Part shown: positions 1-64,000 of the stretch, piece after piece
Layout of the letters: each line of letters starts with the position of its first letter
Numbering within the stretch: the first letter of the stretch is position 1
The notes under the pieces: model-generated
Database searches by the model: none
What the model was told of the DNA's origin: nothing
The model's input: only the letters and a program-made list of their open reading frames with translations
Made by a program: the position numbers and the translations under genes
Assembly (NCBI GenBank): GCA_947588355.1
Contig: CANPYI010000006.1
Location: 1,910 to 65,909 of the forward strand
Direction of reading: 5' to 3'
Length of the DNA: 64,000 nt
From: an uncultured Clostridia bacterium
Lineage (GTDB): Bacteria; Bacillota; Clostridia; Christensenellales; UBA1242

Positions 1-1
1 G

Positions 2-385
2 ACAATGATATATCCTGATTTTATTGGACAAGCGCCTTCAATTTTCTATCCACTGACGATAACCGGACTTATGCACCACACGATAATGTTTTTCCTGTGT
101 GTGACGGTGCTTGCAACCGGTTATATGCGACCAACTCTCAAAAAATGGGCATGGTTGCCACTAGGTTTGTGCGTCATGATGTCATATGGAATATTCTTAA
201 TCACCGCCTTAAAATTTGGTGATGCAATGTACATCTACGAGCCATTGATTGGAGAAACAATCTTCACATGGTACTTCACCGGATTTTTGTTTTTGCTTTT
301 GCACCTTGTTGCACTTTTGATTGTTGAATATGTCCGACTGAGAAAAAGTGGCAAAAAGTTGTTTAAAAAGAACATAGAAAAATAA
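2..385 (+). CDS. polytopic membrane protein, C-terminal fragment (5' end probably outside window)
   Basis: The frame is open from the window edge (ORF track begins at ATG 5). The product is several hydrophobic helices ending in a basic tail (RLRKSGKKLFKKNIEK). A hairpin terminator follows. Family not recognised with confidence. Confidence 0.6.
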   Translation, partial: TMIYPDFIGQAPSIFYPLTITGLMHHTIMFFLCVTVLATGYMRPTLKKWAWLPLGLCVMMSYGIFLITALKFGDAMYIYEPLIGETIFTWYFTGFLFLLLHLVALLIVEYVRLRKSGKKLFKKNIEK

Positions 386-412
386 AACACGGCAAAACTC
401 CGTGTTTTTTAT
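385..412 (+). terminator. rho-independent terminator
   Basis: Stem ACACGG (387-392) / CCGTGT (400-405), 7-nt loop, then a T-run (405-410), directly after the stop codon at 383-385. Confidence 0.7.
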
Positions 413-452
413 TGATATCTTTGTTGTGAAACTTTTTTAAAGAAATGAATTT

Positions 453-1424
453 TTATTTTTTCTTTTTCTTTATCTTTTTTGAAATAAGGAAAAAGTTGGA
501 TCTTTTCTTGGAGTACAATACCATCAAAAGCGCTCCAAAAATCACTATCGAAAGCACAAGTGAAAGGGTCATCATTGTGGCGGAAATTCTTATTCCAAAA
601 AAGTCCATCTCGATAGAAAATTCTTTCATAAGTTTTGAAACAAAATCAGTATCCAATTTTGAAAGCATATTCTCCATTGGCGCTCTCAAGAAAAAGTTTC
701 TAAATAGGCTGGCAGAATATGTGCCTGGAACAAAGCATGTCAAATATTGAATTGGCACAGGCAACATGCTTGTTGGAAGATATGCGCCAATCAAAAAGCC
801 AATCGCGGTTGTAAACACGCTGCTGAATGATGCCAAAGCGCCTTCGGATTTGAAGAAACTTATCATCAAAACCATAGCAAAAGAGGCGGAAAAAACGGAA
901 AGAATTGCAATGCCAACAATGGCAAAAAAGTCTGAAGCCGTAAGCAAAAATGCGCCCGAGCAAGCAAGATAAATCATCGAAAAGAACAAAACAATAAAAG
1001 TGATACACATTGTGATGATGAAACAAGACATTATGTAAGATGCATAAATCACCCATCTTCTTACTGGAGATGCCAAAACGTCATTTATCGTTCCGCGTTC
1101 GCGATCACGAACCATAATTGTGTTTGCGTTAAAAGCCACAGTGATACAAGAAACGCCCATAACGCCGGATATCATCCAGTTGTTTATCATCACTCTTGCC
1201 ATGCTTGTGATTGCTTCAATATCCACACTGTCGCCGAACTCGGATTGTACACTGTTTATTATTGAGTTTACTTGCATGTCGCCTAAAAACAAAATATACA
1301 ACAACAAAACAATGACAGGTGCAAGCACCGAAAAAAACACCATCATTTTGTCTTTCAAATACAACTTTATATTTCTTTTGACCAACATGCCAAACGCCAA
1401 AAGCGTGTTTTGTTTTGTTTTCAT
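453..1424 (-). CDS. ABC-2 type transporter permease
   Basis: 323-aa ORF with six predicted hydrophobic segments. The N-terminus (LVKRNIKLYLKDKMMVFFSVLAPVIVLLLY) is typical of ABC-2 permeases. It lies 13 nt downstream of an ABC ATPase on the same strand. Confidence 0.8.
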   Translation of the reverse strand: MKTKQNTLLAFGMLVKRNIKLYLKDKMMVFFSVLAPVIVLLLYILFLGDMQVNSIINSVQSEFGDSVDIEAITSMARVMINNWMISGVMGVSCITVAFNANTIMVRDRERGTINDVLASPVRRWVIYASYIMSCFIITMCITFIVLFFSMIYLACSGAFLLTASDFFAIVGIAILSVFSASFAMVLMISFFKSEGALASFSSVFTTAIGFLIGAYLPTSMLPVPIQYLTCFVPGTYSASLFRNFFLRAPMENMLSKLDTDFVSKLMKEFSIEMDFFGIRISATMMTLSLVLSIVIFGALLMVLYSKKRSNFFLISKKIKKKKK

Positions 1425-1437
1425 GACCTCTCCATAT

Positions 1438-2349
1438 CTAGTTATGCTCGTTCAGTTTTTGACCGGTGATATTTAAGAAAACATCGTCCATGTCACCCTT
1501 AAGTACTTCAAAATCGGTCAAATACTGCGCATAATCGTTTAAAATCTTGACAGCCTCTGCACTGTTTTTTATATTTATGCGATAACAGTCGCCTTCATAA
1601 ACAAATTGACCATCAAAAGCCTTTTCAAACTCCTCATTCTTTTCCATATAGGCTTTTATATAGTCGCTTGAATATTGCGTTTTGAGATTGTGAGGGGTGT
1701 CGTTTGCCACAATGTGACCATGATCAATCATGACAACTTTGTCGGCTTTGTTTGCCTCCTCCATATAGTGTGTGGTCAAAAAAACGGTCATTTTTTGTGA
1801 AATTCGCAGTGAATCAATAAGTTCCCAGATTTTCATTCGTGTTTGTGGATCGAGTCCTGTTGTTGGCTCGTCAAGAATCAAGATTTTTGGAAAATTTATT
1901 AGTCCTCGTGCAATATCCACACGGCGTTTTTGTCCGCCACTTAATGTTTTGACCATTTTGTGAAGGATTGGCTCCAAATCCAAAAGCAAAGAAAGTTCAT
2001 CAAGACGTTTTTTCCATGCCTTGCCCTTGAGTCCATAAAACCCAGCGCGAATTGTAAGGTTGTCTTGGACAGAAAGAGAGCCGTCCAAAGTGGAATTTTG
2101 AAACACCACCCCGATAAGAGATTTTATTTCGTCTTTGTTTTCATCAAGGTCCAAACCTTTGACAAAAATCTTTCCGCTGTCCTTTTTGAGAATTGAGCAC
2201 AAAATATTTATCGTTGTGCTTTTTCCGGCACCATTCACGCCAAGGAAAGCAAACAGACTTCCTTCTTGAACATCAAAAGAAATTCCATCAACGGCTTTGA
2301 CATTTCCATAAGATTTTTTTAAATCTTTCACTTCAATAATTTTTTTCAT
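1438..2349 (-). CDS. ABC transporter ATP-binding protein (DrrA/ABC-2 type)
   Basis: Walker A GVNGAGKST, signature LSGGQKRR, Walker B ILILDEPTTGLD, H-loop FLTTHYMEEA. Confidence 0.92.
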   Translation of the reverse strand: MKKIIEVKDLKKSYGNVKAVDGISFDVQEGSLFAFLGVNGAGKSTTINILCSILKKDSGKIFVKGLDLDENKDEIKSLIGVVFQNSTLDGSLSVQDNLTIRAGFYGLKGKAWKKRLDELSLLLDLEPILHKMVKTLSGGQKRRVDIARGLINFPKILILDEPTTGLDPQTRMKIWELIDSLRISQKMTVFLTTHYMEEANKADKVVMIDHGHIVANDTPHNLKTQYSSDYIKAYMEKNEEFEKAFDGQFVYEGDCYRINIKNSAEAVKILNDYAQYLTDFEVLKGDMDDVFLNITGQKLNEHN

Positions 2350-2361
2350 AATTGCGTTTTC

Positions 2362-2390
2362 ATTTTAGCATAAATTTGAAATTATGAGAA
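2362..2390 (-). promoter_or_regulatory. candidate promoter of the ABC-2 operon (TTCTCA-N17-TAAAAT)
   Basis: On the minus strand the -10 TAAAAT is at 2367..2362 and a weak -35 TTCTCA at 2390..2385. The -10 ends only 12 nt before ATG 2349, and no Shine-Dalgarno lies between. Confidence 0.3.
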
Positions 2391-2489
2391 ATGATTTTAT
2401 TAAAAATCTTTGAAAAATAAACAAAATCGTTTTACTTTTTGTCCGAAATGGATTATTATATTTAATATAAGCGTATTTGGAGGCAAAAT

Positions 2490-2999
2490 ATGTGGTTTTT
2501 TAAACACAAGAAAAAAGAAGAAAACAAAAATACAGAAGTGAAAACTCCTGCACCTGAACAAAAATCTGAGCCGGCAAAAACAACAACTGCTCAAAAACAA
2601 GCACCTGCAAAAAAAAGTGCAAATTCAACAAAAAAGACAACAACAAAAAAAGTTGCTGAAAAAAGTGCAAACACTTCTTCAAAAAAGAAGGAAAGCAAAA
2701 ACGAAAGCACAAAAAAAACAGCAGCAAAAAAGACACCTGAAAAAAAGCCTACTGAAAAACATGCTGAAAAGAAAACAGAAGCAGTCAAGGAAACCAAAAA
2801 AGCAATGTATCGCGTTGTGTACGACAAAGACGCTCGTGTTTGGCTGATCAAAAAGGATGGTGCAAAACGCACTATTGCATCTTTTGCAACAAAAGAGGAA
2901 GCAATGTCACGCGTTAAAGAACTTACTGAAACAAACAACGCAAATGTTGTTGTTCACAAAAAAGACGGAAAATTTCAAAAGAAAGCCACAAAAAAGTAA
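2490..2999 (+). CDS. Lys/Thr/Ala-rich low-complexity protein with C-terminal DUF2188-like domain
   Basis: GGAGG lies 6 nt upstream of ATG 2490. The N-terminal ~110 aa is a K/T/A/E-rich low-complexity region. The C-terminal YRVVYDKDARVWLIKKDGAKRTIASFATKEEAMSRVKELT...VVVHKKDGKFQKK matches my memory of the DUF2188 pattern. Confidence 0.75.
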   Translation: MWFFKHKKKEENKNTEVKTPAPEQKSEPAKTTTAQKQAPAKKSANSTKKTTTKKVAEKSANTSSKKKESKNESTKKTAAKKTPEKKPTEKHAEKKTEAVKETKKAMYRVVYDKDARVWLIKKDGAKRTIASFATKEEAMSRVKELTETNNANVVVHKKDGKFQKKATKK

Positions 3000-3011
3000 G
3001 CAATTTAAAAT

Positions 3012-3036
3012 AAAAAGCCACAACAGGCTTTTTTAT
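3012..3036 (+). terminator. weak rho-independent terminator
   Basis: AAAGCC (3014-3019) / GGCTTT (3026-3031), 6-nt loop, then a T-run to 3034. Confidence 0.5.
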
Positions 3037-3063
3037 TTTTGATAAAAGTTTGAGGAGAAATTT

Positions 3064-3942
3064 ATGAAAGAAATTCGTGTTCAAGGTTTTCATGAACTTC
3101 CACTTTACACTGTGGTATTTGACGAGGTGAAAAATCCAAAAGCGGTTGTGTTGATTGTGCATGGCATGCAGGAACATTGCCGAAGATATGACGATTTTGC
3201 AAAGTTTTTAAACACGCATGGTTTTATTGTTGTGGCAAGTGACCTACGCGGACACGGAAAAACAATGAAAGATTCAAACGATTATGGCAAAGGTGAAAAA
3301 GACATCTTTCAAGAATGCGTCAACGACCAAATCGCTTTGATTTCATTTATAAACGAAAACTGGAAACTTCCTGTTTATATTTTTGGTCATTCTTTTGGCT
3401 CGTTTTTGACTCAATCCATAGTTCAACGTTCTCCGCAGATAAAAAAGGCAGTGCTTTGTGGCACAACAAACGGAAGTTGCACGCTTTTTAAACTTGGAAA
3501 TTGCTTGCTGACACTTTTGGCACCTTTCAACAAAAAAGACAAGCGTGGAGGGCTTGCGGAAACACTTTGCATAAAAAGTTTTGGAAAAAACTTTGAAAAC
3601 GGCAACTGGCTTTCGCGCAATGAAAAAGTTTTTGACAAATATCTTAAAGACGAATTTTGTGGCGGAAGTTTTCCTTTCAGTTTTTATCGCAGCATGATAA
3701 AAAACATGACCAAAGTCAACAGTGGCATAGGCAAAATTGGACACAAAAAACTTTTTCTTATTGCAGGGAGTTGTGACCCTGTTGGCCAAAACAGTAAACA
3801 AGTGCAAAAACTATGCAAACTGTATTTGAAAAACAATGTCGATGCACAAATCAAAATATATGATGGTGCAAGGCATGAACTTTTGAATGAAACAAACAAA
3901 AAAGAAGTTTACAAAGATATCTTAAACTTTTTTGAAAAATAA
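3064..3942 (+). CDS. alpha/beta hydrolase (lysophospholipase / monoacylglycerol-lipase-like)
   Basis: 292 aa. Oxyanion-region HGMQEH, nucleophile elbow GHSFGS, and a C-terminal D...H (GSCDPVG ... ARHELL) consistent with a Ser-Asp-His triad. Confidence 0.8.
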   Translation: MKEIRVQGFHELPLYTVVFDEVKNPKAVVLIVHGMQEHCRRYDDFAKFLNTHGFIVVASDLRGHGKTMKDSNDYGKGEKDIFQECVNDQIALISFINENWKLPVYIFGHSFGSFLTQSIVQRSPQIKKAVLCGTTNGSCTLFKLGNCLLTLLAPFNKKDKRGGLAETLCIKSFGKNFENGNWLSRNEKVFDKYLKDEFCGGSFPFSFYRSMIKNMTKVNSGIGKIGHKKLFLIAGSCDPVGQNSKQVQKLCKLYLKNNVDAQIKIYDGARHELLNETNKKEVYKDILNFFEK

Positions 3943-3943
3943 G

Positions 3944-3972
3944 AAAAAACGTCAAAATTGACGCTTTTTTTA
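3944..3972. terminator. bidirectional hairpin between convergent genes
   Basis: Palindrome CGTCAAAATTGACG (3950-3963) flanked by an A-run and a T-run, between the hydrolase stop (3942) and the tmk stop (3970). Confidence 0.45.
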
Positions 3973-4605
3973 TTTTTTTCTGTTATATCTTTTTTCAAAT
4001 TCACCAACTATTTCACCAAAAACTTGGTCGGGTGTTTGTGATCCATCTATCACAAAAACGCGTTTTTTGTTGTGTTTTGCTATGTCCAAATATCCGGCAC
4101 GCACACGATCGTGATACATTTTCCCTTTTTGCTCAAAACGATCCAGATTTTTCAAATTTTCATCAAGGCTTTTTCTTTTCAGGCCATCTTCATATGAAAG
4201 GTCAAGCAAAAATGTTAAATCAGGAAGCGCACCGTCGCCAATCGCAAAATCTGTAATTTTTTTGATGTCATTTAAACGCAGTTTGCCTGCATAACCTTGA
4301 TAGGCATATGACGAATCAAAATATCTGTCCATAACCACCACCTTGCCTTCGGCAAGTGCTGGCTTAACGACTTCAGAAATCAATTTGTTTCTGCTTGCTG
4401 AAAAAAGCAAAAATTCGGTTTCTGGCGAAAGGTCTGATTTGTTGTCAAGCAAAATTTGTCTTATCTTTTCTCCTACTTCTGTTCCTCCAGGCTCCCTCAC
4501 CAACAAAAAGTCCACCTTCTTTTCTGTGAGATATTGCGAAAAGCGTTTGATTTGAGTGCTTTTTCCACAGCCCTCGCCTCCTTCAAAAGATATCAGAAAC
4601 CCCAT
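3970..4605 (-). CDS. tmk: thymidylate kinase
   Basis: P-loop FISFEGGEGCGKST, the DRYFDSSYAYQG motif, and a length of 211 aa. GGAGG lies 6 nt upstream of ATG 4605. Confidence 0.93.
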   Translation of the reverse strand: MGFLISFEGGEGCGKSTQIKRFSQYLTEKKVDFLLVREPGGTEVGEKIRQILLDNKSDLSPETEFLLFSASRNKLISEVVKPALAEGKVVVMDRYFDSSYAYQGYAGKLRLNDIKKITDFAIGDGALPDLTFLLDLSYEDGLKRKSLDENLKNLDRFEQKGKMYHDRVRAGYLDIAKHNKKRVFVIDGSQTPDQVFGEIVGEFEKRYNRKK

Positions 4606-4622
4606 TTTCCACCTCCAATCCT

Positions 4623-4651
4623 ATTTTACTTAAAACACCAATTTAAGTCAA
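4623..4651 (-). promoter_or_regulatory. tmk promoter TTGACT-N17-TAAAAT
   Basis: On the minus strand the -35 TTGACT is at 4651..4646, followed by a 17-nt spacer and the -10 TAAAAT at 4628..4623. The SD begins 6 nt after the -10. Confidence 0.6.
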
Positions 4652-4652
4652 A

Positions 4653-4680
4653 TAAAAAAGAAAGAGGTTTTCTCTTTCTT
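4653..4680 (-). terminator. rho-independent terminator of the 9,209-aa gene
   Basis: Stem AGAAAGAG/CTCTTTCT (4659-4666 / 4672-4679), 5-nt loop, then a T-run on the minus strand (A-run 4654-4659 on plus). It starts 4 nt after the stop codon. Confidence 0.75.
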
Positions 4681-4683
4681 TTT

Positions 4684-7600
4684 TTATTGTTTGCTCATAT
4701 ACTTAATTTTTCTTTTTCTGTTTCTTCTGACCAAATAAATTGACAGCAAAATGACAAGTATAATCACAATCAAAATGATAAGAAGCCACAGCCACCACAA
4801 ATTGGTTTCGGTTCTTCTCCATATCGCATAAAGCACAAGTGTGCCATGGAAATCGATATTTATCACATCGCCATCAAAGAATGCAACGTCTCCGGTTGGC
4901 TCTGTTGCCCAACCAAGGAAAACGTGTCCTTTGTATGTGAATGGATTTGCTGGCAAAGTGCGTGCGTCACCATAGGTCACTGATGTAGAGATCACCTCGC
5001 CAAATCCGTTGTTTGGATTGAAGACAATTCTTCCTTCGCTTGGAATAGCAACCGCACGAAGTTGGAAAGTTTGAGCACGAGTTTGTATTTCCCTAAATCC
5101 AATCGGAGATGCGGTGTATTCTTGACGAACACCGTCTTGTTCCAAAATCCAACTTGACAACGCAAAGCCATCTTGCAAAACAACACTCAAACTTATCGTT
5201 TTGGTGTATTTTGCCTCATATGTCAAAACGCCCGGTTGTATGCTCAAAGCCCTTATGCCGTTGTTGTCAGGGTAGCCCTCAACGGTAACGCTTGTGATGC
5301 CTTCGCCATAAGTCACTGAAAATTTGATGTATTTCAATCGATATGCGATGTACACAACGGAACTGCCGTCACCCTTGATTTGTCTGTCACCGCTGATATT
5401 GTTCAATTCATATCCTTCGGTCAAATAAAGGTTGTTTCCAAGTGTAAATGAGTCAATTTCAAAGAATTTTTGTGCAAGTTGTTCGGTGTTGATTTGAGAT
5501 TCGGTCTGGCCAAAGAGTTCTCCAATGCCGACATCAATCACAGAAGATTGGTCTTCGTCTATCACTTCAACAAGGAATTGTACTGAATATTCTGCCGTGC
5601 CAAAATCTGTTGAAATGTAGATTATCATATCTTGCTCACTGTCCGACCTTAACTGAATGTAGTAAACAAGCGGATCTTCTTGGTCTTGAGTGGCATTTTG
5701 CAAATCAGCGCTCAGGTCAGTCTTCCAGCCTCTGAGAGTGTAGCCCGCTCGCATTCGCACAACAATCAAAACTGCAAGATCGTAGCGATAGTCACCTTCT
5801 CCAGAGATGTTTTCCACTTGATAACGATGTTCGTCAAGGACTTCAACGGACACGTTGATAATAATTCTTTCAAACATGATTCTGACTTCGGTACTTTCAT
5901 CGCCGTTTATTTGTGGGAATTTGGTGATATTGCCCGTGCTGTCCCAAACTTCGTAATTGGCATATTCGTAGCCTTTGTAGGTTTTTCCTTCGTAGAATGC
6001 TTGTATATCTTCCTTGGAAATAAATGTTGAAGTTGTGCCTTCCTTTTCAAGTTTTGATGCAGTGTCTTCTGCAAACTCACCTTTTGTTTCGGTCTCCAAG
6101 TAGAATGTCACAACATAACCCGTGTCGTTGTTGGCTGTAATTTTTGCCACAATCTCAGTGTCTTCTGTCAAAACGAATGCCAAAAGTGAAATCAATCTTT
6201 CCGTTATGGTGTACTTGTTTTCTTCAAGTTTCTGGCCGTCTTTTGAAAATTCGTTGAATGTGAAGCCTTGTTTGATGCTGAATGCCACACCTATTGTTTG
6301 ACCATATGCCACAGTCCAAACATTTGTGGATATTGGATTTGAAACTCTGCCCTGAACCAATGCAATAACAGAATTTTCTTCCAAGCCGTCAATATTTTGT
6401 GCAAAGTCAAACTTTAAGGTGAATTTTTTGAGTATTCTGTCAAAGTAAATTCTGACAACTGTCGTGCCGTTTCCGGCAATTCTGACAGGTTGTGCATTAT
6501 CGACAGAAGTTGAGGCAACACTAAAGCCCTCTTTTGGAGAAGTCAATTCGTCAAAGCCAAGCAACTCTCGTGTGATGACAGTTCCGGTTTTGCCCTTCTT
6601 TTCAACAATGCTGCTGCTTTCTTGCGGATGCTCATATCTAAGGTCGCCATCATACAAGAAGTAATCAACTCGTTGATAATAATAGTGCAAAGTGTAAACA
6701 ACTTCTTGGGCAACAGGCGTCACAACAACCGTAACTTCGCTTGCTGGCATTTTGAATGTCAAAGTAAAGTTCCTTGAGCCTCCAACACCCGGTTGTTCCG
6801 CTTTTGAAACAGTGAATTCTTCGTTTGTGAAAGTATGTTTGCTGTCTGTGATGGTGAAGTTTGCGTTTGTCAAATCCTCGTATCCAAGCAAAAGATTGAA
6901 ATTCAAAACGACCTGTTGTTCAAACATATAATTTCGGCCTTCGTCAAACTGTCCAAACACTTCTTCAAGTGGGGCGTCAATTTTCGGTTTGACACTCACC
7001 ATAAATTGACTACGTGTATAAAAGACCTCAACAACACTGGTCACATCACCAGAGATAATTCCTTCGCCGACCAAATAATTGAATACGGATAATCCGAAGC
7101 CATCAAGTGAAAGTTTTCCTGCTTCAACTTCACTGCTTATGGCAGCCAAAAGCATTTCTTCAGTTATGGTGTCACCGGTTGTGCCTTTTGCCTCAATCTC
7201 ATATGGGTCGTCGGTGTAGTCACGATTCAAGGTTTGCTTGTATACCATAATCTTGAACACAGTGTCGTCACATGGATCTGCAATTGCAATCAAATCAATA
7301 TTTTGAGTGATTTTTAACGTTTCGTCAGTTTTGTAAGACATCTCTCGTTGTGATTTAACTTCAAATCGTGCCGTGTCTTCCTTGAAGCCTGCCGATGCGG
7401 TGATCTTGAAGGTGACCGTGTCGCCATATTTGACAAGATAAACATCGTCAGATGCGCCAGGACGCGTCACAGCATATCCAGTGATATATGCCTCTCTTAC
7501 GGTTTCAATCTCATTCACCGTTCCACTGTTGAGTTTTGCCCTTTCAATAGTCACTGTGTAACTCAATCTTGAATAGTAAACTTTGATGGTTTGCGTTTTT

Positions 7601-10600
7601 CCAACAACAATATCAATAGATTCTTGTTTTGCCGCGTTGTATGTGAAGCCTTCGATGTTGTCGTAAGTCTTGCCGTCATACTTCTTTCCAACAATGAAGT
7701 TGTTGTAAACGATCTCACTTGTCAGTGTTTGTCCAATCTCGTATCTGATTGAAAATTCTTCATAGTTGTCAGAAGTTTCAAGATATTCCCCAGTTATAAA
7801 TGTTTCTTTCATTATGTGAACAAGCACTGTCTCTTTGCCGTCACTCCAATAAACATACAATCTGACTTCGGTATTATCATTTTCGGTCAGTCGTGACAAT
7901 TCTGGAGTGGCATCTTCCGCGCACAATAAATATTGTCTTTGCTTTTCATCGTCTGTGTATGTCCAGCCATAGAATCTCAAATATTCTTCTGGGGCAATCC
8001 AACCTTCCAAAGTGTTGAATGCTGGCAACTTGACAATATCATTGTATTTAAAGTTGAATGTTCCGTCTTCGTTTCGAATTTTTTGCTCTTTGTAATTTTC
8101 ATCTTGAACGTTGTTGCTGCAGATTGTGACAGTGTATGTGATTTCGCGCCACATAGCGTACAAGATGACAGATGTGTCACCGGATTCGCCGGTTGCCAGA
8201 TTTATTGCAAAGTAAGTGTTTTCTTCGCCGGCTTTTTGATAGATTCCACCCGGTTTTCCTTTCAAGTCCTCCAAGCTGTCACATTGTCCAGCAATGTTGA
8301 CTTGTTGTCCGTCTGTAGACCAGCCCAAGAACACGTGTCCCGTCCAAACATAGAATTCTGACCAATTTATCAGTTCAAAGCCTTCGTCATATCTGACAGA
8401 ATCGCCTCGTGGAGCCTCTTTCCCCACAACAAGGCTGGCGCCATTTGCACTGTAGGTGTAGTAGTAGATGTTTGCTTCCCATCTTCCCCAAAGTTCCCAA
8501 TCGTCTGACTTTGAATAGAAGTCCTCTGGCGCATCGCCAATCTGATACAATCTTTCGCCATCTTGAGGTTTCTCGTTTTCTGACCAACCAAGGAATTTGT
8601 ATCCGACAACACTGAAACTGCCTTCCAAAATATATGGTTGACCTTTAAGCACTGTTTGCTTTGTTGTCTCTTTATCATCTTCATTCAAATTTCGGTGATA
8701 AATAATATCATATTGGTCTGGATAAGAAACAATTTGGATATTGATATTCTTTGCCGGCATTGTGTATGTCACTTGATATGCACCGGAAGGAAGATTTGTG
8801 GCAGAAGTAAGTTCTTGATACAAATCTGTGCCGGTTACAACAACTTTTCTGAAACGATATCCCGTTTTGAATGTCATGGAAATAGTTATTGTTGATGTGT
8901 ATTCAACATTTTGCAAAGTGCTTGAATCATCACGATAGGTGTTTGTTCTGTTTTCTTCTGCGCCAGAAACCTGATAAGAAACTGTGACGCTTTCTATGCC
9001 GGTTTCATTTTCCGCATAGCCGGTCCATGTGAACGAAATGTCAAACATTTCAAGCACATAATAAACTTTCACTCGTGTTGTGCCTTCACCTTTGATTGTA
9101 ACTTTGTTCTGATCGGAAAGTTCAGTTCCGTCAACATCAGTAACCTTGCTGAATTTGTATCCAGCACTGTCAGTTTCAAGGTCGGCAAAGTTCAATCGCA
9201 CAAACGCTGCTTCAACTTCGCTTGACAAAATCTCGGTGTCAGTTGTGCCAGTGAGGACAACCGTTCCTGTTGGCTTTTCTACCCCGCCTATATATCCACC
9301 GTCAATTGTGCTCAAATAGAAGTCCGCATAATATCTTGTGTCGGTATCCGCTTCCCACTGTGCAGTTGCTTCAAAGTTGTTTGGAACATCAAGTGTGAAT
9401 GTCCAATCACCGTCAACTTTATAGAACTTGCCCTCTTCTACTGAACCCTCTTCTTTCAAAATCCAACCGGTGAAATGATATCCAGCAAGTAAGAATGTGT
9501 CAGGTTTTGACATAAGTTGCACGGTTTTTGTATAAACAACTTGCTGTTCAAAGTTTTCGCCAGATGCTTTTACGCCGAGTTTGTTTTCGCCTGGTTTATA
9601 AGTGATTTTGTATGTGCTTAAAGATGTTTCAACATAAACATGCATGTCTTCATTTGACATAGTAAATGACCTGTTGTCTTCAAGCAGTTTTGCGCCGGTG
9701 ATTACAGGGTTTTCATAACCTTTTACAATGTCTTCGTCTGACCAATAAATTGTTACTTTCACACCATATTTGACTGTTGCGGTCACTGTGCGTAAATCTT
9801 GGTTTTCAGTAATCTCTTTGACGCCATAACTTTCAACCACTTGCACTTTGTTTATGCCAACATCGTAAGTCACTGTCAAAGTGTGAGAAACACGTTTGTA
9901 GTAAGCCTTCAGAACCAGTATGCTGTCAGGTGTTATGTTTCCGTCATCGTCTTTAACGTTGTCAAGCACTTTGCCGGAAAGTTTATTGTTTTTGTTGTTT
10001 GTATCAAATTCAAAGCCTTCCACACTTGCATGAACAAAATCTTTCTCCAAAATTTGTTGGTCAACCTTGGAGTCGTATTCCACAGTCAATTTTGCATCTT
10101 TTGTAAAGTTGTCATCATCTTCAGTGCCTTCTGCATTTTCAAAGTAATATTCAACGCGATATTTTGCATCTTTTGCTTCCCAAACTGCAAAGAGTTCAAG
10201 GTCTGAAGTATAGAGATACTTGTCGATAGTCTTTTGCTCTGGCAAGAAGTCAATCTCGCGGGCAGCCGCTTTTTCGGCAGAAATTGCCCAACCGTCAAAC
10301 TCATATCCTGGCTTGCTCCATGCTTGGCCAGATTTGTCAGAAATTTCTGACAAAGTCAAAATTGTGTAAGGTGCGTTGTATGTTGCTTTTGTAGGATCAA
10401 GATATGTTTGCTCCGCCATGCCCGAATTGAGATGATAGGTCACATCAAAAGTTTTTGGCGAAGTTGTTGGAGTGATTATCACACCATATGCCGGCATGGT
10501 CTTGAATGTGTAGGTGTAATTTCCACTTTCATCTTTGCTGTCAAGAGTGATCTCAAACAGTTTTAGGCCGTTTAAGGTGAATTCATATCCGCCGTCAATT

Positions 10601-13600
10601 TTTTGACGATCGACATCTTTCAATTCTACTCTGCGTGATGTGGCACTTGTGTCAGGCTCAATAAGTGTGATTGTAAAGCCAAAATCTTCATAATCATATC
10701 CACCTGCATTGATTGACAACTTCAATGTAAATTCAGTTTCAAACCAAACAGAGTAATGTCCGCCCGCCGAGGATATTTCACGACTTGACTCTTTGCTTTC
10801 TGCCAAAAATTCTTGAACACCAGGGTCAGAGTCATCAAGGTCAAGTTCAAATTGCAATCTGTTGTATCTTATCACAACGGTGGTGACAGGTATAGCATTG
10901 CCGTTTTCATCTTGACCATAAAGCACTCGTTTTGTGTTGTCTTCAAGTCCGATTTGCGAGAAGCCTTTAATTTGTTTGATGATATCAAGATGTTTTTCTT
11001 CTGCAAGTTGAAGCGAAGCCTCTTCAAGTTGACGCAAATATTCCAAAGTGATCAAACGGTCAGTTGTGCCTTCAATTACTTGTGTCAAATCTTGCACAAT
11101 GTTGTATTTGTCTTCATCAAGCAAAGATTGAATATGATATTCAACAGTAAATTTGGTGTCGCTGCGTGGCTTTGCAGTCAAACGAATGGACATTGGTCCG
11201 CTGACAGCAGGCACTTCATAAGTGTTATTTTCATGAGTTTCTTCACCAACAACAAAGCCAACGAAATCATAGCCACCTTTTATGGCATTTTCCACCGAAA
11301 TAGTCAATTTGTCATCATGATGAACAGTGATCGAACTTGCAAACGCAGGAGTGTCAATCTGACTTCCTTCACTGTCATAAACTGTGATTTTGACTTTGCT
11401 TGTGTCGATACCATCTGACGCTGACAAATTGATTGTATAGCCTATTGCTTCCCAAGTTGCGTAAATGTCAATCTCTTTTGCATAGGTGTTAAGCACGAAT
11501 GTGTAAGAATTGCCGTCGTTGGATATAACTCCATTTGGATTTTCTTTAAGTGTCCAACCTGCAAAAGTGTAGCCGGTGCGCGTGAAGATAGTTCCGTCAA
11601 GCAAGTTGACAGTTTCGCGATAGCGAATAAGTTCTTCTTTGTTTAACTCGCGTTTTTCGTGAGTTGTTTGCTCTCGTGTTTGTTCTTTTTCACCAAAGCC
11701 CGCATGATAAATGATCTTGTAGGCATGCGCCTGTTTGCTGATTGTGATTTTGACAGTGGAGCCAAGATCAGCACTTTCTTCCGCTTGTTTTTCCATAACA
11801 AAAGTTGCCGTTCTTGTCACACCATCTTGTACTGTTGAAGTTGACCATTCTTTGAGTTCTTTGTCAACCCCAAACTCATTGATAACATAACCTGCGTTGG
11901 AAGATTGTGCGGTCACTGTCACATGAGCGCCAAAACGAACAAGATAAACACCCGTTCCGCCGTCTTTTGCTGTGCGAACATAGAATGTTTTGTCGTGTGT
12001 TGAATCTACTTCTGCACTATCGGCAGCAAACGAAATATCTTCATCAGCGGCGTCCTTTGAAAGAACAAGTGAAATGTATGCTCTTGTGTATTTCAACGTT
12101 ACAGTTGTTATTGCTTTATCGACATTTGCAACAATGTTTCCGCCATTATCTGTTTCAAATGAATCTGGCGCAACAAATCCGTCAAACTCAGGAAGTGCTG
12201 AACCACTTTCCAAAGCCTTGTAAATCATATCCCAAGTGACTTTGGTGTCAGTTTTGCCCGTGCCCTGTTTTGCAAGTGTCAAGTCTTCTTCAAATTCTGT
12301 GCCAAGCAAGTTTTCAAACGTGATTTTCACATTAAATTTTGAGTCTATAGCATTCCAATGTGCCACCAAGGTTATATTGGAAGAAATATTGAAGGTTTTG
12401 TTATCAAATACAGTTGACTCTTCAATTTCTTTGTCATCGTTTCCGCTAATAAACCAACCAACAAAACCATAGCCGGTTCTTGTTGGATCAACCAAGCCAA
12501 CTGTTTCACCTTTTGTAAAGACTGTTTCCTCTTCAGTGCCAAGATATGCGCTTGCAAAGTCGGTGTTGTAGTCGATGTAAATCACGATTTCTTTTTCAGA
12601 TGTGTACAGAACTTTGTTAAGTGTCAACTCTGCTTTTGAAGAGCCTGTCGTGTCGTTGAGGTCAAGCGTAATTTTGTATCTGTTTGGCGAGTATGTGACA
12701 GTGATTGATTTGCTCTTGCTTTCAATCTCTTCAGCCGTCAAGAAGCCTTCGCCCTCTCCCAAACTCATTGTCACTGTGACTGTTGCTTTGTCCGGAGTGT
12801 ATCCTGCAACTTCTGGAGATTGACGAGAGAATGTTCCATCAAACACCACACCTGTGCTGAACGCTATTGGTGCAAGTTCACTGTGCGTGTCGCTCATAAC
12901 ATAAGTGATAGTCAAAGTTATTGTAATTGCCGTCCAATGTGCTTCCAAAACAACATTGCCATACATATATTGTTGAATTTTTGTGTCAAGGGCAAGCGTT
13001 TCGGCTGTGTATTCTTCTGACCAATTGCCATCTTTTGCTGAGAAAATGTAGTGAGCAAGTGTGTAGCCAGTTCTTGTCAAAAGTTTGCCATCTGGAATTG
13101 TGACTTTTTCACTGTCTTCTATGGTGTAGGTGACAACATAGTCGCCGTTGTCATCTATGTATTTTCCGCTCTCTTTTGAGCCTTTCAAACTGTCATCAAA
13201 TTTTCCGCCCTGCGCTTTGAAGGTGATTGTGTACTTGTTTGCTGTCCAAACGGCGTACAAAGTCAAGGTGTCGTTGTCTTTCTCTTTGCCTGCCAGATTG
13301 AGTTTGTCTTGTGGATCAAATGTGCCATCTTCAAGCGGAGTGTAATCTGCTGTTTTGCCTCCTTCCACTGTTGTCCAGCCGGCAAAAGTGTAGCCCGTCA
13401 AAGTGAATCCGCATTTGGAAAGGATTGTGCCTTCTTCGTCGTAGTACACTTCTTGTGTGCTCATTTGCCCTTCTGCATCGCCAACATATTGTTCATCATT
13501 TGGATCATATGTGATTGTGTACTTGTTTGCCGTCCAAACGGCCCACAAGTCAATCCTGTCGTTGTTTTTGTCCTTGCCTGCAAGCCCGCTCAAGTTTTCT

Positions 13601-16600
13601 TGTGTGCTGAGATAGATAGGCTCGCCAACTTTTCCTTCAGCATCCTTTACACCCCAACCGATAAAGTGATAGCCAGTCATTTTAAAGCCAACGTCTGTTG
13701 CGGTTTTGATTTTTACAGTTTGAGTGTAAGAAAATTCTTCGGGAACAGGATCTGCTTCTTCAACACCCTGATAATTATAGTTTGAATTGTAATAGATTGT
13801 ATATGTATTTTCCGTCCATTTTGCTTTCAAAGTGACAAGTTGTCCACGCTCTTTTGTCAAGTTTATGAAACTAGGCTCGCTTGCCGCAAGAGTTTTGATT
13901 GTGATGCCTCCGATCACAACGTCCCAACCGTCAAAATGATAGCCGGCGAGATACAAGTAGTCACCACCGTTGACAAGTTCGTGCGGTGTGTCATAATCAA
14001 CGTCAAATGGCACTTTTGCCGTCAAATCTTTTGGTGCGTCTTCCACTTCGCCCTTAAGTGTGGCGTTGTTGTAATCATATATAACTTTATAAGAATATGC
14101 TCCCCAAATAGCATACAAGTTTACATTTGTGGCAACTTTGTGAGTGTAAAGTGCGCCATTCTGATAAGTTATGTCACTCTTTCCAGCCACAGCCGACCAA
14201 CCTTTAAATTCATAGCCGTCTTTGGTGAATGAATTATCTTTCAACGAGGTTTGCACATTATATCTTACTGTTTGACTATCTGTTTGATCACCTTCTCCAC
14301 CGTCATTTGTGCTGTGGAAAATCACATTAAATTGTTTGCCCTGTGCAGTTGCGGTGATAGAAAGCCCCACAAGTAAGTTGTCTTCGTTGAATGAATTTGC
14401 CGTGAATGAATATTCCATTTGCGTGCTTTGACCAACACGCCAGCCGGTAAATTCATACACATCTTCTTCTTCAAGTTTTGTAAGTGTGTAAGAAAATTCT
14501 GCTTTTGCTTCATATTTCAGTTCAAAACTTGCAGAATTGCCTTTTGAACTTGCAAAATTTTCACTGCCTATTTCGGATCCTTCGTCGCCTGTGATTTGCA
14601 CAGAAACTGTTTCTATTCCTTCCGTCATAGAAATATTGATTGTTGCGCTTTTTCGGATATAATAAACTTTCAGTACAGTGCGATTTTTCAAGGATTCTGG
14701 ATCATCTTTGTTTGTCCAAACGATGTTTCCGCTGGCAATTTCTGTGGAGTATGTAAAGCCTTTGATATCAAGTTTCAAGGTGCTTGGCAACACAGGGCTG
14801 TCTCCAGTCGGCCCTGTTGCCGTTGTGTTTTCAACAACGCCGCCATTAACAAGTGCTCTGTCAACTGCACTTTCATAGTTTTGATCGTCAAATTTTGTTA
14901 TGTCTGTTGCACCAAGTTTTTCAACATAATATTCCACAACAAACTCACTTGGCAACGCCTTTGTGGTTGCATAAATAGTGAGGTCGTCTGCAACATTCCA
15001 TTCAAATGTTTTTGCTTTTGTGTTGTTTTCAACATCGCTAAACTTAACTGGTGGTCTTGCCACAAATTCCTTCAAATCATATCCGTTTTCGATTTCTGCA
15101 ACAACGGTGACGGTTGCTCCGTACACAACTTCATAAACCCAAGTCGTGCCTGTGCTTTCTTCAGATTTTTCGGAAATAAGCCAACTGTAATTTGCACTTG
15201 CTGTCAATTTTTGTACTTGTGCATTGTTGTTTTTGTCAAGTGTAAGAGTGTACTTTTTGCGGTTGTAATTGATTGTGATGATATGTTGTTCTTTTTCTGC
15301 ATCAAGTGTGTATGATGTAAAGTTGCCGTCATACTCAAAGCCATCAAGTTGATTTTTCAAAATCAGATTTTCAAGCATAGCATACGTGACAACACTGTCA
15401 GCCTTGCCCTCTTGGTTGGTGACGCTTGGTGCTTCTTCAAGATTTGGCTGATAATCATCTTGACTTTCTGCAATCGCTTGATACTTAAACTCAACAGTGT
15501 ATTTGACCGGTTGTGCATCAACACGAATTTGTAAATTGAGATCTTGTTTCAAAACAAACTCAACACTTGTGCCGCCGTCTTTCCACTCGGACCAATTGTC
15601 ATCTTGGCTGACATCATAAATGCTTGCAAGACTATAGTTATCTCGCAGACCAACATCAAGTGTAAGATTTTCAAAATATTTGAATGTCCAAGAATGCGTT
15701 TCACTATCGCATTCAAACTTTTCTTCGCCGATTGTCACACTGTTGACGCCAAGTTCTGGTGTGGAAACTTGTATTGTGTAAGTTTTGCGAATATAGTACA
15801 ACCTCAAAACCAAAGTGCCGTTTGCGTCAATATTTCCAGATTTTGCTGTTGGCAAATACTCGCCAACTTTCTCTTCGATTTCAAATTGCTCAAATCCATA
15901 GTAAGCAAACTCTTGTATTGTTGCAGTTTCGTCAGTTGTGCCTTCCATTTTGTCAGAGGTGTGAATTTCTGTAATTTCATCAGGCACATTAAATTCATTG
16001 TCAAGTGCAAACTTGCGTGCATCTTCCGTGCTGTCCAAAGTTTCAAGCCAATACTCAACTTTGTATTTGGTTGTGGTCAAGGCCTCCCAAATGGCATAGA
16101 TAGAGGAATCGTTGTCCACGATGTCAACTTTGCTTTGTGCATCAAGTAATTGCTCTTTTGTGGCGTCTTTTGTCAAAGCCCAACCTAAGAAGTGGTAGCC
16201 GGTGCGCTCGGTCTTTTGGATTGTTTCCCAAGCATTTTCAACACCATCTGCGGTTGCAAGTCCAAAGGTTAAGTCAAATGTGACAGTGATTTGTGTCAAA
16301 CCTCCGCCGATTGTCACATCGCCTGTGCCACCGTTTGTGTTTTCGTCAAGTTTTACTGTGTGTTTGTCTGCTTGCCAATTGGCCTCCAAAACGATATTCC
16401 CGTATTTGCCAGACTTGACTTCTGCTTTTATATCAACAATATTATCCTCAAATTGTTCTGTCCAGTTTTGTGCCTCTTCTTCGGCAAAACTGAGTTTGTA
16501 GCCCGTCAGTGTGTAGCCACGTTTTGTCAACTTATCGGACAAGATTTCAATGCTTTCATCACTTACTTTGTATCTTTGAACGTAGTTGCCGTCAATAAGG

Positions 16601-19600
16601 CCTGAAGAAAGTGACTGGTCAAATTGACCTTCGTTTGGTTTGTAAGTGATTGTATATTCTATTGCTTCAAATTTGGCATAAACATCAAAGTTTCCATTTG
16701 TGCCTACTGGAAAATCAAAACTGTTTGTTGAGCCAATTTGGTTGTCAAAATCTGCGCTATCATACCAGCCGGCAAAGCGATAGCCTGGCTTTTCTGTTGC
16801 TTGAACACCAACGGTTTGTTCGTCGCCGGTGTATGTAAATGTGTAAGTTGTTTCAGTTTCTTGAGCATCAACAAATTTTGCCGTTCCACCATTGTTGCTT
16901 TCTGAATTAACCGTGCCGGTGTCGGTGTAAACATGCATCGTGCCTGTCACTTGATAAATCGCTGTGATGTAAATAATTGCATTTTCAAAGTTGGTGTCGG
17001 AAGGCAAAACTGTGTAAACATATTTTTCGCCCTCTTTTGAAAGTTCAACTTCTGTGCTGTCGCCCTCTTTGTTTGTTGTTTTTACAACCTTAAGTAACGC
17101 AAATTTATCTGATCTTGGTGTAACAGTAATCAAGATCTTGGCGCCCGTCTTCAACACGTTTGTTGTGAAAGATTGCTCTTCTGTTTCCAAAGTTGCAGTG
17201 ATTTCACCCTCATAATCTTGGAGGGAATTGTTTTGTAAAACAACTGTGGCATTGCGTGATTGCCAAAGAGCATACAATGTGAAATCTTTTGCACATTCCC
17301 CACCTTGCAAAGTTGTGTCCGCATAAAATCTTGTTGCTTCAAGTTGTGCATCAACGCTTGGTGGATTTTCAACCAACCACCAGCCTGCAAAATTGTAGCC
17401 TTCTTTTGTCGGGTCTTGCGGGAAGCCTTCGATTGCTGTTGCAAATTCAACTTTTTCAAAGGTTTTTGTTTCGCCGCCGCCGTCAGTTTCGGACAAAGTG
17501 CCTCCATTGGCATGGAATGTCACCTTCACTTTTTTGGCAACGCCGTCTGCAATGATCGTGATGTTGTTTGTCACATATTGCGACTCAATAGTAATTTCTC
17601 CAGACGTGCTGTCATATTGATAGTTTTCACTTTCTTCTCCATTGATAAGAATGGTGATTTTTGGTGGCAATTCATAGCCAACTTCTGGCACAAGTGTGCC
17701 TTCAAAATCCGTTCCAGAAAGAATGTTGTCTGGCCCATAATATGTCAGATGATTCAAAACGGTGATAATCCTGTTTTCGCCCGGAGTAGGCTCTGCTTTA
17801 ATCTTAATCTTGCCGTTTATGTACTCTTTTTCAATCACCAAAGTTGCAGAAGTGCCATCGCCGGTGATATTGTATGTGAATCCTTTGCCAGAAACAAGCG
17901 TAACTTCGGCATTTTCAAATTCTTTATCAAGAATTATGGAAACATTAAGACTTGCAGGCATAAAGAAATTTGTTTCCTCTTTTATACTGAAATTGATAGT
18001 AACATCATTTTCAGGGTGTGCCTCAACTTGCCTTGGATCGTTGTCAACTTGTATTGGCTTTGTTTCATATCCATTGTTCAAATCGTATTCGATATCATAG
18101 GCATCTTTTTTGTTCCATTTTGCATAAAGCGTGTGAGCACTTTCTATGTCAACTGTGCTTTGTCCGGTGATTGCTTGCGCATCGTCTTGTGGATTTTTGT
18201 CAGTAAACCAACCTGCAAAAGTGTAGCCGCTGCGCTTTGGAGATGTTGTCCAAGCATCTACTTCTTCAGTGTTTGTGCCATAAGTTTCTCCAAATGTCAC
18301 CGTAATAGAGGCTGGATCCGGCATATCCTTAACGTCGTCTTTTGGATATTTTGTGTCAATATTTTTGTCGAATGTCACAGTAATTGATTTTGCTGTGAAT
18401 TTTGCCTTGACGGTGATTGAGTCGCTTGCGGTGTAAATCCATTTGTTGTCTTTAAACACATTTTCATATTCAACAAGTCCATTTTCGTCAATAAGTTGTT
18501 TGTCCGAGTAATACCAACCACCAAAGTCGTAGCCATACTTGGTTGCAGTCGGCACAACTTCGTCGGAAAGTGTGTATGCTGTTCCATTTCCGCTTGTATC
18601 TTCATAATTTTTGTAAAGTGTGTTGTCCGCATACTTGACATAAACAGCGGTCAAATTGTCAGTAATAGTTTCGCCGTCCTCGACCTCAAGTTGAATTTTG
18701 TAAACTTTTTCAATCCACTGTGCTGTCAAGGTTGCGTCTTGTTCGCCCATTGTAAATGTTTTGTTGTCTTGTGAAATTGTTCCGGTGCCTTGCGTGAGAG
18801 TCCACTTCACAAAAGTGTAGCCGTCTTTTGTGGCGGTCTCCAAAGGAACCTCAAACCCGTACAAAACTTTTTCAGTGTATGTATATTTTCCTTCAACAAC
18901 CTTTTCCGAGCCATACTCTCCACCCTCGCCGACAACGATTGTCAGTGTGCTTGCAACACGTTTGAAGTAAATTTCAAACACTGTGTCTGGAACAAGTTGA
19001 TCGACAGAAACTTTGTTTTCTGATTTACCGGCATCATATTCAAAGCCAAGTCTTTCAAAAATTTCTGATGGTATGATTTCAAGTGGTTCATCTACAGTTG
19101 CTTCAAGTTTTTCTTTCTTCAAGTTTTCTGCCAGCAAAAGGATTGTATCATTGTTAGCATCGCCCGAGTCATATTGTCCGTCAGGTTTCATCAAGTAAAC
19201 CTTCACGCTGTACGCAATTTTTCCTGCTGTTGCAGAAACTGTCAAATTGAGAGGCTCTTTTTCGCCCGTTACAGTTATAGGCATGGAAACAACATTGTCA
19301 CCGTTTTTGAATATGGCATTTTCGTATCCCGTTTTAAGTGTTGCGGTGATTGTAACTTCCTCTTCAAAGAACACTTTTTTAAATGTTGTAATTTGTCCTT
19401 CTATTGAAGGTGTCAATGTTCTGTCAGAATTTTGTGTTGTGTCTTTTGCGGTTGCAGAAACGCTGGCAACACCCTTTTCAAGTGTCACCTTGATATCACG
19501 ATAGTTTCTTGTGTACAACAAGTAAATTTTCAGGCTGCCGTCTGCTTGAACAACAAGTTGAGTCAAATCATCACCCTTGTTTGTAACAAACTTGAGTTTT

Positions 19601-22600
19601 GTAAAGCCGGTTTTTTCTTGATAAGCATCAGTCAAATTTTCGCCAAGAATTTCAGTAAGTTTTTTGTCTGTAAAATCTGTTCTGGTCTCCATGCTCAACA
19701 AAGCAAAATTGCTCATGCTGTCAGGGTCAAACTCTGTTCGTTCCTCAAGTGCCGCTTGGATAGTCTGTCCCATGTGATGAATCTCAAAATTCACTTTCAC
19801 TGCAGTCCAAACCGCTTTAAGTGTGATTGTTCCATCTTTTTCGGTGACAAGTTTGGTGTTTAAGATTTGATCTGCTGTTGCGTCTTTGCTTACCAAAGTT
19901 TTGCCATCTAAAGTTACCCAATGGTCAAAAACGTAACCATCACGTTTGTGCTTTGCGTCTATATCCACAATATCGGTGTATTTATATTGTTTAATGACAA
20001 TATTTGTGCCATCCTCAACTTGATTGCCGTTCAGTTTTTTGGCAGTGCCTTGATAATTGTCGTCGTCAGGGTCATATCTTACAGTGTAAGTGTGCTCCTC
20101 ACGTGTTGCATACAAATGAAGGTCTTTTGCTTCTGTGTAAGAATTTATTTTGTAACTTTCTTTATACTCAGTGCCGTCTTGAGTGTGCCAGCCTTTAAAC
20201 TCAAAGCCCAAAACATCATCTTTTGACCAACCAATTGCCGAATTTTTTGCGTTTGCATCAAAAATGGCTTGTTCCGTCAAAATTGCGTATTGTCCGTCAT
20301 ACTCCACTTCTATAGGATCGGTGTAGGTTTTTGTTGATCCATTGTAACCAATATGATAAACAACCTTAAAACTATCCACTTGCCAGTGAACGCAAAGTGT
20401 GATTTGTGCTCGGCCCTGAGCATTGATAGGTGCATCTTTCAAGTACGACTCAAGAAGTTCTGTAGTGCCTTCTATTTTTTGACTTTCTTGGTCGCTGTGA
20501 GTTTGTTGATTGCTATTGTCTCGCAAATACCAACCCTCAAACGAATAACCCTCTTTGAATGGTTTCAAAAGTCCAATAATGCCCTTGCTGTCATCTTGAG
20601 CATCCACATTGCTGACTGCAGTTGAGAATGTTGCTCCGGTGCGGACATAAATCACCTCAACACCGTTTCCATATTGCACCTCACTGCTGCCAATCACTTG
20701 TGTGGAAAGAGTGATTTCAACGTAGTCCGAACTCCATTCTGCGTACAAATTGACATTGCCAGAATATGCAAGGTTTTTGACTTTTGTGCCGGAAATATTC
20801 CAGATTGCACCCTCTTGACGAGTTGTTGTCCAGCCATCAAGTTTTTGATCCTCAAGTGAAGAATCTTCTTCCAACGTCCAGCCGGTCAAAATGAAGCCCG
20901 GTCTTGTTAAACTTGTGGAGAATGCACCCTCTTTGTCAAAAGTTGCAGTCAAAACCAAACCTTTTATCGTAAAGTTGTTGCCATTGCCGTCTTCGGTGAC
21001 ATAAACGCCCTCATCACTGGCAACAAAATTTCCGCCCGCACCGTTTAATGTGATGGTGTAGGTGTTTGCAATCCAATGAGCAACCATTTCTGTGATATTT
21101 ATATCATTCCAAACACCATTAAGTTGTCCATTGTCATCTGTCAAGCGATTGTTCAATGAATCAAACCAACCATCAAAAACATATCCGTTTCTTGATGCTT
21201 TCAAGGTTGAGAGTTTTTGAGTGCCATCTTGTTTTGTAAACATATCTTTGCTGTCAAATTGAATGTAAACCAAGTAATTGCCCTCAGAATCAAATGAAAG
21301 ATCTGATGGCTCCAATTTTGCTTTTGTTGAGCCGTTTCCCTTTTCAGAATCGTTGAGATTAAGTTTTACTTGAATCTTTTTCGGTGACCAATTTGCCACA
21401 AAATTTCTGTTTCCGATGCTGTTTGCAGGAAGTTCGCTTATATGCATATCGGCGGTGATTTTGATATTGTCGCGCTCGGTGATGCCATTTTCAAATATAA
21501 GATATGCCACAAAAACGCCCTCTCCATCAATCTTAAGGGTGTCAGTTGCCGTAAACCATTTTTTCTCCAAGTTGCCCTCAACATAAATCTTCCAATCTGT
21601 TGCATTGACAGAGTAATTCACCCCTCCTCTAAGTGTGAATGCTTGCGTGTATATTGATTTATTATTTTCATCAACGACAAAAGAGCCGTCTTGTGCAATT
21701 TTTCCGTTGTACCACATGTCAAATGTGATTTCTTCGGTCCAGCCAACAAAATCATAACCGGTTCTTTCTATTACATAGTCGGTTTTGTTGTCAAGGTTGA
21801 CAGATTGTCCATAGGTGTACGAACGTGGTGCTGGAGTGTCCTCTTGCCACTGCCCTTGATTTACAGTGTAAGTCAGTTCAAAAGTGTCCTCTTGCCACAT
21901 TGCAACAAGTGTGACATTGTTGTCCTTTTCACCATACTTGCCGGTTACATGAGGCTCTTCTGACAACACAAACTCCTTGTTGTCAAGCCAGTTTCCTATA
22001 AGTCCAGAGAAGTTTGGCTTCCAGCCAACAAGCACATATCCTGCCCGACGGACATCTTCGTTTGTTCGGAAATAAATCACTGTGCCAATGGTGTAGTCTT
22101 GCGTGTCTTTGACACCGTTAACCCAAGCACCCTCTTCATTTTCGACAAATTTGTATTCCAAAGTGTAGGTGACATAACTGTAAAACAGTTCAACAACCAA
22201 ACTGCCGTCGCCGGCAATTGTCAGTTCTGCTTCGTCATCAAAGCCGTCTGGCATTTCACGACCAGTCTTGGAATATCTGAGTGCATGATATTCATATCCG
22301 TCAAGTGACAATCCTTCTTGAGTTGAAACATATTGCGAAACAAATTCTTGCAAAGTTGAAAGTTCAAGTTTGCTGTCAGCAAGGCCGACGTATTTCTTAT
22401 CCTCGGGATCATCGTGCAAAACTATCGCGTCACCATATGCATTCACTCCAAACTTACTTTCCGAATTTTGTAAACGGAATCTAATTTGATATGCTTGCGG
22501 TTGAGGAGTTGCATCTGCAAAAACATAATATTCATTGCTCTGCGACATAACTTCAACTTCACCAAAAAGTTTGTTGTCAAATGTAAATTGATACAACTCG

Positions 22601-25600
22601 GCAGATAATTTGCCAATTTCTTGCGCTGTGGAATCAACAGGAGAAATATTTTCCTTTCCAAGTCCTGCTTGCCACTTGTTTGCCGTCCAGCCAACTTTTG
22701 CAACAGATTGCACAGTGACTTTGCTTCCGTAGGTCACCAAAACTTTGCCGGTTTTGTCGTATTTGTTTCCGTCTTCGCCTTCAACACCGGTGCCAGAGAT
22801 GTTTATGTATTGTATCCCGTCGCCAATAGTGTAATTAAGTGTATATTTGTTTGCCGTCCAATGAGCATAAAGCGTAACTTCGCTTTTTGACCCTTGAACG
22901 CTTGGATCATATGTTGTGTCGATGTATTTCCAAACAATTTTATCGTCTTTTTTGTCAAGCCAAACAACTGTCTTTTCGCCAACACGTTCCGTAACAACAT
23001 TGTTTACTGCACTACCATCGGCTTCGAAAATTTTTAATCCGCCAGTTTGCTGCGTGTAAAATCCCTCAAAAGTGTAACCCGTTTTCCAAGCAACAACATC
23101 GCCTACTTCATCTGGTTTTGTTTGGTCAGGACTATATCCTTCCAAAGTGCCAATTTTTGCAAGTTCTTTGTCATATGTTGCGTGATGGCCAGTGTAACCG
23201 TGTCCGCCTTGGTCAAGGACAAATGTAAAGTCAATTTCTGTTTGGATTTCTGTCCATATTGCAGTGAGAGTGACATTGCCATAAGTTCCGCTTAGAACTT
23301 TTTCGGAAGGGTTTTTGTAAGTGTTGATTGTCCACATATCATTGTTGTCAGATTGTGTGATTTGCCATCTGAAGGTATAACCTTCCATAAACACTTCGTC
23401 ATATCCATACAACTCAAAATCTGAATTTGTGATTGTGTAACTTTGTGTGCTTGGTGTGTTTGGATTTTTCAGTGTGCCGCCATTAAACAGATAAATGATT
23501 GTGTAAGGCGTTGGAGTCCATTTTGCAAAAAGTTTGATGCCACTGGCAATTGACCAAACTCCGTTTTTTACATAATCTTGCTCACCTACTTTTGCATCCG
23601 ACACAAGTGTGCCGCCCGAAAGGATAAATTGTACACTGTCCGCGCCAACATTGGCAGCATTGTACCAACCGCCAAAGTCATAACCATTTCTGTTTGTCGG
23701 CAGAACTTTTTCAACAAGTCCACCCGCATGCTCTGCATCATAAAATTTGTTTGTGCCAAATTCAATCCAAACGGAAGACATGCTTTCGGCATTGTCGTAG
23801 TTGAGGTCAAGTTGCACCTCATATCTGTTTGCTTGCCATTTTGCATAAATTTCGGTGTTTTTTGTGGTGAAAGTCAGCACATCTGTGCTTGTCAAAAATT
23901 TGCCGTTTTCATCAACTATTTGCAATCCCCAATCTTCACTTGTTTTGCCGTCTTTTGAATAAAAGCCTTGGAAAGTATAGCCGGTTTTTGTCACTGTGCC
24001 CGCCAAATCAATTTTGCTTCCTGCAGCACCATTTGTGTTGGCATACCAACCTTCCTCATATCTGAGCCAAACACTTTCAACAGCGCCAGAGCCACCGTCA
24101 CTGTTTAAGGTGACAAGATATTCAGATGCTTTCCAGATTGCATAAAGCGTCAAGTGTTCTGCACGCGCCCACCTGCCGCCAACAATATAATTTTCGTGAT
24201 TTACAAGGTTTGCATCAACATCGATGATTTTGCCACTTTCAACCCCGCCATTTTCACCTTTTGTAACACTCCAACCGGCAAACTGATAGCCATCACGTGT
24301 TGGGTTTGTGATATCAAGGTCCTCGTTTGTGGAGTTGAATGTCACGCTGACAGATGTTGTGCCGGGATGAATTGATTCGCCGTCACCCGCATTTAAAGTC
24401 AGATTGAATGTGTTTTCTTTCCAACGTGCCGTCAAAGAAACATTTCCGGCATGTGTCCATTTGCCATCGGTTGTGTAATCATCAATATTCGAAGCCAAAA
24501 TGCCGTTTTCATCAATCAATTTCGTCTCAGGGTCAGTCAAGTACCAACCACAGAAGGTATATGCTTCCAACCTAGGGTCAGCCGAATACATGCCAAAAGC
24601 CTTAGCTTTCAAGTCTGTGATTTGCAAAGAATCTTTGTCATAATTGTACGGGAATCCACTGCCTGTGCGAGAAGAATAGAAGACAGATTCACCATATTTG
24701 ATATAAATCTTGCCACCGGTTATGTTTGAATCGTTGTACGAGCCCTCTGCAAATTTTTGGCTTGTCATGTCAAGATTTAAGGTCACTTCATATATATTTG
24801 CTTGCCATTGTGCAGCCAATGTCACACTTCCCCACATTCCTGAGAGGCTGAAGTTTTCTTGATAGTAAGGCAATTCTATATCTTTGTCCCATTGTCCAAC
24901 ACTTGCGACCGGCTTCCAGCCAACAAAACTGTAGCCATCTTTTGTTGCGCCCGGCAGCACGCTTGTGCTTGAAATGTCATAATCCAAATCCGGAATGGAA
25001 AGAGAGGTTTGTTCGTCGGTGTCAACGAATTTGATTGTGTAAGAAATATATTGCCAAACTGCGTAAAAAATTTGCGCTGGATAGGTGTCGTCTTCTGGTT
25101 GCGCTGTGGAAAGAAGTGACAAAAGTTTGTCTTTTGGTTTGACAAATTTGATTGCCGCAATTTCTTGCTCAGTTGCTTTTGCACTCAATATTTTTTGTGA
25201 ATCCAAGCACCAACCTAAAAATTTGTAGCCTTGTCCATCGATAGAAATTATTTTTGTATTGTCAGACCTGCCATCGTCATTGACGGCAGGAACATCGTAA
25301 GTTGCACCAAAGTCAATTTGTCTTGTGGCTATTGTAGGTGTTGTTGATATTGTCCAGCCTTCTTCTTCTACAGCACTTTCAAACTTGGCATCTGGCATGC
25401 CTGTGTTTATTTGAATAGTGTATGTGTTTGGTGTCCACTGAGCATAAAACGTCACATAAGTTTCGCTTTCTTGATATGCGTAAGTCCATTTTCCAGAGGT
25501 CAAGTAAACACTCACCGTCTCATTTTTCAAAGCACCACTTGAATAAGTGATTGCAGTGTACTGATCGCCCACTTTGACAGCCCAACCTTCAAAACTATGT

Positions 25601-28600
25601 CCAAGTCTTGAAGCAGTTGGATTGATTTGCGTATCTTCTGCGGCACTGTCATTTGAATACAGTTGATTGTTGTCAAATTGAACATATACATTTGCCGTGT
25701 TGTCATCTGTGTTTTTCGTTAATCCTTCAGAAAAACTGTCACCACCATTCAAGTCGAGATGGATTTCGTAAACTTTTGCCTTCCAAGCGGCATAAAGCAT
25801 AATTCCGTTGTTTTCGGAATAATCAACAGCACCGCCTGTCAAGCCATTTTGAGAAACCAACCAATCCACTGAAAGTTGTCCATTTCTGCCCACAATTGGC
25901 AGGTTTTCAAAAGTGTTCCAGCCCTCAAAAGTATATCCCTCACGAGATGCCAAAAGAGCAGAGATCAAATCTTGCTCATCTGCTGTGTAAGGGAAATCAT
26001 CTCCGCTGCGTTTTGCGTAAATTTCCTTTGTGCCATATTTGACATAGACAAACGCAGTGCCATCACTTTCAGGCACAATCTTTTCGCCGAAAGATGGATC
26101 TGTCGATCCGCTTCCTTTATTTAAATTTAATGCAACTTTGACAAGATTTGCTTCCCATTTTGCATAAATTGTGGTTGCTTGCAAAGTGAATGTGAATGCA
26201 TTTTCGGTGAATGTTCCGTCAGCATTTACAACTTGTGTGTCAAAATTTTCACCATCTTTTGTGAAATATCCCATAAATGAATATCCCACTTTTTGTGGCA
26301 ACTGAGCGGCGTTGAGTTTTGAAAGTTTGCTGTCTTCAACAACCGTATCTTCGCTTTCCGACACTCTGTAAAAACCTTTTGCATACAAAAGATACATGCT
26401 CGTCAAATCGCTTTCGTCAACCACAATGTCTTCCCCGGCATCAAGGTCGATTTTGAAAACTTTTGAATTCCATTTTGCGTAAATCTTAACGTTCACATCT
26501 TCGCCGACAAATTTGTCACCGACAAAATCTGCGGTTTCAAGTGTGAACAATGTTCCATTGTCAATTGGATTGCCAGAAAAATCTTCACGGCCATACCAAC
26601 CGCCAAAGTTGTAGCCATCATATGTCGGCTGAGGCATCTGTCCGTACGCTTGGCCGTATGTCAACTCTTTTGTTGCCTCCGTTCCTTCATCATTGACAGC
26701 CCAGCCATTTGCACTTTCTTCGTCCCATGTTCCGCCGTTAAGTTGTGCATGAACAGTGTAGGTATTTTCCGTCCATCTGGCATAGATTTTCACTTCGGCA
26801 TTGTCGTCAAAACTTGTAAACACAACATGGTCTTTGTCAAAAGGTGTGCCTATCTCAAGTTTTTCGCCTGTAAACTGTTTGTCTTTGTACCAACCCTCAA
26901 AAGTATAGCCGTTTTTGACCATACTTGCAGTTGGAAGTTCCTGATCCGAAAATGCGGTGGCATAAACTTTTGTTGTTCCTGCAACCTCAGTTCCGCCGTC
27001 GCTATCATAAGTCAAACGATAACTTTTTTCTTTCCATTTTACAAAAATCTTGACAACAGAACCGTCTTCAAAGTCCACAAATGTTGCCGTGCTATCCAAA
27101 AGAGTAAGTCCGTTTATCTTTTTGTCATAACTTTCATTGTTATACCAGCCCTCAACTGAATATCCATCTTTGTTTGCACCTGGCAAAGTTCCAAAACTGC
27201 TGTTGTAGGTGACTTCTTTTGTCACTGTGCCGTCAGCATTTTGAGTCCAGCCGTCTTCCTCCGACGGAACATATTCTCCGCCAAGAAATTCTGCCTGAAC
27301 TGTGTAAATGTTTGCTGTCCAGTGTGCATAGATTGTTGCCTCAGTAAAAGTGAAAGTCAAAACATCAATTTCGCCTGCAATGTTTTTACTGAAAGCAAAT
27401 TCATCATCAATAATCATCGTGCCGTCACCATCGGTTTCAGTAAAGAAACCGTGGAAAGTGAATCCGTTTGCAATAATCGAGTCAATTTTATCAATATAAC
27501 TGCTTTCGTCAACCGCCAAGCCCGTGTTGTCAAGTTGACTGTAGAAACCAACGCCATACAACAAATATATTGTTTTTGTTGTTTCCATGCCTGTCATTGG
27601 AGTGCTTTGCAAAGTTATGTTTAAAACTTTTGGCTTCCACCCTGCATAGATTGTTGCGCTTGAATTTTCATGGTCAACATCGGCATGGTCGGAATCAAAA
27701 GTGTCACCTTCTTTCAAAAGAGTTCCCGTGCCGTTGCCGTTTTCATTTTGCGAGTACCAACCAACAAAATCATAGCCATCGCGTGTGATTTTTGGAAGTT
27801 CCTGATCGGAAAATGGATCGCCATAATCTTTTGTTGCGTCAACAACAGTGTCTCCGCCATTGGATTCGTAATGCAACGTGTATGAAACTTGGTCAAATCT
27901 GGCATAAAGTGTCAGTCCTTCAGTGCCAACGACATAGTGCCAAACATTGTTTTGCGTGTAGCCATCTGCATTATCCGCATAAACGCCGTTTTCGTCGATA
28001 ACTTTCACTCCGCCGTTTGGCTCTGTCCAGAAACCGGTGACAACTGCACCCGATTTTTGTGCAGAAATAGACTTAACTTCCCCTCTCAATTTTTGTTGTT
28101 TGTCATATACATAGTATTTTGTAGTCGAGTCATACACAACAACAATTTCAACACTCTTGCTTTCAACAGTTTTTGTTGCGGTTCCTTCTGTGTAAGTCAG
28201 TGTCACCGTTCCATCACCGCCGTTGAGTGTGATGGTGTATTCGGCAGGAATCCAACTTGCGTAAAGTGTGGTTTCTTCCGAGAAAGTTATGTCAGTTTTG
28301 ATCCTTCCTTCTCTGTCAATCACTTGTTTTGAATTGTGTTCATCTGTATAGTATCCCGCAAATTCGTAGCCATCTTTTTTTGGAGTGATGATTTGATTTG
28401 TGCGAGAATCTTCCTGTGCATCTTGATTGGTGTACCAACCAGATGTCTCTTCATAGCGGACCCAAAGTTCTGTCGTACCCTTGTTTTGGTCTTCAACTCC
28501 TTCGCCGCTGTTCAAAGTGACTTTAAACACACCTGCGTTCCAAATTGCTTTCAAGGTGTATTCTTGTCCATTTTTTCCAATAAAAAGGTCGGCAATCTTT

Positions 28601-31600
28601 TGTTCTGTTTCGTCAACATTGGTCAAAATATTGCCTTTTGAATCGATCACAATCACATCTTTGCCGTCAACACTAAGGCTGTAGCCACCAAAACCATAGC
28701 CAGTGCGTTTTGGAATAGAAATCTCCTCAACACTGTTGGTCAAATCTCCATTGTCGCCTTTGTTTAAAAACCATTTGGCAATATCTGTGTCAGAATAATT
28801 GTCACCGTATTGCAAATAAAGCATATCAGGGCCGGCATCTAAATCTGCCAAAGAGTTGTCCAAATCGATTTCATACACATGAGGATTCCACTGTGCAACA
28901 ACTTTGTTTTCAGTGTCGCTGCTGCCAGCACCAAAAGTGTAAGAATATGTTTGATCTTCTGTCTCGGAAACGCTGCCCGGACCGATGACTAGCCAACTCA
29001 CAAAATCGTAGCCGGCACGTGTTGGAGTTTCAAGCGTAACAGATGTCCCAGTGTTTCCAGAAACAGGGGTTTGTCCAGAATATTCTCCGCCATTTGGCTC
29101 AACAATCAAAGTTTGAGGATTTGCCGTCCATTTTGCAAAAAGTGTTGTCGCAGTTTCTGTCACTTCCGTGCCAGCCGTGATTTCATCTCCCCGTCCATCT
29201 TGATCGGTGTTCCAGCCTTCAAAAGTGTAGCCCTCGCGATCTTGTGGTATTGGCAATCTGTTTGCAATAGGTTTTTCGTTGAATGAATAATATGTAAAGC
29301 CGTTTTCCTCAATAGTCTTTGTCATATCGCCAATAAACAGCGAAACAGAAAACGTCATTTGGCAAGTTTGCCCTTCATCTGTCGCGTACACAAAAACACT
29401 GATGTCGCTTGAAGGAGCGCCAGCGGAGGTTGTTACAAACCCCGTGTATGTGCCAGCACCGTTCACCATAATATTGCAATTTTGTTCATCACCGATATAA
29501 AATCCAAATCTCACGTCTGCACTGCTTTCAAAACTGTCAACGTCCAAAACAAAAGTGTATTTGGTGTTTGGACAGAAAAGCAAATTTGTGGAAATTTTTC
29601 CGGTTTCAAACGTGTTATATTCATCTACAGTGCCATTTAATGTAATCTTGTTTTCCTCTATGGTCACATTTTCGTGAGTTGAAACAAAATTTGCAACATC
29701 AAACAAGTTCTTTTTTCCATAAAAATCGCCGACAGTCACGGTGTCAACGCGCTTCAAAGTGCCGTCCTTAAATTGACCACCGTTGGCATCATATGTCACG
29801 TCAAACGGTGCCGCTATCCAATTTGCATGCAACTCGGTTGCTTGAGTTATGGCTGTTGGAGGGGCAACAATGGTGCCGGAAGCATTGACTATTATTCTGC
29901 CCGCGCCGTTTGGATCGGTGTAATATCCCGCAAAAATAAAGCCATCTTTGGAAGGGGTTGAAACCGCAGTGATAACTTCCTCTTCTGTGGCGGTTTCGGA
30001 AGAATAAAATCCCACACCGTACTTTTCGTAAAACTTTTCAGTTCCAAGGACTGTAGCGCCCTCGCCATTTAGGGTGATTTCATAAATTTCGGGTATCCAA
30101 TTGGCATAAATTGTCGCCGTTGACGAGCCTCCCGGAGTGCAAGTTGTCTCATCAAATATCATTCCCGGTGTCAGTTTTTGGGTCAAGCCCTTGTCCGCAT
30201 ACCAGCCTTCAAGTTTGTAATTGTCTTTTGAAAATCCGTCAGTGCTCAATTCCGGTTCGGTATATTTTGTTTCAAATTTTTTTGAAAACGTTCTGCCTTG
30301 CGGTGTGGCATCATCGCCAACTTCGTAGGTCACTGTTATTTCCACCGGCTGCCAAACAGCATAAATAGAGCCGTCTTGACTGATATTTATTGTTGGCGAG
30401 CCAATAGTGTCGTTGGCGTCTGAAGAAAAATTGTATGTATAACCGTATCTCGAAAACCACTCGCCTGAATTGGTCAGTCGGTGAGACGGCAAAATTTCAT
30501 TGTCATTCCAAACCAAAAGATAGGAATTTTCATGTTCGGATTTGCCCGGCACATGATAATACATTCGCAATTTGCCCGAAAATTTGTCAGTTTCGGACTG
30601 CAAAATAGGTGTCACTTGCAAACCGTCATTTTTCACTTCGCCGTTTTGACGCTCATTAAGGTCAAAGGCCCATGTGTCGGCAAAATCCCATTGCCCGCTG
30701 AAATATATCAGTTGTCCGTTGTCATCAACATATCTCAAATCACGGAAGCCGTCGTCCGAAAGCCAACTGTAAAATTCTGTGAAAAATCCCACATCGGACA
30801 TATAATCTGTCAATTTTTCAGTGGAAACATTGGCAACACGACCGTCATTTTCTTCAAAAGGTGTTGGATCTGCAGTGATATAACTTTCGACATTAGGCCC
30901 ATAAACATATCTGCCTTGAAAGGAATTTTTTGGTGTTTTGTCAGAAATGCCTTTCAAAAACAAGCAATTTTCAAAGTAAACATGTTGCAGCAGATTTGTC
31001 AAGTCAATTTCACTTTCAAAGATGCAGTTTTCAAAAGTCACTTCATTAGGTCCACGCAAACCAATAGAAAAAGATACTCCTTCAGTGAATCTGCAATCTG
31101 AAAAGTAATAATAATCCGAGTCCTTGAAAAAGTAGTTTGTGTTTATCACCTTTGCATGTTCTTCATGATTGCCCAAAGCACTTGCAGCCGCCAAGTCCAA
31201 ATTGAGGTGAAGTGCAGGACGTGTGTAGGCAACAATATCAACAGCAAGTTCCACGGCCCCGGGATCTAATGATGCACCATTAAGAGAAGACCTCGTGTAA
31301 AAAGTTTCATAACTGCTTTGCTTTGTTGATTTTTTTCCTATTTTTTGTGTTGGAGTGGCACGCCTGATGAGTATGTCCGAATTGTCACACTGCCACATGC
31401 CCTCTGAATCACTATATCCCAATTCTGCAAACGAAGGAATCCAAAGATAGTCATCTTTCCAGGCGTCATATCCAGTGTTGGATGAAAAACCATCTTCATC
31501 TGAAACACTAGTCTCCCAATTGTCATTTGAAAGATATAAACCCTCAATCGTTTCCCCGTTTTGTTGCCACTGCATATTCAATGGCTTTTCAAGGAAGTCG

Positions 31601-32313
31601 GTTATGTCGTTGTCTGATCCACTTTCCGAAACTGTGAATGGTGCAAACACACTTTCACTGCTTTTATCTGTCTGTGCAAGGTTTGTTCCGTCAGTTGTGT
31701 ACTCACCGCCGTTGTTGAGTGTGACAACACGCATATAGGAAGTGCCATACATGGACCCTGGATAGTCGTCTTCCCAGTAATATCCATCTTGTTCAAAAGC
31801 GGCAAAAGAACTGAAAAGATATCCATCAGCAAAGCCATAATAATCGCCCTCGTCTGCTTGTCTTTCCAAAAAAGGCTCTTGCGCGTCTGCCGAAAGCCAA
31901 AGTGTGAGGATTCTGTCCCCATTTTTGTTTTCGGAAAGATATGTTGGCACCCATTTAAGTCCGCCAAAAGTTACGGTGTGGATATTCTGCGACAACTCTT
32001 TTGATGTGCGCACCGTTCTGTCTTGCATGAAAAGAGTTGTTGGATCAACGCCAGGATTGTCATACAACCCATGCAAAAGATCGCAGAAATTGATCCATTC
32101 AAATGCTTTTTTTTGATCGTCCCATATATCGTAAATATCTTTTGCCTCTGTGGCAGATGTTTGCTTGTCGGAATCATCTTCAACATATTCTGCCGAAGTC
32201 AAAATGCTCGGCAAAAAACTCAGGCCCATGCCAAAAGTAGCCATAAACACGCACAAAACTGACAACAACGAAAACGCCAACTTTTTTTTGAATTTGTTCA
32301 CATTCTCCTCCAA
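4684..32313 (-). CDS. giant (9,209 aa) secreted, C-terminally membrane-anchored repeat adhesin-like protein with Listeria-Bacteroides / InlB B-repeats
   Basis: One uninterrupted ORF in the supplied track. It has an N-terminal basic plus hydrophobic signal segment (KFKKKLAFSLLSVLCVFMATFGMGLSFLPSILTSA/EY). By my count there are about 50 copies of the repeat ending ...GY.F.GW...(L/I)YA.W. It ends in a C-terminal TM helix with a basic tail and has its own promoter and terminator. The true start is probably GTG 32301 (GGAGG 5 nt upstream) rather than TTG 32313. Confidence 0.9.
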   Translation of the reverse strand: MEENVNKFKKKLAFSLLSVLCVFMATFGMGLSFLPSILTSAEYVEDDSDKQTSATEAKDIYDIWDDQKKAFEWINFCDLLHGLYDNPGVDPTTLFMQDRTVRTSKELSQNIHTVTFGGLKWVPTYLSENKNGDRILTLWLSADAQEPFLERQADEGDYYGFADGYLFSSFAAFEQDGYYWEDDYPGSMYGTSYMRVVTLNNGGEYTTDGTNLAQTDKSSESVFAPFTVSESGSDNDITDFLEKPLNMQWQQNGETIEGLYLSNDNWETSVSDEDGFSSNTGYDAWKDDYLWIPSFAELGYSDSEGMWQCDNSDILIRRATPTQKIGKKSTKQSSYETFYTRSSLNGASLDPGAVELAVDIVAYTRPALHLNLDLAAASALGNHEEHAKVINTNYFFKDSDYYYFSDCRFTEGVSFSIGLRGPNEVTFENCIFESEIDLTNLLQHVYFENCLFLKGISDKTPKNSFQGRYVYGPNVESYITADPTPFEENDGRVANVSTEKLTDYMSDVGFFTEFYSWLSDDGFRDLRYVDDNGQLIYFSGQWDFADTWAFDLNERQNGEVKNDGLQVTPILQSETDKFSGKLRMYYHVPGKSEHENSYLLVWNDNEILPSHRLTNSGEWFSRYGYTYNFSSDANDTIGSPTINISQDGSIYAVWQPVEITVTYEVGDDATPQGRTFSKKFETKYTEPELSTDGFSKDNYKLEGWYADKGLTQKLTPGMIFDETTCTPGGSSTATIYANWIPEIYEITLNGEGATVLGTEKFYEKYGVGFYSSETATEEEVITAVSTPSKDGFIFAGYYTDPNGAGRIIVNASGTIVAPPTAITQATELHANWIAAPFDVTYDANGGQFKDGTLKRVDTVTVGDFYGKKNLFDVANFVSTHENVTIEENKITLNGTVDEYNTFETGKISTNLLFCPNTKYTFVLDVDSFESSADVRFGFYIGDEQNCNIMVNGAGTYTGFVTTSAGAPSSDISVFVYATDEGQTCQMTFSVSLFIGDMTKTIEENGFTYYSFNEKPIANRLPIPQDREGYTFEGWNTDQDGRGDEITAGTEVTETATTLFAKWTANPQTLIVEPNGGEYSGQTPVSGNTGTSVTLETPTRAGYDFVSWLVIGPGSVSETEDQTYSYTFGAGSSDTENKVVAQWNPHVYEIDLDNSLADLDAGPDMLYLQYGDNYSDTDIAKWFLNKGDNGDLTNSVEEISIPKRTGYGFGGYSLSVDGKDVIVIDSKGNILTNVDETEQKIADLFIGKNGQEYTLKAIWNAGVFKVTLNSGEGVEDQNKGTTELWVRYEETSGWYTNQDAQEDSRTNQIITPKKDGYEFAGYYTDEHNSKQVIDREGRIKTDITFSEETTLYASWIPAEYTITLNGGDGTVTLTYTEGTATKTVESKSVEIVVVYDSTTKYYVYDKQQKLRGEVKSISAQKSGAVVTGFWTEPNGGVKVIDENGVYADNADGYTQNNVWHYVVGTEGLTLYARFDQVSYTLHYESNGGDTVVDATKDYGDPFSDQELPKITRDGYDFVGWYSQNENGNGTGTLLKEGDTFDSDHADVDHENSSATIYAGWKPKVLNITLQSTPMTGMETTKTIYLLYGVGFYSQLDNTGLAVDESSYIDKIDSIIANGFTFHGFFTETDGDGTMIIDDEFAFSKNIAGEIDVLTFTFTEATIYAHWTANIYTVQAEFLGGEYVPSEEDGWTQNADGTVTKEVTYNSSFGTLPGANKDGYSVEGWYNNESYDKKINGLTLLDSTATFVDFEDGSVVKIFVKWKEKSYRLTYDSDGGTEVAGTTKVYATAFSDQELPTASMVKNGYTFEGWYKDKQFTGEKLEIGTPFDKDHVVFTSFDDNAEVKIYARWTENTYTVHAQLNGGTWDEESANGWAVNDEGTEATKELTYGQAYGQMPQPTYDGYNFGGWYGREDFSGNPIDNGTLFTLETADFVGDKFVGEDVNVKIYAKWNSKVFKIDLDAGEDIVVDESDLTSMYLLYAKGFYRVSESEDTVVEDSKLSKLNAAQLPQKVGYSFMGYFTKDGENFDTQVVNADGTFTENAFTFTLQATTIYAKWEANLVKVALNLNKGSGSTDPSFGEKIVPESDGTAFVYVKYGTKEIYAKRSGDDFPYTADEQDLISALLASREGYTFEGWNTFENLPIVGRNGQLSVDWLVSQNGLTGGAVDYSENNGIMLYAAWKAKVYEIHLDLNGGDSFSEGLTKNTDDNTANVYVQFDNNQLYSNDSAAEDTQINPTASRLGHSFEGWAVKVGDQYTAITYSSGALKNETVSVYLTSGKWTYAYQESETYVTFYAQWTPNTYTIQINTGMPDAKFESAVEEEGWTISTTPTIATRQIDFGATYDVPAVNDDGRSDNTKIISIDGQGYKFLGWCLDSQKILSAKATEQEIAAIKFVKPKDKLLSLLSTAQPEDDTYPAQIFYAVWQYISYTIKFVDTDEQTSLSIPDLDYDISSTSVLPGATKDGYSFVGWKPVASVGQWDKDIELPYYQENFSLSGMWGSVTLAAQWQANIYEVTLNLDMTSQKFAEGSYNDSNITGGKIYIKYGESVFYSSRTGSGFPYNYDKDSLQITDLKAKAFGMYSADPRLEAYTFCGWYLTDPETKLIDENGILASNIDDYTTDGKWTHAGNVSLTARWKENTFNLTLNAGDGESIHPGTTSVSVTFNSTNEDLDITNPTRDGYQFAGWSVTKGENGGVESGKIIDVDANLVNHENYIVGGRWARAEHLTLYAIWKASEYLVTLNSDGGSGAVESVWLRYEEGWYANTNGAAGSKIDLAGTVTKTGYTFQGFYSKDGKTSEDWGLQIVDENGKFLTSTDVLTFTTKNTEIYAKWQANRYEVQLDLNYDNAESMSSVWIEFGTNKFYDAEHAGGLVEKVLPTNRNGYDFGGWYNAANVGADSVQFILSGGTLVSDAKVGEQDYVKNGVWSIASGIKLFAKWTPTPYTIIYLFNGGTLKNPNTPSTQSYTITNSDFELYGYDEVFMEGYTFRWQITQSDNNDMWTINTYKNPSEKVLSGTYGNVTLTAIWTEIQTEIDFTFVLDQGGHGYTGHHATYDKELAKIGTLEGYSPDQTKPDEVGDVVAWKTGYTFEGFYTQQTGGLKIFEADGSAVNNVVTERVGEKTVVWLDKKDDKIVWKYIDTTYDPSVQGSKSEVTLYAHWTANKYTLNYTIGDGIQYINISGTGVEGEDGNKYDKTGKVLVTYGSKVTVQSVAKVGWTANKWQAGLGKENISPVDSTAQEIGKLSAELYQFTFDNKLFGEVEVMSQSNEYYVFADATPQPQAYQIRFRLQNSESKFGVNAYGDAIVLHDDPEDKKYVGLADSKLELSTLQEFVSQYVSTQEGLSLDGYEYHALRYSKTGREMPDGFDDEAELTIAGDGSLVVELFYSYVTYTLEYKFVENEEGAWVNGVKDTQDYTIGTVIYFRTNEDVRRAGYVLVGWKPNFSGLIGNWLDNKEFVLSEEPHVTGKYGEKDNNVTLVAMWQEDTFELTYTVNQGQWQEDTPAPRSYTYGQSVNLDNKTDYVIERTGYDFVGWTEEITFDMWYNGKIAQDGSFVVDENNKSIYTQAFTLRGGVNYSVNATDWKIYVEGNLEKKWFTATDTLKIDGEGVFVAYLIFENGITERDNIKITADMHISELPANSIGNRNFVANWSPKKIQVKLNLNDSEKGNGSTKAKLEPSDLSFDSEGNYLVYIQFDSKDMFTKQDGTQKLSTLKASRNGYVFDGWFDSLNNRLTDDNGQLNGVWNDINITEMVAHWIANTYTITLNGAGGNFVASDEGVYVTEDGNGNNFTIKGLVLTATFDKEGAFSTSLTRPGFILTGWTLEEDSSLEDQKLDGWTTTRQEGAIWNISGTKVKNLAYSGNVNLYAEWSSDYVEITLSTQVIGSSEVQYGNGVEVIYVRTGATFSTAVSNVDAQDDSKGIIGLLKPFKEGYSFEGWYLRDNSNQQTHSDQESQKIEGTTELLESYLKDAPINAQGRAQITLCVHWQVDSFKVVYHIGYNGSTKTYTDPIEVEYDGQYAILTEQAIFDANAKNSAIGWSKDDVLGFEFKGWHTQDGTEYKESYKINSYTEAKDLHLYATREEHTYTVRYDPDDDNYQGTAKKLNGNQVEDGTNIVIKQYKYTDIVDIDAKHKRDGYVFDHWVTLDGKTLVSKDATADQILNTKLVTEKDGTITLKAVWTAVKVNFEIHHMGQTIQAALEERTEFDPDSMSNFALLSMETRTDFTDKKLTEILGENLTDAYQEKTGFTKLKFVTNKGDDLTQLVVQADGSLKIYLLYTRNYRDIKVTLEKGVASVSATAKDTTQNSDRTLTPSIEGQITTFKKVFFEEEVTITATLKTGYENAIFKNGDNVVSMPITVTGEKEPLNLTVSATAGKIAYSVKVYLMKPDGQYDSGDANNDTILLLAENLKKEKLEATVDEPLEIIPSEIFERLGFEYDAGKSENKVSVDQLVPDTVFEIYFKRVASTLTIVVGEGGEYGSEKVVEGKYTYTEKVLYGFEVPLETATKDGYTFVKWTLTQGTGTISQDNKTFTMGEQDATLTAQWIEKVYKIQLEVEDGETITDNLTAVYVKYADNTLYKNYEDTSGNGTAYTLSDEVVPTATKYGYDFGGWYYSDKQLIDENGLVEYENVFKDNKWIYTASDSITVKAKFTAKSITVTFDKNIDTKYPKDDVKDMPDPASITVTFGETYGTNTEEVDAWTTSPKRSGYTFAGWFTDKNPQDDAQAITGQSTVDIESAHTLYAKWNKKDAYDIEYDLNNGYETKPIQVDNDPRQVEAHPENDVTINFSIKEETNFFMPASLNVSIILDKEFENAEVTLVSGKGFTYNITGDGTSATLVIEKEYINGKIKIKAEPTPGENRIITVLNHLTYYGPDNILSGTDFEGTLVPEVGYELPPKITILINGEESENYQYDSTSGEITIESQYVTNNITIIADGVAKKVKVTFHANGGTLSETDGGGETKTFEKVEFATAIEGFPQDPTKEGYNFAGWWLVENPPSVDAQLEATRFYADTTLQGGECAKDFTLYALWQSRNATVVLQNNSLQDYEGEITATLETEEQSFTTNVLKTGAKILITVTPRSDKFALLKVVKTTNKEGDSTEVELSKEGEKYVYTVLPSDTNFENAIIYITAIYQVTGTMHVYTDTGTVNSESNNGGTAKFVDAQETETTYTFTYTGDEQTVGVQATEKPGYRFAGWYDSADFDNQIGSTNSFDFPVGTNGNFDVYAKFEAIEYTITYKPNEGQFDQSLSSGLIDGNYVQRYKVSDESIEILSDKLTKRGYTLTGYKLSFAEEEAQNWTEQFEDNIVDIKAEVKSGKYGNIVLEANWQADKHTVKLDENTNGGTGDVTIGGGLTQITVTFDLTFGLATADGVENAWETIQKTERTGYHFLGWALTKDATKEQLLDAQSKVDIVDNDSSIYAIWEALTTTKYKVEYWLETLDSTEDARKFALDNEFNVPDEITEIHTSDKMEGTTDETATIQEFAYYGFEQFEIEEKVGEYLPTAKSGNIDANGTLVLRLYYIRKTYTIQVSTPELGVNSVTIGEEKFECDSETHSWTFKYFENLTLDVGLRDNYSLASIYDVSQDDNWSEWKDGGTSVEFVLKQDLNLQIRVDAQPVKYTVEFKYQAIAESQDDYQPNLEEAPSVTNQEGKADSVVTYAMLENLILKNQLDGFEYDGNFTSYTLDAEKEQHIITINYNRKKYTLTLDKNNNAQVQKLTASANYSWLISEKSEESTGTTWVYEVVYGATVTVVAEIENGYDLKEFVARPPVKFSDVENNTKAKTFEWNVADDLTIYATTKALPSEFVVEYYVEKLGATDITKFDDQNYESAVDRALVNGGVVENTTATGPTGDSPVLPSTLKLDIKGFTYSTEIASGNIVWTNKDDPESLKNRTVLKVYYIRKSATINISMTEGIETVSVQITGDEGSEIGSENFASSKGNSASFELKYEAKAEFSYTLTKLEEEDVYEFTGWRVGQSTQMEYSFTANSFNEDNLLVGLSITATAQGKQFNVIFHSTNDGGEGDQTDSQTVRYNVQTSLKDNSFTKDGYEFKGWSAVAGKSDITYQNGALYTHKVATNVNLYAIWGAYSYKVIYDYNNATLKGEVEDAPKDLTAKVPFDVDYDTPHELVNGGDYLYLAGYHFDGWDVVIGGITIKTLAASEPSFINLTKERGQLVTLKAKWTENTYTIYYNSNYNYQGVEEADPVPEEFSYTQTVKIKTATDVGFKMTGYHFIGWGVKDAEGKVGEPIYLSTQENLSGLAGKDKNNDRIDLWAVWTANKYTITYDPNDEQYVGDAEGQMSTQEVYYDEEGTILSKCGFTLTGYTFAGWTTVEGGKTADYTPLEDGTFDPQDKLNLAGKEKDNDTLTLYAVWTANKYTITFKAQGGKFDDSLKGSKESGKYIDDNGDYVVTYTIEDSEKVTIPDGKLLTRTGYTLAHYIFSAKDGNWSEEYTAETLALDTKIQQYMYGNVVLEAHWTAITITLTITYVMSDTHSELAPIAFSTGVVFDGTFSRQSPEVAGYTPDKATVTVTMSLGEGEGFLTAEEIESKSKSITVTYSPNRYKITLDLNDTTGSSKAELTLNKVLYTSEKEIVIYIDYNTDFASAYLGTEEETVFTKGETVGLVDPTRTGYGFVGWFISGNDDKEIEESTVFDNKTFNISSNITLVAHWNAIDSKFNVKITFENLLGTEFEEDLTLAKQGTGKTDTKVTWDMIYKALESGSALPEFDGFVAPDSFETDNGGNIVANVDKAITTVTLKYTRAYISLVLSKDAADEDISFAADSAEVDSTHDKTFYVRTAKDGGTGVYLVRFGAHVTVTAQSSNAGYVINEFGVDKELKEWSTSTVQDGVTRTATFVMEKQAEESADLGSTVKITISKQAHAYKIIYHAGFGEKEQTREQTTHEKRELNKEELIRYRETVNLLDGTIFTRTGYTFAGWTLKENPNGVISNDGNSYTFVLNTYAKEIDIYATWEAIGYTINLSASDGIDTSKVKITVYDSEGSQIDTPAFASSITVHHDDKLTISVENAIKGGYDFVGFVVGEETHENNTYEVPAVSGPMSIRLTAKPRSDTKFTVEYHIQSLLDEDKYNIVQDLTQVIEGTTDRLITLEYLRQLEEASLQLAEEKHLDIIKQIKGFSQIGLEDNTKRVLYGQDENGNAIPVTTVVIRYNRLQFELDLDDSDPGVQEFLAESKESSREISSAGGHYSVWFETEFTLKLSINAGGYDYEDFGFTITLIEPDTSATSRRVELKDVDRQKIDGGYEFTLNGLKLFEITLDSKDESGNYTYTFKTMPAYGVIITPTTSPKTFDVTYHLNSGMAEQTYLDPTKATYNAPYTILTLSEISDKSGQAWSKPGYEFDGWAISAEKAAAREIDFLPEQKTIDKYLYTSDLELFAVWEAKDAKYRVEYYFENAEGTEDDDNFTKDAKLTVEYDSKVDQQILEKDFVHASVEGFEFDTNNKNNKLSGKVLDNVKDDDGNITPDSILVLKAYYKRVSHTLTVTYDVGINKVQVVESYGVKEITENQDLRTVTATVKYGVKVTIYWSDEDIVKGYENPVITGAKLLEDNRSFTMSNEDMHVYVETSLSTYKITYKPGENKLGVKASGENFEQQVVYTKTVQLMSKPDTFLLAGYHFTGWILKEEGSVEEGKFYKVDGDWTFTLDVPNNFEATAQWEADTDTRYYADFYLSTIDGGYIGGVEKPTGTVVLTGTTDTEILSSEVEAAFVRLNFADLETDSAGYKFSKVTDVDGTELSDQNKVTIKGEGTTRVKVYYVLEMFDISFTWTGYAENETGIESVTVSYQVSGAEENRTNTYRDDSSTLQNVEYTSTITISMTFKTGYRFRKVVVTGTDLYQELTSATNLPSGAYQVTYTMPAKNINIQIVSYPDQYDIIYHRNLNEDDKETTKQTVLKGQPYILEGSFSVVGYKFLGWSENEKPQDGERLYQIGDAPEDFYSKSDDWELWGRWEANIYYYTYSANGASLVVGKEAPRGDSVRYDEGFELINWSEFYVWTGHVFLGWSTDGQQVNIAGQCDSLEDLKGKPGGIYQKAGEENTYFAINLATGESGDTSVILYAMWREITYTVTICSNNVQDENYKEQKIRNEDGTFNFKYNDIVKLPAFNTLEGWIAPEEYLRFYGWTYTDDEKQRQYLLCAEDATPELSRLTENDNTEVRLYVYWSDGKETVLVHIMKETFITGEYLETSDNYEEFSIRYEIGQTLTSEIVYNNFIVGKKYDGKTYDNIEGFTYNAAKQESIDIVVGKTQTIKVYYSRLSYTVTIERAKLNSGTVNEIETVREAYITGYAVTRPGASDDVYLVKYGDTVTFKITASAGFKEDTARFEVKSQREMSYKTDETLKITQNIDLIAIADPCDDTVFKIMVYKQTLNRDYTDDPYEIEAKGTTGDTITEEMLLAAISSEVEAGKLSLDGFGLSVFNYLVGEGIISGDVTSVVEVFYTRSQFMVSVKPKIDAPLEEVFGQFDEGRNYMFEQQVVLNFNLLLGYEDLTNANFTITDSKHTFTNEEFTVSKAEQPGVGGSRNFTLTFKMPASEVTVVVTPVAQEVVYTLHYYYQRVDYFLYDGDLRYEHPQESSSIVEKKGKTGTVITRELLGFDELTSPKEGFSVASTSVDNAQPVRIAGNGTTVVRIYFDRILKKFTLKFDFAQNIDGLEENSVIALVQGRVSNPISTNVWTVAYGQTIGVAFSIKQGFTFNEFSKDGQKLEENKYTITERLISLLAFVLTEDTEIVAKITANNDTGYVVTFYLETETKGEFAEDTASKLEKEGTTSTFISKEDIQAFYEGKTYKGYEYANYEVWDSTGNITKFPQINGDESTEVRIMFERIIINVSVEVLDEHRYQVENISGEGDYRYDLAVLIVVRMRAGYTLRGWKTDLSADLQNATQDQEDPLVYYIQLRSDSEQDMIIYISTDFGTAEYSVQFLVEVIDEDQSSVIDVGIGELFGQTESQINTEQLAQKFFEIDSFTLGNNLYLTEGYELNNISGDRQIKGDGSSVVYIAYRLKYIKFSVTYGEGITSVTVEGYPDNNGIRALSIQPGVLTYEAKYTKTISLSVVLQDGFALSSWILEQDGVRQEYTASPIGFREIQTRAQTFQLRAVAIPSEGRIVFNPNNGFGEVISTSVTYGDARTLPANPFTYKGHVFLGWATEPTGDVAFFDGDVINIDFHGTLVLYAIWRRTETNLWWLWLLIILIVIILVILLSIYLVRRNRKRKIKYMSKQ
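4729..4803 (-). other. C-terminal transmembrane anchor of the giant protein, followed by basic tail RRNRKRKIKYMSKQ (4687..4728)
   Basis: Translation NLWWLWLLIILIVIILVILLSIYLV, checked against the DNA at 4741-4803. No LPXTG-like motif precedes it. Confidence 0.85.
4830..19800 (-). repeat. protein-level module array, C-terminal half of the giant protein: ~100-aa 'KYxVxYY...GF...LxVYYxR' (MucBP-like) modules alternating with Ig-like/divergent B-repeat modules and interspersed canonical B-repeats
   Basis: The first such module (VNFEIHHMGQ...) maps to about 19770-19797. Module starts recur, for example TKYKVEYWLE, VKYTVEFKYQ, FVVEYYVEKL, KFTVEYHIQS, AKYRVEYYFE and VVYTLHYYYQ, each ending in ...YY/YF.R..Y. 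Confidence 0.6.
19800..30516 (-). repeat. protein-level array of Listeria-Bacteroides (Flg_new / InlB B-type) repeats, N-terminal half of the giant protein
   Basis: Runs from about aa 600 to 4170. At least two subtypes of 70-110 aa occur. One is the ...Y(D/E)xNGG...LPxPxRxGYxFxGW...LYAxW type. The other is a longer ...(L/V)Y(V/L)xYGxGFY...GYxFxGY(Y/F)T...(I/V)ID..G... type. Units are separated by the (I/V)Y(E/T)(I/V) linker. Confidence 0.7.
29323..29712 (-). other. ~130-aa beta-sandwich-like (possible carbohydrate-binding-module-like) insertion nested inside one B-repeat
   Basis: aa ~868-997 (KNLFDVANFV...TKYTFVLDVDSFESSADVRFGFYIGDEQ...GTYTGFVTT...VFVYATDEGQTCQMTFSVSLFIGDM) interrupts a repeat. 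That repeat starts FDVTYDANGGQF and resumes ...LPIPQDREGYTFEGW...LFAKW. Coordinates were verified for N869 at 29707-29709. Confidence 0.4.
31190..32016 (-). other. N-terminal non-repeat head domain of the giant protein (DUF6273-like by pattern)
   Basis: aa ~100-375: HTVTFGGLKWVPTYLSENKNGDRILTLWLS ... YLWIPSFAELG ... FYTRSS. This resembles the 'W.vL...d...LlL ... lWlpS..E ... RS' pattern of that family. Assigned from memory only. Confidence 0.35.
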
Positions 32314-32341
32314 TTTTGCAGAGCCTGTTTGTCATGATGTT

Positions 32342-32370
32342 ATTTTAATATATTAAACAAAAAAAGTCAA
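32342..32370 (-). promoter_or_regulatory. promoter of the giant gene, TTGACT-N17-TAAAAT
   Basis: On the minus strand the -35 TTGACT is at 32370..32365, followed by an exact 17-nt spacer and the -10 TAAAAT at 32347..32342. It lies about 40 nt upstream of GTG 32301. Confidence 0.6.
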
Positions 32371-32557
32371 AAATATTTTGACAATTTCAAACAGAATTTT
32401 ATTTTTTTGAAAGACAATTTTTTGCCGCTAAAAAAAACAACAAAAAATATTTGACAAAATTGTGTGAAAACACAGTTGGCAAAAAAATAAAAAATATTCA
32501 AAAAACCCGCAAAAATGCCCGTTTTTTGCACTTTTTTAATAAAAAATCATGTGAGTT

Positions 32558-32597
32558 TTGTTACAGGCATATGTTTGGTGTTGTTACAGGCATATGT
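32558..32597. repeat. 17-bp perfect direct repeat (TTGTTACAGGCATATGT x2, period 23 bp) spanning the ZIP gene stop codon
   Basis: The copies at 32558-32574 and 32581-32597 are identical by direct reading. The second copy contains the last 11 coding nt plus the TAA stop of the ZIP gene. Confidence 0.9.
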
Positions 32598-33450
32598 CCA
32601 AAATCATCATCACCACAAAGCCGATTACAAACGACCAAACTCCCCAAGATGATTTGTCGTCACTTTGGATTTCCGGTATCATTTCCTCCACAATCACGTA
32701 AATCATCGCGCCGGCGGCAAAGGAAAGTAGCCACGGCAAAAGTGAAGTGATGTATGCTGCCAGAAAAAAGCCAAAAAGCGCAAATATCGGCTCCACGACA
32801 CCGCTAAGCGTCGCCAAAACAAACGATTTTGTCTTTTTGCCGAGGGAAGTGTAAAGCGGAAGTGCAGTGGCAAGGCCTTCCGGAAAGTTTTGCAAGGCTA
32901 TGCCAAGTGCAAACATGAGTGCCGCCAACACGGGTGTGCCTAGTGCAGACGCCGTGCCAATTGCAAAGCCCACTGACAGCCCCTCCGGAATGTTATGTAT
33001 GGTGATGGCAGTAAACATCTTGAATGCTTTTCGTTTTTGAACTTGCATTTTTGGAAAATCGCAAAAAACACCGTTTTTTTCGCTTTTTTTGTAGTTTTTT
33101 TGCAAATTTTCATCAGTTTTTGGCTCTTTTTCCACTTTTTTGAAAAGTCTGTCAGAGACAAAATCCAAAAGCAGCATCAAAAGGCCGCCCAAAATAAAGC
33201 CAAGCACAACCGGCAAAAATGCCATGTTGCCCCATGACTGAGCAGCATTTTCAAGTGCCGGAACAAGCAGTGACCACATTGACGCCGAAAGCATTATGCC
33301 AGCAGCAAGGCCAATTGTCAACATGTTTACAATTTTTGACGTTTTTTTGAAGAAAAAGACAAGTGCAGCACCCAGCGTTGTCATCAAACATGGCAAAGTG
33401 AATCCCAAAATAGTCAAAGCAGTGTCGTTCATATCCTCTGTGCGTGCCAA
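32584..33450 (-). CDS. ZIP-family (ZupT-like) divalent metal transporter
   Basis: Paired motifs HNIPEGLSVGFAIG and QNFPEGLATALPL, about 8 hydrophobic helices, and a K/E-rich central loop. The track start is TTG 33450. ATG 33432 (MNDTALTILGF...) aligns better with ZupT N-termini, but neither start has a well-spaced SD. Confidence 0.85.
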   Translation of the reverse strand: MARTEDMNDTALTILGFTLPCLMTTLGAALVFFFKKTSKIVNMLTIGLAAGIMLSASMWSLLVPALENAAQSWGNMAFLPVVLGFILGGLLMLLLDFVSDRLFKKVEKEPKTDENLQKNYKKSEKNGVFCDFPKMQVQKRKAFKMFTAITIHNIPEGLSVGFAIGTASALGTPVLAALMFALGIALQNFPEGLATALPLYTSLGKKTKSFVLATLSGVVEPIFALFGFFLAAYITSLLPWLLSFAAGAMIYVIVEEMIPEIQSDDKSSWGVWSFVIGFVVMMILDICL

Positions 33451-33688
33451 AGTGCAAGCAACTTGGCATCAGCCCTCCCATAATTCAATCTATGGAAAAA
33501 AAATAAATTTGACAAAAACTGTTTAAAAAAATGTAAAAAATTAAAAAAATTTTTAGTGATAAATTAAAAATTTAAATAAATATCAAAAAAATAATTATTT
33601 TTCAAAAAAAACAAATAAAAATATCAAAAAGTATTTATCTGCCGCTAATTTACGTATTTTTGTGATTTTTACTTTTTTTTATAGAAAA

Positions 33689-33716
33689 ATAAAAAAACAG
33701 GCTTTTTTGCCCGTTT
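33689..33716 (-). terminator. rho-independent terminator after dut
   Basis: On the minus strand AACGGGC-aaaaaa-GCCTGTT (33715..33696) with one G-U pair, followed by a T-run (A-run 33691-33697 on plus). Confidence 0.65.
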
Positions 33717-33735
33717 TTTTTATATTTATTTATTT

Positions 33736-34203
33736 TTATTTTTTATCTGTTGAGCCAAATCCACCTTTTCGAACAATGCCGGCATTTGTCTGATCGTCAT
33801 CATCGACAGTCAAAAATTTAAAGAAGAAAATTTGACCTATTTTGTCACCCGCTTTGACTTCATATGGTGTTTTGTTGAGGTTGTGAAGCAAAAAACCAAT
33901 GTTTCCGTCGTTGCTTTCGTTGTCTGCATAGTCGCTTTCAATTATGCCGATGCCGTTTGCCAAGATTATGCCCTTCTTTCCAAGCCCGCTTGTTGATGCC
34001 AAAATAAATCCTTCATCGCGGTTGCAGTATGCCTTGAAGTTTATAAAAACAAGTTGTGTACTTTCCGCCGGAATTGTTATGTCAATTGGCGAAAAGCAAT
34101 CATACGCCACTGCATATTTTGTGGCACGATATGGCATTTTTAATGTTTTTGGATCGACATCATATTTCAAAAACTCTTTGCGAACAAGTTGGAATTTTCT
34201 CAT
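33736..34203 (-). CDS. dut: dUTP diphosphatase (trimeric dUTPase family)
   Basis: 155 aa. GIIESDYADN...GNIGF (motif III-like), GDKIGQ, and a C-terminal RKGGFGSTDK (motif V). AGGAGA SD upstream. It starts 8 nt after the nrdG stop. Confidence 0.78.
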   Translation of the reverse strand: MRKFQLVRKEFLKYDVDPKTLKMPYRATKYAVAYDCFSPIDITIPAESTQLVFINFKAYCNRDEGFILASTSGLGKKGIILANGIGIIESDYADNESNDGNIGFLLHNLNKTPYEVKAGDKIGQIFFFKFLTVDDDDQTNAGIVRKGGFGSTDKK

Positions 34204-34211
34204 ATTTTCTC

Positions 34212-34718
34212 CTATTTTTTCACTTCATCTTCGCTCAAAATAATCGTTTTTCCTTCTTTCAAACTTTTTTGCACGTCTATTACACGTTGATTTGAAGAGC
34301 CGCAATATTTCAAGCGAAAATCTTTAAGCGAGTCCACAAACTGACCATCAACAAGCACATCAACGTACTTAAGCACGCTTTTGTCCTTCAAATTTTCAAA
34401 CAAAAAGCCGCTCCACACCCAAATTGATTTGTTTGGATATCTTTCTTTCCATGCTTTTGCCAATTTTTCTGTGCCAGCGATATTGTTTGGATGCATAGGC
34501 TCGCCGCCAAGTATGGAAAGTCCGACAATATGTTCCATCTCGCCAAGAGAAAGGACTTTTTGTATGGTCTCGTCAGTAAATTCTTGTCCGCCCGCAAAAT
34601 CGTGCGTCTCGGGATTGAAACAATTTTTGCAATTGAATGTGCAACCTTGTATAAAGATTGAAACACGCACACCTGGACCGTTTGAAATGTCCATTTTTCT
34701 GATTTTGTTGTATCTCAT
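34212..34718 (-). CDS. nrdG: anaerobic ribonucleoside-triphosphate reductase activating protein (radical SAM)
   Basis: GPGVRVSIFIQGCTFNCKNCFN contains the CX3CX2C radical-SAM cluster. 168 aa, immediately downstream of nrdD. Confidence 0.93.
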   Translation of the reverse strand: MRYNKIRKMDISNGPGVRVSIFIQGCTFNCKNCFNPETHDFAGGQEFTDETIQKVLSLGEMEHIVGLSILGGEPMHPNNIAGTEKLAKAWKERYPNKSIWVWSGFLFENLKDKSVLKYVDVLVDGQFVDSLKDFRLKYCGSSNQRVIDVQKSLKEGKTIILSEDEVKK

Positions 34719-34760
34719 ATTTCACCTTTTTTTTGCAAAAAACTGCGTTTTTTGGCGGTT

Positions 34761-36914
34761 TTATGCGTCTTTGTTGTCCAAATGAAGCACACGCTCCTTT
34801 ATTTCTTGCGTTCTGCCTCTGTTCCAGAAATTTGTGCCAATATATCCACAAGTACGTCGTGCAACGTTCATCTTGGAGTGGTCTCTGTTGCCACAGTTTG
34901 GACAATACCATTCAAGGTTGTCATCAATTTGCATTTCGCCGTCAAATCCACAAACTTGGCAATAGTCACTCTTGGTGTTTATTTCGGCATACATTATGTT
35001 TTCGTAAATGAATTTTATCACTTCAATAACGGCGTCTATGTTGTTTGTAAGGTTTGGAGCCTCAATATACGAAACGGCACCGCCCGGACTGAGTTTTTGG
35101 AACTCGCTTTCAATTCTCAGTTTTGAAAAGGCATCAATTTCCTCAAATACAGGCACATGATAGGAGTTTGTGATGTAGTCGCGGTCGGTGATCCCCTCAA
35201 CCGTGCCAAAACGCTTTTTAAGCCCTTTGGCAAACTTGTAGGTTGTGCTTTCAATTGGTGTGCCATACACACTGTAATCAATCTTTTCTGCCTCTTTCCA
35301 TTCTTTGCACTTGTCGTTCATGTGTTGCATAACTTTCAAGCCAAATTCTTTGCCTTCCGCACCATCTGTATGGCTGTGGCCGGTCATGAATTTGACGCAT
35401 TCATAAAGTCCGGCATAGCCCAAAGAAATCGTGGAATAGCCATTGTGCAAAAGTTCATGAATGCTTTCACCCTTTTTCAGCCTTGCAAGTGCACCATGTT
35501 GCCACAAAATTGGCGCAACATCGCTTGTGGCAGCGCTCAAACGTTCGTGACGGAGTTTAAGGGCACGATGGCAAAGTTCCAATCTCTCGTCAAATATCTT
35601 CCAAAAATCGTCCATATTCTTATCTGATGAAAGTGCCACATCAACAAGATTGATTGTCACAACACCTTGATTAAATCTGCCATAATATTTTGGTTTGCCG
35701 TTGGCATCTACGTATGGAGTAAGGAAACTGCGGCATCCCATACATGGGTAGCATTGTCCGTTGCCGTTTTTGTCAATCTTGAGTTTTTTCATCACTTTTT
35801 CACTGATATAGTCAGGCACCATACGTTTTGCACTGCACTGTGCAGCAAGTTGTGTCAAATACCAATATTTGCTGTCTTCGTGAATGTTGTCTTCCTCCAA
35901 AACATACAAAAGTTTTGGAAAGGCCGGAGTGATATAAACGCCTTTTTCGTTTTTCATGCCTTGCATACGTTGACGGAGGACTTCCTCAATCATCATTGCA
36001 AGTTCTTTTTTGTATTCTTCTGTTTCGCCCAAATACATACAAACAGAAAGGAAAGGTGCTTGTCCGTTTGTGGTTGTCATGGAGTTTATTTGATATTGGA
36101 AAGTTTGCACGCCATCGGTGATTTCTTTCTTCAAATCCTCTTGAGCAAACTGCTCAACTTGTTCGGGTGTAAGTCCGCGATTGGTGTATCTGCGCAAATA
36201 ATAGTTGTAACTGTCACGCACAAATGGAGCAAGGTGAGCAAGCGAAATTGTTGCGCCGCCATATTGGCTTGACGAAACTGCTGTGATAAGTTGCGTTGCA
36301 ATTGTCATGGCGGTCAAAAAACGGTGTGGCTTTTCAATCATAACGCCATTGATGTTTGTGCCATTTTGGAGCATGTCCTCCAAATTGATAAGGTCACAGT
36401 TATGCAAAGCATTCTGAGCAAAATAGTCAGCATCATGGAAATGAATGATGCCTTCATCATGTGCTTTTACGATATCTGGTGGAAGCAAAAATCTGCGTGT
36501 GATATCCGTGCTTGTAATTCCGGCAATATAGTCGCGCTGTGTTGTGACAATATGAGCATTTTTGTTGGAGTTTTCTGTGTTCCAATACTCATTTTCGCCA
36601 TCAATCAATTCTTTGATTGCAAGGTCGGTTGTGTTGGCTTTGCGAACAAGCGCACGCGTGTAGCGATAAATGATGTATTTCTTAGCCAAATCATAGTGGC
36701 CATATGACATCAGTTTTTCTTCAATAATGTCCTGAATGTCTTCAACAAGCAGACGCTGTTTGCCAAGTCCTTCAATGTACTTCAAAATTTCTTTAATTTC
36801 GGCATTTGTTGCTCGTTCCTTGCCATCAACCTCGTTGTTTGCTTTTTCAATAGCGGCTTTTATCTTTGACGGATCATAGTCCACAAAGTTGCCATTTCTT
36901 TTGATTACTTGCAT
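34761..36914 (-). CDS. nrdD: anaerobic ribonucleoside-triphosphate reductase (class III RNR)
   Basis: N-terminal ATP-cone (MQVIKRNGNFVDYDPSKIKAAIEKA), Zn-ribbon CQVCG...CPNCG, and glycyl-radical motif RRTCGYIG near the C-terminus. I place the start at ATG 36914 (AGGAGG 7 nt upstream), not the track's 36983, which would lie upstream of the -35 element (36979..36974) of the predicted promoter. Confidence 0.95.
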   Translation of the reverse strand: MQVIKRNGNFVDYDPSKIKAAIEKANNEVDGKERATNAEIKEILKYIEGLGKQRLLVEDIQDIIEEKLMSYGHYDLAKKYIIYRYTRALVRKANTTDLAIKELIDGENEYWNTENSNKNAHIVTTQRDYIAGITSTDITRRFLLPPDIVKAHDEGIIHFHDADYFAQNALHNCDLINLEDMLQNGTNINGVMIEKPHRFLTAMTIATQLITAVSSSQYGGATISLAHLAPFVRDSYNYYLRRYTNRGLTPEQVEQFAQEDLKKEITDGVQTFQYQINSMTTTNGQAPFLSVCMYLGETEEYKKELAMMIEEVLRQRMQGMKNEKGVYITPAFPKLLYVLEEDNIHEDSKYWYLTQLAAQCSAKRMVPDYISEKVMKKLKIDKNGNGQCYPCMGCRSFLTPYVDANGKPKYYGRFNQGVVTINLVDVALSSDKNMDDFWKIFDERLELCHRALKLRHERLSAATSDVAPILWQHGALARLKKGESIHELLHNGYSTISLGYAGLYECVKFMTGHSHTDGAEGKEFGLKVMQHMNDKCKEWKEAEKIDYSVYGTPIESTTYKFAKGLKKRFGTVEGITDRDYITNSYHVPVFEEIDAFSKLRIESEFQKLSPGGAVSYIEAPNLTNNIDAVIEVIKFIYENIMYAEINTKSDYCQVCGFDGEMQIDDNLEWYCPNCGNRDHSKMNVARRTCGYIGTNFWNRGRTQEIKERVLHLDNKDA

Positions 36915-36949
36915 GATTTTGCCTCCTGAAATTTTCAATTCCAGAATTG

Positions 36950-36979
36950 ATTTTACTATATATATAGTGGTAAAGTCAA
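36950..36979 (-). promoter_or_regulatory. nrdD promoter TTGACT-N18-TAAAAT
   Basis: On the minus strand the -35 is at 36979..36974 and the -10 at 36955..36950. The spacer is overlapped by NrdR-like box 1. Confidence 0.55.
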
Positions 36980-37002
36980 ACAAAAATCACAAGATGTTGT
37001 AT
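36955..37002 (-). promoter_or_regulatory. two tandem NrdR-box-like palindromes
   Basis: Box 1 at 36955-36970 reads CCACTATATATATAGT on the minus strand. Box 2 at 36987-37002 reads TCACAAGATGTTGTAT on the plus strand. Against the remembered 16-bp NrdR consensus (roughly ACACtATATATaGTGT) they match about 13/16 and 12/16. Their centres are about 32 bp apart. Confidence 0.6.
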
Positions 37003-37199
37003 TTTTGACAAAATTCGAGTTTTATAAAATTTTTCAAAATTTTTGTGTTTGCTAAAGTATCGTAAACGCAAAATCTGTTGTTATAAAACAATAACAAAAG
37101 TCAATAAAAAAATTTTTTAACAAAACTATTCGCAAAAATAAAATCCTCCTGTTGAGGCAAAATTTTGGTGGTTTTTGGACATCAAAAAACTATGCAAAC

Positions 37200-37228
37200 A
37201 GAAAAAAGAACGGTTGTTGCCCGTTCTT
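37200..37228 (-). terminator. rho-independent terminator of the 2,575-aa gene
   Basis: AGAACGG (37207-37213) / CCGTTCT (37221-37227), 7-nt loop, then a T-run on the minus strand (A-run 37202-37207). It starts 3 nt after the stop codon. Confidence 0.8.
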
Positions 37229-37230
37229 TT

Positions 37231-40200
37231 TTACTTTCCCCAAATTGCATACAGTTTTGTATCTGAATGGACTGCAAATGGTTGTAAAGTGTCATATCCA
37301 TGAATATTTGTAGCACCATCTGATGCATTTTGGCAATTTGTCAAACTCCAAGACAAAATTTTAAAATTATATTTTATTACATATCTACATACGCATGTTC
37401 TTGTATAGTTTGAAGGCGTAAAAGTTTCTCCATCAAGAATAGCAACTTCAGAGATAGGTTTTGGAGATTCAACTATAGAATAGTCAAACAACCAAGCACT
37501 TGGTTTTACAAATGTCACGTCAAAGGTAATATAGTACCAATTTTGCTTACTGATGTTTACAATCGATGAGAAGATCATGTCTTGATTGTCAACGCGTGCC
37601 GTCTTTCCGCTTAAACTAAATGGAGCATAGTTGTAACCAGCAAAGGTGTAAGTCGTTCTGTAATCAAGCCAGTCGCTGTTTGCTCGTTTTGTGTCAATAT
37701 AATAGTTCTGCTGACCCAAAAGTTCAAATGTTTCGCCTTGATACATATCCGCCTTGAAAGTTTTCTTTGTGTGAACATTATTCACAAGTTCGTAGTAAGT
37801 GTATTCCACATGATATTTGTTTCTTACGTACAAGGTCAAGTCGTTGTTTGGCATTTCGTCCGGCAAGAAGGTTTCTTGTGCAAAGCCCGCATCCAAATAC
37901 CACTTTGTTGTGTCAGAAATTCGTACAGTTTCTGGCAAAGCATACACCATATCTTGTGTCAAACTTGCATCTTGGACTATCTTTGTTCCGGTTTGCAATT
38001 TGGTGTCAACAAGAAGTTGCTCGTCGTCATAGATTTTCAATTGCCATTCATAAACAACGCTGACAATATCCCATTTTGCGTACAAAGTTTGGTCACAATG
38101 CGGCATAATGTCGTTGAACGGCAGTTCAAACGCTTGGTCGGTGAACCAACCTGCAAAGTGATATGTTGTCGTTGCGCCGCTGTCATAGATCACAATATCT
38201 TCTTTGCCATAATCCCTAAATGTTCCTTTGGCTTCTTCTCCGCCATAAACTTTAATTGGATCAAGTTTTTCGCCGACACCGGTATCAAAACTGAGAGTAT
38301 ATTCAATCAAAGTTTCATAGGTTTCGTAATTTGCATAGAGTGTGGTACTTTCATTTGGAATAACAGTAAGAGGAATTCCTTGATCATCTTGCCAGCCTTT
38401 AAAGCGTTTCTTATACAAGTAAATCCCGTTCTTTTCTTCGATTTCCGATTTTTGATTCAAGGTTTCTATGTCGACAAGTTCAGTCCCCGCAATATAATCA
38501 CCATACTGTGTGCCAAGTACTTTGCCGTTGTACATAAAGGTCATTGTTCGCCAAGCCTCAACAACTTCCCATTTTGCATACAGTGTGACATTGTATCTTG
38601 GAATCTTTCCGGTTGTAAATTCTGTGCCAGCGGCAAAGTTTGCGTCAGTGTACCAGCCTGCAAATTTATAGATTGTGTAATCAGTGCCTGACTGTTTCTG
38701 TCCAACAACGTGATTCTGTGTGTAATTTGGCAAGGTGAATGTTTGACCAATCTTGCCGGTCACATTTTCGGCTGTCAAGCCATCTACATTGGTCTGGAAA
38801 GTCACTGTAAATTCACGCTCTGCCGCTTTTTTCCATTCACCTTTCTCTGCATCCCATTCCTCATTTTCTGGATACGTATAGTTGTTGATGAATTCGTCAA
38901 AAGAGGTGAAATCAAGGTCTTTGTCAAGTGTAAGGTTCATATCTTGAGAGTTGTCATTTGTGGTCTTTAAATCAAGTTGAACAGCGTCTGCAAACGGCAT
39001 GTTTAAACCAAAATTTAAACTTCCAATCACTTTCTGTTCAACAGTTTTGCCATCGTCGAGTTGTTTTTTGAAATCAGCAAGTTCAATTCCGATTGACATA
39101 TCACCCATGTTTTTGTCGCCAGTAATTTCTTTCATGTTGAGCGAAAGTGTGTAATGAGGGTTGTTGTCATTAGGTAAGTCAAAACTGTTGATAATGTTTC
39201 CTAGGTCAACGGTATGCTCTATTTCCAAACTCTTTCTGATTGCATCAATAATCAAATCTGAGAATCCCGTACCCCATTGCAAGTAGTAGATTGGGTCGTC
39301 CAAAACAGTGTCTACGTGTGCTTTAAGTTTCTTCTCATAAGAGCCTTTTTCTTGTTTTGACCCACGGTCTTCGTGGCGATAGAAGTAAACAAACTCATCT
39401 TTATAGTAGATATACAACATACGGTTGTTGACTGTAGGCAGTATCCACGGAGTATCATTGTTTATCATAATCAATTCAGCCACCTTTGGAACTGGTATTA
39501 CTCCTATTTCGGCATAAATTTGAGGTTTGTTGTCAACAAGTTTAAGTTGTATTTTCACTGGAATATCCCAAGTTACATGATACTGCTTCACTATTGTAAA
39601 TGTTAAATCAACTTTAAGTTTTCCAGTAAGTTCAAAAGTCTTGTGAGTTGCGGTGTTGATTACTGCGGCGATAAGATCTTCTGCGCCTGAAAGGTCGATA
39701 TATTTCAATGAGGTGTCAGGTTTCGTCATGGTCTTCAATTCTTTGAAGTTTATTACAAGATTGAAGTGTTCGTTGTTTGTAACGCCTGTGTAAAGATTTT
39801 TGATCACAAGTTTTGACAAGTTCTGTCCGTCAAGCACAATTTGTATATCCATATATTCAGCACGCTCTGCCGACGAAATGAAACTGCCGTCCAAACTTAT
39901 ATCCAAAGTGTTGCCCTTTACCTTGAACGATTTAATAATGCTTATCATAGAAAGTGGATTGCTTGTGTCAAGTTTTGGCAACAATTTGTTGACAACAGAG
40001 CCGTCAAGTCCGCTGTCGCCACTCTCTTCTCCCGTGATGAAAGACACCATAGATGGGTCAATTCCAAGAATCTCGCAAACCATTGTCAGCAAGCCTTGTA
40101 AGCCACTTGTGTTGATTTTAAGTTTAAGTCCGTTGTAGTTTACATATAGATAATTTTCAAAAATGCTTAGGTTGAGGTTCAAGTCAAACCCTGCCGCTTT

Positions 40201-43200
40201 TGTACCGTCAACTCCTGTCACTTTTGCATCGCCGTAGAATTTGAGAGTGTCGGTTATGTCCACTTGAAGAACAATTCTTTTTGCATCGTAGATTTGTGTC
40301 AGCCCTTCATAAACCTCTGCATCAGCAGTCAAGTTGTACTTTTTGCCCATAACATACGATTTTATGCTGGTGACAAATGGCAAGACATCCATAACATCAA
40401 AATAATCGCCTTCAACTGAAACAGTTTCTTTTTTGTCAACCGTTGCAGTGGCATCAATGCCTTCCGCTTGAATCTTAACAGACTGGATCATGTCACTTTC
40501 ACTGAACGTTACAAATGCAGAAAGTTGTGGCAACATTATATCAAGATTTGAGTCTGAAAGTGATATCTGCAAATCGCTGAGCAATTGTTTTATGTCCAAA
40601 CTGCCAATGTCGATGTCGGTCGAATCCTTAAGACCATTCAATTTGTCTTTGATTTCGTTATACTTTGTCAACAAATCTTTGTTGAACTCGTCTTTTATAT
40701 ATTGCAAAACATTTTCTATGTCGCCAAGGTTGAATTTCAGTTTCAAATTGTCAACATCTAAGTAAACAACGTTATCAAGCAAATATGCTTTGATTGAAAG
40801 TCCGTCGATGGTTGCAGAAAGGCTCGCCGAAAATCCGTCAACATCATAATTTACATGTCCCAAGACTTTGAATCCTAAATCTGCTTCAAGTTTGATATAA
40901 AAAATGTTGTTTTTGATATAACTGTAAACTTCGCCCGCTTTGTCAATAAGGTCAAGTGCAGAGACATATGTCACTTCCTCATCCAATGCTGTAACGTCTT
41001 GTGCTTCATTCTTTCTCGTTATCTCTGCAAAAAGTTCTCCGTAGGACACTACAATCTTTTCCAACCTGTCCCCTACAAAGTTCACTGACGCTTCAACACC
41101 TTTGTATCCCGCCGTCAATAAGCCGTCTTTGTATCCAAGCAGCATTTCTGCAATAATCTCTTCAATTTTGGTGTCTTGATTTACAGATTGAAGTTTTTCT
41201 TTGATATCAAATCCAAACTTATCCTTAATCTTGGCCATTATGTCGTCAAGGTCGTCTAAATCCAGCAAAATGTGAATGCCCTTGAAATCAACATATAAAA
41301 GTTTGTCAAAGATTTTTATCGTCGCAGTTTGCTCATATGCAACAACTTTTATCTCTGCACTCAGTTTGCCGCCGACATAATTCACTGCGCCGGTGATTGA
41401 AATGTCTTTGTAATTTCCGCTTATTGTAACATAATACTCATTGCCCGTAATGTATTTGTATACATCTGAAATTTTGCCGAGCAGATCTTGCATTGGTGTG
41501 TAAATTTTTTCGTCAGCAGACTTGTCGATCTCGGTCGCTTCGTCAAGTTTTGTCACTGTTGCAAAAATGTCTTTGTAGCCTATTTCCGCTTTCTGCAAAT
41601 TGTCCTCTTCAAAGAACACTTTTGCCGTTATATCGTTGTATTTTGCGGAAAGAATATCGTTTGCATAACCGATTTCAAGTTCTTTCAAAACCGCAAATAT
41701 GATATCTGCTTTGGATTTTTCTTCCAAACTCTTGGCGTCGATTTCTATTCCAAATGTATCTTCCAAAAATGCCATCAGGCTGTCAAGTTCATCCAAACTT
41801 GCACAAATGTGTATATCTTTTACATCTACATAAACTTCTTTGTCAAACACACGAATTGAGGCTTCTATTCCTTTGTATTCTGCCTTCAATATTGCACTCA
41901 GCCCGTTTGTGTCGTAGTTTATTGCACCTTTTATTTCAATGCCCTGCACATTTGCTTCTATTTTTGCATAGTACTTTCCGGCATCAACATAACTCATCAA
42001 AGTAGCAGCCTTTGTTAGTATTTCCGTCGCACAAGTGTATTCGTTGTTTGGCTTTTCTACATTCGTTGCTTCGTCAACTCGCGTTACTGTTACAGTAATA
42101 TCTTTGTAAGTAATTACAACAGACTTCAACTTCTCTTTATCAAAGTTTATGTTCGCTGTTATATCTTTAAAACTAAATTGCAAACTATTGTTTTTGTATC
42201 CAAGTGCCAAAGCAGTCAGTATTCCTGCAATATCCACGTCTTTGACATCTTTAAGACCTTCAAGTTCTGCTTTTATATCAACATTCAACTGTTGTTTCAA
42301 AAATTCTGCCAAAGCATCTAATTCTGTAAATGCAAAACTTACATGCAAATCCTTAAAATCAATATAAACAACTTCGTCAACCACTTTGACTGACGCTTCA
42401 AGTCCTTTGGCATTCAGTTTTATGTCTGCACTAAATCCGTCTGTGTTGTAGTTCACTTTGCCTGTCAAGCATACATCTTCATCAATCTCAACTTTGACAT
42501 CTGCATAATATTCCCCTGACTGTACATAGTCCACAAGCCAAAGAGCCTTGTCAACAAAGTCAGAAAGTGGAACATATTTTTCACTGTCTTGAATTGGTGT
42601 GATTGCTCTTGCTGTGTTTTTAATGTCAGCAGTAAATACAAAATCTTTGTAATTTACGTTCAATGAAGATGGGGCGTTTCCAACAAAGCGAATCTGTGCA
42701 AAAAGATCTTGCCCGTCAACAAACAATCCTTCCTCGTTGCAATGAATTTGAATATTTTCCAAAAGTTGTTCAAGCGAAACGCTTTCCAAAATGTTTTCCG
42801 GCAGTTCTGTTGTTTCAAATTTTGCAAATATACTGCCAATCAAAGTTTTTAAATCTTCAAAATTACATTCAACATGCAAATCTTTTATGTCAAAATAAAC
42901 ATCGTCGCCAATAATATTGATTATTGCTGTTTGCTCAAACGCTGAAATCACAATTTGTGCCCTCAGACCATCTTCGTCAAAATTGAGTGCCCCTGTCAAA
43001 GCAAAATCTTTGTAAGTTGCAGTAATATCCAAGTAATATTTTTGTTGCTTGATATAATTGTACAAACCTTCAACTTCTTCAGCAACTTCACTTATGTGCA
43101 TAAAATCAGCGACATCATATTTATCAATCTCAACTTTTTTGTAAGAAAGTTGGATGTCCGCATCAATTTTTTCACTTTCAACAACAACTTCGTTGAGAAG

Positions 43201-44958
43201 TGTGTCATATTTTATTGTTGCAAAAATTTTGTCAAGGAGACCTATTTTCAGTCCGTTTTCTGTGTCTTCAAGAGAGATAAATCTTGCATAATTGTTGCTG
43301 TCCAACATTTGTTTTACAGTATCCACAACACTTTGCGAGTCTTCTGCTCCTGCCACAGAAACAATCATCTTCAGCACATCGCCGATTTCTTCCAAAGAGC
43401 CGCAAATTTTAAGACCGGCAAACTCCAAGAAAAACATTTCATTTTGATAGTTCAAAACAAGTTGTTTTCCCAAAATATTTGCTTCGACTTGTGCCTGTAT
43501 GCCATTTTCAGTTTTTGCATAAGCAAAATTTGCCACAAAATTTGTTAAGCCAATGTTGATTTGAGCCGTTCCAGAAATATAATCTTGCTCAATCGTCTGC
43601 AAAACAGCATCGACAGCAGGAATAACTTGCGCGATATCGGCATGTTTTTGCGAGGAAACATTGATTTCTTTTGCTTGAGTTGTTGAAAGGTTGATATTCA
43701 AGGAATTTCCTTCAAAAGACACTTCCTTAAATTTGTTTTCCGTCAAGAGAATGTCAATTTCGCCAATGTCTCGCAAGGAAATAACAAATTTGTCACCCTG
43801 ATGTGTCAAACTTTGCAAAACACTCAAATCAACGCTGTCCAAACTTGCATCGCCAAGTCCAAGCCCACCAATAAGAGTGGCAAAATTGCCTTCTTTCAAG
43901 CAAGAAAGAATGACAGCGATCTTTTCCATAGGCAAAGATTTATCAAAATGTTTTTCAAGCAAGGCTGCAACTTGGTCAAGATCAGAAAGAGCAAATTTTA
44001 AATAAATATTGCCATATTCAAGATAAAAAACATCATCAACAAAGGATACTTTAAGTGGTAAATCCAAAATAATTGTCTCGAACATCGCTTTTTTGTTTGA
44101 CGCATCAACATTTATTGTGCCGCCAATAGCAAAATCATTAGCCGCAACATCCACATCAAACGCAAAATTATCGGCGCTTATTGTGTCAATCACAGCGGTC
44201 GCGATGTCCAAAAGTTCGGTCACCTCAATAAATTCTTCTTGTGCTGGCTGAACGATTTCAATATTTTGTGGATAATCTATGTTTGCAGAAAGACGCAGCC
44301 CCATTCCTGAAATGTCTGTTCGAGGCAAAGAAATTGATTTCAAACTGTAATCAAGGTCGCAAACAATCGTCAATGCACCAACAACAGGCACATTGATGAC
44401 GATCGTGCTTGTGTTTCCGTTGATTGTTTCTGTAAGGTCACTGAGCATACCCAAAATCATGTTGATATCCATACCGGCAAGATCAACTCCGTCCAAACTT
44501 GGCATAGAAACGCCCAAAAGGCCGGTTATTTTGGTGACCGCTTCCATAATATTGTCGGTTTCCATGCAAAATTTGCCATTGAAAAGTTGAACAAATATGT
44601 GCGTGCCGTCATATGCAATTTTTATATCAAATTTTTGATCGTCAAGGTCAAGCGAAATATTTCCATCTGCTTTAAGGTCGGAAAACCCGCCCGAAAGGTC
44701 CAATTGCCCATCAACTCTGATTTTAATATTCTTTGCACCGGTGTCAATTTCGGCATCAAGGTTGATATCCAAAGCCTTGGCACTTTTAAATCTTTCAACA
44801 ATGCTCAAAAGTTGAGCAGGAATTTCTGTCGCCGATGCGTCCTCTTTGACCTCTGCAGGCGAAAGAAAGATAATTCCCGCTGCTGTGCCAACGGCAATCA
44901 ACAAATAAAGAACAACCATGCCTGCAACTTTGCCTACACGTTTGAAAAACTTTTTCAT
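37231..44958 (-). CDS. giant (2,575 aa) N-terminally membrane-anchored protein: ~9 copies of an unassigned ~180-aa repeat, a unique middle region and C-terminal B-repeats
   Basis: Uninterrupted ORF. GGAGG lies 6 nt upstream of ATG 44958. The N-terminus is MKKFFKRVGKVAGMVVLYLLIAVGTAAGIIFLSP, a signal-anchor. For repeats and C-terminal B-repeats see the sub-features. Confidence 0.9.
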   Translation of the reverse strand: MKKFFKRVGKVAGMVVLYLLIAVGTAAGIIFLSPAEVKEDASATEIPAQLLSIVERFKSAKALDINLDAEIDTGAKNIKIRVDGQLDLSGGFSDLKADGNISLDLDDQKFDIKIAYDGTHIFVQLFNGKFCMETDNIMEAVTKITGLLGVSMPSLDGVDLAGMDINMILGMLSDLTETINGNTSTIVINVPVVGALTIVCDLDYSLKSISLPRTDISGMGLRLSANIDYPQNIEIVQPAQEEFIEVTELLDIATAVIDTISADNFAFDVDVAANDFAIGGTINVDASNKKAMFETIILDLPLKVSFVDDVFYLEYGNIYLKFALSDLDQVAALLEKHFDKSLPMEKIAVILSCLKEGNFATLIGGLGLGDASLDSVDLSVLQSLTHQGDKFVISLRDIGEIDILLTENKFKEVSFEGNSLNINLSTTQAKEINVSSQKHADIAQVIPAVDAVLQTIEQDYISGTAQINIGLTNFVANFAYAKTENGIQAQVEANILGKQLVLNYQNEMFFLEFAGLKICGSLEEIGDVLKMIVSVAGAEDSQSVVDTVKQMLDSNNYARFISLEDTENGLKIGLLDKIFATIKYDTLLNEVVVESEKIDADIQLSYKKVEIDKYDVADFMHISEVAEEVEGLYNYIKQQKYYLDITATYKDFALTGALNFDEDGLRAQIVISAFEQTAIINIIGDDVYFDIKDLHVECNFEDLKTLIGSIFAKFETTELPENILESVSLEQLLENIQIHCNEEGLFVDGQDLFAQIRFVGNAPSSLNVNYKDFVFTADIKNTARAITPIQDSEKYVPLSDFVDKALWLVDYVQSGEYYADVKVEIDEDVCLTGKVNYNTDGFSADIKLNAKGLEASVKVVDEVVYIDFKDLHVSFAFTELDALAEFLKQQLNVDIKAELEGLKDVKDVDIAGILTALALGYKNNSLQFSFKDITANINFDKEKLKSVVITYKDITVTVTRVDEATNVEKPNNEYTCATEILTKAATLMSYVDAGKYYAKIEANVQGIEIKGAINYDTNGLSAILKAEYKGIEASIRVFDKEVYVDVKDIHICASLDELDSLMAFLEDTFGIEIDAKSLEEKSKADIIFAVLKELEIGYANDILSAKYNDITAKVFFEEDNLQKAEIGYKDIFATVTKLDEATEIDKSADEKIYTPMQDLLGKISDVYKYITGNEYYVTISGNYKDISITGAVNYVGGKLSAEIKVVAYEQTATIKIFDKLLYVDFKGIHILLDLDDLDDIMAKIKDKFGFDIKEKLQSVNQDTKIEEIIAEMLLGYKDGLLTAGYKGVEASVNFVGDRLEKIVVSYGELFAEITRKNEAQDVTALDEEVTYVSALDLIDKAGEVYSYIKNNIFYIKLEADLGFKVLGHVNYDVDGFSASLSATIDGLSIKAYLLDNVVYLDVDNLKLKFNLGDIENVLQYIKDEFNKDLLTKYNEIKDKLNGLKDSTDIDIGSLDIKQLLSDLQISLSDSNLDIMLPQLSAFVTFSESDMIQSVKIQAEGIDATATVDKKETVSVEGDYFDVMDVLPFVTSIKSYVMGKKYNLTADAEVYEGLTQIYDAKRIVLQVDITDTLKFYGDAKVTGVDGTKAAGFDLNLNLSIFENYLYVNYNGLKLKINTSGLQGLLTMVCEILGIDPSMVSFITGEESGDSGLDGSVVNKLLPKLDTSNPLSMISIIKSFKVKGNTLDISLDGSFISSAERAEYMDIQIVLDGQNLSKLVIKNLYTGVTNNEHFNLVINFKELKTMTKPDTSLKYIDLSGAEDLIAAVINTATHKTFELTGKLKVDLTFTIVKQYHVTWDIPVKIQLKLVDNKPQIYAEIGVIPVPKVAELIMINNDTPWILPTVNNRMLYIYYKDEFVYFYRHEDRGSKQEKGSYEKKLKAHVDTVLDDPIYYLQWGTGFSDLIIDAIRKSLEIEHTVDLGNIINSFDLPNDNNPHYTLSLNMKEITGDKNMGDMSIGIELADFKKQLDDGKTVEQKVIGSLNFGLNMPFADAVQLDLKTTNDNSQDMNLTLDKDLDFTSFDEFINNYTYPENEEWDAEKGEWKKAAEREFTVTFQTNVDGLTAENVTGKIGQTFTLPNYTQNHVVGQKQSGTDYTIYKFAGWYTDANFAAGTEFTTGKIPRYNVTLYAKWEVVEAWRTMTFMYNGKVLGTQYGDYIAGTELVDIETLNQKSEIEEKNGIYLYKKRFKGWQDDQGIPLTVIPNESTTLYANYETYETLIEYTLSFDTGVGEKLDPIKVYGGEEAKGTFRDYGKEDIVIYDSGATTTYHFAGWFTDQAFELPFNDIMPHCDQTLYAKWDIVSVVYEWQLKIYDDEQLLVDTKLQTGTKIVQDASLTQDMVYALPETVRISDTTKWYLDAGFAQETFLPDEMPNNDLTLYVRNKYHVEYTYYELVNNVHTKKTFKADMYQGETFELLGQQNYYIDTKRANSDWLDYRTTYTFAGYNYAPFSLSGKTARVDNQDMIFSSIVNISKQNWYYITFDVTFVKPSAWLFDYSIVESPKPISEVAILDGETFTPSNYTRTCVCRYVIKYNFKILSWSLTNCQNASDGATNIHGYDTLQPFAVHSDTKLYAIWGK
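37234..38811 (-). repeat. C-terminal ~526 aa with about 5-6 degenerate Listeria-Bacteroides-type repeats
   Basis: FTVTFQTN...YKFAGWYTD...VTLYAKW; ...RFKGWQDD...TTLYANY; ...YHFAGWFTD...QTLYAKW; ...TYTFAGYNY...; ...TKLYAIWGK. The start was verified at about 38811 (EFTVTF). Confidence 0.65.
39800..44840 (-). repeat. protein-level tandem array of about nine ~176-200-aa units (unassigned family)
   Basis: A landmark motif recurs at aa ~62, 264, 460, 640, 816, 996, 1174, 1352 and 1540. It reads (helix)..(E/K)YY(A/V/L).(I/V)......(I/L).G.(I/V)NY...G(L/F)SA.(I/L)K....G(I/L)EAS(I/V).V.D..VY(I/V)D.KD(I/L)H(I/V)......ELD.L..FL. My counts are +/- 5 aa. Spacings are 176-202 aa. Confidence 0.7.
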
Positions 44959-46058
44959 GCGGCACCTCCAACAGGCAAAGTCACATTTTGATTGAAGACA
45001 AAATCAGTGTTTAATGTGCCGGTGCATTCTGCCGGGATTCCAAATGCAACAACAGTGTAATGCTCCAAAACTTCTGTCCTGACAAAATTCCAATTTTCGT
45101 CCAAAATCACTTTCACTTGAACGTCATAAAATTTGGGTGCGCTTTCCAAACCACTTGTTTGCATAACTTGTCTGTAATATCTAAGTACCGATGTCACGGG
45201 GTCAAGTTGCATCGTAAACTCATATGCTTTTTTGTCATTGAATGTTGTTTCAACAACCTGAACATTTGCTTCGTCAATAATTGTTTTGGAGGAAACAACA
45301 TATGGCAAAAGTCTGTCTGGTTGCATACCGTTAAGTTGCTCGTACTCGGTCAATGGAAGACTTTTGTCTTTTTTCCATACTGCAGTGTGAATTTTGGTTG
45401 TTTCATCTTGTTGCAGCCCGTCACCTTTGTATAACTGAACGTTTGAGCCGCCTTTTTGCATGACAGCGCAAGTTGCAACGGTAAGCATGCCCGCACTCAT
45501 ACTTTCAAACGTGTATGTGCTTCCGTCAAATTTTTTGCTGCTTGTGATATCTTGGTTTGCAATCGTGTCCACAACGCCAACACCAACAGCCTGATAAGAG
45601 GTCGCTTTTGATGCCAAAAAGTCGGCAATAGCAAAGTTTTGACTTGCAGAAAGTTTGCAAGGATTCAGTTTTCCGTTTGATTTTAAAATGGCAACTATGT
45701 CACCTATTTCGTTTTCACTTGAAAACTTTTGACCTGTGACAGAATTAAGCACGTTAATTCGATTGATTTCGTAGTCTTCAAGATTGTAATTTGAATAGTC
45801 AACAGACTGACCAGAAATATAGTCTTTGTACCAGCCACCAAGCCAAACACCGGAAGAAACTCCAAGCACAACAACCATTGCAAACGAAAAAACACGGCGT
45901 TGCCAAAAATGTTTTTTGCGTTGAAGTTTTTTTGCAGACGAAAAAGTTTCAGCACCAACATTGTTTGCTTTTTTAAGTCTCTTTTTTTTGTGGAACTTTA
46001 AGATTGGCTTAAAGTCCAAATTATCTTCAGGTTGTTTACCTAATATTTTACTCATCAA
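44955..46058 (-). CDS. bitopic membrane protein (367 aa), unknown function, translationally coupled to the 2,575-aa gene
   Basis: It has a basic cytoplasmic N-terminus, one TM (VFSFAMVVVLGVSSGVWLGGW) and a ~290-aa exported domain. Its TGA stop overlaps the downstream ATG (ATGA at 44958..44955). Its last codons contain that gene's GGAGG. The start is TTG 46058 or ATG 46055. Confidence 0.8.
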   Translation of the reverse strand: MMSKILGKQPEDNLDFKPILKFHKKKRLKKANNVGAETFSSAKKLQRKKHFWQRRVFSFAMVVVLGVSSGVWLGGWYKDYISGQSVDYSNYNLEDYEINRINVLNSVTGQKFSSENEIGDIVAILKSNGKLNPCKLSASQNFAIADFLASKATSYQAVGVGVVDTIANQDITSSKKFDGSTYTFESMSAGMLTVATCAVMQKGGSNVQLYKGDGLQQDETTKIHTAVWKKDKSLPLTEYEQLNGMQPDRLLPYVVSSKTIIDEANVQVVETTFNDKKAYEFTMQLDPVTSVLRYYRQVMQTSGLESAPKFYDVQVKVILDENWNFVRTEVLEHYTVVAFGIPAECTGTLNTDFVFNQNVTLPVGGAA

Positions 46059-46141
46059 TCGCCTTTTAAGAGGTTTTTATGTTTTAAGTAATGATTTGTC
46101 AGTTTTGAGTAAGTCTTGTTGTCAAACAAAACTCTTAATAC

Positions 46142-46171
46142 ATTATATAATGCATAGTGCATAAAAATCAA
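46142..46171 (-). promoter_or_regulatory. candidate promoter of the 367-aa/2,575-aa operon (TTGATT-N18-TATAAT)
   Basis: On the minus strand the -35 is at 46171..46166 and the -10 TATAAT at 46147..46142. The spacer contains the small palindrome ATGCActaTGCAT. The leader would be about 80 nt. Confidence 0.3.
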
Positions 46172-46235
46172 GTATTTTGAATAAATAGTTAAAATTTTTT
46201 AAATGTTTTTCTTTCAACTTATTCAATATTTGATA

Positions 46236-46264
46236 TTGACAACAAGCCTTGATTGTGATAAACT
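46236..46264 (+). promoter_or_regulatory. promoter TTGACA-N17-TAAACT ending 6 nt before ATG 46271 (leaderless-type arrangement)
   Basis: TTGACA at 46236-46241, an exact 17-nt spacer, TAAACT at 46259-46264, then ATTTGC and the ATG. No SD is present. Confidence 0.5.
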
Positions 46265-46270
46265 ATTTGC

Positions 46271-47293
46271 ATGAAAAAGCCTAAAGATAAAAAAATTGAA
46301 AACAAAAAGATAAACAAATCAAAAAAGAAAACTGTCTTTAAAGCGGTTGGGATTCCGGTCGTGGTTATTGCTTTAGCAGGATCTGCTTTTTTGCTTTACA
46401 ATTGTATCGCAAACAATCACTACAACAGCACCCCGCCTGCCAAGGACCCTTTTACAAGCGACCATGTTTGGGACAACAACGGCAATGATATTCAAATCGG
46501 GGACGACGGCAACATAATCACAGATCAACTTTCAGAAACCGACAAACAAATTTTGACTGCTCAAATGAAAAATCTAGTATTGCAGGACGCAAATTCACGT
46601 TTGGAAAACAGTATAGATTCAGTTGATGACATTCTTTCAATTTCGTTGCTGCCTTACAATCTTTTTGAAAAAGACAACGAATTTGACAAATACTATCTTT
46701 CAATTTTGTTTTCTGACAAAGGCGAAACATATACCTTAAATTATCTTACCGGAAAAGACTCGCCTGTCACAACGCAAGATTTTTGTAAAGACAGCAGTTC
46801 AAAAGATACGTTTGCAGACTTTATACATTTTTTGAATTACGAATGTGCACTTGACACTTGCGAAAAAATGAATGGCTCCGCACTTGCCGTCAAAAATGCT
46901 TTGCAAGGTGATGTGGTGCATGTTGGAAACACATATTGTGGATACGAAAAAAGTGGCGATGAATATTATTACATTCCAATATATCATCAAGATGGCACAT
47001 GCACGATTTACAACTCTTGGACTTCACCAATCGACGGTCAAGATTTGGATCCTATGGAAGAATTTTTGAAAGAAATCACAAACCCAACGATTGAAAGCAA
47101 CAAAAAATATTTTCAATGCCTTACAGACTGGACAACTGAAAATTCACAAACAATCGAAAATTTAAACAACATAGTTCAACTTTGGCAGAAAATTAAAACG
47201 CCAGAACAACAAAATTCTGCCCAAAATGAAAGTTCAACGAAAAACAATGTTGTTGTAAAAAAACAATTCAAAGAAAAAGACTTGTCAAAATAA
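46271..47293 (+). CDS. bitopic membrane protein (340 aa), unknown function
   Basis: It has a Lys-rich N-terminus (MKKPKDKKIENKKINKSKKK), one TM (AVGIPVVVIALAGSAFLLY) and a ~290-aa exported Asp/Asn/Cys-containing domain with no recognised motif. It is divergent from the 367-aa gene. Confidence 0.75.
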   Translation: MKKPKDKKIENKKINKSKKKTVFKAVGIPVVVIALAGSAFLLYNCIANNHYNSTPPAKDPFTSDHVWDNNGNDIQIGDDGNIITDQLSETDKQILTAQMKNLVLQDANSRLENSIDSVDDILSISLLPYNLFEKDNEFDKYYLSILFSDKGETYTLNYLTGKDSPVTTQDFCKDSSSKDTFADFIHFLNYECALDTCEKMNGSALAVKNALQGDVVHVGNTYCGYEKSGDEYYYIPIYHQDGTCTIYNSWTSPIDGQDLDPMEEFLKEITNPTIESNKKYFQCLTDWTTENSQTIENLNNIVQLWQKIKTPEQQNSAQNESSTKNNVVVKKQFKEKDLSK

Positions 47294-47327
47294 AAAACTC
47301 TTTCTGATTTTGAAAGAGTTTTTTTTT
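47294..47327. terminator. bidirectional rho-independent terminator between convergent genes
   Basis: A 9-bp stem AACTCTTTC (47296-47304) / GAAAGAGTT (47312-47320), with an A-run before it and a T-run after it. It serves the 340-aa gene (+) and the 1,698-aa gene (-). Confidence 0.8.
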
Positions 47328-50300
47328 AAAACTTGATTTTCCTTGCATTCTTTTTTCTGAAAATGATCACAATCACGCCAATGATTGTCAAGATTATTAC
47401 TGCAATTGAAATATATGAAGCATAATCAAGCCAAGTTTCATCTTCTATAACGATGTAAAATTCGCCGAGTTGATCACAAGATATCCAAAGTTGATTGTCG
47501 TCATTTTTCTGGCATGCAAGAAGATTGTAATTTTGCCCATTTTTTTGATAAACGCGAATATTGTTTTTTTCAAAAAGTTTTTTGGAAATGTTCATTTTGA
47601 TTGTAAACATGCCATCAACATCAACAACTTCGCCATTTTCCGCAATCCATATATTAAGTTTAAGAGCTATGCGATATTTTTCTATCTTTTGTGTGTTCTC
47701 AACAACTTCAGTCACATAATCAAGAGTGTAATCTTTTTCCAAAACGGGATCGTTTGTTGTTATCACAATTTCATTATTTTTAATAGCATCAAAAGTGATA
47801 TCTGCAAGCAATTTTTCTGGATAAATCAAATTGTAATTGTTTGACTTTTCTCCTGTCAGTTTTATGTCGTCAATACGCACTTCAATATTTTTTCCTATCT
47901 CTGTGCTGACAAAATGAGCACTGTTTTTTCGGTCATAATCAAGATAAACATCATCTACAAGCCCAGAAACATATGCATTTTTGATGTATGCGTTTGTTGT
48001 GCCGTCATAAATTTTGTCGGAAACGCTGACAATCAAGTAAACATCTTTTTTCAATATTTCAAGTTTTGCAGGTAGAAATTCAATGTTGTAGTTGTCATTG
48101 TAAACACTTGCCACAAGATCATAAGTGCCGATGTTTTCCCCTCCTTGTCTTGTTATTGCACCATAAAGTTCATCACCGTTGATCAACTCACCTTCAACAA
48201 TACTGTAGGTGAATGAAGGATCTTCCTGCCCGTATATTTTTTGATAATCGTCACACTTGAGTGTAAGTTTGATCGGCAAAATGGTGACTGTTCCTTTTTG
48301 GAATTTTATTGTGTAGTTTCTTCCGGCGGTGAGAGTGCTGATAATATCATACACACCAACGGAGTTTCCGCTCATTCTGTACAACCCACCAGAAAGATTG
48401 TCGCCGTCCAAAATCTCGCCAGAAACAATTTTGTAAGAAAGTTCAGGCTCCTTGTCGCCATAACTTATTTGGAAACTGTCTGCCTCTATGACAATCTCTC
48501 GAGGCAAAATACTGAAATAATAGTCAGCAAAAACAATTTCATAGTTTGGATTTGTCAAAGTGCAAAAAATTTTGTATCTGCCAACGTTTTCTATGGTTCC
48601 GTCTGATTTTTGTCTGTACAAAGTTCCGTCCAAGTGGTCGCCCTCAAGCAAATCACCTTTGATTTGATATGTAATTTCTGTGTCGGGATCGCCAAATTGT
48701 TTGGAAATATTTGTTGGAATTATCTCAATCTGCCTTGGCAAAATTTGATATACGCCTTCAACAAAATCAACCTGATAGTTTGAATTGAGTGACAAACTGC
48801 CTTTGTGAATTTTGTATTGTCCAACATCTTCGCCCTCATCTCTTTCAAGGCTGCCTTCAATTTGGTCAGAAAAAGCCAATCCATTTTCGGATATTTTGTA
48901 TGTCAAATTGTTGTCATCATCACCGTATATCTTGCTTGTTGCAATTGCAGAAATTGTGACCTGGCGTTTGATAATTGTCAAACTTCCGCCCTCAAATGTC
49001 AAATTGTAATTTTTTCCAAATGAAAAGTCTCCTTGACTTATGATGTAAACTCCTGTTTGCTCCCCCTCTTGTCTTGTCATGCTGCCGGTTGCAATATTTT
49101 CCACTCGGTCATTGTTTTTCAAAAGTCCGTCTGTGACAGTGACACTGAAATATGGATCGTTGTCTCCATATATCTTGATTTTTTCGTCCGCTTTGATGCT
49201 TATGTCACTTGGAATAATTTCTAGATATGCCTCAACAAAAGTGATTGCATATCGAGAATCATTGGTGTTGCAATAGAGTAAATATTTTCCAACATCTTCG
49301 CCATATTCACGTAAAATATCAACTGAAAGATGCTGCCCATCAACTTCGTTTGAAACTTCATAAGAAAATTTTGGATCATCTTCGCCATAAATTTTTGTGG
49401 AATCAAAACTTGTCACAACAACAGGTCTTTTGTTTATGATAAAATTTGTGTTGCTTGTGTTTGTAAAGAAATAGTTTTTGTTTGAAGACAGACCGTTCAA
49501 GTCATATTCATAAACGCCAACAACTTCACCCTCTTTTCTTGAAATTTTGCCGTCCAGAATGCTTTCATCGTCATCAAAACAAAATTTGCCTTCAAGTTTG
49601 TATTCAATCTCAGGGTCTTCATCTCCAAAATATTTGCTGTAACTGTCGATAGAAATAGCAACTTCTTTTGGCAAAATTTCAAAATAAGAATTTGTCAAAG
49701 CAAGGTCATAATATGATTGAACATTGTCACCCTCCATCACAAACTGATATTGTCCAACTTCTTCACCTGGATTTCGAGCAATATTTATTTGCAAAGAGTC
49801 GCCTTCCAAAACATTTCGCGCAGTGTAAACAAATTCTGGATCGTGTTCGCCATAAATTTTGGTGGTGTTTGTGACAAATATGTTGACCTTGCGCTTTGAA
49901 ATTTGTATGCTTGAATTAAGAAACTTAAATTCAAAATCAAAATTCTCTTTTTTGTCACATTCAACATCGAAACTTTCTATATTGATTGTTGCAACGCCAC
50001 ATTTGATGCTGTTTAATTTTGCGTCCAAATTTAACGCAAATTGTGCCTCTGTGATATTGTTTTTGTAAGTTACATCAAACTCAACAGAATTGCCACCATC
50101 ATATTCTTTGTCCTTAAAGCCAACTTCAACAACAATTTGCCTTTTTGTGATATTGAGGACATTTGTTGTGAAAATTATCTCATAATTTGTATTTGAAAGT
50201 GTGCCAAGTTGGATGAAATACTGTCCAACATCTTCCCCATCTTCACGATCAAGGTTTCCAAAAATCTCATCATCTCCTACAAGATTTTCAACTTGATATG

Positions 50301-52422
50301 TTAGTTGTGGGTCATCTTCGCCAAATATTTTAAACTGCTCATCTGCCACCACAAAAGCATTTCGCGGTGTTATTGTGCAAATTGCACTTTCAAAACTGAT
50401 AACATAATTTGAATTTGACAGTGTGCCGAGTTTGATTTCTTGCTTGCCAACATTTTTATCCGCAATCTCCAAATTTCCGGAAAAATTGTCACCCGGCAAC
50501 AGACCATCACAAGTGTATTGCAACTGCAATTCATCACCATACACATTTGTGCAAGACAATGCCTTTACAGTGACTTGTTTTGCATAAATTGTGCTGAATA
50601 TTTGCTCGGAATAATCTTCAAGCACATAGTTGTCTTTGTCCTGTCCAACAAGTTCCGTTTTTGTGATTTTCACTTCAACATTTGCGTTGACATCTTTGGT
50701 GACAAATTCACCAAAAACTTCAACATCAACATCTTCGTTGTTGTAAATATTTCTAAGTCCGGCCTTTATGTGTGCCTCTGTTGTTCCGTCATATGTTTTT
50801 TCGTCAACCACAACATTATCCAAAGAAAGTGTGCGCGGCAATATCTCAAAGAAAACTGAGTCGTCAAAAATGATGTTGTAGTTTGAATTTCGTTCTGGCA
50901 AATCCCCCAAAAGAATTTTGTATTTGCCTATAGCCTCGCCCGTTTCTCTTGCAAGGCTGCCCGTCAGCGACTCACCCTCAACAAGATTTGTTGCGGTGTA
51001 AGAAATGGCATGATCCTGATAGCCGTATTCTTTTGTGGATATGTTTGGTGTAAGGAATATTTCTCGTTTTGAAATTGTGCCATACGCAAGTGGTATTATT
51101 TCGGTTTCCAAGTAATAAATATCACTGTTTTGACCTGCAAGCGACAATGTGTCAAAGATAGCATTTGCAAACTTGTTCTGTCCAACATTGGCGTCCTTGT
51201 AAGCGAGATTTAATCCAACAATTGAAACTTCATGTCCTGATTCAATGCCAGAAAAGTCCATTCTGATCAAACTTGAATCAATTGTCGTTGTGCCGTCATA
51301 CTCGCGGTCAGAAATTGTGATGCTCTTTACGGAAATGCCTTTTTGAAATTTTGCATAAATATCCTTTCCAAATTCGGCATCTACTATCAGTTTATTTTCA
51401 CTTGTTTGAAAGGCATCATTTATGTACCACCCCAAAAATTGATAACCTTGATTGGTCTTTGCCCTAAGTGTCACTCTCTTTCCTGGCACATACGAGCCCT
51501 GACCGGTTATTGTTGCGGCTTCTTTAAAATCCGTTCTCACTTTGATATTGACTTTTTCGGAGTCCACAACAAGTTCAACATAGTTGTCAGAATATTGCTT
51601 TTCTTCTGAATAGGAGTTTTTGTTTGCACATGCTCTGAATGTTATCTTTGCGCCATTTGGTGCATTTTGTGAAATAACAAAATTTGAGCCGACAACTTCA
51701 ACATATTCTCCGCCTTCCAAAAAGTCATAGCAAATTTGATGGTTGATTTTAGAAAAACTTGTAAAATTGCCGGAAATTCCAGAAATATTTGTAACTTCGT
51801 TAAAGGCATCTATCTTCAAAATTTGACCCGGTGAGACTTTTTGATTTTCTGTCAACAAAGTGACCGAATCGATGATTGTGTAAAGATGAATTGTAGGTTC
51901 GTCCATCACAAAATCATTTTTCTTGCCAGAACTTTCAAAAGAAAATCTTATATTTTGTTGAACATCTTCAAGTTTGAGCAACGGGGTTGCAAGTGCTCCA
52001 TTCATAGTGCTTGCCTCTTGAGAATTTTCTCCCGCTGAAATTGTGATTTTTATGGTTGTGTTTTTTGAAGAAATATTTGCAGTGGCACAAGCATACAACA
52101 AGCCTTTTTCTATAAAATATTGCATTTCCGTTGTTGGCTTAAACTCTGCCCAGCCGGAACTAGTTTTTCCGCCGTCAGAACAAATAGAGTAAAATTCCCC
52201 AGAAGACTGCTTTGTTTTGGCATTTACAAGTGTACTCTGATCGCTCGCATCAAAGAAGTAATGCTCTGGGCTGTTTCCGCAAAGGCCTGTCAAAACAAAT
52301 TTGTTTCCGGAGACACCTTCAACAATGGCGTTGGCAGAATCAATTGACAAAATAGGAAAAAACATGCAAGCAATTGCAAGCAAAAGCACAAATATTGATG
52401 CAGTGAAAATTTGCTTTTTCAT
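47326..52422 (-). CDS. giant (1,698 aa) secreted, C-terminally membrane-anchored MBG-domain repeat protein
   Basis: Signal peptide MKKQIFTASIFVLLLAIACMFFPILSIDSANA/IV. One divergent B-repeat (GYQFLGWYIND...IYAKF). About 11 YGX-type and about 4 YDG-type MBG-like repeats. The C-terminal TM YISIAVIILTIIGVIVIIF (47359..47415) is followed by the basic tail RKKNARKIKF. Confidence 0.9.
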   Translation of the reverse strand: MKKQIFTASIFVLLLAIACMFFPILSIDSANAIVEGVSGNKFVLTGLCGNSPEHYFFDASDQSTLVNAKTKQSSGEFYSICSDGGKTSSGWAEFKPTTEMQYFIEKGLLYACATANISSKNTTIKITISAGENSQEASTMNGALATPLLKLEDVQQNIRFSFESSGKKNDFVMDEPTIHLYTIIDSVTLLTENQKVSPGQILKIDAFNEVTNISGISGNFTSFSKINHQICYDFLEGGEYVEVVGSNFVISQNAPNGAKITFRACANKNSYSEEKQYSDNYVELVVDSEKVNIKVRTDFKEAATITGQGSYVPGKRVTLRAKTNQGYQFLGWYINDAFQTSENKLIVDAEFGKDIYAKFQKGISVKSITISDREYDGTTTIDSSLIRMDFSGIESGHEVSIVGLNLAYKDANVGQNKFANAIFDTLSLAGQNSDIYYLETEIIPLAYGTISKREIFLTPNISTKEYGYQDHAISYTATNLVEGESLTGSLARETGEAIGKYKILLGDLPERNSNYNIIFDDSVFFEILPRTLSLDNVVVDEKTYDGTTEAHIKAGLRNIYNNEDVDVEVFGEFVTKDVNANVEVKITKTELVGQDKDNYVLEDYSEQIFSTIYAKQVTVKALSCTNVYGDELQLQYTCDGLLPGDNFSGNLEIADKNVGKQEIKLGTLSNSNYVISFESAICTITPRNAFVVADEQFKIFGEDDPQLTYQVENLVGDDEIFGNLDREDGEDVGQYFIQLGTLSNTNYEIIFTTNVLNITKRQIVVEVGFKDKEYDGGNSVEFDVTYKNNITEAQFALNLDAKLNSIKCGVATINIESFDVECDKKENFDFEFKFLNSSIQISKRKVNIFVTNTTKIYGEHDPEFVYTARNVLEGDSLQINIARNPGEEVGQYQFVMEGDNVQSYYDLALTNSYFEILPKEVAISIDSYSKYFGDEDPEIEYKLEGKFCFDDDESILDGKISRKEGEVVGVYEYDLNGLSSNKNYFFTNTSNTNFIINKRPVVVTSFDSTKIYGEDDPKFSYEVSNEVDGQHLSVDILREYGEDVGKYLLYCNTNDSRYAITFVEAYLEIIPSDISIKADEKIKIYGDNDPYFSVTVTDGLLKNNDRVENIATGSMTRQEGEQTGVYIISQGDFSFGKNYNLTFEGGSLTIIKRQVTISAIATSKIYGDDDNNLTYKISENGLAFSDQIEGSLERDEGEDVGQYKIHKGSLSLNSNYQVDFVEGVYQILPRQIEIIPTNISKQFGDPDTEITYQIKGDLLEGDHLDGTLYRQKSDGTIENVGRYKIFCTLTNPNYEIVFADYYFSILPREIVIEADSFQISYGDKEPELSYKIVSGEILDGDNLSGGLYRMSGNSVGVYDIISTLTAGRNYTIKFQKGTVTILPIKLTLKCDDYQKIYGQEDPSFTYSIVEGELINGDELYGAITRQGGENIGTYDLVASVYNDNYNIEFLPAKLEILKKDVYLIVSVSDKIYDGTTNAYIKNAYVSGLVDDVYLDYDRKNSAHFVSTEIGKNIEVRIDDIKLTGEKSNNYNLIYPEKLLADITFDAIKNNEIVITTNDPVLEKDYTLDYVTEVVENTQKIEKYRIALKLNIWIAENGEVVDVDGMFTIKMNISKKLFEKNNIRVYQKNGQNYNLLACQKNDDNQLWISCDQLGEFYIVIEDETWLDYASYISIAVIILTIIGVIVIIFRKKNARKIKF
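47797..51339 (-). repeat. protein-level MBG-domain array
   Basis: The repeat is (Y/F)G(D/E)xDPx(L/F)(T/S)Y......(L/I)..GD.(L/F).G.L.R..GE.VG.Y.I..G.L....NY.I.F....(F/L).I.(P/K)R.(I/V), interleaved with ...(K/E)xYDG(T/G)T.A... units. Confidence 0.7.
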
Positions 52423-52440
52423 GTTTTCTCCTTTTTTGTT

Positions 52441-55400
52441 TTAATATCTGCAAGGTTGCCTGATAAGTCCAAGCAAAACTGAGTTGCCTATGTAAGAATC
52501 TTTTGGTTTTATGAATGCATCGTCTGTTGCGGAAATTGAAAGCAAGGATATTTCTATTGGCACCATAACCGCCAAATCCAACGCCCCCTTAACTTCAAGT
52601 GGTGAATAGCCCGCCCTAAGTTTTGATCGGTCAATTGTTCCCATTGAATTGTGATTGTTTGTCGGAATTTTTGCGTTCATGAGCATTACGCCAAAATTGA
52701 AGTATTCCACGCCGTTTTCTTTGTAAGAATAAGTAGAATTTTTCGATGCAATTTCTCTTAATTGCTTGAAAATTTCGTCAGCAAGGAATCCAACACCTGC
52801 CTCTCGTAAAATTCTTTCCAAATCAAGTGACTGTTGCATTTGCTCCAAGGTTGACCAGTTGTAGAACCAAACCTCTCCTTCCAAAGTTAACTTGCTTTTG
52901 TTTGGATTTTGAAAATTGTCCATAGTAAAGAATATACCTGAAAAACTTGATGTGAAGATGCTATCTTTGACTGTGACATCACATACGGCGTCTTCTGTTC
53001 TTGTGATGTTTAAACCAACTGACAGACAGTTACGGAAGATACAGCCCTCAACAGTTATATTTGAACTGAGCACACGTAATCCAATCTCGGCATTTTCTAT
53101 TATGGTGTTGTACAAAAGAATATTGTTACAAAAATCTATACTCAAAGTCACATCGGCATTCTTCAATTCTTCTCCATGTGTGAAAGATGTTCCGCGCAAT
53201 ATAACGTTGTCCACAACACAGTTGTTCATGTTTGCAATTCTAAAGTGATCCCAATTCGTAGCGCCTGGAGAAGCATCAAAAGTGTAGCCATTTCCGTGAA
53301 GATTGTATGTAATAATAACGACATCAGAGCCTTTATCTACAACAATGTCGCTTTGCATAACTATTCCCGCGTAACCGTCCTGTCTTCCAGCATTTAATTG
53401 CTCAAGTTTTGGAAGTGCAATCTTGTACTGCTCAAAGTTCCAAATGTTGACACCTTCAACAATTTTAAATTCATAACTATCGCCAAAAACATTTGCTCCT
53501 TCGTACAAAACTTTTTGTTGAACACTGATTGTCACAGTTCCGGTGCTGTGGAATGTCACCGTGCCATTTGGGTCAACCGTTGCAACAGACTGATTACTTG
53601 AACTCCACTCAAGCAAATCTTTTGTGCATATCTCTGGATACAGAGAAACATTCATGTTGTAAGTATTTACAATTCGGTCGCCATCTACAAAGTACATTCC
53701 CCAAACTCTGTAACCGCCATGCCCGTGCTTGTCACCTGAATTGTCAAGTTCAAGTTTAACGTCGCTTATACGGTTGTAGAAGTGGAATGTTTTGCTGACC
53801 TTGATATCCTTGTTTTTCACTTGCGCTGTCACAACAACTTCTCCTTGTGAAAGTCCAAAAAGTCGGAAACTGCCTGTGCGTTTTGTCAATTGTGCAACTT
53901 CTGGATTGTCGATAGTCATCTCATATTCAAACTTGTCAGCATCAAGCGGCATTGCAATTACAGAAAGGTCAATATATTCGCCAACAAACAAGTTGTCACG
54001 AGTGTTGTTGAATTTAATTGCCTGCAATTCTTTTGTATAAACAACTTCTATGTTTTTGAAGATTGACGGATTGTCAACAACATAAACAGTGACAGTGCAT
54101 TTTCCAAGTTGAGTGAAAGTCAAAATGCCATCTTGCGTTATGCTTGCAACATTCTGATTGTTCAATTTGTATCCAAGCAAAACTTGATGAGTGTCACTTG
54201 GCAAAGCACGAGCCTTGACAGCATAATAAGGTTCTGAAACATACACATTCTGCCCATCTTCAAGCAAAATATCTGTGGCATCAACACTTACAATAAGCGT
54301 CAAAGTTTCAAGTTTCAAGTTGTTTACAAAAAGTGTAAATCTGAATTGTCCGCCGTTTAAGGCATTCAAAGTTCCATATTCAAAACTTGCAACAGGTTTG
54401 TTTAAATCGTTTCTTTGCTCCGAAATGTCGCGAATCGAGAATGAAATATTTGCGTTGTCGTTTGGATAAACATTTTTAAGTTTAAATTTGAAACTTTCTC
54501 CAGCCCTGAGACGGATTGTGTTGTTTTCAATTTGAGTTTTGTCTAGTTTTGCATCTACAATATCATCGCCAACATAGTAGAAATTGTAAGTTTTGGATTT
54601 TTCTCCATATGTAGTGTCGCTGCTTATAATTTTGATGGAAGCGCGACCTTTTTGTAAGAATATAATTTTGTTTCCTTCAATTTTTGCTATTGAATTGTCG
54701 GAAATTTGATATGTAAAGTCTTTGATGACCGCATCTTGCGGAGAGATGACAACTTTAAATCCAATTTTGCTTTTGCTTGTGATGAAAGTGCTTTGATTTT
54801 GATAATTTTGCATTTCATTTTCAAATTTAAGTTCGATTCCTGAAACAGCAGAATATACATAAATCTTGCATTCGGCAAAAACTTCAGTGCTCTGCTCGGC
54901 ATAAACTCTCACGATGGCAGTTCCGCCATACAATCCAACGATTTCTCCATTGTCAGAAAGCCCAATAACTTGATTGTCGGACAAATCTGCTGCCGTTTGC
55001 GAAACAATCTCATATCTTATGCTGTTGTAAACGGCATCTTGAGGATATTTTTGAACATTCAAAACAAACTTGTCGCCTTTGTTGATTTTGTATTCCTTGG
55101 AATACAAAACAATTTGACTCAAATATCCTAATGTGCTTGTGATTGCAATATTTTTTTGTATATTGCTGCCATCTGTGGAACGAACAGTCACAATAACTGT
55201 GCCAGGTTTTGAAAAATGCAAAGTGTTTCCGTCAAGTCGAGCGATATCGGTTTGCTGAAGTGAAAATTCAAGTTGTTTTATAGTCGCCGTTTGTGGCAAT
55301 ACAACGGCTTCAATCGTGTAGGTGTCTTTTGCTGTCAAAACATTTTCTTGCACAACGATATCTGTCACTTTGTTTAAGCAGACAATATAAATTTCTTTTA

Positions 55401-58400
55401 CAATCTCACTTGAAAGTTGAACAATAAGTTTTGTCTCTCCACTGTTCACTGCAGTGATTGTGTTTGTTTTTGTGTTTATTTCAATAACTTTCTTGCCAGA
55501 AGAATTGCTTTCGCTCAAAGAAATTCTGTCATTTTTCAAATCAAACGGTGTCCATTTCAAAACATCTATCTTCACCTGCTGACCAATATTTAACATCAAA
55601 TTTTCTTCCACATTAAGTTGAGCATCAACAGCATTGCCGCCGGTGTATCTTATCTGCATAATAAGCGAGCAATTTCCGTCTTTGGATTGCGCTTGAAGTG
55701 TCACACTTCCTTCTGTCGTGAAATGTAAAGTTGTTCCATTTAAATATGCTATGTCGTTAAAATCGTTTTTGGAAGAAATTATGGAGAGTTTTATGTCTTT
55801 GTTGTCGGCATAAGTTGGTAAAACTTCAAAACTCAAATCAATGGCATTGCATCCTACAACATATTCGCCGTCAAACTTATCCATTTTTGTTGACAGAGTT
55901 ATTTCTTCAACAAGTTGTTTGACTTGTATCAATATGTTATGTACTTGGCCTGAAATCGACACTTGAGCGGTAAATGTTCCCGCAGAAAGTGTCCTGATGT
56001 ATTTGCCCTCAACTCTTGCAACTTGCTGACCATCAACAATGGCACTCTCGTTTATGATTGTCACCGAATAATCATCGTCTGTTTCAACCATCAAAACATC
56101 ACCCTTGTTGACAGAAAGATTTGTTTGGTCTGTTTTGAAATAAACGATGTCTTTTTCAACTTTTTCTATATCAAAATCATATGTGATACTTTCTTTTGCT
56201 TCACAAATGGCTGTTATGTGTGCAATTCCGTTTTGTTTGAAAGTCAAAACACTGCCTTCGACGGTTGCAATATCGGTGTTTTTGACAACATATCTGACTT
56301 TTTGATTTGTGGCGTCATACGGCAAGACACTTGAAACAAGGTTGACAGTTGAAGTTGTCACTTGAGTGTTTGCTTGAAAGACTGAAACACTTTCCGGCAA
56401 TTTTTCCACCAATATCGAAAAACTCAGCCAAATGGAACTTGAAATATTTGCCACAAGCGTTGCTGTTCCGCCGGCAACACCCGTCACGGTGTTTCCTTCT
56501 ATTTTCAAAACTATGCCCGATTCATTTGCAGTATGTTGATTTTTTACCTGCAAATTTAAAAGAGGATTTGTGATATTGTTTGGAATAACTTCGCTTATCA
56601 CAACATCAAAACTTTCGCCCAAACTTATTTTTTCCGGAATAGTTGTATGTTCGTCATCAAAAATTGCTTCCACCTGTCCAAAAACAGGATTTGCGCCCGT
56701 GTAGTAAATCTCAACTGAATTGGAAATATTTCCAACAGATGCCGTCAAAGTGACATATCCCGCTTGATAGAATATAAGTGTATTTTCGCTTATGAAGGCG
56801 ATATTCCTGTCGCTAATGGACCAATTTATTTTTGTGTCTGTTGCATCAAGAGGACTCACTGTGCCACTGAACGGCACGATGTACTGACCTGTGACATACT
56901 GATAGTTGTAATATTCAAGATCCAAATTTATTTCAATTTGTTCGGCATCGCGAACAACAGTTATATCGCAATATTCAGTGACAACTGTGTTGTCATAAAG
57001 TGTGATTGTTGCACAAACCTTTGCAGTTCCGCTTCCAACTGCGACAATGGCGCCATCATCTGCAATTTCAACAACTTTGCCTCCAATCTTTGGATTGTTG
57101 TACACCACACTAAACTGCGGTTTCACAGAACAATTTGTTGGATTGATAGTGTAATTTAAATATGCCTTTTGACCATGTTTCAACTCAATATCTTTATCTT
57201 TCAACTCAAAGTCGCCAGCGCCACCCGCAGTGTAGGTGATATAAACTGTCCTTGCCACTGCGCTGTAATCTTTGTTGGCATACACAGTCACCATAACCGT
57301 GCAAGGTGAATCGGTGAGGAATGTCACCAAGCCACTATCGGATACTGTGGCAGTTTCTGTGTCATCTATGTGATAAAAGTAAGATGTGTTTGTGGAACTT
57401 TCCGGCAAAGACTTTGGCTGAAGTTGGAAAGTTGGCTCTGCCGTTATGGCATCTTGAATTTCAATATCTTCGGCAGGGCTGATAACATTTACATATATTT
57501 GTTTTTCAATCACTTCGTCAGCGTTCTTGTTGGCTCTTATTCTCACAACTGTGCTTCCACCTTTCACAGCGTTGAGATAACCACTTGCATCAACATATGC
57601 CACACTTTCATCATCAGAAGTGATACGTAAATTGGTCAATTCTGGATTAAAATTTTCTGGCAAGGTGTTGTATTGAATAAACAAAGCACCTTCATCAATG
57701 TTCATTTCAATGAATTGTTGTTGCAATATCAAATCATAGGCGTAGCCACCCGTGTAAATATATTTTACAGTTCTTTCAAAGCCACCGTCATTTGTTTTTA
57801 TTGTAATATTCACTTCGCCCGGCTTCAAGAAAGTTATGCGGCCAAGATGATTTATTTGTGCCACTTCTGAATTGTCGACAGAAAAAGTGACATTTTTATT
57901 TGTGGCATCAAAAGGCTCTATCTTAAATTCGGCCTGAATAGTTTGTGAAGCGGTGATGATTTCAGTTTTGTCCACAACAAGTCCTGTGACAGGTTTGGAA
58001 ACAAGCAAATTGACAAAGTCGGTGTAGCTTCCGTCTTGAGAAGTGGCTGTGATTGTGACATAGCCCTCTTGAATGCCTGTGACAAGTCCGTTGGAATCAA
58101 CAGTTGCTTTGCCTTCATCGCTTGAAGAGAACAAAATCTCCTTATTTAGGGCCTCGCTTGGCAGAATTGTTGCCGTCAATTGAAGTGTTTTGCCTATGTG
58201 AACATAATTTTGCGGAGCGGTTAACTGAACTTGATGCACTTTTGTGTCATACACATGAAAATAGCATTGTGCACGCATGTTGCCATCTTGTGTCACGGCA
58301 GAGATGTAACCGGAGCCTATGCCGACAAACTCAACATGACCGTTTGCGTCAACTGTTGCTGACTTCTCGTTGTCGCTGTGCCACTCAACCTCTTTGTTTG

Positions 58401-58593
58401 TGGCATACTTTGGATATATCTCATAACTTAAGTCAGCACTATCGCCAATCATTGCAACAATAGAACTCGGATTGAGTGTGACAGATTGAACAGACACAAA
58501 AACATCACCGACAGCAACGCTTGCCGTCAGTTTGACAACCAACACAACCAGTATAGGTATTGTAACCATCAAAAACAACAGCAGTTTTTTCAT
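52441..58593 (-). CDS. giant (2,050 aa) secreted protein: bacterial Ig-like (Big_2) domain array with a C-terminal right-handed beta-helix-like domain
   Basis: N-terminal signal or signal-anchor MKKLLLFLMVTIPILVVLVVKLTASVAV. Big_2-type units follow, for example VQSVTLNPSSIVAMIGDSADLSYEIYPKYATNKEVEWHSDNEKSATVDANGHVEFVGIGSGYISAV. No C-terminal anchor. The start lies 2 nt after the permease stop, with GAGGTG inside the permease 3' end. Confidence 0.9.
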   Translation of the reverse strand: MKKLLLFLMVTIPILVVLVVKLTASVAVGDVFVSVQSVTLNPSSIVAMIGDSADLSYEIYPKYATNKEVEWHSDNEKSATVDANGHVEFVGIGSGYISAVTQDGNMRAQCYFHVYDTKVHQVQLTAPQNYVHIGKTLQLTATILPSEALNKEILFSSSDEGKATVDSNGLVTGIQEGYVTITATSQDGSYTDFVNLLVSKPVTGLVVDKTEIITASQTIQAEFKIEPFDATNKNVTFSVDNSEVAQINHLGRITFLKPGEVNITIKTNDGGFERTVKYIYTGGYAYDLILQQQFIEMNIDEGALFIQYNTLPENFNPELTNLRITSDDESVAYVDASGYLNAVKGGSTVVRIRANKNADEVIEKQIYVNVISPAEDIEIQDAITAEPTFQLQPKSLPESSTNTSYFYHIDDTETATVSDSGLVTFLTDSPCTVMVTVYANKDYSAVARTVYITYTAGGAGDFELKDKDIELKHGQKAYLNYTINPTNCSVKPQFSVVYNNPKIGGKVVEIADDGAIVAVGSGTAKVCATITLYDNTVVTEYCDITVVRDAEQIEINLDLEYYNYQYVTGQYIVPFSGTVSPLDATDTKINWSISDRNIAFISENTLIFYQAGYVTLTASVGNISNSVEIYYTGANPVFGQVEAIFDDEHTTIPEKISLGESFDVVISEVIPNNITNPLLNLQVKNQHTANESGIVLKIEGNTVTGVAGGTATLVANISSSIWLSFSILVEKLPESVSVFQANTQVTTSTVNLVSSVLPYDATNQKVRYVVKNTDIATVEGSVLTFKQNGIAHITAICEAKESITYDFDIEKVEKDIVYFKTDQTNLSVNKGDVLMVETDDDYSVTIINESAIVDGQQVARVEGKYIRTLSAGTFTAQVSISGQVHNILIQVKQLVEEITLSTKMDKFDGEYVVGCNAIDLSFEVLPTYADNKDIKLSIISSKNDFNDIAYLNGTTLHFTTEGSVTLQAQSKDGNCSLIMQIRYTGGNAVDAQLNVEENLMLNIGQQVKIDVLKWTPFDLKNDRISLSESNSSGKKVIEINTKTNTITAVNSGETKLIVQLSSEIVKEIYIVCLNKVTDIVVQENVLTAKDTYTIEAVVLPQTATIKQLEFSLQQTDIARLDGNTLHFSKPGTVIVTVRSTDGSNIQKNIAITSTLGYLSQIVLYSKEYKINKGDKFVLNVQKYPQDAVYNSIRYEIVSQTAADLSDNQVIGLSDNGEIVGLYGGTAIVRVYAEQSTEVFAECKIYVYSAVSGIELKFENEMQNYQNQSTFITSKSKIGFKVVISPQDAVIKDFTYQISDNSIAKIEGNKIIFLQKGRASIKIISSDTTYGEKSKTYNFYYVGDDIVDAKLDKTQIENNTIRLRAGESFKFKLKNVYPNDNANISFSIRDISEQRNDLNKPVASFEYGTLNALNGGQFRFTLFVNNLKLETLTLIVSVDATDILLEDGQNVYVSEPYYAVKARALPSDTHQVLLGYKLNNQNVASITQDGILTFTQLGKCTVTVYVVDNPSIFKNIEVVYTKELQAIKFNNTRDNLFVGEYIDLSVIAMPLDADKFEYEMTIDNPEVAQLTKRTGSFRLFGLSQGEVVVTAQVKNKDIKVSKTFHFYNRISDVKLELDNSGDKHGHGGYRVWGMYFVDGDRIVNTYNMNVSLYPEICTKDLLEWSSSNQSVATVDPNGTVTFHSTGTVTISVQQKVLYEGANVFGDSYEFKIVEGVNIWNFEQYKIALPKLEQLNAGRQDGYAGIVMQSDIVVDKGSDVVIITYNLHGNGYTFDASPGATNWDHFRIANMNNCVVDNVILRGTSFTHGEELKNADVTLSIDFCNNILLYNTIIENAEIGLRVLSSNITVEGCIFRNCLSVGLNITRTEDAVCDVTVKDSIFTSSFSGIFFTMDNFQNPNKSKLTLEGEVWFYNWSTLEQMQQSLDLERILREAGVGFLADEIFKQLREIASKNSTYSYKENGVEYFNFGVMLMNAKIPTNNHNSMGTIDRSKLRAGYSPLEVKGALDLAVMVPIEISLLSISATDDAFIKPKDSYIGNSVLLGLIRQPCRY
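52444..53455 (-). other. C-terminal ~336-aa beta-helix-like (pectin-lyase-fold-like) domain
   Basis: Rung-like repeats NCVVDNVILRG / CNNILLYNTIIENA / SSNITVEGCIFRNC / DVTVKDSIFTSS. The start was verified at about 53455 (VEGVNIW). Confidence 0.5.
53456..58503 (-). repeat. protein-level array of roughly 18 Big_2-type Ig-like domains
   Basis: An ~85-90-aa period with the recurring ...(V/I)..(I/V).L.......(L/V)..G....(L/I)...(I/V).P..A.N..(V/I).(W/F/Y).S.(N/D)...A.(V/I)(D/E)..G.(V/L).(A/F)...G.(V/A).(I/V)... pattern. The number is estimated from length divided by period, not counted rigorously. Confidence 0.7.
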
Positions 58594-58595
58594 GC

Positions 58596-60200
58596 CTACA
58601 CCTCAATTTCATTATACCGCTTTTCGAGGCGATAAAACAAGCGAAACGACTCAATCGCAGCAAATGGAATGCCAAAAGCAAACAAAACCAAGTACATTGC
58701 AGGGATGTTTACAAAATAAGACACCACAATTCCGCCAACGCCCATAACGATGGCGATTGCAAAGCCCAGACCAATTGATGCAGAAATGTTTCTGTTGTTT
58801 GAAGAGACTTCTCCGTTTTCCAGATAAAGAAATTGCGGTTTTTTTACGTCCAGAGAAATAGAGTGGCATATGCTTCCAATTGTGACAAAACTCAGTGCCA
58901 AAGCAATCAGAAAGGCAGCGAGATAGTCAATAAATCCGGCGAACGCCAAAACAAAGCATGAGATGAAAATCGCAGGGATAGAAACGATAAGATATATCAA
59001 AAATTTCACAAGCACCTGCTTTGTGAAGGAAACAGGTATGATTTTTGTGAGAAAGAAATTTCCGCCTTCACGGGTGATTGAAGTCGCTGAAAACGATGTT
59101 CCCATGCTGAGAAACATTATCAAAATCAACACAACTATTCCAGGCAAAATTCCAGCGCCCAACATTGGTGCTCCAACACTTGATGCAATTTCACTTGAAA
59201 AATACACCATAAGCGGAGTTGAAACAACTATTGTAAAGTACTGAAAAGAATAATTTATTGAACGGAAGATATTTTTAAATTCCTTTGAAAAAAGTGCTCT
59301 GCCCGTCTTTTGATGTTTTACTTTGATTTTCTTTTTGAAAGTTTTTTCTTGCATTGTGGCATAAATAACATTCAAATAGCACTTGTCCGCAAACAAAAAG
59401 ACCAAAAATCCAAGTATCGCTGCCATGGCAACATTTATGGAAATGCTTCGCCAAAAATTGTAGAAAAACAGGGTGTTTTTCAAAAGTTCAGGAACATAAA
59501 GATAGGAAACAAAGTTTTTTATCGAAAAAACCGTTTGTGCATCAAAAACATTTGAAAAATCACCACTTTCAAGGATATTTAAAACAAATCTCAAAGCAAA
59601 TATATATATGACAAAAGCAGCAATGAGTATAAGTGTGTAAAGAGCAAACAAAACAACAAATTTTGTTTTAAAAATTCTTATCACCCACATAACAGGCACT
59701 GACAAAAGCACCGACAATAAAAATGGTACAACCGGCAAAAACACCGCATTTGGCAAACATAACACATAAAAAAGTGCATTTTGCCCTGTTTTTACGCCAA
59801 AAAGTATAAAAACTGGCAAGGCAATAAGCAAACAAAAGGACAATTCTTTCAAAAAAACATAAACGCATTTTGCAGCAAAAATATTTATTCCGCTGACCGG
59901 CAGTTTCAACATAGACAAGTTTATTTTCAAATAAAAAGTTTTTGTGACAAGCACAATGCCAAGCAAAAAGCATGCAAGCATCATAAGTGCAACAAACAAA
60001 GTGACAAATTCGTGTTGCATATCCACTGCAAGAAAGACATTCAAGATGGCGTTTATTGCAAAAAGAAAGATTGCCACCATGCAGCATGCACCCACCAAAG
60101 TGAAAAACACCTTTCTTATGCGCAGAAAAAGTTTATCATCTTTAAAACGCGATGAATTTGACAAAAATTCAAGTTTCAAAAGTGACAAAAATTTTCCCAA
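58596..60200 (-). CDS. polytopic membrane protein, putative ABC exporter permease (534 aa)
   Basis: About 12-14 hydrophobic segments. It contains the motif SITREGGNFFLTKIIP, which resembles the 'sREgk...lk.lP' motif of Firmicute putative ABC-exporter permeases. It starts 13 nt downstream of the ABC ATPase. Confidence 0.7.
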   Translation of the reverse strand: MGKFLSLLKLEFLSNSSRFKDDKLFLRIRKVFFTLVGACCMVAIFLFAINAILNVFLAVDMQHEFVTLFVALMMLACFLLGIVLVTKTFYLKINLSMLKLPVSGINIFAAKCVYVFLKELSFCLLIALPVFILFGVKTGQNALFYVLCLPNAVFLPVVPFLLSVLLSVPVMWVIRIFKTKFVVLFALYTLILIAAFVIYIFALRFVLNILESGDFSNVFDAQTVFSIKNFVSYLYVPELLKNTLFFYNFWRSISINVAMAAILGFLVFLFADKCYLNVIYATMQEKTFKKKIKVKHQKTGRALFSKEFKNIFRSINYSFQYFTIVVSTPLMVYFSSEIASSVGAPMLGAGILPGIVVLILIMFLSMGTSFSATSITREGGNFFLTKIIPVSFTKQVLVKFLIYLIVSIPAIFISCFVLAFAGFIDYLAAFLIALALSFVTIGSICHSISLDVKKPQFLYLENGEVSSNNRNISASIGLGFAIAIVMGVGGIVVSYFVNIPAMYLVLFAFGIPFAAIESFRLFYRLEKRYNEIEV

Positions 60201-60213
60201 TTTTTTCTCCTTT

Positions 60214-60930
60214 TCAGTCTTTTGTCAGATCAAGAAAATGTTCTTCCAAAGATTTTCCTGTTTTGGCAAACTTTTTCACATCGATCACTTCCAAAAGTTG
60301 TCCTTTGTGCATAATTCCCACTCTGTCGCACAGCTTTTCCACCATGTCGATGTTGTGTGAGGAAAAGAAAACCGAATTGCCAAGTTTTTTATGCTCAAGC
60401 ATGTATCCTTTAATCTCGGCCATGCTTTGTGGGTCAAGCCCCATAAGTGGTTCGTCCAGCACCCAAAATCGCGGATTGTGAATAAGTGCGGCAATAATAC
60501 AAATCTTTTGCTTCATTCCATGAGAATAAGACCTGATTTGCCTGTCCAAAAATTTGCTCATCGAAAACAATTCGGCAAATTTGTCAATTCGTTTTGCCAA
60601 GGTTTCTTTGTCAACACCATATATATTGCCCATAAACACGGCATATTCTTTTCCGGTCAGATTGTCGTAAACAGCATGATCGTCCGGAACATATCCTATG
60701 TTCATCTTTGCCTGAATAGGATTTTTTTTGATATCAAAGCCGCAAATAGAGATCTCCCCTTCGTCAAAAGGAATGATGCCAGTCAAACATTTTATTGTTG
60801 TACTTTTTCCTGCACCATTTTTGCCCAAAAAACCAAATATTTCGCCCTCGTTTAGCGACAAATTAAGGTTTCTGACGGAATATTTGTCGTTGTTTTTGTA
60901 TTTTTTGCTTAAGTTTTTTATTGTCAACAT
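60214..60930 (-). CDS. ABC transporter ATP-binding protein
   Basis: Walker A GKNGAGKST, degenerate signature YSHGMKQK, Walker B FWVLDEPLMGLD, H-loop FFSSHNIDMVE. I place the start at ATG 60930 (MLTIKNLSKKY, GAGGA upstream). The track's 61011 start lies upstream of the consensus promoter. Confidence 0.9.
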   Translation of the reverse strand: MLTIKNLSKKYKNNDKYSVRNLNLSLNEGEIFGFLGKNGAGKSTTIKCLTGIIPFDEGEISICGFDIKKNPIQAKMNIGYVPDDHAVYDNLTGKEYAVFMGNIYGVDKETLAKRIDKFAELFSMSKFLDRQIRSYSHGMKQKICIIAALIHNPRFWVLDEPLMGLDPQSMAEIKGYMLEHKKLGNSVFFSSHNIDMVEKLCDRVGIMHKGQLLEVIDVKKFAKTGKSLEEHFLDLTKD

Positions 60931-60955
60931 TTGTTTTATCCTCAAGTACGTTATT

Positions 60956-60984
60956 ATTATAACAATAAAGTGTGCTGTTGTCAA
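60956..60984 (-). promoter_or_regulatory. perfect consensus sigma-A-type promoter TTGACA-N17-TATAAT
   Basis: On the minus strand TTGACA is at 60984..60979, followed by a 17-nt spacer and TATAAT at 60961..60956, 25 nt upstream of ATG 60930. Confidence 0.75.
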
Positions 60985-61123
60985 TAGGCAATTTAAGCCA
61001 TTTTTGCGCACAAAATCTACTTGTTAATAAAAAATCTCAAATATTTGAACATGCATTTATTACAAACATAAAATTGTTGTACAGCAACCACAAATTACAA
61101 CTGCATTTTAAATAATTATGGCA

Positions 61124-61156
61124 ACAAAAAAAGAGACGGCCGTCTCTTTTTTTTGT
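61124..61156. terminator. rho-independent terminator after the lipoprotein gene (palindromic, bidirectional)
   Basis: AAGAGAC (61131-61137) / GTCTCTT (61142-61148) around the loop GGCC, with a flanking A-run and T-run. Confidence 0.8.
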
Positions 61157-61161
61157 TTTGG

Positions 61162-62415
61162 TTATTTTTCAACATATTTAACATCTATTGCAGTAACTTC
61201 ACCATCGCCAAGTTTAAGTGTGCACTTTCCTTGACTAAATTTTGAAAAGTCAAGTGCATGAGTAGGTTTTTGATCTTTTTTTGGATCGCTGTCCTTAGGT
61301 GTTACAACAACACCAACAACATTTCCTGCGTTAACATCTGCTTTCGCATTTACAACGAAGTCAACATCTGTTTTTCCGCCGTCAACAACAATTTCATATT
61401 CGCGCTTCACACTTCCGCCAACAACTCCGCCAACATTAACTGTTGAGCCAAACATAGGTGGATTGTTGTAATCAGCAGCTTCATCGCCTGCGTTGTTTAT
61501 TGTCACCTTGCCGTCCACCTGGCAGTTTTTATAAGTCACTCTTTCCCAGTTTGATTGTCCAACAACGCCGCCAACAAAAATTGCACCGCCGCCCATGTTA
61601 ACTTTGACATCAAGGTTTTTGACAGTTATGTTTTCACGCATAGCCATTGTTGTGTTAGGTTGCAAAAATTCACCACGCTGGAGTGTGTCAGCATCCAAGC
61701 CAATAAGTCCGCCGATAGCCATAGGAAATTCGCTGTTTGTGTTTGCCTTGCCATTTATTGTTATATCAACGGTCATATTTGTGAGTTTTACATTTTTGTA
61801 AACATTTGTTTTTTCTATAGTATTTGTCTCATCTGATGCTGCGCCTGAAGATTTTGAATATCCGACAAGTCCAACATGCAAACTTGATGCCGCTTCCCAA
61901 TCAGTACCTTTATCAAAAACGCTATTAACTTCGTTTTCGTTCAGATTACCTTCCAATTTAAAGTCCGCAAATTCAATATTTACAAGTTCTCCGCCATTTG
62001 CTTTCGGGAAAAGTCCCAAAACTTTGATTCCTGCTGACGCAGTTCCTGTCGCTGTTCCAACTTCTTTCACTTCGTTAATTTTAAAGTTTGAGATTTTGTG
62101 CCCAGCGCCATCAAATTTAAATGCAAGTCCGTAGTGGTCGGTTGATAGGATAGGTGCAAGGACATCTCCACCGCAGTCAATATCCTTTGCAAGATAGAGA
62201 TATTTGCCTTCTTCCGAAATTTCAGAATCAAGATAGGCTTTTGAATTGTAATCTTCAATAAAAGCTTTAAACTGGTCATAAGTTTCTATAATTATTGCAC
62301 CCTCACCTGGGGCTAAGTTGGGGCCACAAGCAGCAAGACCTGCAATGCTTAAGCCAAGTATTGCTGCAAGCGCAACTGCTTTTGTAATGTTTGAAAAGAT
62401 TTTTTTGACTTTCAT
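61162..62415 (-). CDS. lipoprotein with GLUG-like motifs (417 aa)
   Basis: Signal peptide with lipobox: MKVKKIFSNITKAVALAAILGLSIAGLAAC(30)GPN. It carries repeated GG(L/V)(I/V)G motifs (IGGLIGLD, VGGVVGQS, VGGVVGGS, VGLVGYS). AAGGAGA SD upstream. Confidence 0.8.
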   Translation of the reverse strand: MKVKKIFSNITKAVALAAILGLSIAGLAACGPNLAPGEGAIIIETYDQFKAFIEDYNSKAYLDSEISEEGKYLYLAKDIDCGGDVLAPILSTDHYGLAFKFDGAGHKISNFKINEVKEVGTATGTASAGIKVLGLFPKANGGELVNIEFADFKLEGNLNENEVNSVFDKGTDWEAASSLHVGLVGYSKSSGAASDETNTIEKTNVYKNVKLTNMTVDITINGKANTNSEFPMAIGGLIGLDADTLQRGEFLQPNTTMAMRENITVKNLDVKVNMGGGAIFVGGVVGQSNWERVTYKNCQVDGKVTINNAGDEAADYNNPPMFGSTVNVGGVVGGSVKREYEIVVDGGKTDVDFVVNAKADVNAGNVVGVVVTPKDSDPKKDQKPTHALDFSKFSQGKCTLKLGDGEVTAIDVKYVEK

Positions 62416-62440
62416 TTTTTTCTCCTTTTATTTTTTTAAA

Positions 62441-64000
62441 TCAAATCAATGCTTCATATTCTGGAATAGGGTCCACGTGTCTAGTGATTATGTTACTCTC
62501 TTTCCACTTCACCTCCCAATCAAAATTGCTTTCGCATATATTCATTGCATCAAAATAAGATGTTACATTTCCGCGCGCTTTGCTATATCTTACTTTGTCC
62601 TTATAGAAGACAATTTTATCTAAATACTGATTTGCAACGACAAACGAATATTGAGTGTCAAGATATTTGAAAACTTCGTAAGAAGGTTTGATAGCATTTT
62701 GGTCTGGATAACCGGTTGTATATAAGCCGAAAGTTAATGCAGAGCCATCACCCAGATTGTCAACGCCTCTGTAATAAATAAACGCGTCAACACAATCAAG
62801 GCTGACTGTTTTATAGTAAGCGTAAGCGATACCAGCAGCCTGTGCAGCAAGTGTGTATTCAGTTTGCAATGCACCACTGGCAACACCACCTTCTGTCAAA
62901 TACAATCTTCGGAGTTGGCCATTAAATTTTAATGCTTCCTGTGAAAGATATTGGTCATAAACTTCCAAATTTGTCCAAGTTATAACCTGTGTGGTTTTGA
63001 AATCTCCAGTTATTGAAGGATCTCTTGATTCCTTTTCCAAGAACACTGTTTCGCCAAGGTCTATTGGATAATTGTGTCCAGCAAGCCCCCAGTTAAAGTT
63101 TCCGGAATAACTTGTCTTTTCATTCAAAGTGTTCAAAAGATCATAAGGTGCATAAGATCCGTTCTCATTGCCATGACTATTCCAATAGTGAGCCAGAGAG
63201 ACAAGAACCATTGAGTCGTGATAATATTTTTTAAGTGCTTGGTCTGCAATGCGTAAAGCCCGCAAATATTCTTCAACATAATTGTTCACTTGCAACTCAT
63301 CATGTTTTCCATAATCAAAAGTTGGATTCCACTCAGCGCTTAAGTCCACTTCATTTCCGATAACATATCTATGTACCCAACCATATTTGCCGTCTTCACG
63401 TGAATAGCGTTCGCCCAAGAATTCCATAACGGCAGCAAAGTATTCCATGCCTTTTTCAGTTGAAGTGTCAAAAGCTCTTAATCTTGCATTTGAGTTTGTA
63501 TCTTTGTATCCCATGTAATATGGTGTGTTGTCATAATCAGTTGTATTGCCATTAAGACAAATCAAGACAACTTTGATATCATGTTTTTTACACTCCAAGA
63601 AGCGATCTTCCAAGGAATTTATGTAATTTTTGTCCATATAAAAGGTTTTGCCATTAAATTCAAATGTTTCTATGGAATCTGCCGGGCGAAGAGAGTTGTC
63701 TATTAAAATATCTTCACCATTCGGACCTGGCTTTTCATTTGGATAGATCACGTCGCTTAAGGCAATGTTATAAGCTGTCCAGCCGCAGCCTGTGTCTTGC
63801 AAAATCATATCAGAATCGCCAATCACACCCTTTTTTGTGGCTGTTACAGTTTTTTGTTCAAAGTTGCGCTCTGAATCAATTTGAGAAACATAAAACGGAC
63901 CCGCTACCAAACTTCCATCTTTTGCCAAAACAAATTTGTTGTAAAGTTGATCATAATCGCCGGAATATCTGTCAATCTTTAAGGTTGCTTCATTTCCAAC
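62441..64000 (-). CDS. TIM-barrel glycoside-hydrolase-like protein (clan GH-A pattern), 5'-truncated by the window edge
   Basis: I translated 63929-64000 by hand, and the frame stays open to the window edge (...VGNEATLKIDRYSGDYDQLYNKFV-LAKDG...). The TTG at 63928 is therefore not the real start. Candidate acid/base YVIGNEVD and nucleophile LYLTEGGV motifs are spaced as in GH-A enzymes. Family guess: DUF5722-like. Confidence 0.6.
   Translation of the reverse strand, partial: VGNEATLKIDRYSGDYDQLYNKFVLAKDGSLVAGPFYVSQIDSERNFEQKTVTATKKGVIGDSDMILQDTGCGWTAYNIALSDVIYPNEKPGPNGEDILIDNSLRPADSIETFEFNGKTFYMDKNYINSLEDRFLECKKHDIKVVLICLNGNTTDYDNTPYYMGYKDTNSNARLRAFDTSTEKGMEYFAAVMEFLGERYSREDGKYGWVHRYVIGNEVDLSAEWNPTFDYGKHDELQVNNYVEEYLRALRIADQALKKYYHDSMVLVSLAHYWNSHGNENGSYAPYDLLNTLNEKTSYSGNFNWGLAGHNYPIDLGETVFLEKESRDPSITGDFKTTQVITWTNLEVYDQYLSQEALKFNGQLRRLYLTEGGVASGALQTEYTLAAQAAGIAYAYYKTVSLDCVDAFIYYRGVDNLGDGSALTFGLYTTGYPDQNAIKPSYEVFKYLDTQYSFVVANQYLDKIVFYKDKVRYSKARGNVTSYFDAMNICESNFDWEVKWKESNIITRHVDPIPEYEALI

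Follow-up and report, generated by a model that had tools for sequence, protein, structure and literature searches.

An uncultured gut Clostridia bacterium, Christensenella/Catabacter-like, carries a real 27.6-kb gene whose product is probably a membrane-anchored, fibrillar adhesin-like surface protein of ~1.03 MDa, with an N-terminal binding head held hundreds of nanometres off the cell. The gene occupies positions 4684..32313 on the reverse strand of the window (the whole 64,000-nucleotide stretch of DNA that was analysed), and all of its features given below lie on that strand. The analysis directly establishes the reality of the gene, its domain composition, its topology signals, and a conserved orthologue, while Sec export, the rod-like extension and length of the stalk, and ligand binding by the head are inferred.

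Counted from a TTG codon, the reading frame runs for 9,209 codons with one terminal stop, and there is no N in the window (ORF listing). The start is more likely to be a GTG at 32301, however, because the GGAGG core of a Shine-Dalgarno sequence (32311-32307) lies 5 nt upstream of it and because the same start is used on an independent ENA contig (L086), where a separate gene call begins at the equivalent position. The complete Shine-Dalgarno sequence, GGAGGAG (32311-32305), and the likely GTG codon (32301-32299) together span 32299..32311. The product from the GTG is a very acidic protein of 9,205 aa (1.03 MDa; pI ~4.4, more exactly 4.45).

Given the base composition here, the probability of 9,209 codons without a stop is ~1e-271, whereas the remaining five frames hold 171-689 stops each. 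No tandem repeats were found in the DNA of the gene (TRF), and the longest of its direct repeats measures 74 nt, with 81% identity. At the protein level, the mutual identity of the repeat units is only 17-35%. Given this lack of tandem or long direct repeats, a mis-assembly by repeat collapse was rejected as unlikely. The earlier view that this is a genuine single gene rather than a set of fused ORFs is thus borne out, both by the probability of the open frame and by the lack of collapse-prone repeats.

It could still be argued that the ORF is a chimeric or collapsed assembly artefact, or a decaying pseudogene that is open by accident. The 66.4-kb contig from which the sequence comes is apparently of metagenomic origin, and independent metagenome contigs match the gene at 99.96-100% identity at its two ends only, the middle 25 kb resting on a single assembly. 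Nevertheless, this explanation is extremely improbable, as it would have to accommodate an open frame with a chance of ~1e-271 while stops fill the other frames, DNA with no repeat long enough to misguide an assembler, and a collinear orthologue that is itself open over ~7,750 codons at ~30% identity.

The orthologue, of ~7,750 aa, is syntenic and was found in a related MAG (CAYOOB010000002.1 of GCA_964405555.1), with tmk and a Hydrolase_4 gene nearby. It is collinear with aa 3837-9205 of the giant protein (30-32% identity) and has the same C-terminal anchor. It comes from another species and is ~1,450 aa shorter. Its annotation comprises two proteins, of 6,082 and 1,662 aa. The short interval separating their ORFs contains a run of 10 N, and the division is most likely artefactual. 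No further orthologues were found in a single-sequence scan of GTDB genomes or in two JGI metagenome scans.

The gene had previously been ranked among the largest bacterial ORFs, which overstates its position. Bacterial proteins of up to 85,804 aa have been predicted, with some of more than 30,000 aa in Firmicutes (bioRxiv 10.1101/2023.11.21.568195). More than 41,000 proteins longer than 5,000 aa are reported across the tree of life, mostly eukaryotic (PMC11573180). B-repeat proteins of 4,000-7,600 aa are common, and 14 of the 150 best B-repeat relatives of the giant protein have at least 5,000 aa.

Signals for expression flank the gene. The sigma-70-like promoter candidate named previously, TTGACT-N17-TAAAAT (32342..32370), is present and matches at 10/12 positions, but it is weak evidence, since a stretch as AT-rich as this one should contain ~1.4 promoter-like matches of such quality by chance alone. 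A terminator-like hairpin followed by a T-run lies at 4654..4684 (13 bp, -15.6 kcal/mol). It stands out from shuffled sequences (z = -5.9), although calling it strong, as had been done, is generous for a stem with only 3 G-C pairs. Monocistronic transcription of the giant gene, as first described, is no more than plausible, and no terminator-like site was found between it and the upstream ZIP gene. A domain scan of the window ORFs revealed three more large repeat-rich surface proteins within 26 kb, one of 2,575 aa with Flg_new, one of 1,698 aa with MBG_2 and YDG, and one of 2,050 aa with Big_2.

Only two hydrophobic segments occur in the whole protein, at aa 7-35 and aa 9168-9191. The former is the core of the Sec-type signal already recognised in the first-pass annotation. 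The signal peptide comprises aa 1-37 (32191..32301; by hydrophobicity), beginning MNKFKKK and continuing through the hydrophobic core to a cleavage site between TSA and EY that was judged by eye. The latter is a C-terminal transmembrane helix, LWWLWLLIILIVIILVILLSIYLV (aa 9168-9191; 4729..4800; by hydrophobicity), which is followed by a poly-basic cytoplasmic tail, RRNRKRKIKYMSKQ (4687..4728), whose KYMSKQ motif is identical in the orthologue. Other large proteins of the head family end in the same transmembrane-plus-poly-basic pattern, as does the neighbour of 1,698 aa. KYMSKQ was considered as a general sorting signal and dismissed, as the other family members have the transmembrane-plus-poly-basic pattern only. 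The motifs LP.TG, [SN]P.TG, and LP.[AG]G are absent from the entire protein. Judged by its motifs, the protein would therefore fall outside the sortase-anchored LPXTG proteins, since no LPXTG-type motif precedes the hydrophobic segment.

Between these termini, aa 654-9163 (4813..30342) form the stalk, which consists of ~63 B-repeat-type domains, ~15 copies of a domain designated X1, and ~7 segments of 70-190 aa without assignment, for which only sub-threshold Pfam matches were obtained. The chain totals ~80-90 small domains that are mutually divergent. The ~63 B-repeat-type domains divide into 50 canonical units, mostly abutting and delineated with a profile built from the protein itself, and 13 divergent, Flg_new_2-like units. 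Approximately 50 repeat termini of the (L/I)YA.W type had been counted previously. The literal [LI]YA.W motif occurs just 21 times, but the figure of 50 does correspond to the number of canonical B-repeat domains found by profile. The densest run of canonical units, at aa 978-3150 (22852..29370), comprises 22 units with 0-3 residues between them. The last, membrane-proximal B-repeat (aa 9090-9163; 4813..5034; GDVAFFDGD.I.IDF..TLVLYAIW) is unusually conserved with the orthologue.

The assignment of these units to the InlB, or Listeria-Bacteroides, B-repeats, as first proposed, is upheld by HMM searches with scores far above the curated cut-offs. Flg_new (PF09479) scores 281.5 and 204.8 bits where the cut-off is 27 (E = 1.7e-85 and 1.5e-61), with 18 stretches each passing the cut-off on their own, and NCBIfam TIGR02543 scores 159 and 101 bits where 20.95 would suffice (2e-47). 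A profile of 40 units aligns over its positions 2-98 with residues 5-72 of the solved InlB B-repeat structure 2Y5P (E = 1e-5), and the top six PDB matches of the unit profile are all Internalin B. These alignments indicate that the stalk units are homologous to 2Y5P from end to end. [quoted passage not shown] The modules are thus probably beta-grasp-like and not, as they had been described, Ig-like.

The first description of the stalk overlooked both X1 and the 13 divergent Flg_new_2-type repeats, which are concentrated in the C-terminal half. X1 is an unclassified domain of ~100 aa. Five consecutive X1-X2 di-domains of ~185 aa each occupy aa 8160-9086 (5044..7824). The AF2 model of the di-domain has a pTM of 0.75, and its divergent X2-type B-repeat reaches a pLDDT > 90. 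The fold matches of this model are exclusively stalk modules of Gram-positive surface fibres, namely Spy0128, PitA, YwfG, SraP, SHIRT, and InlB, the last at E = 0.03 (X2 being the B-repeat type that was modelled). YwfG, which has a Mub repeat, matches with a probability of 0.98-0.99 over ~195 columns, at a TM of just 0.32-0.35. X2 was rejected as a new domain, since its profile joins that of the B-repeats and 6/15 units match Flg_new_2. The interpretation of X1 as a divergent B-repeat is unsupported (hhalign probability 0.2%), and there is no Pfam support for X1 as MucBP, which had no match at E <= 1 in 15 units.

Distal to the stalk lies a head domain, a distant DUF6273 relative at aa ~100-370 (31192..32004). 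It also escaped the first-pass annotation, despite being the obvious candidate for a functional tip. The head comprises ~270 aa, with 21 residues invariant across 55 homologues, and its AF2 model has a pTM of 0.79. It is a conserved, portable, folded module, present at a minimum of 418 loci in gut Clostridia MAGs and in at least 10 copies in one MAG. Members of the head family sit on stalks whose length varies between a few hundred and over 9,000 residues. A direct Pfam scan of the head reported no DUF6273 match at a maximum E-value of 10, a setting at which HMMER filters discard most matches above ~0.1. PF19789 (DUF6273) is matched by 20 of 41 head homologues (best E = 1.3e-11) but not by the head in the window, and these matches lie within the stretch aligned with head aa ~265-370. 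Through such intermediates, the head family is transitively homologous to DUF6273. No match to the head was found in PHROGs, nor did its fold match any structure in the PDB or BFVD (Foldseek), C-type lectin folds included. The head is followed by a region of ~280 aa with F.NC.F motifs (aa 371-653; 30343..31191), for which neither Pfam nor PHROGs gave a match above threshold.

In phage proteins, DUF6273 is described as receptor-binding and as targeted by diversity-generating retroelements (DGRs), and it is reported to have a C-type-lectin-like fold (PMC10743442). For this window, a DGR aimed at the head was dismissed: a search for a template repeat of the head DNA returned merely chance matches of 14-18 nt, and no reverse-transcriptase domain was present among the window ORFs of at least 150 aa that were scanned.

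Taken as a fibrillar adhesin, the protein would be exported through the Sec pathway by means of its N-terminal signal peptide. The single C-terminal stop-transfer helix and the poly-basic cytoplasmic tail would then tether it to the cytoplasmic membrane, with no sortase anchoring. The extracellular part, of ~8,500 residues, would consist of the ~80-90 small divergent beta-domains, mostly InlB-type B-repeats together with the ~15 X1. As an extended rod, this chain of domains may form a stalk that crosses the wall and carries the head hundreds of nanometres out, with a fibre length of ~200-600 nm expected for a rod-like shape. There, the presumed role of the head is to bind a ligand, for instance a glycan or a protein, displayed by host mucus, food particles, or other cells. 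This layout, in which a signal peptide precedes the repeat stalk and a transmembrane helix anchors the C-terminus, is consistent with the membrane-tethered fibre or adhesin, hundreds of nanometres long, that was suggested initially.

Such a layout could also belong to a passive coat or spacer, in which the protein and its repeat-rich neighbours form an acidic brush that spaces cells, shields them from phage, antibodies, or proteases, or promotes non-specific aggregation, the head having no specific ligand. The three large repeat-rich surface proteins within 26 kb and the very acidic character of the protein (pI 4.45) are in keeping with a brush of this kind, no adhesive domain was recognised, and long surface proteins are reported to block the binding of others by spatial competition (PMC8201768). 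A spacer is nonetheless unlikely, because a folded head with 21 invariant residues, conserved and reused on hundreds of proteins, suggests a specific activity rather than filler. That activity might instead be enzymatic, with the head acting, for example, as a hydrolase on host or dietary polymers and the giant protein being a tethered exo-enzyme and no adhesin. The invariant polar residues of the head include S290, E293, H365, and R337 (protein numbering), its fold is without counterpart in the PDB or BFVD, and other proteins pair B-repeats with peptidase and kinase domains. Moreover, in the IgA protease of T. ramosa, an N-terminal DUF6273 adjoins the catalytic M64 domain (PMC12402451), but there the catalytic domain is M64 and not DUF6273. 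Catalytic families found no match in Pfam or NCBIfam, and the scans of both databases concur with the initial statement that the protein has no detectable enzymatic or toxin domain. An enzymatic head is thus less likely still than a spacer, and a fibrillar adhesin remains the probable reading.

A broader proposal, which is tentative and rather doubtful, starts from the absence of any counterpart to the head in the PDB or BFVD, on account of which it might be a new fold. The head would then be a new ligand-binding or catalytic fold, expanded in multiple copies in gut Christensenellales-like Clostridia, and the giant protein would be the variant with the longest 'reach' in a variable system of tip adhesins directed at host glycans, IgA, or other microbes, with X1 as a new family of stalk domains.

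The general concepts in this field are unchanged by these findings, as both giant repeat adhesins and Flg_new stalks were known before. What is added is a well-supported, full-length 1-MDa surface protein documented for an uncultured gut Clostridia lineage, the short-read assembly of such a gene being reliable because its repeats are divergent. In addition, attention is drawn to two uncharacterised modules, the X1 domain of the stalk and the head related to DUF6273. Such proteins probably shape the attachment of little-known, host-associated Christensenellales-like bacteria to mucus, particles, or partner cells.

Several known systems share features with the giant protein. Like the Periscope Proteins (SasG, Rib, and Sgo_0707), it has a stalk of tandem domains that would project an N-terminal head from the cell surface. 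In Periscope Proteins, highly identical repeats (82-100% for SHIRT repeats) drive fast change in repeat number (PMC8201768). The repeats of the giant protein, in contrast, are 17-35% identical, and its DNA has no tandem repeats detectable by TRF and no direct repeat beyond 74 nt at 81%. Consequently, rapid length switching is not expected. Fragments of the gene ends from other samples are identical, an observation that concerns the ends only. In Mub and YwfG, mucus-binding repeat proteins of lactic acid bacteria, a column of repeats, each with two subdomains and ~180-190 aa long, is topped by a tip domain (PMC9815576). The giant protein likewise has a tip domain and two-subdomain repeats (X1-X2, ~185 aa), but it has no Pfam MucBP/Mub match, whereas YwfG is an LPXTG-type protein of ~1,000 aa with a legume-lectin tip.

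As with DUF6273 domains, the head is N-terminal on a modular surface protein. Unlike the phage DUF6273 domains, it falls below the Pfam threshold, has no C-type-lectin-like Foldseek match, and has no DGR template repeat in the window. The stalk units belong to the same sequence family as the InlB B-repeat of Listeria monocytogenes (2Y5P, PF09479) and share its GY.F.GW and LYA.W motifs. However, InlB has a single B-repeat of ~70 aa beside its LRR, while the giant protein has ~63 copies of ~95 aa, which carry two insertions compared with InlB and make up most of its length.

Its overall organisation is that of the Flg_new fibrillar adhesin-like (FA-like) proteins of Firmicutes described by Monzon et al. 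(PMC9210967), with an N-terminal signal, an unannotated distal region, tandem Flg_new domains, and a C-terminal anchor. In that class, Flg_new is well established as a stalk domain, and in many members the N-terminal part, distal to the anchor, lacks annotation (PMC9210967). The giant protein combines tandem copies of this known stalk domain with an export signal and an anchor at the end opposite the head. It differs from typical FA-like proteins in its far greater length (~80-90 domains, 9,205 aa), in its transmembrane anchor in place of LPXTG, and in its head, a distant DUF6273 relative for which no known adhesive family or fold gave a match. Apart from its very large size, the giant protein is an ordinary representative of an already known class of bacterial surface proteins.

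The open reading frame at 4684-32313 on the reverse strand comprises 9,209 codons from its first possible start (TTG) to one terminal stop, in a window with zero N bases. Given its base composition, a stop would be expected in 6.5% of codons, so a run of 9,209 open codons has a chance probability of ~1e-271, and the remaining five frames contain 171 to 689 stops. The first-pass annotation was thus correct in describing an uninterrupted, genuine reading frame. The start region reads GGAGGAG-AAT-GTG. The GTG at 32301, 5 nt past the GGAGG core, is a better start than the first TTG, and gives a protein of 9,205 aa (1,030 kDa, pI 4.45) that begins MNKFKKK. An independent gene call on an ENA/Logan metagenome contig (L086) places the start at the exact equivalent of 32301.

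The same annotation had raised the concern that repeats might have been collapsed during assembly. No tandem arrays were detected in the DNA of the giant gene with TRF, no direct repeat exceeds 74 nt (81% identity), and the protein identity of the repeat units is 20-32% by self-BLAST (17-35% in the unit alignment). Repeat collapse was rejected, since the DNA offers an assembler nothing to collapse. Three ENA/Logan contigs match window positions 1280-6556 at 99.98-100% identity, covering the last 623 codons, and L086 matches positions 33925-31637 at 99.96%, covering the first ~220 codons. These independent contigs carry identical neighbours of the giant gene; they represent its ends, and the middle 25 kb comes from one assembly alone. 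Overall, the gene is real, with good support.

A search of a word-indexed protein database returned a single detectable homologue of aa 8054-9089, a protein of 1,662 aa with 30% identity (P0056). Nothing longer than ~2,100 aa was returned by this search, even when 1,200 aa of an annotated protein of 6,082 aa served as the query. The search appears to be blind to giant proteins, and the absence of the present one is uninformative. The gene for P0056 is located on CAYOOB010000002.1 (GCA_964405555.1), 25 nt downstream of a 6,082-aa gene in a different frame; tmk and a Hydrolase_4 gene come within the next few genes, an arrangement shared with the window. Because the short gap between both annotated ORFs contains a run of 10 N (positions 9957-9966 of L004, a stretch of this contig), it is most likely that an artefact of assembly separates them, which illustrates how MAG annotation under-counts giant genes. 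Of the 6,082-aa gene, the 3,324 aa that can be seen are collinear with aa 3837-7392 of the giant protein, and the entire P0056 with aa 7454-9205, both in the 30-32% identity range. Most likely, this relative has a single orthologue of ~7,750 codons, which would make it some 1,450 aa shorter than the giant protein; judging from the annotated lengths, most of this difference would lie in the unseen N-terminal part. That more than 7,700 codons have stayed open in two lineages at ~30% identity is a strong argument for a functional gene, and it is highly improbable that the gene is an assembly artefact or a pseudogene. GTDB representative genomes (single-sequence query) and the JGI metagenomes scanned yielded no additional orthologue.

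The last ~80 residues are far better kept between the two orthologues than the remainder (~30%). GDVAFFDGD.I.IDF..TLVLYAIW, NLWWLW and the terminal KYMSKQ are near-identical in both, which suggests that the last B-repeat, helix and tail are under constraint for anchoring, wall passage or export. The block of high conservation, including the membrane-proximal B-repeat, the TM helix and KYMSKQ, spans 4687-5034 on the reverse strand (aa 9090-9205).

Candidate transcription signals flank the gene. The first-pass annotation had assigned it its own promoter, and a TTGACT-N17-TAAAAT site is indeed present (32370 to 32342, reverse strand), matching at 10/12 positions; its evidential weight is low, as chance alone would give ~1.4 matches of this quality in the same AT-rich stretch. 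Likewise, the proposed strong terminator corresponds to a hairpin (4684 to 4654, reverse strand) of 13 bp followed by a T-run, which stands out from shuffled sequences (z = -5.9); with just 3 G-C pairs, its description as strong is somewhat too favourable. The interval from the ZIP gene upstream to the promoter contains no terminator-like site, so the transcript is only plausibly monocistronic. A promoter-like site (4623-4651, reverse strand) is also present before tmk, directly downstream; its hexamers and spacing are identical to those of the giant gene (TTGACT-N17-TAAAAT), and it starts 3 nt past the terminator hairpin.

The giant protein has two hydrophobic segments only. Residues 7-35 look like a Sec signal, with an n-region (KFKKK), a hydrophobic core and TSA/EY. 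The second segment, aa 9168-9191, has the sequence LWWLWLLIILIVIILVILLSIYLV and is followed by RRNRKRKIKYMSKQ; no LPXTG-type motif was found in the protein. These signals predict a topology in which the head is farthest from the membrane, the C-terminus is membrane-embedded, and the short basic tail is cytoplasmic.

Between these termini, the stalk (aa 654-9163) consists largely of B-repeats. As the first-pass annotation anticipated, HMM searches recover the B-repeat families: Flg_new matches the two halves of the protein at 1.7e-85 and 1.5e-61, with 18 stretches passing individually, and TIGR02543 is matched in NCBIfam. Apart from a weak Flg_new_2 match, the Pfam scan returned no other families. 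Fifty canonical units of ~95 aa (consensus TYTVTLNLNGG...TGYTFEGWYT...VTLYAKWTA) were picked up by a profile built from the protein and iterated on its own sequence; where detected, the units abut, 0-3 residues apart. The best PDB match of a 40-unit profile is the solved InlB B-repeat (2Y5P, 9QR4; E = 6e-6 to 1e-5). The profile spans that whole domain with two insertions, hence units of ~95 aa rather than ~70 aa.

The other ~3,600 aa are mostly recurring pairs of two domains, X1 and X2, and not linkers. X2 (~85 aa, signature G..SV...Y...V...GY.F.) is, by its sequence relationships, a divergent B-repeat and not a new domain, since its profile merges with the B-repeat family upon iteration and 6/15 units match Flg_new_2. 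X1 (~100 aa, signature Y.V.YY.E...G.T...GF.Y...I.GDG.TVV..YY.R..T.T.) matches no Pfam family; its assignment as a divergent B-repeat is not supported (hhalign probability 0.2% against the B profile), nor, with no MucBP match in Pfam, is that as MucBP. One X1-X2 unit was modelled with AF2 from an alignment of 15 paralogous and orthologous copies; the model has a pLDDT of 79 and a pTM of 0.75, with the X2 part above 90 and X1 in beta-beta-alpha-beta...beta order. Its fold matches in the PDB (Spy0128 and PitA pilins, YwfG, SraP, SHIRT and InlB) all come from stalk modules in the surface fibres of Gram-positive bacteria; at a probability of 0.9-0.99 and a TM-score of just 0.25-0.38, such matches to a predicted model settle the class of the module, not its family. 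Together, the B-repeats (50 canonical, 13 divergent) and the X1 domains (about 15) account for 7,410 of 9,205 residues. Seven leftover segments of 70-190 aa gave no significant Pfam match. Near the start of the B-repeat array is a 147-aa insert (29371-29811, reverse strand; aa 831-977) containing …NTKYTFVLDVDSFESSADVRFGFYIG…, likewise with no Pfam match, which may represent a small accessory domain, perhaps with a binding role.

The head (residues ~100-370) has 55 homologues in the word-indexed database, at no more than 43% identity, all of them uncharacterised proteins from uncultured Clostridia MAGs; one (P0001) carries the head twice in tandem. The alignment contains 21 invariant residues. 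The giant protein's own head matches zero Pfam models. Since 20 of 41 family members match DUF6273 (PF19789; best E = 1.3e-11) within the segment aligning to aa ~265-370, the head is classed from these alignments as a distant, enlarged DUF6273 relative. Its AF2 model has a confident core (pTM 0.79, 143 residues at pLDDT >= 90), with no Foldseek match at E <= 0.001 in PDB or BFVD; the head also has no match in PHROGs. In phage receptor-binding proteins, DUF6273 is C-type-lectin-like and targeted by diversity-generating retroelements (PMC10743442); the other setting described for it is the N-terminal domain of the T. ramosa IgA protease (PMC12402451). A retroelement of that type aimed at the head was rejected for the window, which contains neither a template-like repeat of the head DNA nor a reverse-transcriptase domain among the scanned ORFs of >=150 aa.

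Scanning GTDB genomes with the head alignment revealed at least 418 loci. The MAGs that carry them all come from the gut (rabbit, deer, mouse and Hadza human samples) and are labelled Clostridia, Christensenella, Catabacter or Eubacteriales. One rabbit-gut MAG, CANQOO01 (Lapin-032__bin69), has at least 10. Head-bearing ORFs are mostly small (47 complete ones, median 840 aa, maximum 3,549 aa), and many of the copies belong to short proteins (450-650 aa) ending directly behind the head (…VRPALHLNLTEVAKSLKK). Three ORFs (L028, L039 and L051) leave the fetched DNA at >= 4,741, >= 4,314 and >= 3,734 aa; consequently, there are probably more head-bearing giants in Christensenella-like MAGs.

Several large genes on the reverse strand lie upstream. 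A 2,575-aa ORF (37231-44958), mostly without annotation, has an N-terminal hydrophobic anchor, a single Flg_new match and a C-terminal B-repeat motif (LYAIWGK); the 367-aa ORF upstream of it (44955-46058) overlaps it by 4 nt and has no Pfam match. A 1,698-aa surface protein (47326-52422) contains 11 MBG_2 and 3 YDG stretches and Flg_new_2. Its C-terminus, …IIFRKKNARKIKF, is a TM-plus-poly-basic anchor of the giant protein's kind, an ending shared with several large head proteins. Next in sequence (52441-61011) come a 2,050-aa protein, which carries five Big_2 domains along with a hyaluronate-lyase N-terminal beta domain, then a 534-aa membrane protein and finally an ABC ATPase; they may form a surface-protein and transporter operon. 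A probable lipoprotein (61162-62415; signal …LAAC) adjoins a DUF5722-family protein at the window edge (62441-63928, reverse strand; E = 6e-86).

The most likely role, judged from domain content, is that of a fibrillar adhesin-like protein: small beta-domains of established stalk or spacer kinds would build the stalk, which would hold the head far from the cell. Three large surface proteins neighbour the giant gene, which would also fit a non-specific protective or spacing brush formed together with them, a distinctly less likely reading. A tethered enzyme is less probable again, and would depend on the conserved Ser, Glu, His and Arg of the head being catalytic. For the favoured adhesin-like role, stalk length can be approximated from YwfG, whose residues 28-511 cover 180 Å; for one Mbp domain plus four Mub repeats, a column of 600-650 Å is estimated (PMC9815576). 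At a few nm per domain on this calibration, a stalk of ~85 domains would, if extended, measure about 200-600 nm.

An exhaustive HMMER search of representative proteins with a 1,192-aa stalk tile gave 16,901 matches at E <= 1e-3 and 1,123 at E <= 1e-30. The best 150 relatives have a median of 2,542 aa and a maximum of 7,626 aa (28 of >= 4,000 aa, 14 of >= 5,000 aa), and the giant protein exceeds every one of them in length. Five examined closely are at paralogue level, 22-28% identical and not collinear with it; their N- and C-termini vary, and one (P0092) has an LPKTG motif. The gene had been placed among the largest bacterial ORFs. It is very large but does not belong in that group: predicted bacterial proteins reach 85,804 aa, and those of Firmicutes more than 30,000 aa (bioRxiv 10.1101/2023.11.21.568195); across all life, UniProtKB holds >41,000 proteins above 5,000 aa, mainly eukaryotic (PMC11573180).

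Fibrillar adhesin-like proteins are known to use Flg_new as a stalk domain (PMC9210967), and one study terms the B-repeat a periscope-type spacer (bioRxiv 10.1101/2024.12.31.630911). The giant protein is an extreme-length member of this Flg_new-stalk class, with two uncharacterised modules, the DUF6273-related head and X1, that are possibly worth study. Low identity of neighbouring domains is the usual means against inter-domain misfolding, and the repeats of Periscope Proteins are 82-100% identical, driving rapid length variation (PMC8201768). The giant protein would work like a Periscope Protein, but without the highly identical repeats that define that class, and its low inter-repeat identity therefore places it outside.

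Follow-up and report, generated by a model that had tools for sequence, protein, structure and literature searches.

A giant clostridial protein of tandem LolA-like domains, possibly a rigid surface stalk encoded by a widespread two-gene module

A 64,000-nucleotide stretch of DNA from an uncultured Clostridia bacterium (assembly GCA_947588355.1, contig CANPYI010000006.1; hereafter the window) carries a giant gene whose product consists largely of a repeated domain, raising the question of what this domain is and what a long chain of its copies would do at the cell surface. A sequence-only reading had described about nine tandem copies of an unassigned ~180-aa unit behind an N-terminal anchor, followed by a unique region and C-terminal B-repeats, and had offered two interpretations: a lipid-carrying bridge of the AsmA/TamB/YhdP type or a new beta-sandwich stalk. 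The gene and its parts are laid out as follows:

37231 to 44958, minus strand: giant gene (2,575 aa), with a TM anchor, nine to ten LolA-like units and C-terminal Listeria-Bacteroides repeats
44863 to 44928, minus strand: hydrophobic N-terminal helix, aa ~11-32, VAGMVVLYLLIAVGTAAGIIFL, after the basic MKKFFKRVGK
44233 to 44832, minus strand: unit 1, aa 43-242, divergent (E 1.1e-6), positional orthologue of unit 1 elsewhere in the family
43645 to 44232, minus strand: unit 2, aa 243-438, positional orthologue
43105 to 43644, minus strand: unit 3, aa 439-618, positional orthologue
40405 to 43104, minus strand: units 4 to 8, aa 619-794, 795-973, 974-1152, 1153-1330 and 1331-1518, the expandable middle
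39724 to 40404, minus strand: unit 9, aa 1519-1745, larger than the others and orthologous by position to the last unit elsewhere in the family
38944 to 39723, minus strand: head, aa ~1746-2005, conserved, with the element order of the units and probably a divergent tenth copy
37234 to 38943, minus strand: C-terminal region with repeats of the Listeria-Bacteroides / InlB B-repeat type (Y.F.GWYTD...TLYAKW motifs)

The proposed N-terminal anchoring held, the protein opening with a TM helix that is followed by the units. The hydrophobic segment, 22 residues long and preceded by a basic N-terminus, is viewed as a putative uncleaved signal-anchor, and a segment of this sort occurs in 137 of 154 family proteins.

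The repeats themselves were readily recovered at the protein level. When one unit (aa 972-1161) was compared with its own protein using phmmer, non-self matches appeared with E values of 2.9e-37, 2.5e-30, 5.7e-15, 4.2e-15 and 1.9e-6. A profile made from 28 units of 9 homologues then placed nine units at aa 43(58)-211, 243-438, 439-617, 619-792, 795-973, 974-1150, 1153-1328, 1331-1519 and 1519-1727, with unit-to-unit spacings of 200, 196, 180, 176, 179, 179, 178 and 188 aa. These searches confirm the earlier count of about nine copies, and the DNA they occupy (about 39724-44832) agrees with the span of 39800-44840 given before. Moreover, the landmarks used for that count turned out to be the first beta-strand of each unit (e.g., YYAKIEANV begins at aa 996), and all the peptides quoted with them fall on strands or helices in the AlphaFold2 models. 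Units 1 and 9 are divergent with respect to the profile (E 1e-6 and 3e-10), unit 9 matching in sequence only the first 135 profile positions; in the AlphaFold2 model it nonetheless has the full order of helix, six strands, helices and five strands. A self-BLAST of the giant protein returned the identity match alone. Tandem Repeats Finder detected no tandem repeat at the DNA level, indicating that the array is of old date and did not arise as an artefact of assembly. All units are acidic, with pI values of 4.2-4.8, and at no position of the unit alignment is the residue invariant or close to it, as would suit units with a structural function.

In line with the earlier description, the unit could be assigned to no family, as neither Pfam, NCBIfam nor PDB sequence models matched it, and its family is unannotated. 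With the Pfam threshold relaxed to E<=10, the 28 units gave scattered single matches, with no consistent family and no member of the LolA_LolB clan; NCBIfam likewise gave no LolA-clan match, and the PDB sequence-profile search returned chance matches alone (best E 0.05). A weak summed match to GldD_lipo was seen in one relative, where no single stretch was significant. An Ig-like or adhesin-repeat identity of the unit was rejected, since there were no such matches from the profiles or among those listed by Foldseek.

Structure prediction, by comparison, was informative. The AlphaFold2 model of unit 6 (pLDDT 89.6, pTM 0.78) contains 11 strands and three helices, in the order helix 4-20, six strands, helix 82-96, helix 110-120 and five strands, and units 7 to 9 as well as the head are predicted to have this pattern too. 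Direct coupling analysis (DCA) recovered the hairpin ladders of the unit independently of AlphaFold2. Relative to the earlier description, the second half of the unit has five strands and not four, and what had been taken for a charged linker contains a third helix. The strict polar/apolar alternation ascribed to the strands is present in 9 of the 11 and not in all; such alternation is equally expected for a closed hydrophobic core.

In a Foldseek search of the PDB, the one-unit model had 27 matches at E<=1e-3. The confident matches listed (probability 1.0, E down to 3e-5) were to LolA, LolB, LprG, LppX, LprF and RseB, the last of these from an 858-aa four-domain model, and the alignments to LolA-superfamily chains span the whole unit and the whole target. 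At a probability of at least 0.97, the matches listed comprised the same proteins plus one PNGase (probability 0.99, TM 0.28) and one sponge carotenoprotein, and the remaining matches listed for the unit were sliding clamps (probability 0.5-0.7, TM 0.15). TM-scores of the confident matches were 0.37-0.49, and LolA chains gave 0.32-0.45 with rmsd 7-9 A; the best score, 0.49 for LppX (2byo), lies below the usual same-fold criterion of 0.5. With respect to the LolA/LolB/LprG-like superfamily (SSF89392; Pfam clan LolA_LolB), the unit model thus has the size (~180 aa), the ~11 strands plus helices and a significant three-dimensional match to solved members; it reaches neither a TM-score of 0.5 nor a sequence-profile match. 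Judging from the predicted models, the unit fold resembles the LolA/LprG half-barrel; it is not a new fold, nor is it adhesin-like or Ig-like. The expectation that the unit would match no known family therefore failed in part: there is a confident structural match, to the LolA/LprG half-barrel, though to no adhesin or Ig-like family and with TM <0.5. Of the proposed new beta-sandwich stalk, the stalk comes closer as a function, while the fold is half-barrel-like and not new.

This resemblance raises the possibility that the array handles hydrophobic ligands, putative lipid-binding cavities in the units passing, storing or capturing lipids, lipoproteins or other hydrophobics between the membrane and the head or a contacted surface, like a bucket brigade analogous to the mouth-to-mouth transfer from LolA to LolB. 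Nearly every confident structural neighbor, both of the unit and of the larger distal domains, is a carrier of lipids or lipoproteins (LolA, LolB, LprG with PIM or triacylglyceride, LppX, LprF), and the chain begins right behind the membrane anchor, unit 1 starting at aa 43. Still, the TM-scores fall short of 0.5 and there is no sequence signal to LolA-clan families; the units lack conserved residues; and their copy number varies from 2 to 14 per protein, which would be unusual in a fixed-span conduit. In Firmicutes, moreover, the LolA-like fold can serve non-lipid roles. We consider such a ligand relay unlikely.

How consecutive units are joined bears on this question and on the proposed AsmA/TamB/YhdP-type bridge, in which the strands of all units would merge into one continuous, lipid-carrying hydrophobic beta-groove. 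The N-terminal TM anchor and the long runs of amphipathic strands parted by helices are what such a bridge would show. However, the unit has no profile match to AsmA, AsmA_2, TamB (DUF490) or DUF748, and the 50 Foldseek matches listed include no AsmA/TamB/Vps13 fold and no Ig-like adhesin fold; similarly, no TamB, AsmA, Vps13 or ATG2 chain is among those listed for the one-unit and 858-aa models. A single unit is also predicted to fold alone as a compact domain (pTM 0.78), and the related genomes are labelled Firmicutes or Clostridia. Lastly, in a DCA of about 560 effective sequences (Meff), only 1 of 546 couplings joining the last strand of a unit to the first strands of the next one was above threshold (2.7 expected). 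There is thus no coevolution signal for one continuous sheet through the array, which at Meff ~560 is no disproof of it. The groove was accordingly not borne out by profiles, listed structures or inter-unit strand coevolution, and we give it almost no credence.

A different contact between neighbors did emerge from the same analysis. Of the 308 couplings that link positions 71-92 of one unit with positions 1-14 of the unit after it, 12 exceeded the 99.5th percentile, against 1.5 expected and against 3, 1 and 1 in control blocks, a coevolution pattern that supports a helix-mediated interlock of consecutive units. The 858-aa four-domain model (pLDDT 81, pTM 0.59) has inter-unit linkers with pLDDT 72-84, above the expectation for free linkers. 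An interlock of this kind would also align the units, which is part of what speaks for a ligand relay.

Beyond unit 9, the region that had been described as unique over ~330 aa begins only near aa 1746 and has the secondary-structure order of the units: helix, six strands, three helices and five strands in the AlphaFold2 model. This head (aa ~1746-2005) is the most conserved part of the family, with the motifs NND...NR.L.IYYKD.Y.YFYR.E...YEK, and its alignment to the unit by hhalign gave a weak, in-register match (E 0.0066); it is probably a tenth, divergent unit. The C-terminal B-repeats, in turn, were upheld as Listeria-Bacteroides (InlB B-repeat type) repeats, which score above the curated cut-offs of PF09479 (Flg_new / List_Bact_rpt; 48.3-51.2 bits, cut-off 27) and TIGR02543 (53.3 bits, cut-off 20.95). 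The C-terminal region contains no TM helix and no LPXTG. Most family members carry such repeats, and several have no recognizable C-terminal repeats. Repeats of the Listeria-Bacteroides type are classed among adhesion factors (PMC7883539).

The family proved to be large. An exhaustive profile search of 1.84 billion representative proteins found the unit in 598 clusters at 50% identity, mostly proteins of 1,200-6,200 aa with 5-18 matched stretches. A word-indexed homologue search yielded 10 relatives (none when the unit alignment served as query), a single-protein query supplied 5 related loci, and the full-length family alignment comprised 43 sequences. The related genomes are titled uncultured Firmicutes, Clostridia or Clostridiales. 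Among 154 retrieved members the number of units per protein is 2-14 (median 7), and in further loci it is 4-9. Units 1-3 and the last unit are positional orthologues across family proteins, whereas each of units 4-7 finds its best match in another unit of its own protein, and unit 8 in a unit of protein P0002. On these sequence relationships, the middle units are lineage-specific expansions, and fixed ends with an expandable middle are the pattern of length-variable stalks. Conservation is greatest in the base units, last unit and head, and not in the adhesin-type repeats. As in length-variable stalk adhesins, a functional class and not a homologous family, tandem modules of variable copy number lie between an anchor and a C-terminal repeat region.

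The giant gene does not stand alone, as a second gene lies immediately upstream of it:

44955 to 46058, minus strand: partner gene, 367 aa from TTG or 366 aa from the next ATG, immediately upstream of the giant gene
46142 to 46171, minus strand: weak candidate sigma-70-like promoter, TTGATT-18-TATAAT, upstream of the partner gene

In the window, the TGA of the partner gene overlaps the ATG of the giant gene (ATGA), and a GGAGG lies 6 nt upstream of that ATG. In the partner protein a basic N-terminus is followed by a single TM helix (~aa 55-78), and a domain of ~290 aa is predicted to lie outside; the protein has no Pfam or PDB match and no similarity to the unit. A gene for a single-pass membrane protein of ~300-460 aa is found directly upstream of the giant gene in 10 of 10 loci. 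The giant gene and its partner define a widespread two-gene module, present once per contig among the loci examined. In one genome, dnaA, dnaN and yidC adjoin it. Both the partner gene and the tenth-unit nature of the head had gone unnoticed in the sequence-only reading.

The module weighs on the ligand relay in both directions. A conserved partner, along with conserved polar residues in the head, suggests a machine over a plain adhesin; against this, no transporter or ATPase is conserved in the module, and the partner has a single TM helix. The stronger proposal, that the ten LolA-like domains act in series as genuine binders of lipids or lipoproteins and form with the partner a covalent bucket-brigade conduit or a harvesting arm, appears to us quite improbable.

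The module could alternatively organize the envelope, the rod and partner setting or sensing distance in the wall, S-layer, capsule or a cell-cell junction as a ruler or scaffold instead of engaging an outside ligand, and the C-terminal repeats attaching to surface polymers of the same cell. Repeats of the InlB type, like related domains, are able to bind wall polymers of the cell that bears them, and the conservation of a module present once per contig, the positional conservation of base and head, and the one member beside dnaA/dnaN/yidC all suit such a role. The variation in length suits it less: close relatives with 44-49% head identity have anywhere from 4 to 9 units, which fits the tuning of an adhesin's reach better. 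The window, moreover, is rich in other giant surface proteins, suggesting a surface-interaction island. This makes an envelope ruler unlikely, if worth keeping in view.

Taken together, the results lead us to favor, with a probability of roughly 0.55, the reading that the giant protein supplies the shaft and the head of a conserved surface module of two genes, acting as a rigid, length-adjustable stalk. The signal-anchor helix would insert the protein N-in, C-out, presumably placing it at the surface, with a rod of nine to ten successive ~180-residue LolA-like half-barrel domains projecting from the anchor. The N-terminal helix of each unit would lock neighbors together, its first half packing against the unit before it (at the beta5-beta6 hairpin and helix 2) and its second half against its own sheet; so locked, the array would be a fairly stiff spacer as opposed to beads on a string. 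At roughly 3-4 nm per unit, the rod would measure a few tens of nm. With units 1-3 fixed at the base, and the last unit and head fixed at the distal end, growth or shrinkage of the middle by lineage would set the reach of the rod; through the head and, in most members, adhesin-type repeats, the distal end would touch a ligand beyond the wall. The single-pass partner, co-translated with the giant protein, would probably sit at the base, by the membrane. Since conservation is highest in the base, last unit and head, and the repeats are unrecognizable in several members, the key activity may reside in the head and need not be adhesion. A strictly conserved partner, together with dnaA/dnaN/yidC as neighbors in one genome, is unusual for ordinary fast-evolving adhesins.

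Giant stalk adhesins with tandem spacer modules include those with the G5-E repeats of SasG/Aap and those with Ig-like arrays, SiiE and LapA/MpIBP. By analogy with these, the giant protein would combine a surface anchor, a long array of variable module number and a distal region presumed to bind; here, however, the module is a LolA-like half-barrel instead of an Ig-like or G5 fold, anchoring is by an N-terminal TM helix instead of an LPXTG or T1SS retention module, and there is a conserved head domain and a conserved partner gene. AsmA-like proteins (TamB, YhdP, YdbH) share the N-terminal TM anchor and a very long, beta-rich extracytoplasmic part with amphipathic strands, but the giant protein has discrete domains, with no family or fold match and no signal of inter-unit strand pairing. 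Its likeness to Listeria-Bacteroides / InlB B-repeat proteins (PF09479, TIGR02543) lies in the C-terminal ~570 aa; these repeats form the tip only, and the N-terminal two thirds are unrelated.

With the LolA superfamily the unit shares a predicted ~180-aa domain of eleven antiparallel strands and three helices. Similarity within that superfamily is in general structural rather than in sequence (bioRxiv 10.1101/2025.01.13.632879), and the unit, too, is related to it by structure and not by sequence. The differences are in the architecture: ten copies in one membrane-anchored chain versus one soluble or lipid-anchored domain, no lipobox, no Lol or MFS transporter partner, and hosts labelled Firmicutes or Clostridia. 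For a protein-binding, non-lipid use of the LolA-like fold in a Firmicute, GerS of Clostridioides difficile offers a precedent: this LolA-like lipoprotein activates the amidase CwlD and does not serve in lipoprotein transport (bioRxiv 10.1101/2025.01.13.632879). GerS, however, has just one domain, dimerizes by strand swapping and functions in sporulation; it has no repeats, and we detected no sequence relation between it and the unit.

The fold is thus of a known kind; the domain family, the tandem architecture and the operon appear undescribed. We know of no earlier case of a LolA-type half-barrel used as a tandem building block, here in up to about 18 matched copies. In uncultured gut Firmicutes, the unit explains two thirds of one class of giant proteins labelled "hypothetical", and their strictly linked partner is equally unannotated. 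For the field of LolA, LprG and envelope lipid transport, the question becomes whether the unit is a rigid brick, repurposed in the manner of GerS, or one of a series of cavities that bind ligands. In the former case, the family provides a new stalk module, useful and unsurprising. If the array were a conduit, it would move hydrophobics, in a gut bacterium of the Gram-positive type, between the membrane and either a contacted surface or the cell's own outer layers, a previously unknown form of envelope lipid transport independent of the Lol, Lpt, Mce and AsmA systems.

The 2575-aa product of one large reading frame (the giant protein) and the 367-aa membrane protein encoded ahead of it (the partner; the two genes together form the module) lie in a region that looks like a surface-protein island.

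Reading frames in and around the module (window positions)
4684-32313, reverse strand: 9209-aa ORF; N-terminal signal-like segment, C-terminal TM helix and basic tail, no LPXTG
37231-44958, reverse strand: giant gene, 2575-aa ORF
44955-46058, reverse strand: partner gene, 367 aa, upstream of the giant gene, unannotated
46271-47293, forward strand: 340-aa ORF; no Pfam match, N-terminal hydrophobic segment
47326-52422, reverse strand: 1698-aa protein; 11 MBG_2 and 3 YDG domains, C-terminal TM anchor and basic tail without LPXTG
52441-58593, reverse strand: 2050-aa protein; Big_2 repeats and hyaluronate-lyase N-terminal beta domains
58596-60200, reverse strand: 534-aa ORF; no Pfam match, looks polytopic, precedes an ABC ATPase gene (60214-61011)
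61162-62415, reverse strand: 417-aa ORF; no Pfam match, N-terminal hydrophobic segment

The housekeeping genes nrdD, nrdG, dut and tmk are found nearby, and a DUF5722 protein (E 6e-86) is encoded at the window edge (62441-63928, reverse strand).

Within the giant protein, the C-terminal quarter matched Pfam Flg_new (Listeria-Bacteroides repeat; 48.3 bits) and NCBIfam TIGR02543 (53.3 bits), and aa 1-2000 matched no curated model in either library. A phmmer search with aa 972-1161 as query returned five further copies of this unit in the same protein (independent E 2.9e-37 to 1.9e-6), weaker copies being gained upon iteration. Using a profile made from 28 units of nine homologous proteins (alignment A1), we placed nine units, starting at aa 43, 243, 439, 619, 795, 974, 1153, 1331 and 1519 and occupying ~39724-44832 in the DNA, where no DNA-level tandem repeat was detected. 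The sequence-only reading, which had claimed tandem ~180-aa units over this span, was thus borne out, and its residue landmarks lie on the first strand of each unit.

To characterize the unit, we modelled unit 6 with AlphaFold2, supplying A1 as the alignment. The model was compact and confident (mean pLDDT 89.6, pTM 0.78) and ran helix, six strands, two helices, five strands, and the peptides singled out in the sequence-only reading coincide exactly with its strands and helices. Foldseek against the PDB returned 27 hits at E<=1e-3 (best 3.4e-5), with alignments covering the entire unit and the entire target. All hits with a probability of >=0.99 were LolA, LolB, LprG, LppX or LprF, bar one PNGase (probability 0.99, TM 0.28); other hits were sliding clamps (TM ~0.15). 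Since TM-scores to the LolA-type chains were only 0.32-0.49, and neither Pfam at E<=10 over the 28 units (which gave no consistent family) nor a PDB profile search tied the unit to the LolA clan, we describe the modelled unit as LolA-like in fold class and not as a proven homologue. Members of the LolA-like superfamily share structure and not sequence, according to a study of GerS, a LolA-like lipoprotein of Clostridioides difficile (bioRxiv 10.1101/2025.01.13.632879). The unit was not found in the 9209-aa ORF product.

We also modelled aa 1153-2010 from a 43-row alignment (pLDDT 81, pTM 0.59). Units 7 and 8 followed the pattern of unit 6, and unit 9 displayed the complete pattern with longer strands, its sequence match being limited to the first 135 profile positions. 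Beyond it lies a stretch (aa ~1746-2005, the head) that the sequence-only reading had set apart as a unique region. In the model, aa ~1760-2000 run helix, six strands, three helices, five strands, an element order that makes this stretch a probable tenth, divergent unit; the profile-profile alignment of its start with the unit start is in register and not significant (E 0.0066, probability 6%). Conservation within the family peaks in the head, where 42 homologues are 30-46% identical to the window protein and which contains near-invariant polar and aromatic residues.

Mean-field direct coupling analysis (DCA), applied next to 927 units (Meff 841), recovered both the model's hairpin ladders (e.g., 25-39, 51-64, 59-75, 69-80, 121-130 and 149-160) and contacts between helix 1 and strand 9, thereby validating the approach. 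Several strong couplings also joined non-neighbour strands (23-74, 29-67, 120-158, 71-128 and 41-130), pairing beta1 with beta5, beta7 with beta11, and beta2 or beta5 with beta8, which suggests that the sheet is curled or closed and not a flat meander.

The sequence-only reading had called the array formally reminiscent of AsmA/TamB-type proteins, with a new beta-sandwich stalk as an equal alternative; in AsmA/TamB-type proteins, a continuous groove would run through all units. Across 622 adjacent unit pairs (Meff 562), no coherent inter-unit signal was stronger than the one that couples the beta5-beta6 hairpin and the beginning of helix 2 in one unit (positions 71-92) to the first half of helix 1 in the next (positions 1-14). 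Of the 308 couplings in this block, 12 exceeded the 99.5th percentile of all inter-unit scores, where 1.5 would be expected; three control blocks gave 3, 1 and 1. Between the last strand of a unit and the first strands of its successor, only 1 of 546 couplings did so (2.7 expected), an absence of strand pairing at this depth that is suggestive, not conclusive, evidence against such a groove. In addition, Foldseek with the aa 1153-2010 model again listed LolA, LprG, LppX, LprF and RseB, with no TamB, AsmA, Vps13 or Ig-like adhesin chain among the hits listed. We therefore consider the continuous groove very improbable. Together with the DCA, the pTM values of the single unit (0.78) and of the four-domain model (0.59) and the linker pLDDT of 72-84 favour separate half-barrels, each locked to its neighbour by a bridging helix, and such an array would be a stiff rod.

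As to the family, a word-indexed search found only ten relatives, each with Flg_new or without a Pfam domain. In an exhaustive search of 1.84 billion representative proteins, the unit profile matched 598 clusters at E<=1e-3 and 218 at E<=1e-30, and the 150 matches listed were mostly 1,200-6,200 aa long with 5-18 matched stretches. Among the relatives examined, the shortest carries four detectable units. Across 154 retrieved sequences, the median unit period was 191 aa, the median tail beyond the last sequence-detectable unit was 755 aa, and an N-terminal hydrophobic segment was present in 137. A head HMM made from eight close sequences matched 113 of 161 proteins, directly behind the last unit (median gap 4 aa). 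By title, the relatives' contigs belong to MAGs of uncultured Firmicutes, Clostridia or Clostridiales; one comes from a sample named Lapin.

In pairwise comparisons, window units 1, 2, 3 and the last matched same-numbered units elsewhere far better than units of their own protein (for unit 9, the score was 525 with the final unit of the homologue P0002 and 83 inside the window protein). Units 4-7 matched one another best (scores up to 342), and unit 8 scored 267 against a P0002 unit and 222 against its best own-protein match. From these scores, the ends of the array are fixed and its middle is amplified lineage by lineage. Another homologue, P0048 (4325 aa), matches Pfam GldD_lipo weakly when stretches are summed (whole-protein E 3.7e-13, no single stretch significant) in its repeat region (aa ~1120-1160 and repeats); GldD is a gliding-motility lipoprotein, and the match may reflect distant relation or a mere repeat artefact.

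From its sequence, the partner is predicted to cross the membrane once, through a single TM helix that follows a basic N-terminus, and to expose an external domain of ~290 aa; it matched nothing in Pfam or the PDB and does not resemble the unit. Its stop codon TGA and the ATG start of the giant gene overlap (ATGA), with GGAGG six bases ahead of that ATG, and the two genes are predicted to be translationally coupled. A partner homologue (27-58% identity) lay directly upstream on the same strand in 10/10 loci examined: the window, three of five GTDB loci, three reached from distant giants, and three reached from distant partner homologues, where a 1904-2441-aa protein with 5-9 units begins 3-5 bp after the partner. 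Because of this constant adjacency, the two-gene module is the unit of inheritance. In the distant branch of the family (loci L007, L010, L011 and L012), the module is preceded by conserved genes for a pseudouridine synthase and an LRR protein, along with small unannotated ORFs, of which one weakly matches a phage holin; dnaA-dnaN-rnpA-yidC-jag lies ~10 kb from the module in L010.

A structural role for the repeat is favoured by its variable copy number, the absence of conserved positions from the unit alignment (A1), the uniformly acidic units, the inter-unit interlock signal and the example of GerS, a Firmicutes precedent for non-lipid use of a LolA-like fold (bioRxiv 10.1101/2025.01.13.632879). 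Other readings keep some weight, because the confident structural neighbours are, with few exceptions, lipid carriers, because base, head and partner are more conserved than the adhesin-type tip, and because certain members have no recognisable tip repeats. Of these, an envelope ruler or scaffold and a relay for lipids or lipoproteins both seem unlikely, to much the same degree. The fold class is already known; neither the curated libraries nor the literature searched describe the unit family, its tandem use or the linked partner. The best-supported mechanism, at a little better than even odds (roughly 0.55), is a membrane-anchored, rigid, length-adjustable stalk of LolA-fold modules. Such a stalk would be topped by the conserved head, along with tip repeats of adhesin type in the majority of members, and the partner would serve as its base component in the membrane.
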